The position numbers and the translations under genes were made by a program. A stretch of DNA of 64,000 bases from Botryllus schlosseri. Lineage: Eukaryota. Where the stretch lies: assembly GCA_051294905.1 (NCBI GenBank), contig CM119379.1, forward strand, positions 18,786,001-18,850,000, in the 5' to 3' direction. Below are positions 1 through 64,000 of the stretch, piece by piece. Below the pieces are notes generated by a model, which searched no databases, was not told the origin of the DNA, and saw only the letters and a program-made list of their open reading frames with translations. Numbering within the stretch: position 1 is the stretch's first letter; each line of letters starts with the position of its first letter.

Positions 1-379
1 AGTAAAACACAAGGAGAATATAATTCATATATACTTGATCGCACTGCTGTTTACCTCACTCTGACCCAAAAAGCCCCAGCCCCTACCTCCAGAGAAACTC
101 GATTGGTGAGTCGGTGATATAAAAAATAATTAAAATTTAAAATAAGGGTCCGAGCATAAAAATATTCCAACTTGTATGGTCGTCGGACCAATGTTTTAGT
201 GATATATAACATTATTCAATCGGCTTATCGTCGTATGTGTGCCAATTCCATCGTTCGCGAATAACGGTGTTGCTCGAACAAAGTCAACTTTATCCGTGAT
301 ATAATGTATAGTGCTATTTTGCATGGCGTTGATGGCATTCCTGTGAAAAGCATAGGTATAGAATTGAACGCAATTTGTA

Positions 380-457
380 ATGATTAACTGATCCGGTCCG
401 CGAACGATCAAAACTTTTGAATCCGGCCCGCGACCCAAGTTGAGTTTAACACCCCTG
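380..457. repeat. Isolated hAT/Charlie-type terminal fragment
   Basis: Ends ...gagtttaacacccctg (reverse CAGGGGTGTTAAACTC); no partner end found. Confidence 0.45.
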
Positions 458-744
458 CACTAGACCCTTGCCTTTAGTACCCATCCCGAAAAATTACATT
501 GCAAAAATACGTATAATTCACAGAAATGAGTGTAACTGTATTCTCAATAATGAGACGGATTTTGGTACCAGCCATCTCAGAGCCTTGGAAATATTTTCGT
601 TCGTCGCGTGGCTACAACATGAATGCACAATGATTTTTCATGACATAGATGTCAGCAATGTTGGTGCGTGTAGTAAGACAAATCTTGTGTTCATCGTTAC
701 CTAATCCGGCTCGCTCATATAGGACTATTAAAAAAGGCCACCAA

Positions 745-816
745 CACTCAAGTGGCCCACGCAATGTTTCGAAAAACCGCATGTGGCCCTTTGGCCAAAA
801 AGGTTGGCCACACCTG
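745..816. repeat. Terminal fragment of the hAT MITE family found at 62389-63094
   Basis: Reverse complement CAGGTGTGGCCAACCTTTTTGGCCAAAGGGCCACAT matches the left end of 62389 (CAGGGCTGGCCAACCTTTTCGGCCAAAGGGCCACAT). Confidence 0.65.
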
Positions 817-2339
817 CTCTATGTGGGTGTCTGGTCGAAAGTCTACTTCTAGCCGTATTGACTCCTTCCTATGCTTTCGTCTTATCGCAATTATGCGGTG
901 TTTTGAAATGATGAAGTTATTAATAAACTGAACGGAACTGAGTGCGTATTGCGGAATATCACTTCTTATTCGTTCCTGTGGTATCTCGCGGAACAGTGAG
1001 TCTCGAGCTTGACAGTATCTTGCGGTCGGCCTCTGAAATGTATGCGAAAGTTACGCGCTGGGCATATTTTTTGGTATTGAATGTATTTTATCACGAATAA
1101 ATTTACGTTTGATTACCAACGCTCTTTAGAAGCGTGAAGCTGACTTACGCAATTCGAAGTGACATAGAATAATAAACTAAGCCCGTGGCGTGTGCGGTTT
1201 TACGTGAATATCTCACCTTACGGAGTGGATAAAGTTGAATCTGTGCGGACGAATATTTTAGATTTTGCCCGATCAGGATCATATGGGTGTGCCCAAGACG
1301 TCAGAACACCGAAAATCGTCCGAATGCAACGGTTTTAGAACGGAGACAGACAGACTTTATATATTTTATCTCACCGGCAAACGACATGATATAGTGATAC
1401 ATCCAAAATAGGGGGTTAGTTTTAGGGATCATGTTAGCTTGTAATAGGGTTACCTTGTGCTAATTTGAATGACTCGCTGTTATGACAACCGCTATTTTCA
1501 ATGCCTGGTTATTACGATACGGAGCTGTTTCGTAATGACCAGGCGGTGCCGTCTCTCCTACTCCATTCGTGATAGCAAGCTCATGTTATCCATTTTATCC
1601 GCATCACGGACCAGTTTCGGGCTTACCCCCTATTACGTGATCGTGAACAATGGGAAACACATTTCTGAGGACTCAGGGCATATGCTATCGGCCGCGGGTA
1701 CCCGCTAGGAGGCGCTCCCCAAAACAGCAGTTTTCTCTATGAGATGACTTTAAAACGTGATTTGGGCCGATGCATTCCGCGCAATCATTTATGGACTGCA
1801 TCTGGCAACCCTTTTAGACTTGGAGATTGTGACGTTACATCATTGTAATCTTATTTCCCCGTCGATTGGAATTCTCCCCTCCCAAGTCTCACGCCTAGCT
1901 ACAAGCAAAGAATTAATTTGGCTTTAAAAAAGAAGCAAAATAATCAACATCGATGAACCGTAGCTGCTGATGCGGAAACAATGTGACTCAGCTATGGCTG
2001 CGTTAAATCGAGTACCTGAGTATGTCGATTCTAATTGTGACGTCTCAACAGAATGAATGTCGTGGAAAGTTTAACTATATGTGCCGTTTATGTGAGCACA
2101 GAAAATGTAATGACTGCGACAGCATAGGTGCACACTGCACAGGTATGTCATTTATACAACGTGCGTAGCTTTATGCTACATATTTCCTATGCTGTGATAC
2201 GACCAATCGATGTTTACAGCCTAACACAGTTAAAAATAGCATACAGAACCTATAACTCTCGTTGATTGTGGTATTCATGATGTTTGTCGACTATACTATG
2301 ATGATTTACACCAGGCCAATTCCCTTCGATTTTATTCCG

Positions 2340-2521
2340 TAGCTGTCGACCTGTAGCACGGCCCACTTCGAGGCGGCTTTTATAAGACACCGCTTGTACA
2401 GATGAGATGGCGAGGAGGAGCCTAGATAAAACTCGAACACTTAGGTAGGAATTCCGGTCGAACTCGAACCCACATACCATTGCTCTTGCAGCTGTGGATT
2501 ATACTACTACGCTATCACGCC
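2340..2521 (-). mobile_element. tRNA-derived SINE, copy 1
   Basis: 5' head with A-box (TAGCGTAGTAG) and B-box-like (GGTTCGAGTTC) motifs; body aligns with copies at 20.2-20.4 kb and 31.3-31.5 kb. The 3' limit is approximate. Confidence 0.75.
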
Positions 2522-3509
2522 ACCCTCGTTAGTGAATTATCTCTTGGTGGCACTGGCAAGGAACGTATAATTTCAGTACCGGAAAACACACCTTTCACTA
2601 TACTCGACGTGAATCATCAAAATTAATTATTAATTCAGATTCTAGTATCAGATTCCTTGTGTCCAACCCTAGCCAGAGCAAGCAAATCCAAAATCTGGAA
2701 GCGGCGCGAATTTGCACCTCTTCGATAAACCAGTGGTCAAGATCTATAAACAATAAACATAGTCAGACAGCCGTATGTATAGGTATCTCATGGATAAGTG
2801 CTAAATGCGTACTGTATAACTTCACAGACAATTCCGCACAGCATAACTCACTATATTCACCCATGGCCTACTAGACCATGATTCACCGGACAATATCACG
2901 GCCGATCTTAACGAAAACCAACAACCCAGTACCCCTTTAAATTCGCTCGACAATTCTTTAAAGTATCGAAAATATATTATGAACGTAATTTTCAAGTGAA
3001 TGTAAGACGACGTTAACAGTAATGATATGAGAGCAATCTCTAATAAAAAATAAATAAATATAAAAGCAAGCGGAATATTGGCACAAATTGATCCACATCT
3101 TGTCACAGAATCGGAATGTCGCAGCGTGTCGGTGTAAGGCCTCGTGAACCGCCTCGATAAAATAGGTCCGAACGCATCGATTTTGAATCGATTGCTTTTC
3201 AAAACGTCCAGATCTGAAAAAGTGATTAAACAAATTTTGAATCACGTTTACTGAATGAGAAACTATGATAGGAGCAAGAACAACTGAACAAGAATAGTAA
3301 TTCAAGGTAACGACAGTTGATGTTTTATCCATGCAAAATGCATTTATAAACCTATTTTTATCGGAACTAATTTTGGAACTTCCTAACCGAATTCGAAAGA
3401 AGTAGCTTAAATCTTGTGGCATTACTAAAATAGCGCAAAAAACGACTCACCTCATCTAACATTGAGAATGGCTGTATTGCACTCGTTAGTTCAGGGTAGA
3501 CGCGCCCGG

Positions 3510-3953
3510 TCAGCAGACCTGCGCCGACATTGGACGACACGATGCCGATGGCACTTTAGCAGTGCTGTTCACGGCAGGCGCAGGCACAACGTTGCTCTGA
3601 ATCACCACGTTAGGACGGCTGTCAATCATCGGCGTTTTATCCACAAGTTCCGTCACGTCGCTCGGTTTATTTTGCGACGCGCCCGGTCTCGACAGCGCGT
3701 TACTCAAATCGTAGATATAGTTTATGGCGTGTTGCATTATCTCCAGTTCCGACACTTTCTCTTTCTGAACGTGCGATATCGTGGGCACCACCGTTCGCAA
3801 ATTTTCGATCAATTGGCTGACTACGGTTGATTCGTCTTCTTGTCGCCTGGTAATGGCGATGGACTTTCGGTAAATAGTGTGGAGCACTTCTGAACTTTCC
3901 TTGGGCCTGCAGGACACTGCGGTGCAAGGTTTGGGAGACTGAGCCTTCACCAT
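3510..3953 (-). CDS. Id: Id/Emc-type HLH protein lacking a basic domain (HLH gene 1, 147 aa)
   Basis: HLH core LIENLRTVVPTISHVQKEKVSELEIMQHAINYIYDL aligns with the Id/Emc HLH (e.g. YSKLKELVP..KVSKMEILQHVIDYILDL); acidic QEDE precedes helix 1. The true ATG is at 3953 (gaaaATGG); the track start at 3962 is a TTG. Symbol is family-level only, and the gene could instead be a tunicate-specific orphan bHLH. Confidence 0.92.
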   Translation of the reverse strand: MVKAQSPKPCTAVSCRPKESSEVLHTIYRKSIAITRRQEDESTVVSQLIENLRTVVPTISHVQKEKVSELEIMQHAINYIYDLSNALSRPGASQNKPSDVTELVDKTPMIDSRPNVVIQSNVVPAPAVNSTAKVPSASCRPMSAQVC

Positions 3954-4055
3954 TTTCAACAAACGCTGTTCTTCGGTTGGAAATCGCAGACCCGTTTAGT
4001 TGTCCTCAGCTCTACGGCAACATATGAATAATCAGTCTTGGTTCGATTCGAGAAC

Positions 4056-4065
4056 TATATAAATA
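4056..4065 (-). promoter_or_regulatory. TATA-like box of HLH gene 1
   Basis: Minus strand reads TATTTATATA about 105 nt upstream of the ATG; plus strand reads TATATAAATA. Confidence 0.55.
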
Positions 4066-6249
4066 GGCGAAATATTTACGGGGTGAAACTTTTTCTACAA
4101 CCTTACCCGACTGATCATCGCTAAGATTCCTTTCTCGTTCGACCGCGCCTGTGTCGAAATCTCTCGAAAGTAACCAATTACAACGCAGCAGGTATTGTTA
4201 AAGCGGGCGACAGACAGGCGCCTCGGTACAGCTGAGGTAACAATAGAGATATAAACAAGATAAATAGTGATTGGTGTGAGAAAGTGTGTGTTTGGTGTGA
4301 TGCGGGCTGCGATTTTGTGTGCGCTGAAATCGTTACGCAGGTAGGTATCATATCTGAAGATTCAATCCGACAAAAGACGGCATATCTTCATGCATAATAT
4401 ATTTTATTCTGTAGCCTTACAGCCGGGAGTGCTACCGGTAAACGCAAGGTGGCTTTGCCGGCAACTATTTGCACACCTGATTTTTCGCCGCGCATCGCTT
4501 ACAATTAACACCGGTTATTTGCGATCACAATACATGGTTATTACAAAGGTCATCAGGACAGGTATGACCGTCTTGGGCCTGCGTAAAAACCCTATAAAGC
4601 GGTTTCGCTTTATTCAGGTCTTACCGCTGTTTGCGCAGCTCTGGTTATCGTGAGGTATCCTAGCGTGTAATCGCTAATTTGTTTTTCAGCGGCTGTGCGG
4701 ACTTCAAGTTTAATCGATCATGGAAATTGTGGCGATAACAATATACTCGGTTGTTGAATGCGTTTCTGCACGAAATTGTATATGAATGAATATACGAATA
4801 TTGTGACCGCACAGATGTCATCAAATGTCACCATCAGCCGCGTCGCCGTGAGCGCTGATTGAGCTTATGTACAATATAAATATCAACATTCAAAGCTGCT
4901 TTTCGTAGTGAATTAAACCTGCGAGTTTCATGAATTCGTATGCTTGAGTCTCTGCTACTAAGGTACAGAATGACGCCTTGAACACGACACTGAATAGTCC
5001 GCGAAGGCGCATGATCATCGAATACTGATAAGAACTAGGTTCAATCTAGCTCCCCAGAGATACCACGGTGAGTGCGGCGGAGTAGATTTGTTCGATTGCA
5101 CTCATTAGATGTATTTAAACTGATAAAATTGTTATAGAGATGGTATCGCGACTTGCGGGTCACAAGGGATATAGATTACGACGGGGCCAGGTGCGGGAAT
5201 GATGGAGTGTTTGGGGTAAATGTCGGCGATCGCGGGAGTTACTTTCACATAATTTATACAGGATTGCCAAGCCGTAACAAAAAAGGAACTTCGACTAGGC
5301 TGTCTTGGTCTGACGGCGTCTGGTGCAAGCCTACCGCGTGATTCAAGCTGGCGGAATCTGATACATACCCTGTCGCCAGATCATTACCGGGTTTGATATA
5401 GCACAAATACAGACACCCGCTGAAGGATTTACGCATCGTACAGTAACTCCTCGTGGAAAACAACACCACAGGAACTCCCAAACCTACGTCACAAATCGTT
5501 TTTTCGTCACGCGAGAAATACTCATTCACGTCACATTTCTTTTATCGTCGTTTCAGATTTATAATGACCGTAAACAACCCTATAGCCGGGCACCGCATGC
5601 TTCGGGTGTATTTCCGCTCGTTCCCGATACCGCCTATGTATTTTCGTAAGATAACCATGCGGCCGCAGGTGCGTGGGCAGATTAAACGATCAGAATATTG
5701 AATGACTACCAAAATGAAACACACACCGCGCATAGCTTGTACAGATATACACCACTTTCTACATGTGTTATCGGAGGAGTACATCGGCGCGCGGGTCCAG
5801 AGGAAACGCCTTACCGCAAAGTACACACATTTGCGGGACATTATCGATACTAAAACCTGAAACTGCGGTGTTGACCTTAACGCGTCAGCGATTGTAGCGC
5901 TCAAAGTCTGAATGATTGCTGGATCCAATCAAAGCCCTTTTCTGGGGATTTGCAATAATTAGTTGGTAATGATTGAAATCGTTACATCACTAGTATCGGT
6001 GACTTTTACAATGTTCTTTCATTCGGCTGTGGCATTGTTTCTTGCAGACGGCCTGGCGGCTGGTAGATTTATATTACCGTTAAATGGAGGTTGCCGTCCC
6101 GGTTAGACCTAGTATTCATGTCGATAATCCGTACCTTTCAACAATAACTCTGAAATCTTCTCAATGTTTTGGTACCGTAGTTTATCACTAAAGCGGTAAT
6201 ACGGTAATTAGACCCCTTCCTTTGTGCGGCGCGGGCCCGCGACAGGTTC

Positions 6250-6265
6250 CAGACGAGTCGGCGCC
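6250..6265 (-). promoter_or_regulatory. BMP-responsive Smad1/5-Smad4 composite element (GGCGCC-N5-GTCTG)
   Basis: Plus strand CAGAC gagtc GGCGCC equals minus strand GGCGCC gactc GTCTG, an exact match to GRCGNC-N5-GTCTG, 2.3 kb upstream of an Id-like gene. Confidence 0.65.
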
Positions 6266-6524
6266 CTCACGGTAAACTTTGTGCGGCGCCAGCGCACCTG
6301 AGAACGGGACAATTCATTGTTGTATCAAACATTCGCGCAAAAGAAGTTATTGTACCGAGAGAAAATAAAGGTACTAAAACTATGTGTATATCCCGCGATC
6401 GGTGACAGGTAAGTTCAGCGACGAATCGACATTCGTCAGAAGGTCAAATATTGCCCGTGATTTGAGCAATTTATGATCATAACATTGAGACATAGATAAA
6501 CCAACCTTGTGGGTAAAACCTCAA

Positions 6525-6570
6525 TGCCCACTTCTAGGCTTTTTATAAGACACCGCTTACGCGGGTGACA
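6525..6570 (-). repeat. Fragment of the same SINE family
   Basis: gcccacttctaggctttttataagacaccgctt matches the 3' parts of copies 1 and 2. Confidence 0.55.
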
Positions 6571-9500
6571 CTATAGTGTGGTATGTGCTGGATTCGTGTG
6601 TCCACTAGCCATATGGTAACCATGCCTTCAATCACAAGGTTCTTTTCACTCACGTGAATGTGCGGTTACTTCTCATCCAAGGTTATCACTAATTAAAATC
6701 GTTGCTGACCGGGATAATCGCGAGTATCTGCGATGTTCGCGTACAAATATTAGTTAGGTCATTCGCGCACCGCTCAGTGGTATACCGACGCTTATCTGGC
6801 CGCGCGATTGCAAATTAGCAAAAATATTCGGTTGATCGGCGTGGGAATGAAGCTGCCAGGGCCATAGTGACGCTGCGCATGCGTTGTGCGTCTGGATGAT
6901 GCTAGGAATGTCAAGTAAGGATAAGGTCACCCGACGACTAATGACATCTTTGTTGTTATATCCTACACCCTCGCTACGGGGTTGCATGGGAACGAAATTA
7001 TGACATGAATTTGTGGCGCTATCGCGAATAAGGTATGCTAATTAGCGGCGGCAGTAAATTATGTCTGAGGACACCGAGCGTGCTGCGGTCAGTAAGTACT
7101 TATTTTTACTTCGAGTATACTCGAAGACGGCCTCTACTTGTGTATCCGCACCGGGGTTTTGGTGTACGGTACACCACCTTCGCCGCTATATCAAAATACT
7201 ACAAGGCTACAGCACATCCTTTATAAATGCAATAGTTGTCAATCGTGAAAATTACATTTAGGAGCGGATTTTGGTCACTCTGGTGAGTGACATTTTCATA
7301 ACCACAAAAATGAGGCTCTATGGTCGCTCTTTGCAATACCCGGAGCGAAGCTGTTCTATATTCGTGAAGATTGGTAATTCTGGCACTCGTCACCAACTAT
7401 TGAACATAATGCCGGCCCATTCCTATTCCTACACTGGCAGAATCTTTCAGCTCCACTTCTAATCCATCTGGAATAACATAGGTGATCATCCTGCCCACAT
7501 CTCTACTCGCACTGAATTGTAAACATACATGCATATTGTACGTATCGCAGCGTAATCATCAAGTAGAAGTGACGCGTGAGTACGTAACGAACTGCACCAC
7601 AAAGTTACCATTGAAATGTGGGGGTATGACGTATTATACATAAGGAATAACACACGATAAACATACCTATGCTCAAGTAATATGTCAGTACCATTGCCTG
7701 TCTTAAGACTTCGCGTCGTGAGCGTATATACAATTCTGTGGCAAAATATCTCGCAACGTAAACGAAAGGAGTTGATTGAAATCTTTAGTTTAGTAAGGAG
7801 GAATCGATGTATTCAATTATTCATATATATTGATGTACTGGTGGAATAGGATTTGCGTCATTTAAATATGCAATTCCAGGATTGCCGGGCGATATTCCAC
7901 ACGATTTACAGTTCCGAAAACTCGTTTTCCAGAACTACTCCCAACTTACGAGCATGCATGCATGTACAGGACATAAGGAATTTTAGCGACGTGTTTCCGT
8001 GATGTAGGCAAATATTTGATCACGTGCGCGAATCGTTGTGCACCTTGTTTCCCGTAACGTAACATTGCGTATTAAATCGACTGGTAGCGGGCAATCACCG
8101 GTGAAGTGTGTTTCAACTTTTAAATCACGGTGACGTAGACGGCCGCGGATTTACGCTGGACATAAACATACACCGACGATGCAATTTAGTTTACTGCAGC
8201 GTTTTGAACATATAACCACAGCAGCGCGTAACGGCATTGTAAATTACCATAAGCACTAAGTTCGTGATGAAACATCTTTAAATCGAATCAATATTTCCCG
8301 TCTTTACATCATTTCTTGGTCTGTAGTGGGTTTACCATCTCGCCATACTGGTGAATATAAAATGAACCTTACTCCCAATAATAAATTCCAATAAGATATC
8401 ACGTTTTGTTCCGAGCATTCTAATATCAAACGGGGATGATCCACAAAAATTTTTGATAAATCAAATCGTTGGTATTTCTGGATTACGGTTATTCTTTTTT
8501 GGTTATGATATTGAAGACCGACACGTAGCTAATCGACGGCCTCGCGGATGTCCTGAACTTATCGCGCGACGCATCGAAACAAATATCAACTTTCGCCCGC
8601 CAGGCCGGCGCCGGAACACCTGTGCGAAGTCGGGCTGTAATATGCCCATATCGCAAGCTAGCACTTACTCAAATTTGTGCGGTAAAGCTCATCAATTTAG
8701 ATATTTCTTCCTGAGATGTCTGTCTTCTTAAATCTGAATGCGGTGTGGTATATCATGCTTTTCCACGCGGATGAAAGTGGGCTTACGGTGAATAGCACCG
8801 CCAACAAGCAAAGATATTTATGTTGAGGTCATATTTTTCAACAATGCCGCTGCGCCACTAATATCCATCTGAGGTAGTGGAAACAAATGATGTCAAAAGG
8901 CACAAGTATATAGATGTATGCGTGTAGATGTAATCATATTTAGCGAAGATATGTCGGGAGTATATTACTACACTCTAAAACGCAATTTTGTCAAGTCTTT
9001 TGTTTGGCGTGACGCGATGAGAACGTAAGTATTCATTTGTACTAGCTTTTATGCCGCCCTGCTACCGCACCATGTCCAATGCGCTCGGTCATCCTAAATA
9101 CGATGGTACGATAAAGGTACGAATTACGATAAATCTTATTGCACCATGCCAATTACATAGATCAACAAGTCCATCTATCAGGGCCCGTGAAGCATCTCGA
9201 CCTGGACGCTTGGGGAAGCAATGCGCATTTGATGCCTCGCGCAATATTGATGCGCTACTTCCGCGTGTATTTGCCCGAGAATAACAGGCTGTGGCATTGA
9301 TGAAATTGCGAAAGAGTCAAAGAGTCATTCTATCAATGCGGCCAAAGACAGCACACACGCGAATGATTCTGGATTTCTATATTATAACATAGGTTGCCGT
9401 ATGTTAGACAATTGTGTGTTTAAAAAAAATTCTCCGTATACTTTCCAAGTATTTGGTCAGCAATATAGGAGTACTACATCCTAAAATATGCGCTTCAAGT

Positions 9501-11627
9501 TTTTTGACCAATTGCTGTTGAAATTCGAACATTGACCCCCGCAAATCTTTTTGCCAACCTAAGCATGCCCATTGCCCAGTACCTATCTTTCGACTGCGTG
9601 TAATAGATATTATATCTGGCTAAGGATGTAATGTAGATTATATTGTTGTACTATACATTATGCTACGTAAGAAAGATTTTCAGACAGTGTCCTGTCCATG
9701 AAAGAACACGGCAGTGTGCAATGTGTGTGAAACATGTGTCACAGACAAGTCGCCAAAAGCAAATGGGACTGTTACGCATTGCGTGAATAATTCCGGAATG
9801 CGTAACACATAAAAGTATTTCGGGCATTTGATTTAAAATATCATGAACTGCGCCCTTCGCCGCAAATAATAAAGGCACTTACGATTCAAGTTTCTTGCGA
9901 GCTATAAGGCCACAGTGTATGTGGGCCATCCAGATTTCGGCTGCAACACGTGAGATCTCGCCTATACGTCTCGATATCTTCCATGTAATCGAGCACCACC
10001 GTGACCAATTCGTCGGATGCATGATGCGATTAATATCGTAACGCAGAGGATATCAGGCTTTCGCGATATTAGACTTCCAAATAACTAATGGTAATAATGC
10101 CTATCCAATAAGGCAAAGCTTACTAAGAGCATTTGGATTTATGACGCAATGGGAACTGCTTACTGCTGCTAACATGATGTCCATTACTTGAAGTATATCA
10201 GTTAATGGTGTATATTGAAATAAGACCGACAGTGATTAATTCGTGTGCAGTGCACCCAAACTATAACGACACTGCATGTGATGGGAAGTACGGTGAAATT
10301 GTCATGGATACGCAACCCTGGAAAAATGAACATTGCGGATTAGATGTGGGGACTATATAAAATCACGACAGTGCCGAGCGCATTACACATTACAATGTAT
10401 AACTATAAAGCGGCTACTATAGACTCTTTCCATGAATTGCAGTATCCAAAGTTCCGAAACAGATTCACGGCCTTCTCAGATCGCCCAAATTGGTTTTTCT
10501 CCTGTCATAACTGATATAGATACTGCGAATTGTCATCGGTAAACAGTAAACACACTTTGGTCCGTAGTTTCGTGTACGTGGTCTTTGCGTTTGAAAAGAC
10601 CTTGTTTGTCGCACCTGTTCCCGGGAGGAGAGGTTAGGACTAGCCCGAAAAACAACCACCATAAAAGTCACAGGAAACTCGTAAAACGCTTCGTGATGAC
10701 GAGGATTACTGGAAGTTGAGTTGTTCGAAATTCAATGGTAAACTGCAAACTTTATTGTAATCTGACAGACTGAAAAAAGATCAACAATCATATACGGTAC
10801 ACCTAATCTGTGGTAGAATTCCTGGAGTATATGCACCTCGGTCGTGTCAAAAGAATGTTCATTTGTTCAATTGCCAACCTACATCACCTTGTAAGGGCTG
10901 TGAGAAAGGGACCTTTACACGATGGCCAGATGTCTAAATTAACTTCAACTGATTTTATATCAGCTTTTATGATCGCGATTACCATCGGTATCAAGTATAC
11001 TTTTATCATTCCGTAAATATAGTTGACTAGAATTTACCGCGAATTGGTTTGATGAATTGCTTGAATTTGATGAAAATACCCTAACCGCATCCCTAATAAT
11101 AACATGATCAATCAGTCTGTGGTCATAATCAGACCGTACGGCATGATAATTGTCATAGCAATACGTTATGATAGTAACTAACTGCCGTTACTAATGACTG
11201 ATATATGCTTCTTGGTAAGCAGGTGCAGACAAATAGCAATCTAAATTTCGAAACATCTCTACTAAGAAAACAGGACCTCGGTAATTTGTGTTGCTAGAGC
11301 GACCTGTCGATATAATATTATGAGTGATCAAAACGCAGTCTTTGCGATGACTTGTTCTACTCCATGTGTGATACCATTTCTGGATAGGTGTATATGGGGC
11401 GGGCAGATGTTTTTGAGGCCTCCTAAAGAAAAGGATTGACAAATTTTACGAAAAGCCGAACCAATCTGTTGCTGCAGTAACTATCTCAAATTCTGTTCAA
11501 TGTCCATTAGTTCTCATTATGAGCACTCACGCACTCCGCATATCTCAAAAACTAAAATTGTGTGATACGAAAGATACAAGACATCCAGTACAATATTATT
11601 CGAAGCAGCCCAAAAATTTGGAAATAG

Positions 11628-11632
11628 AAAAA
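11628..11632 (-). terminator. RNA polymerase III terminator (T5) after tRNA-Ala
   Basis: Minus strand reads ...GTCTCCA AA TTTTT C, 2 nt after the discriminator base. Confidence 0.8.
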
Positions 11633-11634
11633 TT

Positions 11635-11706
11635 TGGAGACGCCGGGGATTGAACCCGGGACCTCACACATGCGAAGCGTGCGCTCTACCACTGAGCTAC
11701 GTCCCC
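11635..11706 (-). tRNA. tRNA-Ala (anticodon CGC)
   Basis: GGGGACGTAGCTCAGTGGTAGAGCGCACGCTTCGCATGTGTGAGGTCCCGGGTTCAATCCCCGGCGTCTCCA: 72 nt cloverleaf, G3:U70 Ala identity pair, anticodon loop TTCGCAT, intact A and B boxes. Confidence 0.97.
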
Positions 11707-11708
11707 CG

Positions 11709-11790
11709 CGACGAGGATGGGATTCGAACCCACGCGTGCAGAGCACAATGGATTAGCAGTCCATCGCCTTAACCACTCGGCCACCTCGTC
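11709..11790 (-). tRNA. tRNA-Ser (anticodon GCT)
   Basis: GACGAGGTGGCCGAGTGGTTAAGGCGATGGACTGCTAATCCATTGTGCTCTGCACGCGTGGGTTCGAATCCCATCCTCGTCG: 82 nt, long variable arm, anticodon loop CTGCTAA, typical metazoan Ser-GCT sequence. Confidence 0.97.
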
Positions 11791-12843
11791 GACGGAGACG
11801 GGAAGCAATTTGTCACAATAAATTTCCATCATCAGAGTACTTCTTTCGGTCACGCCCGTTGTTCTCTCGTTTTGGTGTCGTATCTCTACTTGGCGTATTA
11901 CAACGCTTCACACCACACACCAAGTATGTGACTATATTGGCTTGCGGGATGTACAGCATATTTATATCTTGTTCACAGCGAATATCTTTAGTAACATGCT
12001 TTCTTGCATATTCAAAGAGCGGCTGGAATTCGGTTGACAATCATGAATGCGATCGCAGACCGTTGACATCTTATTCATCGAAATTTTCTCTCGAATCCAG
12101 GTGTGCCAAAAGATACAACAGACATTCTGGCGTCATCATATCACCTGTGTTATCAAACTGTCGACGCTTCAGGTGTTCGATGGCATTCCGTTATTGCTTC
12201 GCGACCCTAAGCCAACCCTTTGTTTGTGCTAAAGACATTTCTGCAAGGCTGATTACCCGAACAGCTGAGACTGCCCGTCATACGACACTGTGCTTCCAAG
12301 TTTTATACATGGAATGGGCAATGATATCTTGACGCTAAATTCTAGACTATATTCAATTACCGGATATGCTGTTCCTACAATGCGACGTGCAAGTAATCGA
12401 TCTTAGGTACACGAATTAAAAAAGCCAGGTATAATTTTGCCTAATCCACGCGTCATCGCTATACTTATTGAAAGCTGAATAATCCTGTCTTTACCGAGCC
12501 TCCTTTTATAACCTTGGTAACGTACATCTGGCAACAAACTTTTAATTGATACGACATTTTATTGTGAACATTCAACGTCATTCGAAGTGTTGGTGAATAT
12601 TTTTCGTCAGAAGTAAAGAACAATCGAATAGCATGTGAAATCATATAATATATACATGAACTTGGCGTAGTTATAAACCAAAACACTACGCAGTCGGTCT
12701 CCGTCTCTGCTTCCTTCGCAGCCCCCTCGAATCGATGTCACAGGCGTTCGGAGATTTTCAGAACTTCTCCACACGAGATTATCGTAGTGTTATCCAGTCC
12801 TGAGACAGGATCTCACATCATTCAAACGCCTCTTCAGTCTAAT

Positions 12844-13080
12844 TCACTCTTCCAGGACTTCGGTTAGCGTCTTGATGTAGTCGATTGTTCGCACCATGAT
12901 TTCGAAGTCGGTCAAAGTCGAACTGCGCTCTTCGGGAAATGGAACGATAGACTGCAGCTTTCTGTACATCCTTGCCATCTCTGTTTTGTAACGGCCGTCT
13001 GACTTCACGATGCCCCTTTTGGCAGTGTGCGTGGTCTTTGAAGCTGGCAGAATGCTGCTCTTGGAAATAGCCGTCTTCAT
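12844..13080 (-). CDS. Id: Minimal Emc/Id-type HLH protein (HLH gene 2, 78 aa)
   Basis: EMARMYRKLQSIVPFPEERSSTLTDFEIMVRTIDYIKTLTEVLE aligns with the Emc HLH (EMKMYLSKLKDLVPF..LTKLEIIQHVIDYICDLQTELE). No basic region. TATATAAA about 90 nt upstream and AATAAA about 280 nt downstream (12557-12563). Symbol is family-level only. Confidence 0.88.
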   Translation of the reverse strand: MKTAISKSSILPASKTTHTAKRGIVKSDGRYKTEMARMYRKLQSIVPFPEERSSTLTDFEIMVRTIDYIKTLTEVLEE

Positions 13081-13169
13081 TCTTTATCGAGTTAATACGT
13101 TGCAATGGCTACCAACAAATCTGCCAGAGTATCCGAGAGAGAATGTGACGCATCGCAGGAAATTCTGGA

Positions 13170-13177
13170 TTTATATA
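13170..13177 (-). promoter_or_regulatory. TATA box of HLH gene 2
   Basis: Minus strand TATATAAA about 90 nt upstream of the ATG at 13080. Confidence 0.7.
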
Positions 13178-16100
13178 AGGATTCCAAAACTTCTTCCATT
13201 GTCTCGATTTTAACCCTCCTCTCGCTTTGTCCGTCTCTGTGCAGGCTAAACTGGCGGCGATTGATTTTTAAAGGGAATATTCATACGATAATTATAACAT
13301 AGATCGAAATCAGCGGTGTATCAAGAATGAGGGATTATTTCAACGATAAAGTGACTCCAAAGATAAGTGGTGACGACACAGAGAATACATGATGCCACAA
13401 TGTCAAAAACTCAACGCTTTGAAAAAAGACAAAGCGCTTTCGACCACCCTTTCACTGGACCACTGATCCACTGGTTTATCTTGTTCCAACTCATGCCAGA
13501 GCAAAAAGAGCAAGAATACCATAGTAAAATTATACAACGCATTACCAATCCAAAAATTCATTCGTTTAACTTCATCCAAAATGATGGTATTTCTACCTAA
13601 CTAATCTAAGTAAAAGGCTTATCGCTAACTAAAACAGCATGCCACATAAAATGTATCATAAAACATCTATAAGCAAATGAATGATTATTATTATTCAAAT
13701 TTATGAGTATCGAAGAGGCCAAAAATAGTCGTCCGTTTATTGTAGATACATGTTATTTCGGTGTTGGACTAATGTGACTTTGCTGATGCTTGGTACTGTT
13801 AAAACGCGCTCTCAATTTTGTTTATAAAGTCACTCGCATTCACCTGGTTTATACTATGCAAACGCTTGATCGTAAGGATTATAGAATTATTAAAATGGTT
13901 ACATCACTTCGCTACTGAGAAAGGAAGCACAAATGTATAACTGATCATAATCGAACATCTGGGCGTCTTCCGCTAGTAATTATTTGTCACCTGGTCAGCT
14001 GCTATTTATGCAACCAAGGTGCCTTGGTATTCATTCGACTAGTGAATAGAAATTTGACGCCTTCCTGTCACTCATAAATAGGATCTACTAAACGATTTGT
14101 TTATTCAATCCTAGCATAATAATATATCTGATAGAGCCGGTTTTGTATGGATGAAAGCAGTATATTTCATTTCTTCTCGAGATCTTTAATAACGGCCTAC
14201 ACAACTAACGTTTGGCAAAATTTCATTCCCATGTCTGGTGGTTATATAAACCGTTTCAAATGCGACTTTTGCGTATCCAATTAATAGTGCTTACGCGCTT
14301 AGATTTTAATGCGTACAATTTACAGTTACCTTACCCTGATTTTGCGTAATATAGGGTAAGCTGGATTCGTCAATATTGGTGGGTCAAAGGGTCAGATATA
14401 TACACGATTTCCAAATCAAACGAAGAGAGATATTTTGATACGCCTCAAAATTCATATAGGTTTTAAGTACGACCGTGCCGTGAGTACGACCTGCCATTAT
14501 TTTAAATTTTGACACAATGATTCGATTACTCGACTCTGAATCGAGTATTAATTTTAGTGATTCGAGTAGAGTAGTAAAAGACGATTTTTTCGAGTACTGA
14601 AATTATACGCTCCTCTCCACCGAAAGTTAATTTATAAACGAGAATTATAGTTTCGATACTAATTTTCACTGTTGAAGCCTTGAAACCTTGATTGGCCGTA
14701 TCGTAGCATACGAAACATAGTACAGAGCTACAAACGTTACTGGAAACAGCACATTTCCGAACTCATGATCATCCCACAAAATTGTCACCAAATGCAATGA
14801 AATCGTGGGGTCGAAAAAATACCTAAGTATCTTTATGTGATGGATAACAGGCATTATATTCTTTGTGGTCGCGTAAAAGGTACATATTTGAACTTTGACA
14901 TAGTACATTCTGTTGTGACGTCATCATGAGTGATACTCGATTACTCGACTCGAAGCATATTACGTGATTCAGAATCGAATCACTTAGGTATTCGATTTTG
15001 CCCCGCAGCCCTGCCTGCTGTAAGTCCGTGCTACAAGTCTGCATACACTTAATCATAATAAGGAATATCGGCCTGGTGTACATTAAACGACCATTGCAGT
15101 CGAGAAACACCATGAATACCACAAACAACAATGCCCATCGAACTATGTAGTCTAATAGCAAAACTGACTTTCTCGTAAATAGTACGTCGAAGTTTATTCG
15201 TCCGGCAAATTTGACCTTGCCAACAGATAACATAACGATAAGATTATTGATATGATTTATAAAATCACTTAGTGTTGCTTTTCGCATCAAAGGCTTTTTG
15301 CACCACATGGCAACTGATGTAATATATGATCTACAATTAAATAAAGTTTCAAGAGTATTTTTTTTACATATGTGAATGCGTGGTTACATCTGACGCTTTG
15401 AGTCCCGTTTAAATTCCGATATATCGACGATAAAGTTGGCGTCAGTTAAGAGGTTATATAATTATAATTATATAATTGCCGACAGATGTCTAAGGATATA
15501 TTAAATGTGAAACTATAAAGCACGCATAACACCATTTTTAAAGTGTCAAATGCAAAATATTTTACTTGTATCCTGAGAGCTGATATAGGTTTAAGATTAG
15601 ACAAAACGAGACGAAAATTGAAGTTCTTGTAGAATTTGGCTTGTGTAGTGACAATAATAGGCTTTTACACGGCCCTGGACACTGGACAGGCATTCATGAA
15701 GGCGTCTCCGCATACTCACGAGCATATATGGTTACGTAGAAGCCGACCACACGCGCGCTTCGTCAGAGTTGGCTTTTGCGGTCATTGCATACTGTTCTAA
15801 GCAGTTCTACGATGCTTCAAGGTGGTCCACGAAAGTCCAAGGCTACAGCCTAAACAGAACGACGCAAGGCGTCCAAATGTTTCGTGTTTGAAGTTTACGT
15901 TTCGCTTGATATCATATGAAAAACGATCATGTAGTTTAGCCAGCTGCCATTGATTTACACCTGTTCTTGCCTGGTTATTACAATTCCATAACCGTACGCG
16001 GGGACGATGTGTACATTCACGGATGTCAGAGCTCAACGGAATTTGCTAGGGCGCGGTTTTTAATCGTGACTCTGTCAGAGATGAGCGACAAATAATCGGA

Positions 16101-17559
16101 CAGTAACCCCCGGAAGGAGTAGCTATAATTAAAGAGTGTGGCTGGGCACACACAAGATAACCGAATAAGTTAGGGCGGAGATGGCAAATAAAGTCACGAA
16201 GTCAAGCACAAACTGTCAAATACTCAAACATATCCGGAAGATACAATCCGTTGACAGACATTGCCAACCACCAGATGCCATGCTTGATCACGTGCTCATT
16301 TCAATATCATCGGCTCCATTGTAAAATCCGTGGTGTATAAGATGTATTCTCAACTTGAATATGTCACAATAGATTTGATTCAGCTGCTGCTATACGTAAA
16401 TGGAACTGATTTCGGATTCATTCGAACACAAAATCGCTTGACTTTAGCAATGAAGATGCAGCAGCGCCTGGAAAAAGTAAATTTTTATCACTGTAACCAC
16501 TGACAAGACAATCTATGCGCAGTGCAGCTAACTAATTTTAAGAGTAACAAACGCTTGCGAAGAGGACACGGGTTCTCGGCTCTTTCATCAAACCAATCAA
16601 GTCATCATATACCAACAAACACAAGGGTGACGGCTGCAGTTGCGGCCATTCAGAATTGCCTTTGCCCTTTTTAAATTGACCGGTACTCGCGTACTTCCCT
16701 CCCACACCCGATGACAATGAATGCTGTGCGCCGATAAATTTAGACGGTAATTAAATCAGGATATTAACCATTATGAGAAAAGGATGAGACCCCTATTCAC
16801 GTCCCTAATTAATTCGCCAATTAGAAGGAGCATTCATCTCAAAGAATGCGACGAGTATTGACCATGACCACCAGTGACCAGTCACAGGTGGTAATATCTT
16901 ATTGGCCGTGATATGGTGCATGCGCAGTTCCTCGTCCATACGGTACTTTTATGCCTTTTTATGATATTAGCTAAACGGCTTCCACTCTTTCCTTGGGCAA
17001 TTGTGGCATAGATAGGCCGCGCAGGCCCGCATTGATATTATAAAACTATTGACCGGTGCAACTTATACAATATGATTTATTTGTCACCCAAAGACATCTC
17101 CACTGCAAACGGTTTCATATGTTCATATGTTCAATGTTCATTGCATATGTTCTATTTCCATTGAGCCCCAGCCTTGGAGTCCTCAATTAGCAACATAAGA
17201 GAGGTGCCAGATGAAATCTATCAGAGTATATGTTGGAATTGTGGCCCTATATAAAGCTAAAGTGTTTGTTGAATAGCAGGTTATGGTCGCGCCTCTATGA
17301 ACCATCGGCAATACATGATGCGATGTCAGGATTACGCTGCAGGCGGGATTTTGGAATCCGTTATATTGCAGGCCCTTGCTAGCAGTAGCTGTTTCGGGCC
17401 CGTGCTCGAATCAACACAGGCGTTTAAGAGAACACACATCCACCTGCGATCGACTATCGAACGTAGGCTAAACTAGGCGAAGCAATCGTATGCGCAATAT
17501 ATCAAAGTGATTTAATAGACGACGTGCTTAGACCAACAGGCGCCGTAGCACCTGGATAA

Positions 17560-18150
17560 ATTGCGCCAGCTCTTCAATTCGTTATACGCTCGGCCTCGCG
17601 CGTATTAACCCGCCCGACGCGCCGCGTGAGTTATGATAGCTGAGCGATACGAGAGACCCGGACGGTCGGATGACGGACACAATCCGAAAAAACTTCCGAC
17701 CGCCCAAGCCTTTCATGAAACGCGATAGTCGAGGATAATTAAATAAGTTAGTGGCGCCGACGCCACTTACTCTCGCGATAAAACTGGGCTTTATTGACAA
17801 GTTAAGTATGTCGGAGAAAGTGTGAGAAGTGTGAACAATACGGAAACGAGAATGGAGAAGTTGTACGTAAAAGTTGGAAAGAGTGTGAGAATCCAGGAGT
17901 TCGCTACAAGCCCCGAGGCCGATCTTCCACTTTCTCTCGTTTAGTTATCTCTCGCGTTTGGTGGTAAAGTAAATCAACAAAGGACCAGACAAGCTGGCGC
18001 TCGCGCACCTGGGCGTATGATGCAAGGCGGGCACATTAAATCACGATCTTAGTTTGAGCAAACTGGCTCGGTCAACTCTGCATATACGAACCGTAATTAA
18101 GCCTCGTCCATCTCTGTCGGGCGCCGAATCATAGCGCCGCATGGCTAATC
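17560..18150. promoter_or_regulatory. Candidate enhancer (GC-rich Smad sites plus Su(H)-type sites)
   Basis: GGCGCC near 17754 and 18121, near-match composite CAGAC-aagct-GGCGCT at 17986-18001, GTGTGAGAA at 17820-17828 and 17883-17891. Confidence 0.4.
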
Positions 18151-20224
18151 CGTTCTCAATGCTCGCAAATAGTTACGGGCTACGGCTACGCGGAAATTGT
18201 GTATCGCGATTATCGAATTTTATGAATTGCGGTATGGTCCAAAAATACCTTCGTATTCGTGGCATTCCGTCTGCGCTACAAGTAACCGACATCGCTCAGT
18301 CTAGTGTTGCTGATGCAAGTCGGGTAAGGAGTGAATCACGCACACCACACGTTATGAAATTCATCAAATTACGCCACCCGTTTTCGCTGATGTTTCCGTG
18401 CATGTCCGCGCAGAAGTGTTGTGCAAACAGCAGCCGGATTGATGAAGAGGCACCTGGAAATCTTGTCGCGAAATTACCGCCCGCGAATGTCGCAATTTTG
18501 CGATTGAGATTTGAGAAGGTCGCAGTTGAACCTGTAGACAGCCTTTCTCCGATTTCAGGTGTGCACTATGCAGTGCAGTGCATTCTTCTGATAATAACAA
18601 ATGGATAACAAATGTCTCGCACACAGAGATCCAATACGCTCCCGTGGTTATGGTGGGTTCAATGTCTCATCGGTTCACAATTTTCAATTAAAAAAAATGG
18701 TATAGCGGAAACTGGGCGATATAATATGAGATTTTACAAACCTTTCCTATGTGCTCCTTATAGCCCCATGAGCCGCGTAAGAGCTGTCTTAAAAACCTGG
18801 AACGAAAGAAGGGAGTGCTCTGTAAGTACGCAGTTCATGAATCGAAGACAAGACTATCGACCTAGTATGAAATGACTACTAATGTCGTATCACCATGAAT
18901 TTTGAATACCAAAACAACAACTTGAATAACTGATTGGTGGTACAGAACTTGAACACGGCTTTTAACAGTAAAAGCCGAAAACAACAACTATACACGGCTG
19001 ACAGGAAAGTATGCAAATAAATGAGTAAAGGTTTCTGGCGGTAAATATATGTAATTGGATAAGTATAACATGTAATTCCGGTTGATTATTGTTAGTGTAG
19101 CCGAGAGTGCAGACATAATGATGCTTGACCTCCGAGTTCTTCTGGAGCTGATCGGTACTATATCATTGGCCGGAACAGAGCATCGAACAAGGAACTTTAC
19201 ATACTTTTGCAGAACAATACTATAGTTTGTCGCGCTGATTGATTTAATGGACTTCATATCTGGCTACCCGCCGCGAGAAAGACCCACTGGAAATGGAATT
19301 TTAAAATCATTTCCAGTCAATTACGTATTTGTTTAATTAATACGTATTGTATTTTCTACGAATAGGTGCGAATTTTAATGCATTTCTCATCCTGATGATA
19401 TTAATAATAATATTAAAGTATTATAATATAATACAACCGACCATCCCGAAAATATGCGAACAATTGCTGTGCGCTCGCTCGTCTTGGAAAAATTTACTCT
19501 GAGTGCGCTCAAGTTTCCAGAATCAGCGCCACCGGTAACTCTAAAACAGGTTATGGACCTTTTTTAAGTGCGAGAACCTATTTTTGCAGGTGGTTGCGTG
19601 TACCCTTATTGGATTTTTCATGCACATTTTTTTCATGCGGAACTAAACAGCAAAGTTTTGTCTTTTATCACCTCTTTCATTGCCAGACATGTTAACGACC
19701 AATATTTTATCGTATGTTACGAATTATCAACAACCAATACCTATGTCAGCGGTTCCTTATCCCTGGATCGTGCCCAAAGTGGATTGTGGAGCGGTAAAAT
19801 TTAGACTGGATTTGTACTCGAACTTGTAGTGTTCCTGAGATCTCAGGTACTCATGTTCTCAATCGCACACAACTAACTTTTGATGGTTATAGTTGTATAC
19901 AGAGGCGCGGTCACAGTAGCCAGAGTAATTATTCAAGTATAGAAGTAGTTGCAACGCCACCAATTTCTACTCGATTACAGGTACAAGTGACAATTACCAA
20001 GACATGACAAGACAACTTCAAGTTAAAGTATAGAAAATGAAATGACTGAAAAGTACTCTCGAGTAACTAGTTTCAAAAAGTATATTTGGTATAGGGTTCG
20101 CATAATTATAGCAATAAATTGGAGGAGGCTGCATTTGAAATTGCAAGACATATAATTGTATACATACGATTTTTTTATGTATTCATGGTGGTTGTCGCCT
20201 ACTACGGTCATTTACACCAGGACG

Positions 20225-20386
20225 GCCTACCTCTAGGCTTTTTAAGACACCGCTTGCACGGATAAGATGGCGGGGAGGAGCCTAGATAAACACTTAGGTA
20301 GGAATTCTGGAGTCGACCTCGGACGGACCCGAACCCGCAACCCATTGATGTTTCAGTTGTGGATTACACCACTACGTTATCCCGCC
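20225..20386 (-). mobile_element. tRNA-derived SINE, copy 2
   Basis: GGCGGGATAACGTAGTGGT...GGTTCGGGTCC head; shares aagacaccgcttg..agatggcg.ggaggagcctagataaa...ttaggtaggaattc with copy 1. Confidence 0.8.
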
Positions 20387-21607
20387 ATATATATACGATT
20401 GTGTACAATGTATTCTATATTCTATTTATTAGTGTCAATAGTCATCTTGCGTTAGTCGTGAAGATAGATATGTGCATTCCTACAATGTACAATTATTTAT
20501 GAGTGTATGCATGTATGTGTAAAATGTATCTATCTTCGTGACTCAAGCTTATGATAAAATCACTTTCTACTTACCATTTTCTAATTTCTTCGCTATAGTA
20601 ACCGCCTTGATTTTACGTGACAATGAATCCCGAGTGTCTGGGGGTACCATGAAACCTGTATTGGTATCCGTTCAGACGTAATGTTGGTGGTCATCAAAAT
20701 GCTCGTATCGTAATCACCTCCAATCAAAAGAGGTCATGAATAGTGTACTCGCACTGCACCATCCACAAAGATTCCAATGATCACGTGTCGCCAAATAGCA
20801 GCGTTCATTAGGCGTATACAGTAACATGTTGATATTATATACGTATATGGTCGAGTATATATGTTTTGTTCCTTACTAATATTTTTTATTAATTATCTGT
20901 GTTGGGGACGAAAATAACAAGATCACGAGTCTATTTGTATGTGGAAGCATGGAAACCAGGGATATCTAGATATCCCTGATGGAATCTTCAAAATTCGTTA
21001 ATAATCATCACGCTACCGATTGGTTCGCCACTTCTCTTCCGCGAAAGATTTTAGATCGCGTGATTATAAGGTTGAAAATCATAGCAGGGCTGAGTTCTCT
21101 CGATTCCAAGTTATCGCACTGCCTTCACTGATACACCGTAGATACGTCACAGGTACAGGTTATCCACAGTTATATTCTCTTACTTTTCATCCGGGTCCAT
21201 GTCGCGTATTTACATATTTTAGACCGAGGTGAGTGTCTGATTTAAATACTAATCCAGGTTGTTTCGGCTTCTTGCCATCTTTTCATATTATAGCAATCCT
21301 GTGGTGCATGAAAGGATGAATAATAGAAAAGTGAACTGAACGCCGGCTTATCATCGGTAAGGTGACGCGGTGTATGTGCTATCAATTGGTTTTCAGGAAT
21401 TTTGTTCTCGAAATCAAATTCTTTTCCGACCGAGTCCCCGAATTCAGATTGATGTCGGAGAAAAGATACTTTCAGACTAAAGCCGTTAGCCCGGAGGAAA
21501 AGGACTTTCCAGTTGAATAGGATAATATGCTAGATTTAGATTGTATTATGAACATCCCATACCTAATAATTTTTGACAAGCGTGCCAAATATAAATAACG
21601 TCGTGAC

Positions 21608-23602
21608 CAGACATGGGGTGATTACTTCATGAATGTAATCGATTGCGATTACGATTACGATTACGATTACAGCAAAATCAGGAAGTAGTCGATTACGATT
21701 ACGATTACATTGGAAAAGTAATCACGATTACTCACGATTACATTTATTTTGCATCTTAGTAGTTATATTGGAAGACAATAGATGGATTGCGCTGAAAAGG
21801 CCTAATGAGATAACATATTTCTTTAAAACAGACGCGACATTTGCTTGTTACGTCACAATGTACATATTGCCCATTTTATAAAGGACGATTTATCGCATCC
21901 AATGATTTGCATTATTGCCAGGTCCATAACTGCTGCACCACAAATTCTCCAATAGGGTGGGGAGCGTGCTCGGAGGCGACTCAAGAGTATTTCGTGAACC
22001 AACATAAATTATAGCGTATTCTCGACAGATTTCATTAACTTGAAAATTATCTTTGAGCTTTGCCATTTAAATGTCTCTAGATAGCTTGATTTCGAAATGC
22101 AAACGTCTCCCCTCAAGAAATAAAGGATGCATAACTCATAGTAATAGGCATTATGGTGCCAGTCAATACCGCGCCCCGACACACCAAAAGACATATGCAG
22201 TTTAGGCCAACATGCGACTCTACGAAGTGTGCTATCAAAGAAAGACGTTGGTGGAAATTTGGGGTATGTATCCATTGTCGATAGCCGCGCTGGATGGGCG
22301 TGACTAACAGTCCGGTCCTTCCAATCTGAGCCCACGATGCAAATGCCACGCAGGCACCCACAGAGCATTAGACATGACAATTTGTGTGTGCGTCTCACGA
22401 AAGTTTTTCTTTTAGTCTGCTAAGTTTGGGCCACTACAATATCTTTTGACTATATAACAGACCGGAGGTCACGAATTAACAACATGCACTACAGTAATTA
22501 TTGCAAGATACCAGATGTTATAATTATAGATTACGCGCCCCCTGCTCTTCAGGTAAGTCTGACCATCGGAGGCTGAGATAGGATTAAAAATGTAATATAA
22601 TGCAATTACCAATGTTATTGACGAAATGAAATCTTCAAGTTAAAAATTGACTACCCTTTGGGGGCCCAAGACCAACGTTTGGAGTGGAGGACGATTTTGC
22701 TGTTTTGATCCTGATTCTAGCTACAACCCACGCTAACATGGTATATAAGCCGATGGCTATGGCGGCAGGTCCAAATCTTCAGTAAAGAATTGTGAAATAG
22801 CAATTGACGCCCGTTTTGAGTAGAATAATATGAGAATAAGAGAAGGTGAAAATAAAATTCTGCTTTCAACTTAATACAGATAATGTAATGCAAGCTGCCA
22901 TTACGAGAAACGGCAAGAAAACGGCGCGGTTATGATTTGTATCAGCAGCTGTTGATTTTTAATGCTTTGTTGTGGAAACCGTAATATTTTATTTGATGAG
23001 TACAAAATTTCAAATCTTTGTCTGGTGTACGTTCGTACCAGCACATAGGCCTTCTGCTCGCCAAGCAGCAACGGTCAAATTGCGTTTAACTAAGCATAAC
23101 CAAACATCAATACAAAAGTTGCTATTTTAAACTAGGCAGAGAAGTGATTAGTTATCCTGCAGCGAGGTAGTGGCGTCTGAAATATATTGATAACCCGATA
23201 TACTGAACGGTGGGTGTTTTACAATCACACTAATGTACATCGACTATCTATTTACTATAAGTGTGGAATGTGGATACTTCTTACGCAAAGACGAGCACAG
23301 CTAATAAGCTACTTCTGACGTTATAATGAGCAATGGCATTTGAAAATCAGACGTTTGTGACTCAATAACTGGTATAATATCTCTTGCTTGTTAACGAATG
23401 TTCAGTTTATGTCACAGTCGTCGCACAAATAAAAAGTAATCGTTCTTTCACAAAGAAATCGATTAAATATGCGAAGTAGTCGATTACGATTACGATTACT
23501 TCGGAATTTTTTCGAATGTAATCGATTGCGATTACGATTACTTGAAAATGCTGTAATCGTCGTAATCGATTACGATTACTAATCGCGATTACCCCATGTC
23601 TG
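21608..23602. mobile_element. Non-autonomous hAT-type element, 1995 bp
   Basis: TIR CAGACATGGGGT / ACCCCATGTCTG, perfect 8-bp TSD GTCGTGAC (21600-21607, 23603-23610), subterminal GATTAC/GTAATC arrays at both ends, no transposase ORF. Confidence 0.9.
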
Positions 23603-24690
23603 GTCGTGACACCGCATTCTGTGCATATGAGTTCTAGTAGTTGCAAGGCCAACCAACCTATTAAGAATTGGTAACGGTGATTGCGAACTTAATATAATAA
23701 TCGTGAGTGTACTTGAAGGGAAATCGAACAAAGCGTGTTTTAATATTCACGGGAAAAGTCAGCATTTGCATATTAGAGCGATTTTGATGATATTTTGTCC
23801 ATTCTCTTAGCCCACTTGAGCTTAGAGGTCAAACATTCCAGATAAAGCTAAAATAAAAACAAATTTCGCAAAACGCACAATGTCCAATTGTTACTCGTTC
23901 ACGGACCGCATAAATATGTCATTTGCGGTCCGCATTTGCACACCCTTCCTCTAACCTGAAGAGAATTCTACCTTCGCCTCCTTAGCATTGGAATTGCGAC
24001 GGACTATTTATTTTTCAACCCATCAACAAAGTCTTCGACGCGAACTAGTGTTTGCGCCTGCGCCCACCGCTTTCACATTCAGCCATGATGAGTAGTAACA
24101 CTACACCACCATGTTTTCGTTTAGTATCATTTTATGGGCCATTAAATAATCATTATAATTCGTATGTGTGTGTTTACTGAGGCGTGTGTCGCGGTGATAT
24201 CATCCGTTCTGAGGTGCTATTTGTCGAATTAGCGTTACATTATACTTTACGCGCGGCGTCAAGCACTTTGTTTTGCAACTGTGAAAGTTTCGCAATGAAA
24301 CGCGACGTAGGTTCGGACGTAGAAACGTGACAGGCACGGGACTGATTACAAGGATCGACGGAGAAAGTGTAATCAAATCCTGCGGATGAGTCATGTCAAT
24401 TTTCGAACTTTGCTGGATTCGTTCGGGCATGCTGTACAAAAATAACCTCTCCCTTGGCTGGAAACTTTTAGCGATAGTTCGTTTAATGGGCGTTCTTCGG
24501 GGAAGTTTTGTAAAAGATTCGATTCTGTACTTTCACGAATGGGTGCGATTTGAAAAAATCGGGGCTGTAACACGTTTAGGGCAGTGGTTTCCGACCTTTC
24601 TTGTTACGTTCAGCCGCCCAGTCTGTAACTATATTCATTCCTCTCCATAGTAAAAAAAATAAGAAGTCCTTAAATTTATAAACCCTAGCA

Positions 24691-25711
24691 CATGGGTTCT
24701 TAAAGTGTGGGTCGCGAAGGGTATAATTTTGGGACACGACGGCACCAGATCGATCTTTTAATATGTATGTGATATTTGTTGAATTTCTTGCAACAAACAA
24801 AATTCGTCGCACTTGGCGCAATAACCCGTGGATAGTTTGTACATTTCCGAGGTCACTGTTGGGTACTATAGACAAAAAGCGATGCGCGTAGAAAAGTCGC
24901 TACTGCATTATGGCTTGATCATGAAAATGAGCCGACATTTGAAATAAAAATATATGTTTGAATCTATGATAAGATTATTCCAATATTGGATTCTCTAGAA
25001 AACACCGCACCAGGACACACGAAGATACGAAGTCTTAGCCAACGGCTGGGTAAAGTGCGATGCCAAAAAGATCGGCGGCGACAAGACCTTGCTCAGAATT
25101 GACCCCATAGCTCAGTGGTTCTCAAACGGGTAGGGGGTCGCCCCCTTGTGGTGCGTGGAAGCATCTGAAGGGAGCGCGAAGTTACGGTCCACTGAATTTT
25201 TTTTACATCTGCTGCTCTGTGTATAGTCTGAATTTCATATTTGAGAATTCTCTCATCAACGCTCATAACCTTCCATGCAATCAAACTATCCGTTGGGATT
25301 GCAAGCATTCTGGTGGCATTTTGTGATATGACGATAAAGGGGGTGTGTCTATAAAAGTTTGAAAACCACTGCTGTAGCTGGTTTGCCCAAACCTTCGATG
25401 TTGATATGTCCGTTCCACGAAATGGTGGGCACCGAATAGTCCCATGTCTGCAATCTGAGTAGACAGTAGTACAATTGCAGTACAAATGCGAACCCAAGAA
25501 ATGATGCAGCCTAATTTGAAATCGCGTGCGTCAGACATGTTTCATAGAGATGCGTTACGTACCACTGTTGCGCTTTCGCGATGTCATACATACCGGTAAA
25601 AAGCGTAGCATAGTAATAAAAAATTGTATTTTTCTATGTTTGAGCCTTGGGTCGCGTGCTGCCACTAAGACGCAGATTTGGGTCGCGGTCTAAAAAGTTT
25701 AAGACCCACTT
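24691..25711. mobile_element. hAT/Charlie-type MITE carrying a nested MITE
   Basis: Ends CATGGGTTCTTAAAG / AAAGTTTAAGACCCACTT with TGGGTCGCG subterminal motifs; TSD CCCTAGCA / TCCTAGCA (7/8). Confidence 0.7.
25113..25371. mobile_element. Nested hAT/Charlie-type MITE, 259 bp
   Basis: TIR CAGTGGTTCTCAAAC / GTTTGAAAACCACTG; TSD CCATAGCT / CTGTAGCT (6/8). Confidence 0.75.
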
Positions 25712-28700
25712 TCCTAGCAGTTCAACTAATATGGCTTCGCGGATCCGCACAGCCTGTGTTCTGTAAAATTTAGCGGCTAACCCCGTTTGTGGTGTAGCTT
25801 ATCAAACCCGTAGAAGTCACAACAGCTGTGGTAGGCTACAAAACTAATTTTATAAAGTTACAGAACAAGAAACAGTAAGCAGCCCACTCCTTGGAAGTTA
25901 CAGCACCTCACACTTTTATTCGATGCATACGCGTTGCACGCTTGTCTTACTACTTGAGAAATGTTTGACACCGATATGAAGGAGATATTTTGTGCAGTAA
26001 GATTTTCAATGTAAAAACATTATAAATTTTCCGGAATTATTAACCTAAACTAGGGTTATATTATCCCTGATCTGAAACTATAAAATCCTTCCTGGATTGA
26101 AAGTACTTGCTTCTCATTTAAATTAGCTCAATGAGCTCCGTTTTCGGAATGCTTTGGTCGTGGTTGTAAAACATAACGACAAATATAACATTCCGTCGGA
26201 GTGACGTTTCATCAACCGCAAGGTGGTATTAAAGATCCACCGTCGTTTGTCCGCGTCGACAGTGTTAAATCTTCGAGTGGGCGCTGTTGAGTAGTATCTT
26301 CCGATTAGTTTTGAAATTAATTCGTTTCGAAACATGTTTCATCACTAGCCTAGTTTCTGACACGTTGTATTATTCATCGATGTCTCCACATGTAGGTCAA
26401 AAATATTGACGAAATAAGAATCATATATTCATATTCACATATTCATACCGTAAGTAACGCGTTTGAGACGTAGACCAACCAGAATTACAGATGTAACAAT
26501 CGTGTTGAAAACTCTTTTTTACATCTTGTTACCAAAATCATCCCGTTAGATAGGAATGTAAACATCAAGATTAACAATTATTGTTTGAAAACTAAATTCG
26601 ATATAATACAACGCCCGCCTGATATCGATTCGAACAGCATTCTGTTAACAAATAAAATCGACGAAAGCAGTCGAATCGCTTCTAAGGTACCACCAATAGC
26701 AACACGATGGTGCATAATCGGTCACGTACCAACTTCAAGCTTTCCTACGCGAGTCGCGATATAATTCGAGGAATGATGTTATAACTAACGTTAAGAACCC
26801 AGTTCTCCTCTTACGCAGAAACACGACGATATTATAGACAATCTTGATATAAAATAACTCAAATTCGTACTTAAATCGCGTAAAATGACACTATTTGTGA
26901 TACTCAAGTTATCGACGAGTGACAAATCGGCCTAAAACACCGCTGAAACATATCCGTTATGCGATATTAAATGTTCATACTAGTAACGGGTCAGGTAGTG
27001 CGTCGTGACCTCATGATTTTCCTGCTTCATTATTCGCGGTGTTAGCGGGAAACGGCGGCGGATTTTGGTATAATTGCGGCGCGCTTAACACCGTTCAGAC
27101 AAATTATCGGCGGCTGTCATGTAATGATATCTCGACGAATCTGTGTTACCTTATTTTAGGTATGCGGGGCGACCCAGAAAGACATATTCCAGATGGAGTT
27201 GACACATCTTATTAAATCGTAGTAACTGTATACTCGGTGGGATAGTGTCTGTTATTTACGCTGATATCCTGTCACAAGGTGTCAAGCTATATGGTTTGGA
27301 ATTGTGACAGACATCTAGTGGAAAGCTGCGCAGTGCGCACACCATCGAGATGTGGGCGTCAGGCTGAGAATCGATGTGCTCGCATTATTTCTATATGTGT
27401 TATAGGCTATGGATGAAATTTGATAGGATTAACTCACTCAGCCGTGCTGTTAACTTAGAATTTGCTCTGCTTGTTAGCACCATTACCATTTTGCTTCGAT
27501 ATTACCGTAGGTCTCTGGTCAGTAGCGAAGTACCTAAAGTTTTGCGGAGTGCCCAAATAGGTTTTTCTACTCGCACTATAGTTACTCGAGTGGTTGTTAA
27601 GTATTCAGACTACCTCCTCTTCTACACGCAAAACTGCTTACTTTCTATAGTTCGGGGTTGTAAAGTGCGGGATTGGCCTGTGCCGTTTTTGAGAATGACA
27701 TTATCGTATCAACTGTGCGAAATAGCCCATGCATCACGCTAGTTGTATTTGTTATAGAAATTGTTCTATATGTGGAGTTATCAGTCATTGTGGGTAATCG
27801 CGAAGATACATTATGCAACCCCGAAATACTACTAAAAGTATGCGACACCTCTATACGAAATCCACTTTTTAAAAGCACTTATTTCAATACATTCCGGGCC
27901 TTCTATGTTCCACTTGTAAGTATTTTGACCTGTTTTGGAAACGGTTACTTCTACTTGTAATCTCGACAGAGATTTACGACGGTACTTTTACTTCAACTTC
28001 TAATTGAGCAGCAATACTGACTACTTTGACCCCTCTTGGTATGACCCCAGAAGTGGTCTATAGAGAAGTGCCTCTCTTCACGTCAAGCTGAATGTAAGTT
28101 TTTTGTAAACTTCCACTATATTTTATCTATTGATTCAGATGTTACACTGCTTCAATATTACTTCAATATTTTATACAAATATGATTCCGAAGCTAACCTA
28201 AACAACGTTCACGCTTAAAATTACGATAAGTCTTCTTGGAGGGGGCTCAAGCTCGAAGGGGGCCCAAAATTAGTTTGTGAATTAGCATAAATTATCGAGT
28301 ATTTTTTGAAAATTTATGCAACTTTTTCAAAAATTTTGCGGGCTTGGCGCGATTTCAAGTTGCCGATTATTTTGATTTTTGGGTACTCTCCCCACCACCA
28401 AAAAAATACGCGAGATATATAGAAATGGGCATATTAACGCCAATTACCGCGCCACGACCCGCGAAGACATAAAGTAGGCCATGTAACATGCGACTCCAAG
28501 AAGTGTGCCTGAACGATCGGCAGCGAGAAAACCTTGGCCGAAAAGGACTGCACTAATGCTGACCGAAAACTTTGTTATATATACAAAATACTGTCTTGGC
28601 AATCTGAGCCTCACAAGACAAATACCATCCCGCAGGGAAAAACTATATGCCAGTGAAGAAATACCAATTTGAAATCGTGTGCGTCTTTTAGTTTCATAGC

Positions 28701-28800
28701 CTACGTTATGGCGATTCTATATTTTTTATATAGCAGACAGAGGTCACGAAATAACATCATATTAAGGAGTCATACCAACGAGCCCTATACAGGTTCCAAG

Positions 28801-29300
28801 ACACCTCACTCAGCTCTACCGGTAAATCTGATTACGTAAGCAGAGAGGAAAAGAAGTTTAGGGCAATATATATGCATATTACCGATTTTATTGACCGATT
28901 TTATCCAATTGAATAGTATATTGAAGTTCTGTACCTCCAAGAAGCTCTTCAAGTATTACCGATTTTATCATGAAATTTCGAAAATTTTCGCGCCTAGCGC
29001 TGGCTCACTAAGCAGTACAACTCATTTCGTGGCAAAAGCGAACAAGGCAAGGGGGTAGGTTTATCACCCTGTGGGAGCCCAAGACCCAAGATTTTTTGCG
29101 GGGCCTGACGAAGTGCTGTTTCGTTCCTGCCGACGGCTATACGTCCGAAGATGTTTAATTATAATATTGAGGGGTCCTACCTTTTCAAACACACCTCACT
29201 CAGCTCTACCTGTAAATCTGATTGCGTGAGCAAGAGAGAGTATAAAAATTGATAGCAACATATATGCAATTCTCGATCATATTGACCGATTGAATCATGA
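28801..29300. repeat. Local direct duplication (~110 bp, copies start 28801 and 29191)
   Basis: acacctcactcagctctacc.gtaaatctgatt.cgt.agc...atatatgca...attgaccgatt occurs twice, 390 bp apart. Confidence 0.75.
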
Positions 29301-29441
29301 ATTAAGGCGCGTTTAGGCGAGAAAAGCTGACCCATTAAACGGCCCCAAATGTAGAGGATAAGTAAGTAGCGGTAATTAGCGAACAGCACTTCGTCCCCCA
29401 GAAGTTCGGTTCATCAACATATGGGGGAACCAAGACCAATG

Positions 29442-29506
29442 TTTTTTTTTTTTGGGGGGGGGGTGTTGGCAAAGTGCTGTTACGGCCCTGCACACACACA
29501 CACACA
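29442..29506. repeat. Simple repeats: T12-G10 run and (CA)8
   Basis: Read directly from the sequence. Confidence 0.9.
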
Positions 29507-31344
29507 TTGTGCGGGCATGAAAATTGACGCTGGGCTACTCTACCAGCCGAAGTTTGTGAATTGACAAATAAACAAGCCATGACTACGTGGGTTTGTTTGG
29601 TTGCGTCGTAGCTGTGTTGGTGAAGCGTGTGAGGAATGAGCATTAACCATGAGATGTCGAAACAATAAAAAAGTGAATGTTTAGCAAACTATGTATATTA
29701 AAACAAAAGCCTGTATAATAATCAGGGTACAGTGAAATGAAGAAACGAACGATTGGTTTCTAATACTAGTAAACTAGGAGTAATTACATGGACGTTATGA
29801 CAGGCTGACAATTGTTGAAAACATGGTTGTTGCCATGTCTATTATTGTTTGTTTCTTGCCTAATTGTCACGTCAGGGATCTTCTATTGTGACGTCACAGT
29901 TTGATCGACATTCAAAATCGGAAATATATTGTCAATATGGCTCTTTTGATGAAAAAGGTTTCCGACCAAAAATAACTTTGACCGCAGGACTACATCGCTA
30001 TTCGCTATCCAGAATTCTTGCGGTCGGCAGAAGAACAGAACATCTATTTCGTTCCAATGCTATATAACTATTTTACCGACGAAGGTTGCAAAGGCTTCGA
30101 ATTATGACATATTATATACGTAGACAATATCGGTTGCAATTCGTCTATACTTACACTACATGTTTTTTTAAAGTATTTACACAATTATGAAAAACTTTGG
30201 AATTTATTTTTTATTTGGAAATGATATTTGTTAAAAAAATGTCAAACCAGTTGGACATAGTTACGACCTGGCTTAGGTAGAGCGGGACCTACGATACTTA
30301 TCCTAGGCCCCGGGTAGAGACTTAGGAAACTTGGTATATGTTGGCATACGCATGACATATAGCATGATATTATCAGATTTCTTACTAACAACGCAACAAT
30401 TCTGACATTTAGGAGTCCACGCAAGTTCAAGTTCGCCATGATATAAAGAAAAATTCCCATCACCACATATACGATGACGGATCTCGAAAGATTTTTCCCA
30501 AGTCACTTCTGTATATTCCACATTCGCCGCCAAACTAAATACCGTACGAAATCAAATTCGCCATGCCGGTCTTATCGCAAAATAAGTTGATTATTCCTCG
30601 ATTATGTGACTAATAGCTCTTATAATCTCTAATTCGCGGCACAAGGGCGTTTTTTTATCGCGGGACTCGTGTCAAAAGTATATTACGGGCGATAACTCGC
30701 GTGCGCTACACAAGTTTTGCGATAGTCAAACACGGAACGAATGCATAAGTGATTGTGGGCAAACACTTCACGACTCGATAATGTGTCAGCGATCATTTCC
30801 GATGGCTTTGCGAATTTTCGTGGAACATAATCCGTACGCTGTGCTGTTTTAAAGAGTCGATAGCATGCCTTTTGTACACACTTATTGAATATGATTTATA
30901 CCGCAGTATACCTGACGCTACAACCTGGTGTAAACACCAGGTTGACTGAATTCAATATTTGTGCACTGAAAGGGTTTTGTAGATGAAAGAATGTTCTAAT
31001 CTGCTAAAACTGTAAAGCTGTCCGCCTTGGTAGATGGTACTCAATTAAAGTTATATTAAAATTAAAATTATACCGAAAACAAGTAGAAGAACCGGTTTCC
31101 AAGCACTAAAATAAGTAGTTTAAAAAAGTAGATTCGGTAGGGACGTATATCGTATACTTTTAGTCGCCGATTCAAGGAGATTATGATTTCGAAATTGCAG
31201 GGTGCAGCCTCACGCGACTAACGCAGAATGACTAATGACAATACCGACTCGGATGTTGTTCGTGATATTCATGGTGCTTGTCGGGGACAATGGTTAATTA
31301 TATCAGGCCGATTTTCTTTATACTGATTCTGGAGCCGCCGGCTG

Positions 31345-31507
31345 ATAGCACGGCCAACTTCAAGGCTTCCAAGACGCCGATTATGCGGATGAGTACAGAC
31401 AAACCTCCAACACTAGCTATAGGAATTTTTGAGTCAACTTCGGTCGGACTCAAACCCGCAATCCATTGGTGTTGCAGCTGCGGATCATACCACTACGCCA
31501 TCTCGCC
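31345..31507 (-). mobile_element. tRNA-derived SINE, diverged copy 3
   Basis: Same head (GGCGAGATGGCGTAGTGGT...GGTTTGAGTCC) and the tagcacggcc.acttc tail shared with copy 1. Confidence 0.65.
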
Positions 31508-34140
31508 GCATTACCGAATTCGTGCAATTTTCGAAAATATATTCAGTTACCGTGATACGCAAGGGTTATTTCACAGAATCGTCATAAAGATTGTATTCGT
31601 AAACGAGATAGAAAGATAAACCAAAACGACTTCCAACTTTACAATATTCGAAGTCTAAAAGTAAGTATTTTCTCCTAAAATGCTGTGAAGTAGGTGGGAA
31701 CAGTGAAGAAACATGCCTGATTGAGTACACCGTGAAAGTATAGGAGGCAAAAACTACTTGAATATTCAGAAAAAGTATAAGTACTTCTTTACTGTGCACC
31801 TCTGCTGGGAATGTATACAACGGATAATTGTAAGGATACGCGGCATACAAACTGCATGGATTTGTGACTTATGGATTGATCGGGTCATGTTTCACGATCA
31901 CGATACCATACATATACAGACAAACCCCCGAAAATAATACATACATATACATCGTTGTTCAGTAATCCTATGCACGCATGTAGTATCCCATACAATGAAA
32001 TCTAACCGTAATTAGTATATAGCTGTCATTAGAATGCTACCTAGCCTACAAGCATTTCGTGAGCAATGTTTACTCAATTATAACGTTGTAACAGTAACAT
32101 ACACACATTAGAAATCCCTGTACACCCTACATCGCACTTGTTTTAGGAATTTCGTGGACAGTTTCGCGTCACCTATAATTTGACACGCAATTTTAATAAA
32201 TATTCTTACAGAAAATCTACACGAACGTGTTTACTTTTAACTGAATTCGACCTAGTCATAGTGTGTTTAGATCCGCATCTCGGCAACGTATTCGCTCGCC
32301 TTGAATATACAATTGAATAATATATTCATATTGAAATATACCGGAATGTATTCGGCTGACACTCGTAAAGGATAATCGTCAGCAACTAGTAGAGAATTGA
32401 AAAGAAAATTGTATAGCCACAATCGTATAACCAAATATGACGCCACCGGCATGGGAGTTCGAATAGTCGGGCGAAGTGATCGCTTATATTATTCAATTGT
32501 AGATTGAGGTTGTATGCCTCCAAGAGCCTTTGTCTTGCAACTTAATTTGCAGATCGTAGAAAAATTTCGAGGAAAAATTACGTAGTCCACAACACAACCA
32601 CTCCAGTAAGTAGAGGAAGTATAGGAAATTCCTACTTGAGTGCTACGAAATAGTAGAAGTGCTTCATTGCTGACCCCATCTGGAAAAACGTCAATAGTCT
32701 CCTATACGGACTCTCGACTTTTTTCGTGGCCTCAAGAACGAAACGGACAAAATTTAATTTCCCATACCCCCACAATCTAAAGATGGCTGGCTCTCTGGAC
32801 CATCCTAAACGTTCCCGTGGCCTAGAAGTAACCAATGCGCTAGGGTTAGGCTCCAAAGCTGTCACGTGTTCTAAGTCTTCGCCGTAACCCCAAAGTCGAC
32901 TAGATATATGTGAAGATGACATTGCTTGTTTCGTGTTTCGTCAGTACCGTTTGAATGTGTAGCAAGCCTATAAACGACAGATATGTGCCATGTGGGTACG
33001 CGTGATATGTAAAGCTTTGAATTTAGTGTGCATTCACAGATTGCCTGTATATACATCAAAATATTTGAAGAGCTTCGTTGAGGTACAGAACTTCAATATA
33101 CAATTTGATAGTATATTCATATTGAAATGAACCCGAATACTTTCGACATGAACATAGAAACATAAACATAGAAATATCTATTATATTGTCGAAGTTATGA
33201 AAGGCAGTCGGGTTACAAAATTGAACATGCTGCATAAATCTCCCATGAAGTTATTCTTCCGCAAATCTTTCCAGATATTACAATCGTTTACTTCTAATGT
33301 AAGAATGTCTGTAATCCGACTCTGTTACCAAACTGCGCTTATGGTAATGGCATATCAATCGACATTCGACTCCATGCGGTCATTACATTGTCTCATGCTT
33401 TAGAAAACACTCGTGGGTTTTAATGGAGGACATCAGTCATGTTGCATTGTTTACGAGGATTGCCAGCAGTCACGATATTCGGGGGTATATGCGAGCTTAC
33501 CAATTTCGCAAACCCATTACGACATTCGTGAACTTTGAAAGAAGATATTTTCACGATAGTATCTTCTGCATATATTTGACTACTTTACCTAATGTCCCTC
33601 GCAATTGGATCGCCATTATTGACTGCAAGTGATTTTGACAAGCTATATCCGTTAAACATATTCACTCCCATTGTATTTACGACGAAATGTATTTGCTACG
33701 ACATGAATAAATTGAGCATATAGACCATAACGATTTTAGTGTTTCAAATGACTCAACGTTTGGGTGATTTACGGGTACTAAATACAAAATAAAGTACAGA
33801 AGTTACAGAAAGACTGGTTGCTGTTGATAGATATAAATCGCTGGTTTTGTTAGTCATATTCAACATAGTTATTAACGGCTTATGGCTGCATTAGTTGACA
33901 ACGTGAACTCAATGACATCAGTGAAGAGGCTTCCAATTTCCAAAGGTTGTTAAAGTAGTCATAGTTGGTACTCAAGAAGTAGAAGTAACGACGTAAATTT
34001 CTACTCAAATAGAAGTAGAAGTAGTGATTACTAGATAAAAAAAATGTAAGTATGATACGTCTAGATTTGCCTACAAAAACTGTAAACCGTGTATTAGATA
34101 GAAAGTCAAAAATCATAACCTCTTGAGGGCGTAGTGCAAG

Positions 34141-34663
34141 TAGGGTTGCATTTAAAACAAATGGTTGTTTAAAACACTTTGTTTTAACACATGTTTCAAA
34201 CAGTGTTTTAAAAAAAGGCCTTTAAGTTGTATTATTATGCCATAACTGTGTAAATACTTTCCAAAAACATGTTGTATGAGCCCACGGACGACGATTACCA
34301 CCCTATATAGCCGACGTATACGATATGGGATTGTTGAAACCCTCGATATAGTCGGTTCAACAGCTATAGATCATTGGTACGGAATGAACGTTCTGATGAT
34401 GATGGCTGCAGACCGTAAGAACGCTGCATGACGATGTAGTCTTGGTTAAAGATATTTTTGGTCCGTAGCCTATATGACAGGGGTTGGAAGTCTATTTCGT
34501 CATTCGTCAAAGGAGCTATATTTACCCTATACCTTCAATTGTGAATATCAATACATTATGACGTCACAAATGAATATGCATGACGTCACGACTAAGAAAA
34601 ATAACATGTTTTAAACATGGCCTTGTTTGTTTTAAATTGATTTTTGTTTTAAACACGATCCTA
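34141..34663. mobile_element. hAT MITE, TAGGGTTGCATTTAAAAC family, copy 1
   Basis: Left TIR TAGGGTTGCATTTAAAACAAA with a degenerate right end; TSD AGTGCAAG / ATTGCAAG (7/8); interior colinear with 42883-43351 and 53706-54201. Confidence 0.85.
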
Positions 34664-35787
34664 ATTGCAAGTATAGGCAAAACCACCTGAGTATTTGGAA
34701 AAAGTAAAAGCACTCCAACTGACCATCTCCACCAGTTTCATTGGTAATTTATGGTACTGCTTTCCCTTGACTGGTATTTCTTACCATACCGCAATCCTTT
34801 TTTGGCTTGTAAGTCTTGACGGTGGTGTCCATTACGAAACATGGGACTGTCGATGAAAAAAAGACTTTAAATATACCGACAATGTAACCCCGCCATAAAC
34901 GCGAGTTGTCATATCTCGAAGACATCTAAAAATTAAACGATTCGCCCTCTCAATTCCAAACATTTTGCGAATTCCGCACCAACGGAGCACGGCGAAATGT
35001 CAAAAGTTCATAAAAAACACCTTTTGTACTCTAGCGGCAGTTAATTCCATCGCGGTCGTAAAACAATCAAAAGTCGGGCGGCGGTCGCCGGGTTTCGGGG
35101 CCCATACTCTTTGTCCTACCGCCACAATACCGCCATTTAAATATGCTTTTCGGACGCGCAAAAAGTCGGTGGATAATGTACAGCGGCTGCCATTTTACTG
35201 TCGCCATGCAAGTGGGACTCTGGCACCGCACTTTTAACGAGGCAAACAACGAAAGAGAGTTCGGGGTGAGATCCATTCACTCCCGATAAAGATACACTAA
35301 CCGACAAAACGAATGTCGCTTTTTGTTATGGTCGCGGACAAAGGAGACACCTCGCGCGCTGTCGCCAAGTTTGACGAAGCAGTGATAGGCCTCGCGAGCA
35401 AACATTTAGTATGGACTTATCCCACGGTCGCTGCGTAAACAAACTCTCGCGATTAAGCCGTTCCGACTCTCTCGCGCCGACTTTCCCATCCGCCTGCCAT
35501 CTGCCTGTCGCGGTCACGTGACGTGACGTAATCCCGGCTTGAACCAACCGAATTCCGATGGTGAGTTCGTTGATTTCGAGGTGACGGGATATTTTAAGAA
35601 CGCGCGGGTGGGATTTCGAGATACTGAACTGGGCGTGAGCCGATCCTGTCCAGGGGAGATATGTGACAGAGTACATCGAAGTACTCAGGTAGGTTTTTCC
35701 TACCTTCACTATTTACACGAGTGGATTTGTTTTTACATCACTTCCACTTCTATTTGAACAGTTTTTATACTCAAAACTACTAATGTT

Positions 35788-35950
35788 TTGAATAATATAT
35801 CCATATTGAGCTAAACCCGGACATCTTCGGCTGACATTGGTCAGAGGTAATCAAGTGTCAGCCGAAAATATTCGGGTTGATTTCGATATGGATATACCAT
35901 TCAATTATATATTGAAGGTCTGTAGTACCCGTCAAGAAGCTCTTTAAACA
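35788..35950. repeat. Internally deleted copy of the 50246-50448 palindromic family
   Basis: ttcggctgaca...tgtcagccgaa hairpin with the family flanks (gaagctctt). Confidence 0.7.
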
Positions 35951-36572
35951 CTTACGTTTCAGTATTTGGATTTTTAAAAGTCAAAAGTTTTCTGTCAATT
36001 TCATGAGCGAAATTGCGATCGTTATTGCAATAAACCCCAAATCATCGTGGCTGAATATATTTTCGAAAGAAACACCTATTTATACGATTCCGCCTATCGA
36101 TAAAATCTACTATTTAAAATACTTACTCGAGTACTTTTCAAATCTTCATTTTCTAGTTTCACTTGAAGTAGTTATTATCTGTCTTGGAAATCACAACTTC
36201 AGTTATTTTGAGTAGAAATATAGGAATTTTCTGATACTCCTACTCTAAAAAATTGCTTTGACCACACCTAGAAGCGAATTGCTTTTATTTTTCGAAACAC
36301 TCAGCCTACTCCGCCTACTTATTTAAATGTTTTTACGCATTTTCCACTCTTACTTGAATGCTTTTCTGGGACAAAACTACCTACTTTTTACACTTTCGAT
36401 TTTGAAAAGTATGAAGTAGTTTTTCATCACTTTTTTGAGTTTTATTATGGTTATAATTAATCAATAAAATCCTGTTATGTGGCATGTAAAAACGAAGGTA
36501 TTTTGCACCACAGGCTAATTCATTTCATCAACCAACACAAGCTAATTGATTAATTTTGTAAAGGACTATAAG

Positions 36573-37438
36573 TAGGGCAAGTTTTTGCAATTTTTGCAAC
36601 TTTTTTTCACAGCTTCCGACAGCTTCCTAGATACTCAGAATCTAAATAATATGTTTTAAGCTGTTTGGAAAGATTTTATAGTGCAACTTTTTGCAACTTT
36701 TCTTTATTTTTCATGCCAATTATTACTGCAACATTTATCAAATATTGCGTTAAGATGTAAAGGAGTCATATAAAAACATGCTATAATCTATTTCTAGTAT
36801 GGTTCTATTCTCTTTTATTTGCAAAACAAAGAGCTATATGATGGGTTAGCTGCATCTCACTGTTATCTATGACACAATGGCTTGAAGGTCCACTACCCTT
36901 GCCAAGCAAGACCGTGCCTGAACAATATGTAAATAGATCGCTGTATTAATTCTGTCGTTTAAATTCGAAAAGTTTCCCATTTCACAAGCGTGCAGGCGAT
37001 ACCGCCGAAAACTACATTTTCACTGGGTCACCTTTTTCAGGCTATTACTTTTGTTAAAGTCATCGAGCGCGAGTTTTTTCTGCAATGACTTGGGTCAATA
37101 GTTTGCAGACCTAGGGGTTTTTGGGGTGTGTTATTCGACTTTTTAGGGAGAGGGGGTTATCGCTATGCTTTTGGGGGAAAATTATTCCCGCATTGCGTCA
37201 TTTTATTGCTATGTGCCGAGAAAAATGAAATTATTGTCGGTTTAGCCAGACCGTGCATTAAATATGGCAAAGTAACAAATTTGACGGCTCTGCGAGAACT
37301 GGGTTATACAGCGGAACATTTCAAGTACCTCATACCCTAATAATTTAACAGAAATCATAAATGCAACTTTAAACTGCAACTTTTGATAAAATTAAATTCA
37401 ACTTTTTCGCGATTTTAGTGCAACAAAAACTTACCCTA
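36573..37438. mobile_element. hAT MITE, TAGGG(C/T)AAGTTTTTG family, 866 bp
   Basis: TIR TAGGGCAAGTTTTTG / CAAAAACTTACCCTA; perfect TSD ACTATAAG (36565-36572, 37439-37446); subterminal GCAACTTTT repeats. Confidence 0.9.
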
Positions 37439-38975
37439 ACTATAAGAAATTCAAAATATTAGGCAAATTGTCATGAATTAGGTACAGCGCATTGATGTAA
37501 CTACAAAATCGATCACATGTTGTAAAAGTTGGTGTCAGTCAGTAAGTTATCCAAGATTATTGGGATATTCTTTCGCAGTGCAATGACTCTCAACATCCAA
37601 CCATCATGGGCACCGCGCGAAATAGCCTTCCCAGTAACTGATAAATATATTTCTGACTTCATTAGTAATTTTGTGTCCGTCGTGATGATGCATCTTGAAA
37701 TTTCGAAAGTAGCCAACACCGGTTAGCTGTCGAAATGAGAACGCTCGATCAAATCTATTCTTTGGAACTGATTCCTGAAGTACTGTCCGACATTTCATTT
37801 CGACTCCACTTGAAGTAGTTTTTCACGTTTTGGGAATTGGCGTTTATACTTGTTAATGAGTAGAAATTAACGGCGTTACTTGTATTTCTACTTGTACCAC
37901 AGCGCTGACTGCTCTGACCAGTGACCACCATTGGTCTTGACCCTAAACTTAACCAACGGTATGTCAAGATTTAATTAAGCACGACCACACAGACACGTGC
38001 AATCAGCATGACGTATTTATTATATAGCTGGGAAACGATAACTGATAATAACTTACGTGTGATTTGCAGTGGGACGCTTTCTCTAAAATTACGAGACAAT
38101 AGATTTAAGCAGTGTTTCTTCACGTACCCCTTGAGCTTCTCATGTAATGTTGCTCGTACCCCTTATTCAGGATCGAAACAGCACTTTGCCAAGCCCCCTC
38201 AAAGGCTGGTCTTGGGCACCACTAGGGTTTTCAGTACAACTTATGTGGATTTCAGGGACAGCAGACATAGCTGCGACTATAGATATTAATATCGACGGTT
38301 TCGCCGACGCGCTGTGATATTATGGTCCAAATGGTAATCGCCGCCGCTGGTGCACCGAAATGTCACAGGTCTTGGCGTACTCTGGGACGGAAATTACGGT
38401 CAGCACCGAAATGTCGGAGTGTGATAGTACCACCCCAGCAGGTTTCACAGCCCTGGACTAAAGCACCCTAATGACCTCAAGGCTCCATTCCTTCATAATT
38501 GCGAAAAAACGTCAATACTGTAACTTATGTTGTATCTTTTATTAAGCCTACTATTATTTTGCAGGAGGGAATGGCATACTCAAATTGAAGTAATAATGTC
38601 CTTGAAATGGGAACGGGCGAATTGAGAAGATAATTGAGTTGAAGAGATCCGACCCATAGTATTCCATTTTGTGTTAATTTGCAAAGTAATGCAGAGGTAA
38701 ATAAATAGCGTAAAATTGCACACTGCATCTCGTACCCCTTCCTTTGGTGCTTCGTATCCCGAAGGGGTCCGTGGACCGCTGTTTAAGAACCGCTGGGTTA
38801 AGACGATATGAAGCGGTATGGCTTTAGGTCACGAAATATCCGTATATGATAACTACATTTAATCATTCTATCGTTTGGATATCCTCAACAGTCTCCAATC
38901 AGTACACGAAGACATCATCGAAATCGAAATCCATAAATAACGAGATCTATGTCCCGAACAATTGTAAAACATAAG

Positions 38976-39385
38976 GAAGTATGAATGGAGTATGTGAATG
39001 AAATAGTGAAATGTTATTCATCTTGCAATGGTTTCACAATGTATTTCAAGGAAAGGTTTTAAATCGATCAAGTGTGGAATCTACAAATAATATGGCTTGA
39101 AAATTTGGAAACCCCAACGAAGTATGAATGGGTTATGAATGGAATTATCATTTTACATTTTTGGTTAGGCCTACAACTTGGATTCACACTGTATTTCTAG
39201 TAATGGATTTTAATCGACCAAGTAGTGGAAGTTATGCATACATATTAAAATATACCTTGGAAAATTGTAAAACACGATGACGTACGGATGAAATATGATC
39301 GATTTTAATTTTACATTTTTATTGCAATTTTGAATCGTTCCACACCACATCTCCAGCAACAGTTTTTCATCGACCAAGTATGCTC
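38976..39385. repeat. Degenerate tandem repeat, period ~143-155 bp, 2-3 copies
   Basis: gaagtatgaatgg at 38976 and 39119; ttcaca.tgtatttc twice; atcga.caagt three times. Confidence 0.6.
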
Positions 39386-41031
39386 GCGACTCCTGTAGAA
39401 CTGTCACAAAACCACTGAAAATCAACATTTGTCACTCGTTAAAATCTCATTAAAAATCATTGAATGCCATCGGCTTTGTCGTTTTTTATAATTTCCGGCA
39501 ATGAACCAAAGTGACGTGCTCTGATTATTATCAATCTCGATACCTTCACACAGGCGAAATCGTGAGAGTTATGGCAAAATTGAACGTTTACCCTACAATT
39601 GTTCTTCCATCATTATTATCATATTGAGGTTTTATGAGTGTTATTGGTCTTTGTGCGAAGCTGGCAATACTTTACATTGTATTTGTGGATGATGTTTATG
39701 CAGGTGTCCAGATTGTCCACTGAATCATACACCCGTAGGCTTGGAGCTAAAGAGGAGAAATCGAATCATAACTTATTTCGATATCCTCGGCCGAATGGCA
39801 TCAATATATTAAGTATATATATGTATATATATAATTGCCGGCATAGAATACCACTATACAGCCTATACTTCAAAAGATCTTAATCTTTGATTAACGGATT
39901 GCACGGGTGCAGTGTCCACATTATTATATCGTCATGTACGCTTGCTTCTATCGTCGATTCGGTATACAAAATACCTAGTTCGATTCCAAGCGGCAGATAT
40001 GGCACCGAGAATGATCCGAATAGAGTTTCAATTAGTGGTTCGTTTTTTGCCGAGAGTAATTTCATACTTACAACTTACACCCGTGAATATATATTTCGGA
40101 GTCGCTTCGAATCCATTTGAAAAAAATAACGCTCTAGAGTCCTAATAGAATATTCATCATGGGGGCTTCATGGAAAACGGGGAAGAACAATGGAGCTTAC
40201 TAAGGTAAAAATCTTTTGCATTTCCCCTTCTCCTTCCGCCATGACGACCCTCAGGCAACATAAAATTAGTCAGTAAAGATTTTTGAATAATAAAGGCAAA
40301 ATATCGAGGATTTCGTATAATTCAATTCGTTCGAGCTCGCATTCCGCCCCCTTCTATTGTCGAATCGAATTCGAACTCTGCAAATAAGAATTCTTCGAAT
40401 CAAACCGCACGAATTAGAGTACAGACAAAAGACTGACACCGTCGTATTTTGAATTTTTACATTCACGTGTTGCGATCAGCTAGGTTTCACTTTGAAGTAC
40501 TGTATATTATGGTTTTGTGAAATAGCACGTAAAGTCAAGACGCCGCCGATGTGACTTCATCAGATTTGTGTGTAATGTACGTAGACAAGATGCAGCACCG
40601 CCAGTTTTACGGCGCAGCTCCGTGAAACGCTGCTCATAAACGATTCCGCCCGGCGACTTATTCCGGTATCATATCAAAATAACGACCATGCATTCGATAC
40701 CTTCAAACGCTTAAGGTACCATAAAAAGTATGCTGCCAAACCGCTGAAGCGCTCGATTTACGAGCGATAGATTGATATCGCTGAAAAATAAGCAGTTTCC
40801 CACGTACGCCGCACCTGCCTGTGTGGAGCCTCAGGAATTTCGTAATATTTGCGGTTAGTATCTCGCCATCTTCATCATGTTTCTCATGTTCACGTAAACA
40901 ATAAATGTCAGAGCGGTGACGAGTAAGTACGTGTCGCCAGTGTTTTAATCCGACAATATTTTATTGCTCGCGGAAAGCTTCTTTCGAGTAGCGATGCTGA
41001 CGAAATTGATCTCACGATATGGTATGCCCAT

Positions 41032-41636
41032 TAGGGTTGTTCAAAAAAAACTCTTTTTTCCAAATCTCACTCGCCTAGGGACTAAATCGTCAGGTTGTCC
41101 AAGAAAACGATGCACACCAAATTTGACTCAATTCCAACCAGTCAAGGCCGTGCAATCTTGGAATGAAATTTTTAATTTATTAATAAAAATTATTAAAAAA
41201 AATTCTCAAATTTTTCTGTCAACCCCATGAAATTGTTGATCTGTCTTCAAAGACGATGCAGAACAAATTTGAGTCAATTCCGACTTGTAGAAGCGGAGTT
41301 ATTCCCGTTTTTCGTTGATAATTGTCGGATTATCCTTGATCCGAGAATTATCAACGAAAAACTCAAATAGTTCCGCTTCTACTAGTCGGAATTGACTCAA
41401 ATTTGTTTTGCATCGTCTTTGAAGACAGCTCAACAATTTCATGGGGTTAACGGAAAAATTTGAGATTTTTTTTGTTAATTTTTATTATTAAATTAAAAAT
41501 TTCAATTCAAGATTGCACGGCCTTGACTGGTTGGAATTGAGTCATATTTGGTGTGCATCGTTTTCTTGGACAACCTGACGATTTAGTCACTAGGCGAGTG
41601 AAATTTGGAAAAAAAAGTTTTTTTTGAACAACCCTA
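41032..41636. mobile_element. Foldback (fully palindromic) hAT-type element, 605 bp
   Basis: Arms 41032-41330 and 41339-41636, about 93% identical by eye, with an 8-nt loop; ends TAGGGTTGTTC; perfect TSD ATGCCCAT. Confidence 0.93.
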
Positions 41637-42882
41637 ATGCCCATGTCTGTTATGATGGCGATAATTATCGACGTTTTGATGCCCACTGATTTCGGATATG
41701 ACCAAAGTATTCGGCGACTAGTAGCAGGCGAAAAATCTGTTGAAGTCCACTCTAATATGAGTAGAGGTAGAGTTTTTTCGGTCAGGTCAAAAGCATTTTC
41801 ATTAGGATAGACGCTTGACAGTTTTCAAGCAAATATATCGGAATTGTACCGCTAGACTCCAGCCGCTCTAAATACAGATACAAATACACGGACTTTAAAT
41901 ATGCTTCTATGACCGTGAGGCTATTATGCACCAAAAACTGCACTCTCCATCTCTCTTTTCTGTTTTTGGCACAATTAAAACTGCGTGCTAGTAAATCAGC
42001 CTCGAAAACTCGAAGTATAAGTTAGTGGAACAATAATATCAGTAGAGTTAGCATTGCAACTACAAAAATGTGTATCTGAAAAAGTATATATGTACTTCTT
42101 ACTGTCCTATATCGTGCGCTATATACCCCGAGGATAGCGTTTAAAACAAATAGTGTAATATACGTTTTAATCAAAGTTTTTAACAAAAGTTCATTTTAAC
42201 CTTTTACCAAGCCGTGTGATTATGTCACAATGGCTTAATTATTTCAGTTAGAAGGACTATATGTATCATGATCGTGACGGACTGAAAATAGAAGTATTAT
42301 ACGCGAAATTTTTTAAAAATCAATCCAGAAAGTTTTTAAATCAATCCACTTGAGCGCCTGGATAAATTATAAATATTTTATTACCACAAATACGGCCATG
42401 ATATTAGCAAATATATCGTAATGTGATATTACACTACACTACCAAATCAAGAATTTATATAATTGAACCAATTGAAATGCGAATTGCTCGTGGATCATTT
42501 TCAAGGCTATTGGTGAACCATACAATATCAATACATGCAGGAGTTGGGGGATGCGATTTATGATAAAGCCACAATATTCAAAGTCTGTCGTTTGGTATAA
42601 GATGGGGTGTCTTTACTTTATGACTTATATGTCATACATCGTTAACTGTTTAAAACTGAAAATAAAACTGCCATAAACCGTGAAATTATCATGTGATCCT
42701 CCGCACGATAGACGAAATCTGTTCCTTATATCATATCTCTTTATGGGATAACGAAGGATTACTTTACGTCGAAATGATGTATTTACTTGATAAAGGGGCC
42801 ACGGAGATTGACCGAACGATTGCCCTGAAAAAGACACCGCTGAGTCATACTTGAATAAAATGCGAGCGAGGGTAATCGCACC

Positions 42883-43351
42883 TAGGGTTGCATTCAAAAC
42901 AAATCCCTAAAAAAGAAATTGTGTTTATTTTAACGTTGTATAAATATGCCATAATCGGGTAAATACTGTCCAAAAACATGTTATATGGGCCTACGGACGA
43001 TTACCACCCGATATATCCGATGAATACGATATGGGATGGTTGGAACCCTCGACATAGTCGGTTCAACAGCTAAAGTACTTAGATATAGACCATTGATACG
43101 GAATGAATGTTCTGATGATGATGATGACCGCCGACCGTAAAAATGCTACATGGCGATGGTTAAAGAAGTTTCTGATCAATATATGACAGAGGTTGGAAGC
43201 CTATTTCATCAAAAGAGCTATATTTACCCTGTATTTTCAATTGTCAATGTCAATATTCAATATTCGTGACGTCATGACTTAGAAAGCACAATAAAAACAT
43301 GTTTTAAACAAGGACCTTGTATTAAGCATGTTTGTTTTAAATGCAACCCTA
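42883..43351. mobile_element. hAT MITE, TAGGGTTGCATTTAAAAC family, copy 2
   Basis: TIR TAGGGTTGCATTCAAAACAAA / TTTGTTTTAAATGCAACCCTA; perfect 8-bp TSD ATCGCACC. Confidence 0.92.
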
Positions 43352-45755
43352 ATCGCACCAGTGCTTATTCCCGCATGTGTTTGATTAAGGCGGACTTACA
43401 AAATGAACAGAGCTCGCCAGTGCAAGGTGCGCTTTACCTGTGCTATGTATTCAACCGATTTAAATTTAAATTCCGGTTTAAATTTATTCATCGACAATAT
43501 ATAAAACAATTTAGGAACCGAAAATATGGGATTTGACATTGCAGCACTATAAAAATGTTAGATGTTCATACGTTGCCACTTGATAGGATACATATAGGAA
43601 ACCTATAATAGTTTACATATTGAACGATTGGTAAGATACGAAACTGTGGCACTAATATTATTTTAAACAATCGTAGCTACATTCTCGTATGAGATATACC
43701 GGTGACTACTCTATCTGCATATGTTAATTTCTGGATATTTCTCAGCGGGCTGTTATACTTGGTGAGTAAAAAGACTAACGATTTCCCGATGTCGGTAATC
43801 GAATGTTGTCAACATTTCACGCCTGATGATGTCCGGAGCCTTTGCGCAATACGTTCAGATTAAAAGTTGCACACCCACGGCGAGTCGCGCGATTCGATTT
43901 CGCTATTACCGTGAAGCTATAGCTGTTGGCTTTAAGGTATAAATCTCGGCTCAACGTTACCGGATTAAAGCTCGCCCATTATCTTAGTCTTCAATCTTTG
44001 TCAGAGCTACCGTCGAGCTGTCAAATTCGAGCGGGTCACGTGGTTTAACGTGCGTTCCGGTGACGCGACTCCGATTCTAATATCTCATCCGCATAGGACA
44101 TACAGGAACTCGCGATATGTAGTCCTGCGAGTTTTAGCTTCGACAAATATTTACGCTGTATCCGGCGCGTACACCTTCGTTTGCTTCTCCCACGGTCGGT
44201 AAAATTCGACTCTGGATTACGCCGCGCATTGCTGGGAAAAGCTTGCACTGTCTAAAAATGTGTTTGGGCGAATATATATTAATTTGAATCGCATCAATCT
44301 CCCTGTCAAACTGTATGACATCGCGCAGCGTCGCCGTAATTTACGTTCAAATGGCGGGAGATTACGGACAGCCGAGATGGCGAAGGCTGTAATATTGCAT
44401 ACAAAGACCTTTATGTTATGCAGATAGGGAACACACATACGCAAATTTTTTGTCGGAAACTTGAGTGCTGTGTAAATCATTTAATATCTACTTGTTTCCA
44501 AGTGCGGTTCCGCGTACACAGTGTCTGCAGCGTTAGCGAATGCAATGAATTACATGATAAGTTTCGAATCACTACGGAATGATACCCGGAATTTGAGAGA
44601 GACGTAACTTCAATATACAATAGAATAATATATTCCTAATTGAAATAAGGAGGAATGTTTACATTTAATTTGATGTACTTTATTAAATTAAAATGGATGA
44701 CGCGGGCCTACGACACTTAGCAAGTAAGTATATGGTAGACCCCGGGAGACTATACTTGGGTTGGAAATGGCGGTAATGCGAATAACACTCCCGATCATAT
44801 AACCGTTCACTTGCCGATTATTATCAAGTCAGCACAACGACTTCCAACGCTACCAAATATTTCCAGACCATCACAGCTCGGACAATATTGATGTAACAAA
44901 CAAGTTTGGAATCATGCTTCGAGATGACGGAGTATATATAACGTACGGTCAGCCATCGCGTGACTTCGCAAAACAAATACGGCCACGTTGATGCAGTTGT
45001 TGTGGCGAGGACAAGAAGATAGGTCGAGAAGGAATGCCGTCACGTTCCGCTGTTACGTATAGCGATCGCAATCGCGCTCGAAGTCGCAAATCGGACTGCA
45101 ACTCATTCGATGTGACCGATACTTCAACACAATACTTGGAATCGAAGACATAATTATTCCTGCCGTCATAAAGGAATTAATTACAATGATTAGGAAGTCC
45201 TAAAAGCATTTCAATCAGGTACACGATATGTGCAGTTGAGACCAAGAGCCGCAAAACAGCAAAGTCCGCGATTACAATTACTGCAGTAGATGCGATATGT
45301 GCTATTTCGTATGATACGGTTGAGCAAGTATGCATGACGTACTAATGGTTGCGAGGTCATGGGCCGTACATCTATCAACAATAAATTTCTAACATATGAT
45401 TCATAACTGCTTGATTGAATGCCCCTGTTTCAGTGACAGGTGCCGTTATTTAGGGTTACCACGTCGTGGCATAATGTGATACGACATTATTACCAGCAGT
45501 CAAAATTTTTAAATTGCCCGTATTCTCGTCCGATTTCATATGATTGTCGATTTGTAAAAAGTGTCATCCTTTCCCGATCGTAAAATATGGTAGCCCTACG
45601 TTAGTTATAAGTCGGTATATTATTTGGAAGCAGTTCCAAATACTGAATACATTTAAAGCTGTGGAACAGAACACAAAGTTCATAAAAGCAAAGTTCCAAC
45701 AGCGCTTCGTGACGGATTAAATAAAGTGTGAGAAAAAAGGTATCGTCGTACGCTG

Positions 45756-45762
45756 TATATAT
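45756..45762 (+). promoter_or_regulatory. TATA-like box of HLH gene 3 with adjacent Su(H)-type site
   Basis: TATATAT about 80 nt upstream of the ATG; TGTGAGAA at 45727-45734. Confidence 0.55.
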
Positions 45763-45836
45763 GCGAGCGTCGCACGCGAGACGCGACTGAATAGCACCTT
45801 TCAATAAGTTAAGCGCCGCGATTACTTCTTGGCATC

Positions 45837-46145
45837 ATGGGAAAAGCGGAAGGTACACCAACGCGGAAAAGTAAACGAAGAGTGAACAGTGAGATACTGG
45901 CCAAGTCCAACGTTGAAAACAGACGCGATGGCACGGATGAGGCTGATACACTGCGCAATCTGCTGAGGGAACTGGACGAGATCATACCCGACCGAATCGA
46001 CGGGAAAAACATACGCAGGGATCCAGCCGTTATCGTGGAGAGAGCGACGGATTACATCACGGAGCTTGAGAAGGAATTGGGCCGGGAGACGATTGCTTTG
46101 CTCCACAGCAATCCGGAATTTTATAAATTATTCAGCAAGAAATGA
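45837..46145 (+). CDS. Divergent Id-like HLH protein (HLH gene 3, 102 aa)
   Basis: LRNLLRELDEIIP-loop-DPAVIVERATDYITELEKEL shows the HLH hydrophobic pattern with the helix-1 Pro and helix-2 DYI..L. Kozak atcATGG; acidic residues rather than a basic region precede helix 1. Confidence 0.85.
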   Translation: MGKAEGTPTRKSKRRVNSEILAKSNVENRRDGTDEADTLRNLLRELDEIIPDRIDGKNIRRDPAVIVERATDYITELEKELGRETIALLHSNPEFYKLFSKK

Positions 46146-48625
46146 TGCGATCCCTGTACGGAGGAATTTATCGAGGATGTCATTCGCGAGATTGAATCTG
46201 TTGCTGTCCTGCTTGGCTTGGAGGAGAAGTTTGTACAGACATATCTTCGATCTGGATGAACTCAAGTCGTGCGATATTCTCGCGGGGATGCGTATTCGGA
46301 GCCGGAAAATTACAGTTTGTACTGGAGTTTTTCACTATAGGAAATTTGTTGCCAGGTCGTGCTTATGCAAATATGAATTTTTAAATAGTGTTGAATCACG
46401 GAAGAGCCACATATATTTGAATCTTCTTGTGTTGATGCTATGGCACTTTTCTGTGGTTTCGAACGATGTAGAAGCATCTAGTAAAACAACTCGTTTCTGA
46501 AAAACCATCATCGTTCAGAGCGCATGTAAGTAGTTACAACGGGAAAATGATAACATTTTTTGTTGGATTATAATAATTTTCGTGCCGCAAATTTGACTAG
46601 AGTAATTCAACTTCTACTTCATTTATATGCCGCATCTTGAAGCGAGTTTAGGTTATCTCCTCATCTGACAAGATAGCATGTAGGTCCGTCGTTACCGAAA
46701 GGTTACGGCTAGCAAATTTCCATTTTATTTGATCTCGTGCACATATAATTGAGATCGTCAGATTGAATACAACGCTGCTTGCAAATTAGTTCACAACAGC
46801 CCGACATTAAATCAATCACGGGAGCCTCAAGGCAAAGAAAATTATAACGAAATGGATTATACGCTGGAAAATAAGCTTTGCGGTGCACTTATTTCGCACA
46901 AAAATCGGTCTCGGCAATCTTCCTGTTTGTTGCTGATTGATCGTATATGTAAGAGTACGCTGTGTTACCCCCAGAGGCTATAACTTTATTTGCCGGAACA
47001 AACTGCATGTAGCCGTTGCTGAAATGAGTTCAAACGTTCCTGTGTATGTGTACAATTGTACATAGCTGTTGACAATATGGCGGTGGTGACGGCTGGTAGC
47101 GATTTCGCTGCGTAGCAATATTCATTCCTAGATCCTGTTTCTTAAATTAAAACCCATGTAAAGTGTACACGCACAGGAACCAATTCGTAAGAATATTTTC
47201 CCTTTTAAGCATAGTATAACATTGCTATCAAGATGAATTATTTCTGATTTTTATATAATCATAATCATATAACTTGCTATACAGTTCAACATATCTTTAT
47301 AAACAAGCTCGTGTAATCTTTACATTAACAATTAATGACGATTTCTATATGTAGCTGTTACCTCAAATAAAAACAAAATTTTGAATAAACCAATGCTGGT
47401 GTGTTTTCTCGCGTGTTCAGTGTCCACTTCAGTCCTACTTGTGTATGCGAATGTGTAAATTTATAAGATGATTGCAGGATCGAATTCCGACGCGTTACCA
47501 TTACTGCTGGGAAAAAAGATGCGTGTCCTAAACATCATGCTTGGCAATTTTCCACCAGGAAAACATACTGTGCTAATGCTGAGTTGTACTTGGCTATCTA
47601 CGTGTCGTACTATCAACCGTGCATGTTAGCTTGAGCTGGAAGAGTTCTGCATCGATAGGAAATGACTTAGCGCTGACAAAAGAAACTCCGCCGAATATAG
47701 CTAAACAGTGAACAATATGTTTGACGCTCATTGAACATGAAGTACTTGAAGGACTATATATGCTATGATATGTATTCTGGATTATTAGGTACTATATAGA
47801 CGATAAAAATTCGTATTGACTCAGGGTGCATAGATATCAAACCTTGTAGATATTCATGTCTCGACCGGTCAAATTCCTAAATTTTGTTCGAGTGACCTCA
47901 GTGTATTCATGATTAAGTGACAGAAGTAAATCATCATTTCGCTGTCTCAAATTTTCGGCGTTACTAAATTTTCGTTCCGGCCTTTTGCGGGGGTAATGTG
48001 GATGTGATGCGTATGTCGATGTCGAAAAATCGCAAACTACGTGTTACGCGTTTTGGCCTGTGAAATTAAGATCACGACTGGCTTGTATCCCGCACGGCAC
48101 TGATGCTTCCTTCCCGCATCTTCCATTATGACATGATGGCTAGACCAATAAGTCTGCTTGTCGATGGAATTAAGTGGCAGTTTGAACGTGATATAAGACC
48201 AAAAGCTAGGCATATTCGTGGATTTAACATATAACGATCATTTTGATATACGCGAACGACGCACCTGCGTAATATTTGCCTGGATCTATCGCGTACTCCG
48301 CAATGCTCGCTTCTTAATCCATTTTCCGTGACTGATCATAAAGAAAACGCGACGTAAGACAACCGCGAACTCTCCAAGCTGTAATACCTCGTCGACAAGA
48401 CAGAGAGCCGTCTACTAAATCCAGCTGTTGATCATACAAGAAGATCTGTGTTTTTTCAATACGGATGAGCTAGGAATGAAAAATTATGGACTCCTGTTAC
48501 GCTGTAAGTTCTACCTAGTACCTACGCTGTATAACATGGTACATGCTGCACCGGGGCCTACGATAACTTACGTAGGCCCCGGCTGCACATTACACACATC
48601 CATTCTCCCGATGTGTCTTCTCTAC

Positions 48626-48898
48626 TAGACATGGGGTAATCGTGATTATAATTGATTACATTCGAAAAAACTGAAGTAATGGTAACCATAATCGATTAGT
48701 TTGCCTATATCTAATCGAATTCTTGCAAGAGGATGATCACTAAACTTTTTAGTTTCACAGGGACTATATGACATAAAGTAAACATCAAGGAATAGTACGT
48801 TGTATCAAGTAATAGGCTGTAAAAACGTGTAATCGTAATCGCGCGTTTCACAAGTAATCGTAATTGAGTACATTGATGCAATTGCCGCCCCATGTCTC
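48626..48898. mobile_element. Short, older derivative of the 21608-23602 family
   Basis: Ends TAGACATGGGGTAATC / CCCCATGTCT with GATTAC/GTAATC motifs; TSD only 5/8 matching. Confidence 0.7.
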
Positions 48899-49929
48899 CT
48901 CGATACTGGTATTCCTTATTTGAAGAGTACCAGACGCCCGGATGTACTGTGAACGCGATTGTGGTATCAGATATTCAGTATATGTGCTTGACGTACCGTT
49001 CACTTATGCGCAGAGAGATGCACGGAACAGTTTTCACTCTTCGAGTACGTGTAGAAAACGTTGAAGCATTTAAGTTTCAGCTATACGTCATTGCGTGTCA
49101 CTGTAAATTGTAATGTTTGACTTGTTGGATTTAGCTATTGAATGTTCAAAACAAATTTTACGCTTTCTACCGGGGATCAATGTTTATTCACTGGGTAGGG
49201 TCCTGCCAAATCTGTTTCACCGGTGTCGTGGTAATCGAATTTCTTCAATATAATTTACCGTTACTAGGCGAGGGAATTTAACATCCGCTGACGGCTCGAA
49301 ATACAAGGTATTTGCAAGTCTTATATCTTGGAAGCGAGTGTGCGTCAAAGTACGTGACGTTATCTATTTGTCTCTGTAGTAGTGCAAAGGTATTGACTTC
49401 TGTAGTCATATTGTTGGAATGTTGTAAATTTTTGTTGCCTAGAATGATTACTCAGGAATATATAATGGAGAACAGCAAAACAGTGCAATAAAAGACTGCA
49501 ATGCGGAAATAATTTTCCAAAAAAAAAAACAGACAGCAAAGCGATAACCCATAATAAAAGTCAAATACCAAACGCCAAACCCCCATTGGTCTGCAAACCC
49601 GACCCAAGGCATTTCAGCAAAACTCAGTGTCGCCGACTGTAACAAAACCCATAGCCTGAAAAGAGTGACCAAGTGATAATGTAGTTTTCGGCAGTCTCGC
49701 ATGGGCGTCAAATGGCGAATGACCTCAAATTTAAACGACAATGAATCAATCAAGCGATATATATTCATACGGTTCAGGCACTGTCGTGCTTGGCCGGGGT
49801 TTTTGAAATTCTATAGCTTTCACGCTATTGCGTCACACCTAACATTGAGATGCAGCTAATCAACCACACAGCTCTTTGTTAAGCAAATAAAGAGATAACC
49901 AATAACCATACTAGAAATGGCTTTATAGC

Positions 49930-50130
49930 ATGTTTTTGAAATCACTCCTTTACATTTTGTGCAATACTTGATAAAAGTTGCAGTAAAAAAATAGCATTAA
50001 AAAATAGAAAAAGTTGCAATATGTAATTCCTTCAAACAGCCTAAAACATCATAGGCCTACTACATAAACCATGAGTGTTTAGGAACCTCCCGGAAGCTGT
50101 AATAGTTGCACAATTAAGTTACAAAAAAGT
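49930..50130. repeat. Fragment of the 36573-37438 family
   Basis: aaaagttgca...aaacagcctaaaaca...ggaagctgtaa matches 36600-36780 in reverse; limits approximate. Confidence 0.55.
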
Positions 50131-50245
50131 TCGCTATTGATTAGTAATCAATGCTTTGACTCCTACAGATTGAATAATGTAGCTTAAGTCAAACAATCAT
50201 ACTTTTGAAGAGCTTCTTGGAGGTAATGAACTTCAGTATACAATT

Positions 50246-50448
50246 GAATAGTATATTCATATTGAATTGAAACCCGAATATTTTCGGCTGACACTCGTCA
50301 GGGGTAACCGTCAGCAACTAGTAGAGAATAAGAAAGAACATTGAATATCATATATCGACTGTTGATTGATTGTCGATTGCTGACGATTACCCCTGACGAG
50401 TGTCAGCCGAAAATACTCAGGTTTCATTTCAATATCAATATACTATTC
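50246..50448. repeat. Palindromic MITE-like family, best copy
   Basis: 72-bp arms 50246-50317 and 50377-50448 with 5 mismatches and a ~60-nt spacer; related pieces at ~28905-28955, 32301-32530, 33060-33150, 35788-35950 and 44605-44660. Confidence 0.8.
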
Positions 50449-50907
50449 CATCATACTTTTGCTCACCACGACCACACGAGCTATTGTAAATGCTCCCATA
50501 CGCTAACGTATGAAATAAAAGCTTGCAGTATATTTCAAAACAAACGGAATATTATAAGACTTGTAAAAATGGCCTAATGACATTTTTAACAAGCTGTGCT
50601 ATGGTGGCCTCGTGGAATTTAGTTTGTTTGATAGGGCATATTCCGCTCACAATTTCGCATGCGTCTCCGCATGAATGCACACTGCACTATAATTTAGTAG
50701 CTTTTCAGCAGCAAGTAGCTACTTAGCTTGTAATTCATATACTTCGTAGTTTGTATAAAATCTCTCTAAAGTCTAACTCTAAACCGAGAGAGTGTACGGC
50801 GACAATTTGGTATCAGACTTTTGTCCATGTTGATAGCAGCAATATCTTCCTGTCTCTGTACTGCCATCAAGTGCATCAAAGTTTTGTCACTGACGTCATC
50901 AACTACT

Positions 50908-51520
50908 ATTATCATCATCATCATCATTGGTTTATTAGCAATTTTATCAGTTCAATACACCACAAAAATGCGATACAATGAAAAGATAGGAAGGCGTCGA
51001 AGCGACTTGGAGTAGTCTATGGAATGAGACACCCACCTTGGCCTATAGGCGAGGTAAAGAGGAGGCATGCACATTTGCACACTGAATGAAAAGTAAAGAA
51101 GATAGTATAGAAAAAGGCAAGCACAAGAAAAAGATGGCATGTCATGGAAGTCAAGATCGATAGGTCAGTCGTGTTCCGGTAATCTTGACGATGGACTAAT
51201 ATTCATTTAGCAGTAATTCCTTGTATTGCGACTTGAATGTAGACAATCTGGACATGCTCGTCGACTGTCGGATGACCGGCGGGATACTGTTCCACACATC
51301 GGGTGCAGCATATTTGATGGGGCGATGATCTTTACGGTCAATCATATGATATTTGGACGAAGCGGACGCGCGTGTGTTGTACTTGTGCGCCTTTGATTCC
51401 GAGGTAAAAAAAGTCATTGAAATATTCGGGACAACGACCGCAGTGGAACTGATACATAAACTTGGCGACTTCTAGTTTCCGCATATCATCTATGTTTAGG
51501 ACACCGAATCTCGGAATCGA
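50908..51520 (-). mobile_element. 5'-truncated CR1/L2-group LINE (ORF2 C-terminus, 3' UTR and tail)
   Basis: GVLNIDDMRKLEVAKFMYQFHCGRCPEYFNDFF, frameshift, then TSESKAHKYNTR...IKYAAPDVWNSIPPVIRQSTS..STFKSQYKELLLNEY*, typical of the L2/CR1-group ORF2 end. AATAAA (50931-50936) is followed by an (ATG)n tail. Confidence 0.88.
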
Positions 51521-52363
51521 TTGTCTCACCGCGATCAAAAAAGGCGACAGGTGCTTATCGTGCGAGAAATTCTTCGAGTATAAGGAAAAGTCCCCTTTCC
51601 CCGATACAAATTAAATCAACAACAGTCGCAATCGAATGAAATTATTATACCGATTTGGCGATTGCCCTTTGAAAATTATATTCATATATCGCACACTGAG
51701 TAAATATCAGTAGCCTACACAGGATCAGTTCTCGTGTCGTGTTTTGATTCCAACAAGTCAAGAGATCGCATGGTGCTACTGGGAAGACATTGGTGTTTTG
51801 CACCCACTTCAAAAGGAAGCATCAATAGTGAACAGAATGGATTTACAAATTAGGAAAGTTGATTTCCTATATCTGAAATCAACAGAGACAATTTTAAAAA
51901 TTATGACCACATAAGCAGCAATGCAATGGCGACAAGAATGGGTCAAAAGAACATATGTATACAGCATTCACAAAGGATGAGGACATAGGCCCTTGGGCAG
52001 CGGATATCCATACAGCGAGAAAAGTCATTCCTATTCCTCTAATTTATGTTTCCTTTGGAGTTGCTTGTATTGAGATATTATTTTGGCTGTATTTTTGGAA
52101 ATCTGATATTTCACACTGTGTGAAACCGCAACATTTACATGAAATAAATTGAAGGTCCGAAGGAATTGACATTGAGGCGAAATACTCTCTTTCCGTCCTC
52201 AAATTTCGTTGTTTATGGATTGTAATGTCATAGCCGGTCGTTAAGATAAATTATTTGCCCGTTCGAAATTCTCATTCATGCTATGCCGCCCGGGACAGAT
52301 GTACTTGATTACTATATGTAATGTAAACGCAGGAAAACGCGTCAGAAATCTGACACTATAAAG

Positions 52364-53354
52364 CAGTGGTTCCCAACCTTTTTTAATGTCGGAGCAGCAT
52401 TTCATATTTCAGAGTACATCTGGGGCCGCACGAACACACTAATTTGGAAACACAAAAATTATAAAGTTTCAAAGCGCGTACCAAAGAATAGCAACACTAA
52501 CAAGTAAAAAACATATCGATGTAATGTCCAACTTGGCATAGGCTTTGAGCTTCAAGAAGTTTGCCAAAGCAAGGCGTAATTGCAGAGAATGCAGTACGCA
52601 GTAGCTACTTGATGTGGTCATCGGTCGATCGACTGCGATGTTGATTTTTGATTCTGGCCAGTTTGCTAAAGTGCTTCACATGCATAAGTTGATCACAATA
52701 GAGAATCGTTTTTCTGCGCATTGGTTACCAAGTTGGGATATTTTGCCTCTGGAATTTAACTCCAGAACTCAAGTAAAGTCTTCACGTTTTAATAATTGCT
52801 TGATCTTGATATCTGACTGCATGTCTAGCAACTCAAGTTGAAAATTACTAGGGGCAGTGGCCACAGCATATGCAATAGGATTTGAAAACATTTTCATAGT
52901 GGGCAAGAAAGCATTCATTGCGCCGATGCGGCGGTTGAACTCATCAACGAAGTTGCTGATAAGCCCGCTGTATGCATCAAATGATCCGCTGGTTTGATGG
53001 TCAAATACCGTTGGAAAATGTGTTGTAACACCACCTGCACTTGAGTCTGTTGGGGAGCTGACTTAAATTTGAGTGCCGATCCGAGCGCATTTGAGTGTGA
53101 GTATACTTTTTGACGTGAGTTGAGTATCGAAATCGTTGACTACGATTCGCTGCTGAGTAGAGAATCGCTACTCGACAGCAGAGGGTGTGGCGGGTTGGCG
53201 TCTGAGCGGGTTTAACCCCTGTTGAGGAATTGATCTTCACCCTTAATTATAAACTCCAGACTCCAAGCCAAGCGAGGGTAATTTTTGAATATGAATTTAT
53301 TTTTCTTGCTGTAAATTTATTTTCTTTATCATTTTGTGGGATTGGGAATCACTG
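52364..53354 (-). mobile_element. hAT Charlie/SPIN-type deletion derivative, 991 bp
   Basis: TIR CAGTGGTTCCCAA / TTGGGAATCACTG; TSD CTATAAAG / TTATAAAG; contains a transposase relic. Confidence 0.9.
52521..53040 (-). pseudogene. Degraded Charlie-type (GTF2IRD2-like) hAT transposase C-terminus
   Basis: Manual translation gives THFPT..YSGLISNFVDEFNRR..FSNP..APSNFQLELLDMQSD, then LEFWS*IPEAKYPNL..STYACE, then KNQHRSRSTDDHIK*LLRTAFSAITP..KL..CQVGH, i.e. the hAT dimerisation region with stops and frameshifts. Confidence 0.88.
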
Positions 53355-53705
53355 TTATAAAGTATGGCACAAGGCATGCATCAACAATACTGTTAGGTCA
53401 CTGCAAGTGGAAAACACAGAGCTACAGAAGATCGCAGAACTATTCATCGTGACGTAAACACATTCTTTATAGTACCATAGCGGGAATACATAATTATGGA
53501 TGAAGCATTTCGTTCTATTTTGTTGCTACTACTACCGTACCGTATTTCCAAGCGACGTGTGCATAAAATAACCGGAAAATATAATCCATATAGCCAGTGC
53601 ATGTATCAAAATATTGAATATTATTCTCTGTGCTAACGTCGCTCAACGATCTCACGAACATCTTTGAGTCCACACGTATCGGTCATATCCCCAAAATGGT
53701 ATAGA

Positions 53706-54201
53706 CAGGGTTGCATTTAAAACAAACGGTACTTTAAAACGCATTATACAGTGTTTTAAACCAATGCCTTTGTGATTTTTTTTTCAAACGTCGAATAATT
53801 GCGCCATAATTGTGTAAATACTTTCGAATAACATGTAGTACAAGCCTACGGACGATTTGCACCCAATATAGTCGACGTATACGATATGGAATGGCTTGAA
53901 CCCTCGAAATCGTCGTTGGTTCGACAGTTACAGTTAAAAGATATAGATAAATTGGCACGGAATGGATGTTGTGGTGATAATGACCGCCGACCGTGAAAAT
54001 GCTGCATAACGATGTAGTACTGGTTAACGATATTTTTGGTCTGTTTATCACAGTGGTCGGAAGACTTTTTCGTCGAAGGAGCCCTATTTTCAATGACCTT
54101 CCACTATGACGTCACAATTAGAAATTCGTGACGGCATGGCAAGAAAAATATGTTTGGAACATGTTTGATTTAAATCGATTTTTGTTTTAAATGCAACCCT
54201 A
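53706..54201. mobile_element. hAT MITE, TAGGGTTGCATTTAAAAC family, copy 3
   Basis: TIR CAGGGTTGCATTTAAAACAAA / TTTGTTTTAAATGCAACCCTA; TSD GGTATAGA / GCTAGAGA (6/8); same interior as copies 1 and 2. Confidence 0.87.
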
Positions 54202-55038
54202 GCTAGAGACAGTAGTCAAGTATCAAAATACTTTCATTAATTAAAATCAATTTTAGTCATCACATTGACGGACAGAATACCAGATCTTTCGTGACTTGTA
54301 GAAGTGAATTATACTTTTTGAACTAAATTGCAAGAAGTAGTCAAAGTATTCGTTAGTCAAGTTAAGAAAAATTGCTTTCAACATCCATAGCAGAAAAGCA
54401 GATTTGCTCATCATTACTTTGCGAACATTGCGCAATTGATACCTGAAAATACATCCATTCAATCGTATTCTTAGAGACCTGCAAATAAATAGGGCAAGGA
54501 TTATAAAGGAGGTAATTTGGACCGACAGATTTGAACACAGTGATAATGGTGCCAAACTCGTAAATAAACAAGTGTTCTGTTACCGACACTTTTATAATAG
54601 TGTATGTTGAGAAAGCTAATCCCCATATGTAATGGATAAATAGTCCCGCGAGTGACTTACTTTTGATAACCGGCCGGCATGAAATAGGTCGATTTATCGT
54701 CTGTTGTTGGGTGTTATACAAAGCCCATTGGAATTTATTCAAAATTAGTCAAGGGAAAACTATGTTTCTTCTCTCTCTGGCAGATTATAGACAAGTGTTT
54801 GTCTCTAAATCTCTGAGATTAATTCCCATGCGTCTGCCACCTGCCGCCGGCCGAGATGTACCGACATGCGAGGCAAGACGCGTGAAAAAGTACCAATAAT
54901 CTTACAAAATATTCGAGAATTCGCAGTTACTGGACGCCCGCGATTATCCACGATGGACCGACTGAACTAATTTCCGAAACTGAAATTCGAGAGAATCCGT
55001 CTTTAAACGCAAGAAAAAAAGAAGACTGAGCACCAGGC

Positions 55039-55046
55039 TATATAAA
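55039..55046 (+). promoter_or_regulatory. TATA box of HLH gene 4
   Basis: TATATAAA about 90 nt upstream of the ATG at 55134. Confidence 0.75.
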
Positions 55047-55133
55047 CGGGTGGCCACCGCTCGCTCATCCACACATCACAGTTACCAAGCTTAGACGCAA
55101 GAAGCAATACAAGAATACAAAAAGATATCCGCA

Positions 55134-55457
55134 ATGGGGAAGACTGTAACTTGCTATCAGGCTGCTGTTAAATGCAGAGTGCTTCCGTACGCAAAGTCAG
55201 CTACTAAGAAATCAATGCCGGTCAAACTGTCAGCCGTCCAGCCGGAGAGGAGCGAAGAATGCGAGATCCTGCGTTTAATTTCGGAACTACAAACCGTACT
55301 ACCTGCGTCTTCGTTTACGAAGGCGCCATCAACCGTTGACACCGTTGAAAGCGCAATCGCTTATATTTGCCAGCTCGAACAGGAAGCGGGCGAAGAAGAT
55401 TTAAAACGACTTCGTCAAAGCGTGAACCTGACTGACTGCTTGTCGGAAAATGTCTGA
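55134..55457 (+). CDS. Divergent Id-like HLH protein (HLH gene 4, 107 aa)
   Basis: ILRLISELQTVLP-loop-STVDTVESAIAYICQLEQE fits the HLH pattern. TATA box, Kozak gcaATGG, AU-rich 3' UTR and AATAAA at 55683-55688. Confidence 0.87.
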   Translation: MGKTVTCYQAAVKCRVLPYAKSATKKSMPVKLSAVQPERSEECEILRLISELQTVLPASSFTKAPSTVDTVESAIAYICQLEQEAGEEDLKRLRQSVNLTDCLSENV

Positions 55458-56725
55458 CTTCATCATATCGATCGTAATTCGAATGCTACCGCCAGCAACA
55501 AGAATATCCTGGTCGCCAAACGAGATATGAACGTCTGGAACATAGAGCCTCGGTACAGACAGAGGGGACGCGCTACCCTGAGAAGTGTCAAAGTCATAAA
55601 CGCCAACTATATATAGATATATATTTCTTTTCTATTTCGATACATTTTATGCGAGTGCCTTCGTTTGTATCTTATTTTATATAATAAATGATCAAATTTT
55701 ACACGAGAAAACACGTTGTGTCGATGTCTTGGCAGGACTTTGCATTGCAAAATGAATCGATTAGAAATTCGCCCGTGTCACCGAGGCGCGCGTTGAGTCA
55801 GGTGAGGGACATTGTGACCATACGAATGGTTACTCGCGCGGGTTTTGAGTAGGAAGATTCAGGGCCAGACTAAGTTGCAAAATGATGTGTCTCCACATTT
55901 GATTATGTCGAGTCGGCCACTAAATATGTCATCGAAATGAATCCCAGTAAGTCTGACACGTTGCTACCGTTAATGTTGTGGTGATAGATTGAAACCTGGA
56001 ATCGGCACCGTTACAAACAATCCCCAAACTCTGCAAAGTACCCAATACTCATATAGGCCCATACTGGGCATCATACTTTCTAACAATAACAACTTGACTG
56101 TTAGTCTATATCGTATGTTCATTGATTTCCGTCGGATGATATTCATACATCCAGCAATTTCAAACAAGTTGCAGATAATGAAGATCGCTGATTAGCAACC
56201 AACTTCATAACACAAAAACGGCACGGGAAGACGCGCCTATTATTACTCAGAAACCTTCTACGCGGACACACGACTTTTTCCGTTGACTCAGTAATATGCC
56301 ATGAAAATCTAAGACTTCAAATACATTTGTTTACACGCTCCACTTTCCTGTGACATCCACAGAAACACTAATGAAACAATCGGTGCAGTAGCCAATTATG
56401 TTACAATTGTACGCTAACTCTTTGCGGCAAAGGGTTGCTATAGATAATCTTTGGTCAAATTTGTCAAATATTCGTCCAAAAAGTGTATTAATGTTATATT
56501 ACGAAACTTGTAACCAAATAAATGGCATTATTTGAACGAGACGAAGAATCGCGAGATTTTAAAATTTGAGATATGAGAGGGCAATACATGGATTTGTGTT
56601 CAAACCTGCAGACCGACACGCGCAAATGTAATGGGTTGTGCATACTTATATATGTACGTACAATATACATGGTATATTTCAACACTTGACGAGGTATTGT
56701 TTGAACTTGATGAATACGTGATTAT

Positions 56726-57144
56726 TAGGGTAAGTTTTTGTTGCACTAAAAACCTGAGAAAGTTGCATTTATTTTTTAATTTTAACAAAAGTTGCAGAAG
56801 TTGCATTTTGACCACATTTTGCACGGTTGACTAAAAACAAGGCAATTTTCCGGCTCAGTTCCCAAAATACCCGTAAAAGCGTTATTTCGGTGCTGATTTA
56901 CGGTGTTTCAGTCGAATTTGGCCGTGTATTTCACCAAAATTGAAAATACTTTCATGAAAAATCGAAAAAGTTGCAAAAATTTGCAAAAAGTTGCATGAAA
57001 AAAATGGAAAAAAGTTGCAAAAAGTTGCACTATAAGATTCCTTCAACGGGCTTGAAACAGAATTAATTTTACGTATCTTACGAGTATTTAGGAAGCTGCC
57101 GGAAGCTGTAAAAAAAGTTGCAAAAGTTGCAAAAACTTGCCCTA
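56726..57144. mobile_element. Inverted shorter copy of the 36573-37438 family
   Basis: Ends TAGGGTAAGTTTTTG / CAAAAACTTGCCCTA with AAAAGTTGC repeats; the reverse complement of 57000-57144 matches 36573-36715. Confidence 0.85.
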
Positions 57145-59498
57145 ATAGTAATTATATTAATTGCCTCCATTTGAATATATACTACTTCTCAAAGTCTTTA
57201 AATATTTCACCAGTGAATGTCGGTACTCAATGTGTCAGAAATGCACCCTAAAATTGACGCGCAATTGAGATGAACGACATGCATTTAAATGTCTTTAAAC
57301 CGGCAGAGTTCCGATTTATGACCCATCATAGCGGCTTAAATGTACAATAAAGCTTTTTGCTTATTATATTACCAATCCAGACAGAAAGCGAAGTTGAATC
57401 GATGGATAAACCTAAAACGAATCGAACTTGAAGTATAGGATATATGTGTTTTAAATGGATCGGCTGTAAGAAATGATAGACCAAAAATAAGCAAACGAAC
57501 GTTTGTAACTCTTGTGTATTCTTAAGTTGTTAAATTGATGATTTCACACCGCAAATTTTCAAAGAAGCAATGTAATTCTCCCACACGCGTCACACCTGCC
57601 TACCAACCCGCGTCCAACAGTCATCCGATGCCTCTACCTAATCCTACTATGACTGAGCGCCGACACAAGTTCCGGATCATAACATGTTTTGTTATACAAA
57701 TCGCCTTCACACCAGGAATCAGCTGATTTTCCACGTGACCAGGGTATTTTCGAATCACCTTACGTCACAAAAAACGGCAGATGGTCGACGTGTGGGAAAG
57801 CGAGGAAGCTGAGTTAAACCTTTCAGATTTGTTATGACAACTTAAACGCTCCGTCATAAACGCCTCTCTCAAACTATACGATTAGAAAAAGGTCTATAGT
57901 TCATTACTTAGGCAACAAAACTACAAGCAGCTGGACGCTGTATGGGAACGGGGAGACTATCTCTGTCTCACGGTTATGAAATATGTCATATCAATGGGTA
58001 TATGTACCGCAGGCGATTATGAATTTACTCGTTAATCGTGCATAGATATCACCTCTCCTATTCATTATGCGATAGGGTCAATAAAGTAAATTGCAGTTAG
58101 GTTTGAAATGATCGTCTTGTGATTCCTGGGGTGATATTTTCAACAGGGAGAGAATACTCCCACGAATGTCGGCATGCGTCTTTTGTCAATCACGGTATAG
58201 CGTCGATTCGCAAATTACCAGGAAACTATAAGGTCAAACGTATTGCGTTCGTCACGGGATGGGGTCATGATGTCCGTGGAGATATTGTTAGATTGCAGAA
58301 TTTTGCAACACTTATTAAAAAATGGATCTTGATTAACCTAGGAATTGTTCTATTGGGGTCACTTTAAGATCGTTCTTGTGCCGGGGTTTCTCGTAAATTT
58401 GCATTGGTAGGTAAGGTAAATTATAGTTGGACGTTGGAAATCATGCTATCACATCACGATTACTAAATTAATTGGAATCGTTCAATTTCCATTGATTATA
58501 TGGTGTCAAATTCAGATCCACAGGCAGCTCAAGTAACAAGCATTTCTTGCGAATGATTTTCAGCTAAACAAATATCGTGTTGTTTCGAAACACTCAAATT
58601 GGTGCAAGTAGCATAAATATCATAGGCGGATCTAGACCCCATAATTCAAATGTTGACGATAGGTAATATAACGGACTTGGTGACACAACAACCGCGAGGC
58701 ACATTCGTCATTTGAATCACCCTCTATAAGTTCTGTAACCACTAGCGATACGTACGATTTTTAATTCTCCTTTTTCACGTGACATGTAGATTTTATATAC
58801 AGTATATCTTCTCAAATACGGTGGCATCTTCAAAGCGACACGTCCTGTCACTGGTACTAAATTATTTCTTCCCGATCATTGCTAGACTACTACTACTGGC
58901 GATGACGCATTGCTGGGAGCCGTGTTTTGTTAATTGACTCCTTAGTCAGACCTCCAGGCAGGTGACCAGTGCGGAGACTACTTTCGGTGGAGCTCCTTTG
59001 AATAAGTCACAGTTTTGTCATCATTAAAGCGCGCCGACTGTCGCGAGCCGGCCCTTTCTAATTTCAAGCAATTTAACAGAAATCAAAGGGAGGATACGAT
59101 TGTTTGAATTACTGCTTCCTTCTTTGCTCAGGGGATGAAAGAGCCACGGCAACGTTTAATAGGTTTGCTCTAAACGAACATATACCGGAGCGAATTACTG
59201 TCGGCGTCGTAGTAGTCTACGAATTCGCGAACTCGCTTGACAGATCAAAATGTCATAAGATTTTCTTTTCTTAAAGATCTAACAATCGACAATCGAGCGA
59301 TTTCAAAATAGACCCAGCTATAGTAGACGGAATTTTGAGTTTCGCGCGCTTTTACCGCGCCTGTCACGCGATGAAACTGTATAGCGCGAGCAATATAATT
59401 AACTTGATTTCGCGGTAGTGGGCTTCACGCAGCGCTATGCCGCGTATGGCAGTAGCCGAAAATATGAATTTTGACTTAATTCAGTCGGATCCGAGATT

Positions 59499-59843
59499 TT
59501 CCCACGAGTTTTCGTATGTTGACATAGACTTGCGGAAAACCCACACATTGAAATTAGTGACGCGCAAGTGGCGATAATGTTAATTTTACGCGACTGAATA
59601 CCGGAAAACCGATTTCCAAATGTCATCACTCCACGATGGATCGACTGTAAGCCGAGAGTAGGAGATTTGCCGGCTAGATCCTACGTAAAACCGAGTGCTA
59701 CACAGCCACGCGCCTGCGTCTGAGGCAGGTGGGGAGCGCGTGGGAAAAGTCGCGCAAAAATTGCGAATTCCTGAGGTCTATTCGCGCTGCGCTATTCGCG
59801 CCTGGTCGCGATAGCGGGGTGGCAGATGTCGCGGGCGTGGGAA
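59499..59843. promoter_or_regulatory. Cluster of three CSL/Su(H) sites with two E-boxes (candidate Notch-responsive enhancer)
   Basis: CGTGGGAA at 59499-59506 (minus), 59739-59746 and 59836-59843; CAGGTG at 59726-59731 and CAGATG at 59823-59828; CpG-rich segment. Confidence 0.55.
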
Positions 59844-62388
59844 CCGCTCGCTAAAATTCTGAGACGCCGCGCGTGCCTGTCGTGAGAGCGCCCTGATTGC
59901 GGTAATTAAACACGGCGCGCTTGGATTCAATTCGGTTGACATCGTAAAAAGCGTTTTCTGAGTGCATTTCTCTCGGTTAGCGGTGTATGCAGTTCTCTTC
60001 CAACGACATTCCGTCGCAGTGGGTGTACAGCACATAATTCTCTAGACAAGCCAGTGTCAGTTTTGACACTGATCTTAAGTTGTCGTGAAAATCTGACCTT
60101 GCATGAACAAGACCATAGTAACCAATTCATGATTTCGTTGGAATTTAGGGACCAATGTAAGTTTTTGCATTCCACGAAGGCCCGATTATATCAGGTGTGT
60201 GCGCAAACGCATTTTCTGGTACAGCAAAGTATTCGTGGGGTTATATTGATGCTGTGGGGAGTTTGCTGAATGTTCCACAATTTCGTGACGGGTGATAACG
60301 ATAAATTACTGACTTTTTGGTCGACTGTCGATGAGATCAAATTTTTCGGAATTTCTTTTGTTCGTGACCGGTTTTATTATTGATATTGCTGTAAAGAGAA
60401 AAGTTATTGGCGGTTTTCACTTTAAAGTCTTTTGTGTCAGAACAGCGTATACGTATATTATATATCACACAATAATATCATGTCTGATTTCGATGCACCC
60501 GCATACTACGAAGTTTATCGGGGAAATCCTCATGTCTTGATTTGACACGTCTCGTTAATCAATGATGCGTGGCTGAGTGACTCGGGTTACAGTAGATTAT
60601 TTGTAAACAAAAAATTCTGATTTCGTATGATAAACGACAATGAAAGTATATGTGTTTAAAATTAATACTTCAGTCAAATATAATACATAGTGAAAATAAT
60701 TTCAGTTCAGTCAATATCATGTACCATTCAAGCCAAATAAAGTCAAAAACATTTACCATCGGGAATGATTGAAAATAAACGTTGCACGATTGCAGTTTCA
60801 CATTCCATGCACCAGCCTCTATTTTTCTGTCTCCACTAAAATTACTATTCCTTGTAACACAACGCACTGGATTCTACGAAACAAACTTTTTGATTCACAA
60901 TTCCACTCTTGTGTCATCACTGCCTTATTTGCGAGTAGGTGATCGCTTTTCTCATGTAGCATCCCTTTGTGGATTATTTTCATTTACAGTCTGCATACCA
61001 TTAGTTTTCTGTACTACTTTGGGACTTGAGCTTGCCTTAGAGTTTAGAGTAAACGTGGACTCAACCAAGACGGTCGAAAGGTTCAATGTGAATTCAGATG
61101 CTTCAGTTTTACTATACCCGATGATATGAGTTTTCATGCCACGTTTTGGCGACTCGGGTATTAGCGCCTCTAATCGTTCACGCCGCTACCATGATTGCCT
61201 TTCAAACCATCTACTTACCTATCGGATATCCCTATTTACATTGATATACATTCAGATGATTAAATTCAGAAATTAGAAGCCACACGTCGGTCTTGATTAT
61301 TTATGATACGCAATCAACAAGATGGGAAATCTTCCAATATGTTTTTATTGCGAACAAAGACAAGTGTTATACCGATTACGTGCGTAATCTAGGCGACATC
61401 TGCGCCGCAAGAAACGGAACGACTGCGACAGTTTTACAGGTAAAGAAATCAAAAGCAGCGCACTGAAGCAATTACCAGTGCTTACACGAAACTTCCGGTG
61501 CTAAAATGTTCGCGCCTTCGTATGGGTTTATCGAGTTTGCGGGTACGATTACTCGTGTCAAAAGCAATAATGGATATGGTGCGTATTAGGGAGATCGTTT
61601 TAGATACCTACTTTGGTCTCAAAGACACCGAAAATGCGTCTAATGACACGGCAATGCGCGAGATCAGTAAGACAAGACTAATCCGGAAAAACCGTTTCAG
61701 ATGAATTTGAAGCAATTCAATCCCGGGCGGCTATCCTATTTTTATTGTAGACCGAGATACACTGCGAGAAAACGAATTCGTCTAATCGCCAAGAGCTTAA
61801 AACGATAAAACATGAAATTTTATCGCCCTCCCACACCTGCATTGGATATCGCGAACGGCGTAACGTCGATCGGTCAGGTAACATTGATGAAACTGCGCCG
61901 GTACAAATTGAAATCAATGCGACAGACGATTAAAATGAATGACTTAGGTAAACTTGGATGACCTCTATACCAAAAAGGCGCGAGCGGGATATATTGTGAA
62001 TCTAGTACATTCTCCGTACTTCTTGCCGTGGATCTGGAAATGTCTCTCAGTAGTATAATACAGTTCCATTGCTTCCAGTACTAATGTCATCTACTGCGTC
62101 CCGAATGGCTTTACTGCTTAAACCTGGCACATGTGCATGTGCATCGGAGCGACAAGGTGATAAGCTACATACGTGTCATTTTGAATTATAGCAAAGCCAG
62201 GGTAATTTAATAACAACGGATTATATATCGAAGCGTGGTTAGTTATCAGGCCACCATATCGATCGTGAAAGACCACAAATAAATTACACAGTATACTGAG
62301 TAGCCTATTTCTAATACTTATCTATCTGCCCGATGAATTTCATGGAACGAAATAGGCAGCTTGTATGACGTTCAAATATTATCTATAA

Positions 62389-63094
62389 CAGGGCTGGCCA
62401 ACCTTTTCGGCCAAAGGGCCACATTCGATTGAGGAACATTCGCGCGGGCCACTATCCGCGCCAAGCGCGAAATTTTTTTGAAGTTCATAGGTCAATAATA
62501 TTGTCACTAGACTATATTACGGGCCTGATGTATATCGCTGGGCTAAGTTTGCGAGGACTGGGCTATTCGGCGCATTGACATATCGATATCGAAAGCTGTG
62601 ACCAACATGCGTCAATCATTTCGTGCCTAGGTTTCATGGTCGACGGTCTTACTGCGAGCGCAAACGCAAGGTCGCATATGTTAAACGACACTTTGTCTCG
62701 TAATCCCGAATATAGTTAGACTCAATCTGATACATAAGGTGTTCTTCCATTTTCACAAAAGGGCAACAATATTAAAAACAAGAAATCGAGTGACAACATA
62801 TTGCGCTAAGCTTGTAGAAAATTTTTACCTTTGATAAATCGATCGCAAATTATTCTGCTCTATTGTAGTGTACGAAGATATACCAATATGTGAATGGCTG
62901 ATGGATCTGTCAATACGTTGGAACTGATATTATAGTCATCGCATCTCAAGTATTGCGGCCAGACTAATCAAATTTTTGGTTGGCCTTGCAAGCTCAAAAT
63001 CTGTGCAATCCATTTTTGATGATATTAGAAATTTCGGAAATTACCTCGCGGGCCACTCAAAACCTTCTCGCGAGCCACGGATTGGCCGGCCCTG
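62389..63094. mobile_element. hAT/Charlie-type MITE, 706 bp
   Basis: TIR CAGGGCTGGCCAA / TTGGCCGGCCCTG; perfect TSD ATCTATAA (62381-62388, 63095-63102). Confidence 0.92.
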
Positions 63095-63584
63095 ATCTAT
63101 AACGACAACAACGCCGAAACTCTTCACTGTCTTTGTAATGATATGTTTATTAGAATATAAATTGTGAGTAGATATGCATAGAGCGAAGGTAAGAGCATCT
63201 TCATCAGGCCCTCTGCGTGCATCGCATATTTCACTAGCGTTACAGTTAAGGTTGGATGCTGATTCATTCACCACATGACTGCATTCATTTTTCGCAAAAC
63301 AATATAGTATCTGCCGAACTTTCCTTGCACAAATAACTTGGAACAGTGATATAGAATCTGATGAAGTAGGCTACAACTCAATCCGCGTCTCTGTTCCAGA
63401 ACTACGATGTGATATATTTTGACAAATCCTCATCGTGTCTTCGACGAGATCCACGCTGTTTGCTGGATATCATCAACAGAAAGACGTATCCAGGATCTTT
63501 TGGGGAGGGTATGTTTTTGACAACGGCGTGCAGACTTGTACAAACTGAACATTCGGCTAGTTGATGGTCAACTAACTGACGGTT

Positions 63585-63730
63585 TTTCGAGTATAGTTCT
63601 AGTTCTAGCTCTAGTTGCAGATTTTGAAAATAGAGTAGTTCTAGTTGTAGTTTTAGTTGCGGATTTTTAAAATTGAGTAGTTCTAGTTTAGTTGCATATT
63701 TAAAAAAATATTAGTTGCCAAACAACTAGA
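63585..63730. repeat. CTAGTT/TAGTT motif array (probable transposon subterminal repeat)
   Basis: About ten spaced TAGTT/CTAGTT units; no matching end identified. Confidence 0.5.
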
Positions 63731-63774
63731 AAATACTGTCGTGGTTTTGGGCGACTTGAGATGCCGGTGTTCTG

Positions 63775-64000
63775 CAGGGTTGTAACGAAGTCACAAGCCT
63801 CCGAGTCACAAGTCAATCTCGCTTTTCAAGTTTCGACTCGAGTCAAGTCGAGTCATTTTCAACTCATCACCGAGTCAAGTCCGAGTCTAAGTCAGCGAGC
63901 AGAGGGTCGAGTCCGAATCATGGTATTATGACTTGAGTCCGAGTCCAAGTCATTGTGTTGATTGCTCAATTTCCACTTAAGTCTTGGTAAACCCACTTTT
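63775..64000. mobile_element. Left end of a hAT-type element, cut off by the window edge
   Basis: Starts CAGGGTTGTAACG followed by a dense GAGTC/GACTC subterminal array. Confidence 0.65.

What the first reader, a model, noticed from the sequence alone, without database searches (positions are those of the whole stretch)
3510..55457. Cluster of four tiny, intronless, highly diverged Id/Emc-type HLH genes in two divergent pairs around a shared ~33 kb gene desert
Seen: the only convincing protein genes in 64 kb are four 78-147 aa HLH ORFs, each single-exon with a TATA-like box and good Kozak context. Genes 1-2 are on the minus strand, genes 3-4 on the plus strand, and there is no recognisable gene between 13080 and 45837. 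They share little outside the HLH. Established: Id/Emc proteins are dominant-negative partners of E-proteins and classic BMP and Notch outputs; vertebrate Id1-4 are dispersed rather than clustered. Inference: an old, lineage-specific tandem complex of HLH antagonists sharing a regulatory landscape, analogous in layout to the Drosophila E(spl) or achaete-scute complexes. From memory, Ciona has two Id genes plus tunicate-specific orphan bHLH genes, so some members may be their orthologues; I cannot verify this.
Basis: partly seen in the sequence, partly recalled or inferred. Interest (0 to 1): 0.82.

Follow-up and report, generated by a model that had tools for sequence, protein, structure and literature searches.

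The report
Sea-squirt cluster of Id-type HLH genes
Four tiny single-exon genes in this 64-kb stretch are real, conserved helix-loop-helix proteins without a DNA-binding arm, part of the sea-squirt expansion of Id regulators that was already reported for Phallusia and Ciona, so this is a solid but only moderately new find.

Summary
Four ORFs (147, 78, 102 and 107 aa) sit at the stated coordinates. All match the Pfam HLH profile from about position 15 onward, so none has a basic region, and no other HLH ORF is in the window. RNA evidence covers genes 1, 2 and 4. Gene 4 is an unspliced ~0.6-kb mRNA whose 5' end lies 32 nt after its TATA box. Genes 1, 3 and 4 have orthologues in other species. Gene 1 is a clear Id. 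Gene 2 is a short Id-like copy. Genes 3 and 4 form a second subtype with an MGK start and a conserved C-terminal tail. This subtype joins Id only through profile comparison via gene 4. Conserved BMP-response elements (GGCGCC with GTCT, often preceded by CAGGTG-N4) lie upstream of genes 1 and 2. One of them lies inside the "desert" and is shared with a relative. The kind is known. A 2022 paper names six Id paralogues in Phallusia, five on one scaffold, several BMP-induced. In Ciona, Id.a, Id.b and Bhlh-tun1 have neighbouring gene-model numbers on chromosome 7. This scan had already noted three more Id genes and the same composite motif in adjacent DNA of this genome. Verdict: new member of a known kind.

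The parts
3510..3953 (-). g1: 147-aa canonical Id-type HLH gene, single coding exon
   Evidence: Pfam HLH 26.8 bits. Best solved-structure hits are ID-2 and ID-1, E=4e-4. Four orthologues at 43-62% identity with invariant MVKAQSPK start, HLH and ...VC end. Held by RNA-type runs X1-X14.
4056..4061 (-). g1 TATA-like box, 108 nt before the ATG
4201..4225 (-). g1 promoter-proximal conserved block CGAGGCGCCTGTCTGTCGCCCGCTT (GGCGCC next to GTCTG)
   Evidence: 24 of 25 bases identical to L001 6850-6874, at the same distance before the orthologue's ATG, in flanks that otherwise do not align.
6251..6300 (-). Distal module upstream of g1: CAGGTG-N4-GGCGCC (6285-6300) and GGCGCC-N5-GTCT (6251-6265)
   Evidence: 0.00 and 0.05 matches expected in shuffles
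8607..8622 (-). Third CAGGTG-N4-GGCGCC site, between g1 and g2
12844..13080 (-). g2: 78-aa short Id-like HLH gene that ends 5 residues after helix 2
   Evidence: Pfam HLH 17.3 bits, below the cut-off. Best solved-structure hits ID-3 and ID-1, E=0.25. hhalign 91.5% to the g1 family. Atlas features point to HLH, score 0.90. Held by RNA-type runs at share 0.39-0.72. TATA box at 13172-13177.
17530..17563 (-). Conserved non-coding element in the gap: CAATTTAT-C-CAGGTG-CTAC-GGCGCC-N5-GTCT
   Evidence: Near-identical core in relative locus L002 1486-1518; the flanks do not align.
45837..46145 (+). g3: 102-aa HLH-only gene of the second subtype, with a nearly invariant 22-aa C-terminal tail
   Evidence: Pfam HLH 15.8 bits. 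Four orthologues at 48-68% identity. Tail dN 0.04-0.09 against dS 1.0-2.1. AlphaFold model shows helix-loop-helix plus two short C-terminal helices, pLDDT 64.8. TATA box at 45756-45761.
46807..46863 (+). Conserved block in the presumed g3 3'UTR
   Evidence: 75% identity over 57 nt with L003-L005, at a matching distance after the stop codon.
55071..55700 (+). g4 transcript: unspliced, about 0.6 kb; 3' end approximate
   Evidence: Raw RNA reads of X24 cover only 54964-55751, at depth 14-45 in each direction. Template-switch-oligo tails mark 5' ends at 55070/55071. No joints were seen. TATATAA lies at 55039, 32 nt before that end, and AATAAA at 55683.
55134..55457 (+). g4: 107-aa HLH-only gene of the second subtype, bridging g1 and g3
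   Evidence: Pfam HLH 23.6 bits. Orthologues P0009-P0011 at 34-59% identity. hhalign 97% to the g1 family, including the N-terminal AV-x-C motif, and 97.9% to the g3 family, including the tail.

Best explanation
The window holds four expressed or conserved members of the ascidian-specific expansion of Id (group D, HLH-only) genes. The layout is g1 and g2 on the minus strand, a 33-kb gap, then g3 and g4 on the plus strand. Each gene has its own TATA promoter and one coding exon. Shown: each protein has a helix-loop-helix dimerisation domain, and the usual DNA-contacting basic stretch is replaced by neutral or acidic residues. Inferred from what is established for Id/Emc proteins: they pair with E-proteins or tissue-specific bHLH activators and form dimers that cannot bind E-boxes. 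There are two subtypes. g1 (full length) and g2 (truncated) are Id proper and carry Smad-type BMP-response elements upstream, so they are probably direct BMP targets like Phallusia Id.b, Id.c and Id.e. g3 and g4 are a derived subtype with an MGK start and a C-terminal helical tail. In g3 this tail is under stronger purifying selection than the HLH itself, which suggests an added partner-binding function.
For: HLH hits without a basic region in all four proteins. Residues before helix 1 are mostly neutral or acidic in g1, g3 and g4. g1 matches Id2/Id1 and g2 matches Id3/Id1 among solved structures. hhalign chain: g2 to g1 91.5%, g1 to g4 97%, g4 to g3 97.9%. Orthologues with saturated dS exist for g1, g3 and g4. 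RNA: g1 and g2 are in RNA-type runs that lack the silent flanks of g4, and g4 is in raw reads with tagged 5' ends. BMP-response motifs are far above chance and conserved in two relatives' loci. Literature: six Id paralogues in Phallusia, five on scaffold S104, with Id.b, Id.c and Id.e induced by BMP2 and Id.b and Id.e lost (Id.c reduced) under DMH1 (PMC9238270). In Ciona, Id.a, Id.b and Bhlh-tun1 have neighbouring gene-model numbers on chromosome 7 (PMC7693978).
Against: g3 and g4 do not pick out Id among solved structures; USF, Pho4 and Max-E47 come first and are not significant. The direct g1-g3 profile link is weak at 34%. g2 and g3 fall below Pfam's cut-off. No orthologue search was possible for g2, and the relative's 7 kb upstream of its g1 orthologue has none. 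g2 keeps 5 K/R in the 13 residues before helix 1. The Ciona cluster member Bhlh-tun1 is reported to bind E-boxes in vitro (PMC7693978), so not every member need be a passive inhibitor. g4 shows 7 non-synonymous to 1 synonymous variants in RNA reads. g3 expression in this species is untested. No dimerisation or BMP response was measured.
Confidence: 0.75

Rival explanations
1. g3 and g4 are an independent orphan HLH class, for example a basic-region-less derivative of a group B bHLH. They merely lie beside the true Id genes and act mainly through their conserved C-terminal tail rather than as Id-like inhibitors.
For: Best solved-structure and fold hits are USF, TFE3/MITF and Pho4, not Id. The g1-g3 profile probability is only 34%. 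The tail is the most constrained part of g3.
Against: All those hits are non-significant. The g4 family aligns with the Id/g1 family at 97% over 76 columns, including an N-terminal AV-x-C motif outside the HLH. It also shares the tail with g3. The genes are linked to Id genes in this genome and in a relative (L002 carries two subtype-2 genes). By my own reading of a probe sequence, Phallusia Id.f, which the authors place in the Id family, has the g4-like YIC helix 2.
Confidence: 0.15
2. One or two members, g2 and/or g4, are decaying duplicates that are still transcribed but no longer needed.
For: g2 is truncated right after helix 2 and has no known orthologue. g4 has 7 non-synonymous and 1 synonymous variants in RNA reads. 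g4 orthologues are only 34-59% identical.
Against: Both ORFs are intact with complete HLH helices. Most g4 variants lie outside the helices; the one inside helix 2 is rare and seen in one read direction only. g4 orthologues keep intact ORFs although dS is saturated. Both genes have TATA promoters and RNA support.
Confidence: 0.07
3. Some members bind DNA, as reported for Ciona Bhlh-tun1, and work as small transcription factors rather than as antagonists.
For: Ciona Bhlh-tun1 lies next to Id.b and is reported to bind E-boxes in vitro (PMC7693978). g2 has 5 K/R before helix 1, and g3 has a K/R-rich N-terminus.
Against: No protein here matches Pfam HLH profile positions 1-13. By my hand alignment to the MyoD basic region (recalled from memory), the positions of the conserved E and R residues hold D/G in g2 and acidic residues in g3 and g4.
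Confidence: 0.08

Closest known systems
Phallusia mammillata Id.a-Id.f (PMC9238270, BMC Biol 2022)
   Same: Several small Id-type paralogues, five on one scaffold (S104 gene models g03263-g03276 plus one unannotated). Both a canonical subtype (Id.e, by my reading of the probe: MVK start, S-V-A-I-R, IIQHAIFYIHDL) and a YIC-helix subtype (Id.f) are present. Id.b, Id.c and Id.e respond to BMP, which fits the BMP-response elements found here.
   Different: Different species. Id.d primers and the start of the Id.e probe are absent from the window. One-to-one orthology of g1-g4 to Id.a-f is not established. That paper does not discuss the cluster layout, the g3-type tail or the cis-elements.
Ciona robusta Id.a / Id.b / Bhlh-tun1 on chromosome 7 (PMC7693978)
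   Same: Linked Id genes with a neighbouring tunicate-specific small bHLH (KY.Chr7.1153, 1157, 1158). Proteins are of similar small size (Bhlh-tun1 is 139 aa).
   Different: The Ciona locus is compact: about 9 kb between the two Id genes, with three gene models the authors call unrelated. Here the genes are spread over 52 kb with a 33-kb gap. Bhlh-tun1 is reported to bind E-boxes, whereas none of the four proteins here has a recognisable basic region.
Vertebrate ID1-ID4 and Drosophila Emc (bHLH group D)
   Same: HLH without a basic region. g1 shares helix 2 with ID1/ID2. From memory, it also shares the MK-start, S-x-A-I-S-R and C-terminal Cys motifs. GGCGCC/GTCT Smad elements are known from vertebrate Id1-type BMP-response elements (established knowledge).
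   Different: Vertebrate ID genes are dispersed on four chromosomes and have an intron. Here the genes are clustered and have single-exon coding regions. g3/g4 have diverged beyond direct recognition as Id.
Drosophila E(spl) and achaete-scute complexes
   Same: A layout analogy only: several small HLH genes of one family spread through a region poor in other genes.
   Different: Those genes encode DNA-binding bHLH proteins (with Orange domain and WRPW in E(spl)). None of the four proteins here ends in WRPW, and none gave a Pfam hit other than HLH-type models. Shared enhancers are shown there and are untested here.

Membership tests
Id/Emc (bHLH group D) | Helix-loop-helix dimerisation domain | tested here: met
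   Pfam PF00010 hits all four: g1 and g4 above the cut-off, g2 and g3 below it. This is backed by hhalign, Atlas features and the AlphaFold model of g3.
Id/Emc (bHLH group D) | No basic DNA-binding region before helix 1 | tested here: met
   All Pfam alignments start at profile position 14-17. The 13 residues before helix 1 hold 2 K/R against 3-4 D/E in g1, g3 and g4. g2 is less clear, with 5 K/R but Gly and Asp at key positions.
Id/Emc (bHLH group D) | Sequence closer to Id than to any other bHLH class | tested here: inconclusive
   g1: yes, ID-2/ID-1 are the best hits at E=4e-4. g2: ID-3/ID-1 are best but at E=0.25, with hhalign 91.5% to the g1 family. g3 and g4: the best hits are USF, Pho4 and Max-E47 and are not significant; the only link is g4 to g1 at 97%. 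No reference set was available for a tree.
Id/Emc (bHLH group D) | Heterodimerises with E-proteins and blocks their DNA binding | not testable with these tools
   Needs a binding assay and a gel-shift assay.
Ascidian Id paralogue cluster (Phallusia Id.a-f; Ciona Id.a, Id.b, Bhlh-tun1) | Several linked small HLH genes, including a canonical Id | tested here: met
   Four in the window. Three more are noted just beyond it (not tested by me). Relative locus L002 carries two subtype-2 genes 4.6 kb apart.
Ascidian Id paralogue cluster (Phallusia Id.a-f; Ciona Id.a, Id.b, Bhlh-tun1) | One-to-one orthology to the named paralogues | not tested
   Only two Phallusia probe sequences were readable.
Ascidian Id paralogue cluster (Phallusia Id.a-f; Ciona Id.a, Id.b, Bhlh-tun1) | BMP-dependent expression | tested here: inconclusive
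   Cis-motifs only. GGCGCC-N5-GTCT occurs twice (0.05 expected) and CAGGTG-N4-GGCGCC three times (0.00 expected). Both are conserved in L001 and L002. No expression test was done.
Hairy/E(spl) (bHLH-Orange) | Basic region, Orange domain and C-terminal WRPW | tested here: not met
   No basic region and no Pfam hit other than HLH-type models. The C-termini are ...SAQVC...EVLEE...LFSKK and ...LSENV.

The most novel reading that the evidence does not exclude
g3 and g4 define an unrecognised, Id-derived tunicate subfamily. Its key feature is a new C-terminal helical motif (consensus ELGRETIALLHSNPEFYKLF in g3 orthologues) that is more constrained than the HLH. The whole complex of about seven genes would be run by shared, deeply conserved composite elements (homeobox-like site, E-box, Smad site) in the gene-poor gaps. 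That would make it a true 'Id complex' comparable to E(spl)-C.
Probability: 0.3. Interest if true: 0.55.

Novelty: new member of a known kind. Interest (0 to 1): 0.4.

Why it matters
Id proteins are central switches between proliferation and differentiation and are classic BMP targets. Vertebrates keep four dispersed copies, whereas ascidians built a linked array of very small, fast-evolving copies. This locus gives clean gene models, a mapped promoter, two recognisable subtypes and short conserved Smad/E-box elements. That makes it a compact system for asking how duplicated HLH antagonists divide their labour, and how BMP input is wired into each copy. It also flags tiny genes that automatic annotation tends to miss; one Phallusia copy was listed as unannotated.

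Tried and rejected
- Exact-sequence look-ups of all four proteins found nothing on record.
- A word-based homologue search for g4 found nothing. The exhaustive HMMER search was needed.
- No homologue search was left for g2. The Atlas gave only generic HLH clusters.
- Profiles of the g3 and g4 families against solved structures did not single out Id. Foldseek on the g3 model gave only non-significant bHLH hits of many classes.
- I noticed a possible match between the g3 tail and the stretch after helix 2 of vertebrate Id2/Id4. It comes from memory only, no search supported it, and I make no claim from it.
- Phallusia Id.d primers and the start of the Id.e probe do not occur in the window, so those genes are not here or the species differs.
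- Gene-wide dN/dS is not computable because dS is saturated.
- The relative's contig L001 has no g2-like ORF in the 7 kb upstream of its g1 orthologue.
- The 20 longest ORFs of the gap have no Pfam domain. Shorter exons were not examined.
- Formal alignment of the Phallusia Id.e and Id.f probes with g1-g4 was left out, because those long strings have no reference and may not be typed in.


Full report
**Observation**

ORF length alone proves nothing here. The window has 42 stop-to-stop ORFs of 100 aa or more.

The content is what counts:
- All four match Pfam HLH (PF00010). g1 scores 26.8 and g4 23.6 bits, above the curated cut-off of 20.7. g2 scores 17.3 and g3 15.8 bits, below it.
- Every alignment starts at profile position 14-17, so the basic region is not matched.
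- An HMM built from the four proteins and their homologues, run with filters off on every six-frame ORF of 35 aa or more, recovers these four (E from 1e-36 to 7e-22) and nothing else (next E = 2.2).
- Each gene has TATATA 81-108 nt before its ATG and a purine at -3.

**Are they real genes?**

- g1 has four homologues at 43-62% identity. The MVKAQSPK start, the HLH and the C-terminal ...VC are invariant.
- g3 has four homologues at 48-68% identity.
- g4 has three at 34-59% identity, found only by the exhaustive HMMER search.
- Synonymous sites between these species are saturated, so intact ORFs at this distance mean selection.

RNA evidence:
- Raw RNA reads of run X24 cover 54964-55751 at depth 14-45 in each read direction, and the flanking bins are empty.
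- No joints were seen in those reads.
- Their 5' loose ends at 55070/55071 carry the template-switching oligo. This puts the mRNA start 32 nt after the TATATAA at 55039.
- An AATAAA lies at 55683. g4 is therefore an unspliced mRNA of about 0.6 kb.
- The older runs X1 and X6 hold g4 but not its silent flanks, so they behave as RNA.
- X1 and X6 also hold g1 (shares 0.79 and 0.78) and g2 (0.72 and 0.61); across all the older RNA-type runs the shares are 0.43-0.79 for g1 and 0.39-0.72 for g2.
Its orthologue sits on 1.6-1.7-kb contigs from three samples that begin 33-69 nt before the ATG. A 57-nt block in the matching 3'UTR position is conserved in the window at 46807-46863.

**What class are they?**

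- g1 is a plain Id. Its best solved-structure matches are ID-2 and ID-1, with E = 4e-4 over helix 1 to helix 2.
- g2 is closest to ID-3/ID-1, but weakly (E = 0.25). It aligns with the g1 family at 91.5% probability. It stops five residues after helix 2.
- g3 and g4 do not find Id directly. USF, TFE3, Pho4 and a Max-E47 chimera come first, all non-significant. Foldseek on the g3 model lists bHLH proteins of many classes without significance.

Profile-profile comparison gives a chain:

| Comparison | hhalign probability | Aligned stretch |
|---|---|---|
| g1 family vs g4 family | 97% | 76 columns, including an N-terminal AVSCR/AVKCR motif outside the HLH |
| g3 family vs g4 family | 97.9% | 71 columns, including the C-terminal tail |
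| g1 family vs g3 family | 34% | HLH only |

So g4 bridges the two ends. I read g3/g4 as a derived subtype of the same family. This is an inference, not a demonstrated clade.

The residues where the basic region should be are neutral or acidic in g1, g3 and g4. They are mixed in g2.

**The g3 tail**

- In g3 orthologues the last 22 residues (LGRETIALLHSNPEFYKLFSKK) are almost invariant.
- For the tail, dN is 0.04-0.09 against dS of 1.0-2.1. For the HLH, dN is 0.3-0.46. For the N-terminus, dN is about 0.77.
- The AlphaFold model places two short helices there (83-91 and 93-99). Mean pLDDT is 64.8, so confidence is moderate.
- A weaker form of the motif is present in g4's relatives and in both subtype-2 genes of relative locus L002.

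**Cis-elements**

- The Smad-type BMP-response pattern GGCGCC-N5-GTCT occurs twice, at 6251-6265 and 17530-17544 (0.05 expected).
- CAGGTG-N4-GGCGCC occurs three times, all on the minus strand, at 6285, 8607 and 17539 (0.00 expected).
- All of these lie upstream of g1 or g2.
- A 25-nt block, CGAGGCGCCTGTCTGTCGCC(C/T)GCTT, differs at a single base between the window (4201-4225) and the relative's g1 orthologue. It sits about 250-290 nt before the ATG, in flanks that otherwise do not align.
- The element at 17530-17563 (CAATTTATCCAGGTGCTACGGCGCCTGTTGGTCT) has a near-identical counterpart in L002 beside two subtype-2 genes.
- The "desert" therefore holds at least one deeply conserved candidate enhancer.
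My result extends it to this window and to two loci of relatives.

**The gap**

Between 13080 and 45837 there is no tRNA or Rfam family. The 20 longest ORFs have no Pfam domain. There is no further HLH ORF. I could not test the gap for transcripts.

**Comparison with what is known**

- PMC9238270 reports six Id paralogues in Phallusia mammillata:
  - Id.a is the former Bhlhtun1/Orphan bHLH-1.
  - Id.a to Id.e all lie on scaffold S104, and one of them is an unannotated model.
  - Five of the six are expressed in the peripheral nervous system.
  - Id.b, Id.c and Id.e are induced by BMP2. DMH1 abolishes Id.b and Id.e and reduces Id.c.
- PMC7693978 places Ciona Id.a, Id.b and Bhlh-tun1 at KY.Chr7.1153, 1157 and 1158.
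- The expansion and its BMP link are therefore already published. The layout, the two subtypes, the tail and the conserved elements are not discussed there.
- By my own reading of the probe sequences in the supplement, Id.e resembles g1 and Id.f has the g4-like YIC helix 2. I did not enter those long strings into any tool.
- Other agents of this scan call the genome Botryllus schlosseri. I did not test that.

**Mechanism**

- Shown: HLH present, basic region absent, genes transcribed or conserved, Smad-type elements conserved.
- Inferred from the established behaviour of Id/Emc: the proteins form heterodimers with E-proteins or class II bHLH factors, and those dimers cannot bind DNA. g1 and g2 would be under direct BMP-Smad control. 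g3 and g4 would add a tail-mediated interaction.
- Caveats:
  - Ciona Bhlh-tun1 reportedly binds E-boxes in vitro.
  - g2 has no known orthologue.
  - g4 shows 7 non-synonymous to 1 synonymous variants in RNA reads, mostly outside the helices.

**Verdict**

This is a real and well-supported gene cluster. It is a new member of a known kind (the ascidian Id paralogue array), with some new detail. Interest is moderate.

Noticed in passing
window 11635-11790 (-): tRNA-Ala(CGC) and tRNA-Ser(GCT) lie one to two bases apart, between g1 and g2. They are the only RNA genes found in the window.
   Followed up: partly
window 6285-6300, 8607-8622, 17539-17554 (-); L002 1495-1510: The composite CAGGTG-N4-GGCGCC motif occurs three times in the window (0.00 expected) and once in a relative's locus.
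   Followed up: partly
L002 5202-5537 (-) and 10172-10501 (+): A relative carries two subtype-2 (g3/g4-like) HLH genes, transcribed divergently and 4.6 kb apart. Both have the ...LL..NP... tail.
   Followed up: partly
window 35479-35521; L002 3681-3705 and 7172-7217: A short element in the gap matches two places of the relative's locus at 81-96% identity. It is probably a small interspersed repeat shared between the species.
   Followed up: no
window 53979-54372 and 56737-57327: Patches with high contig word-depth in RNA runs and many loose ends, flanking g4. They look like transcribed repeat fragments rather than genes.
   Followed up: no
window 55197-55444: Eight variants appear in g4 coding sequence in X24 reads, and seven change the amino acid (S22P, T24N, K31N, Q36K, A64T, C79F, S104L). 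The helix-2 change C79F is rare and seen in one read direction only.
   Followed up: partly
window 63594-63701: A 42-nt tandem repeat of about 2.3-2.7 copies.
   Followed up: no
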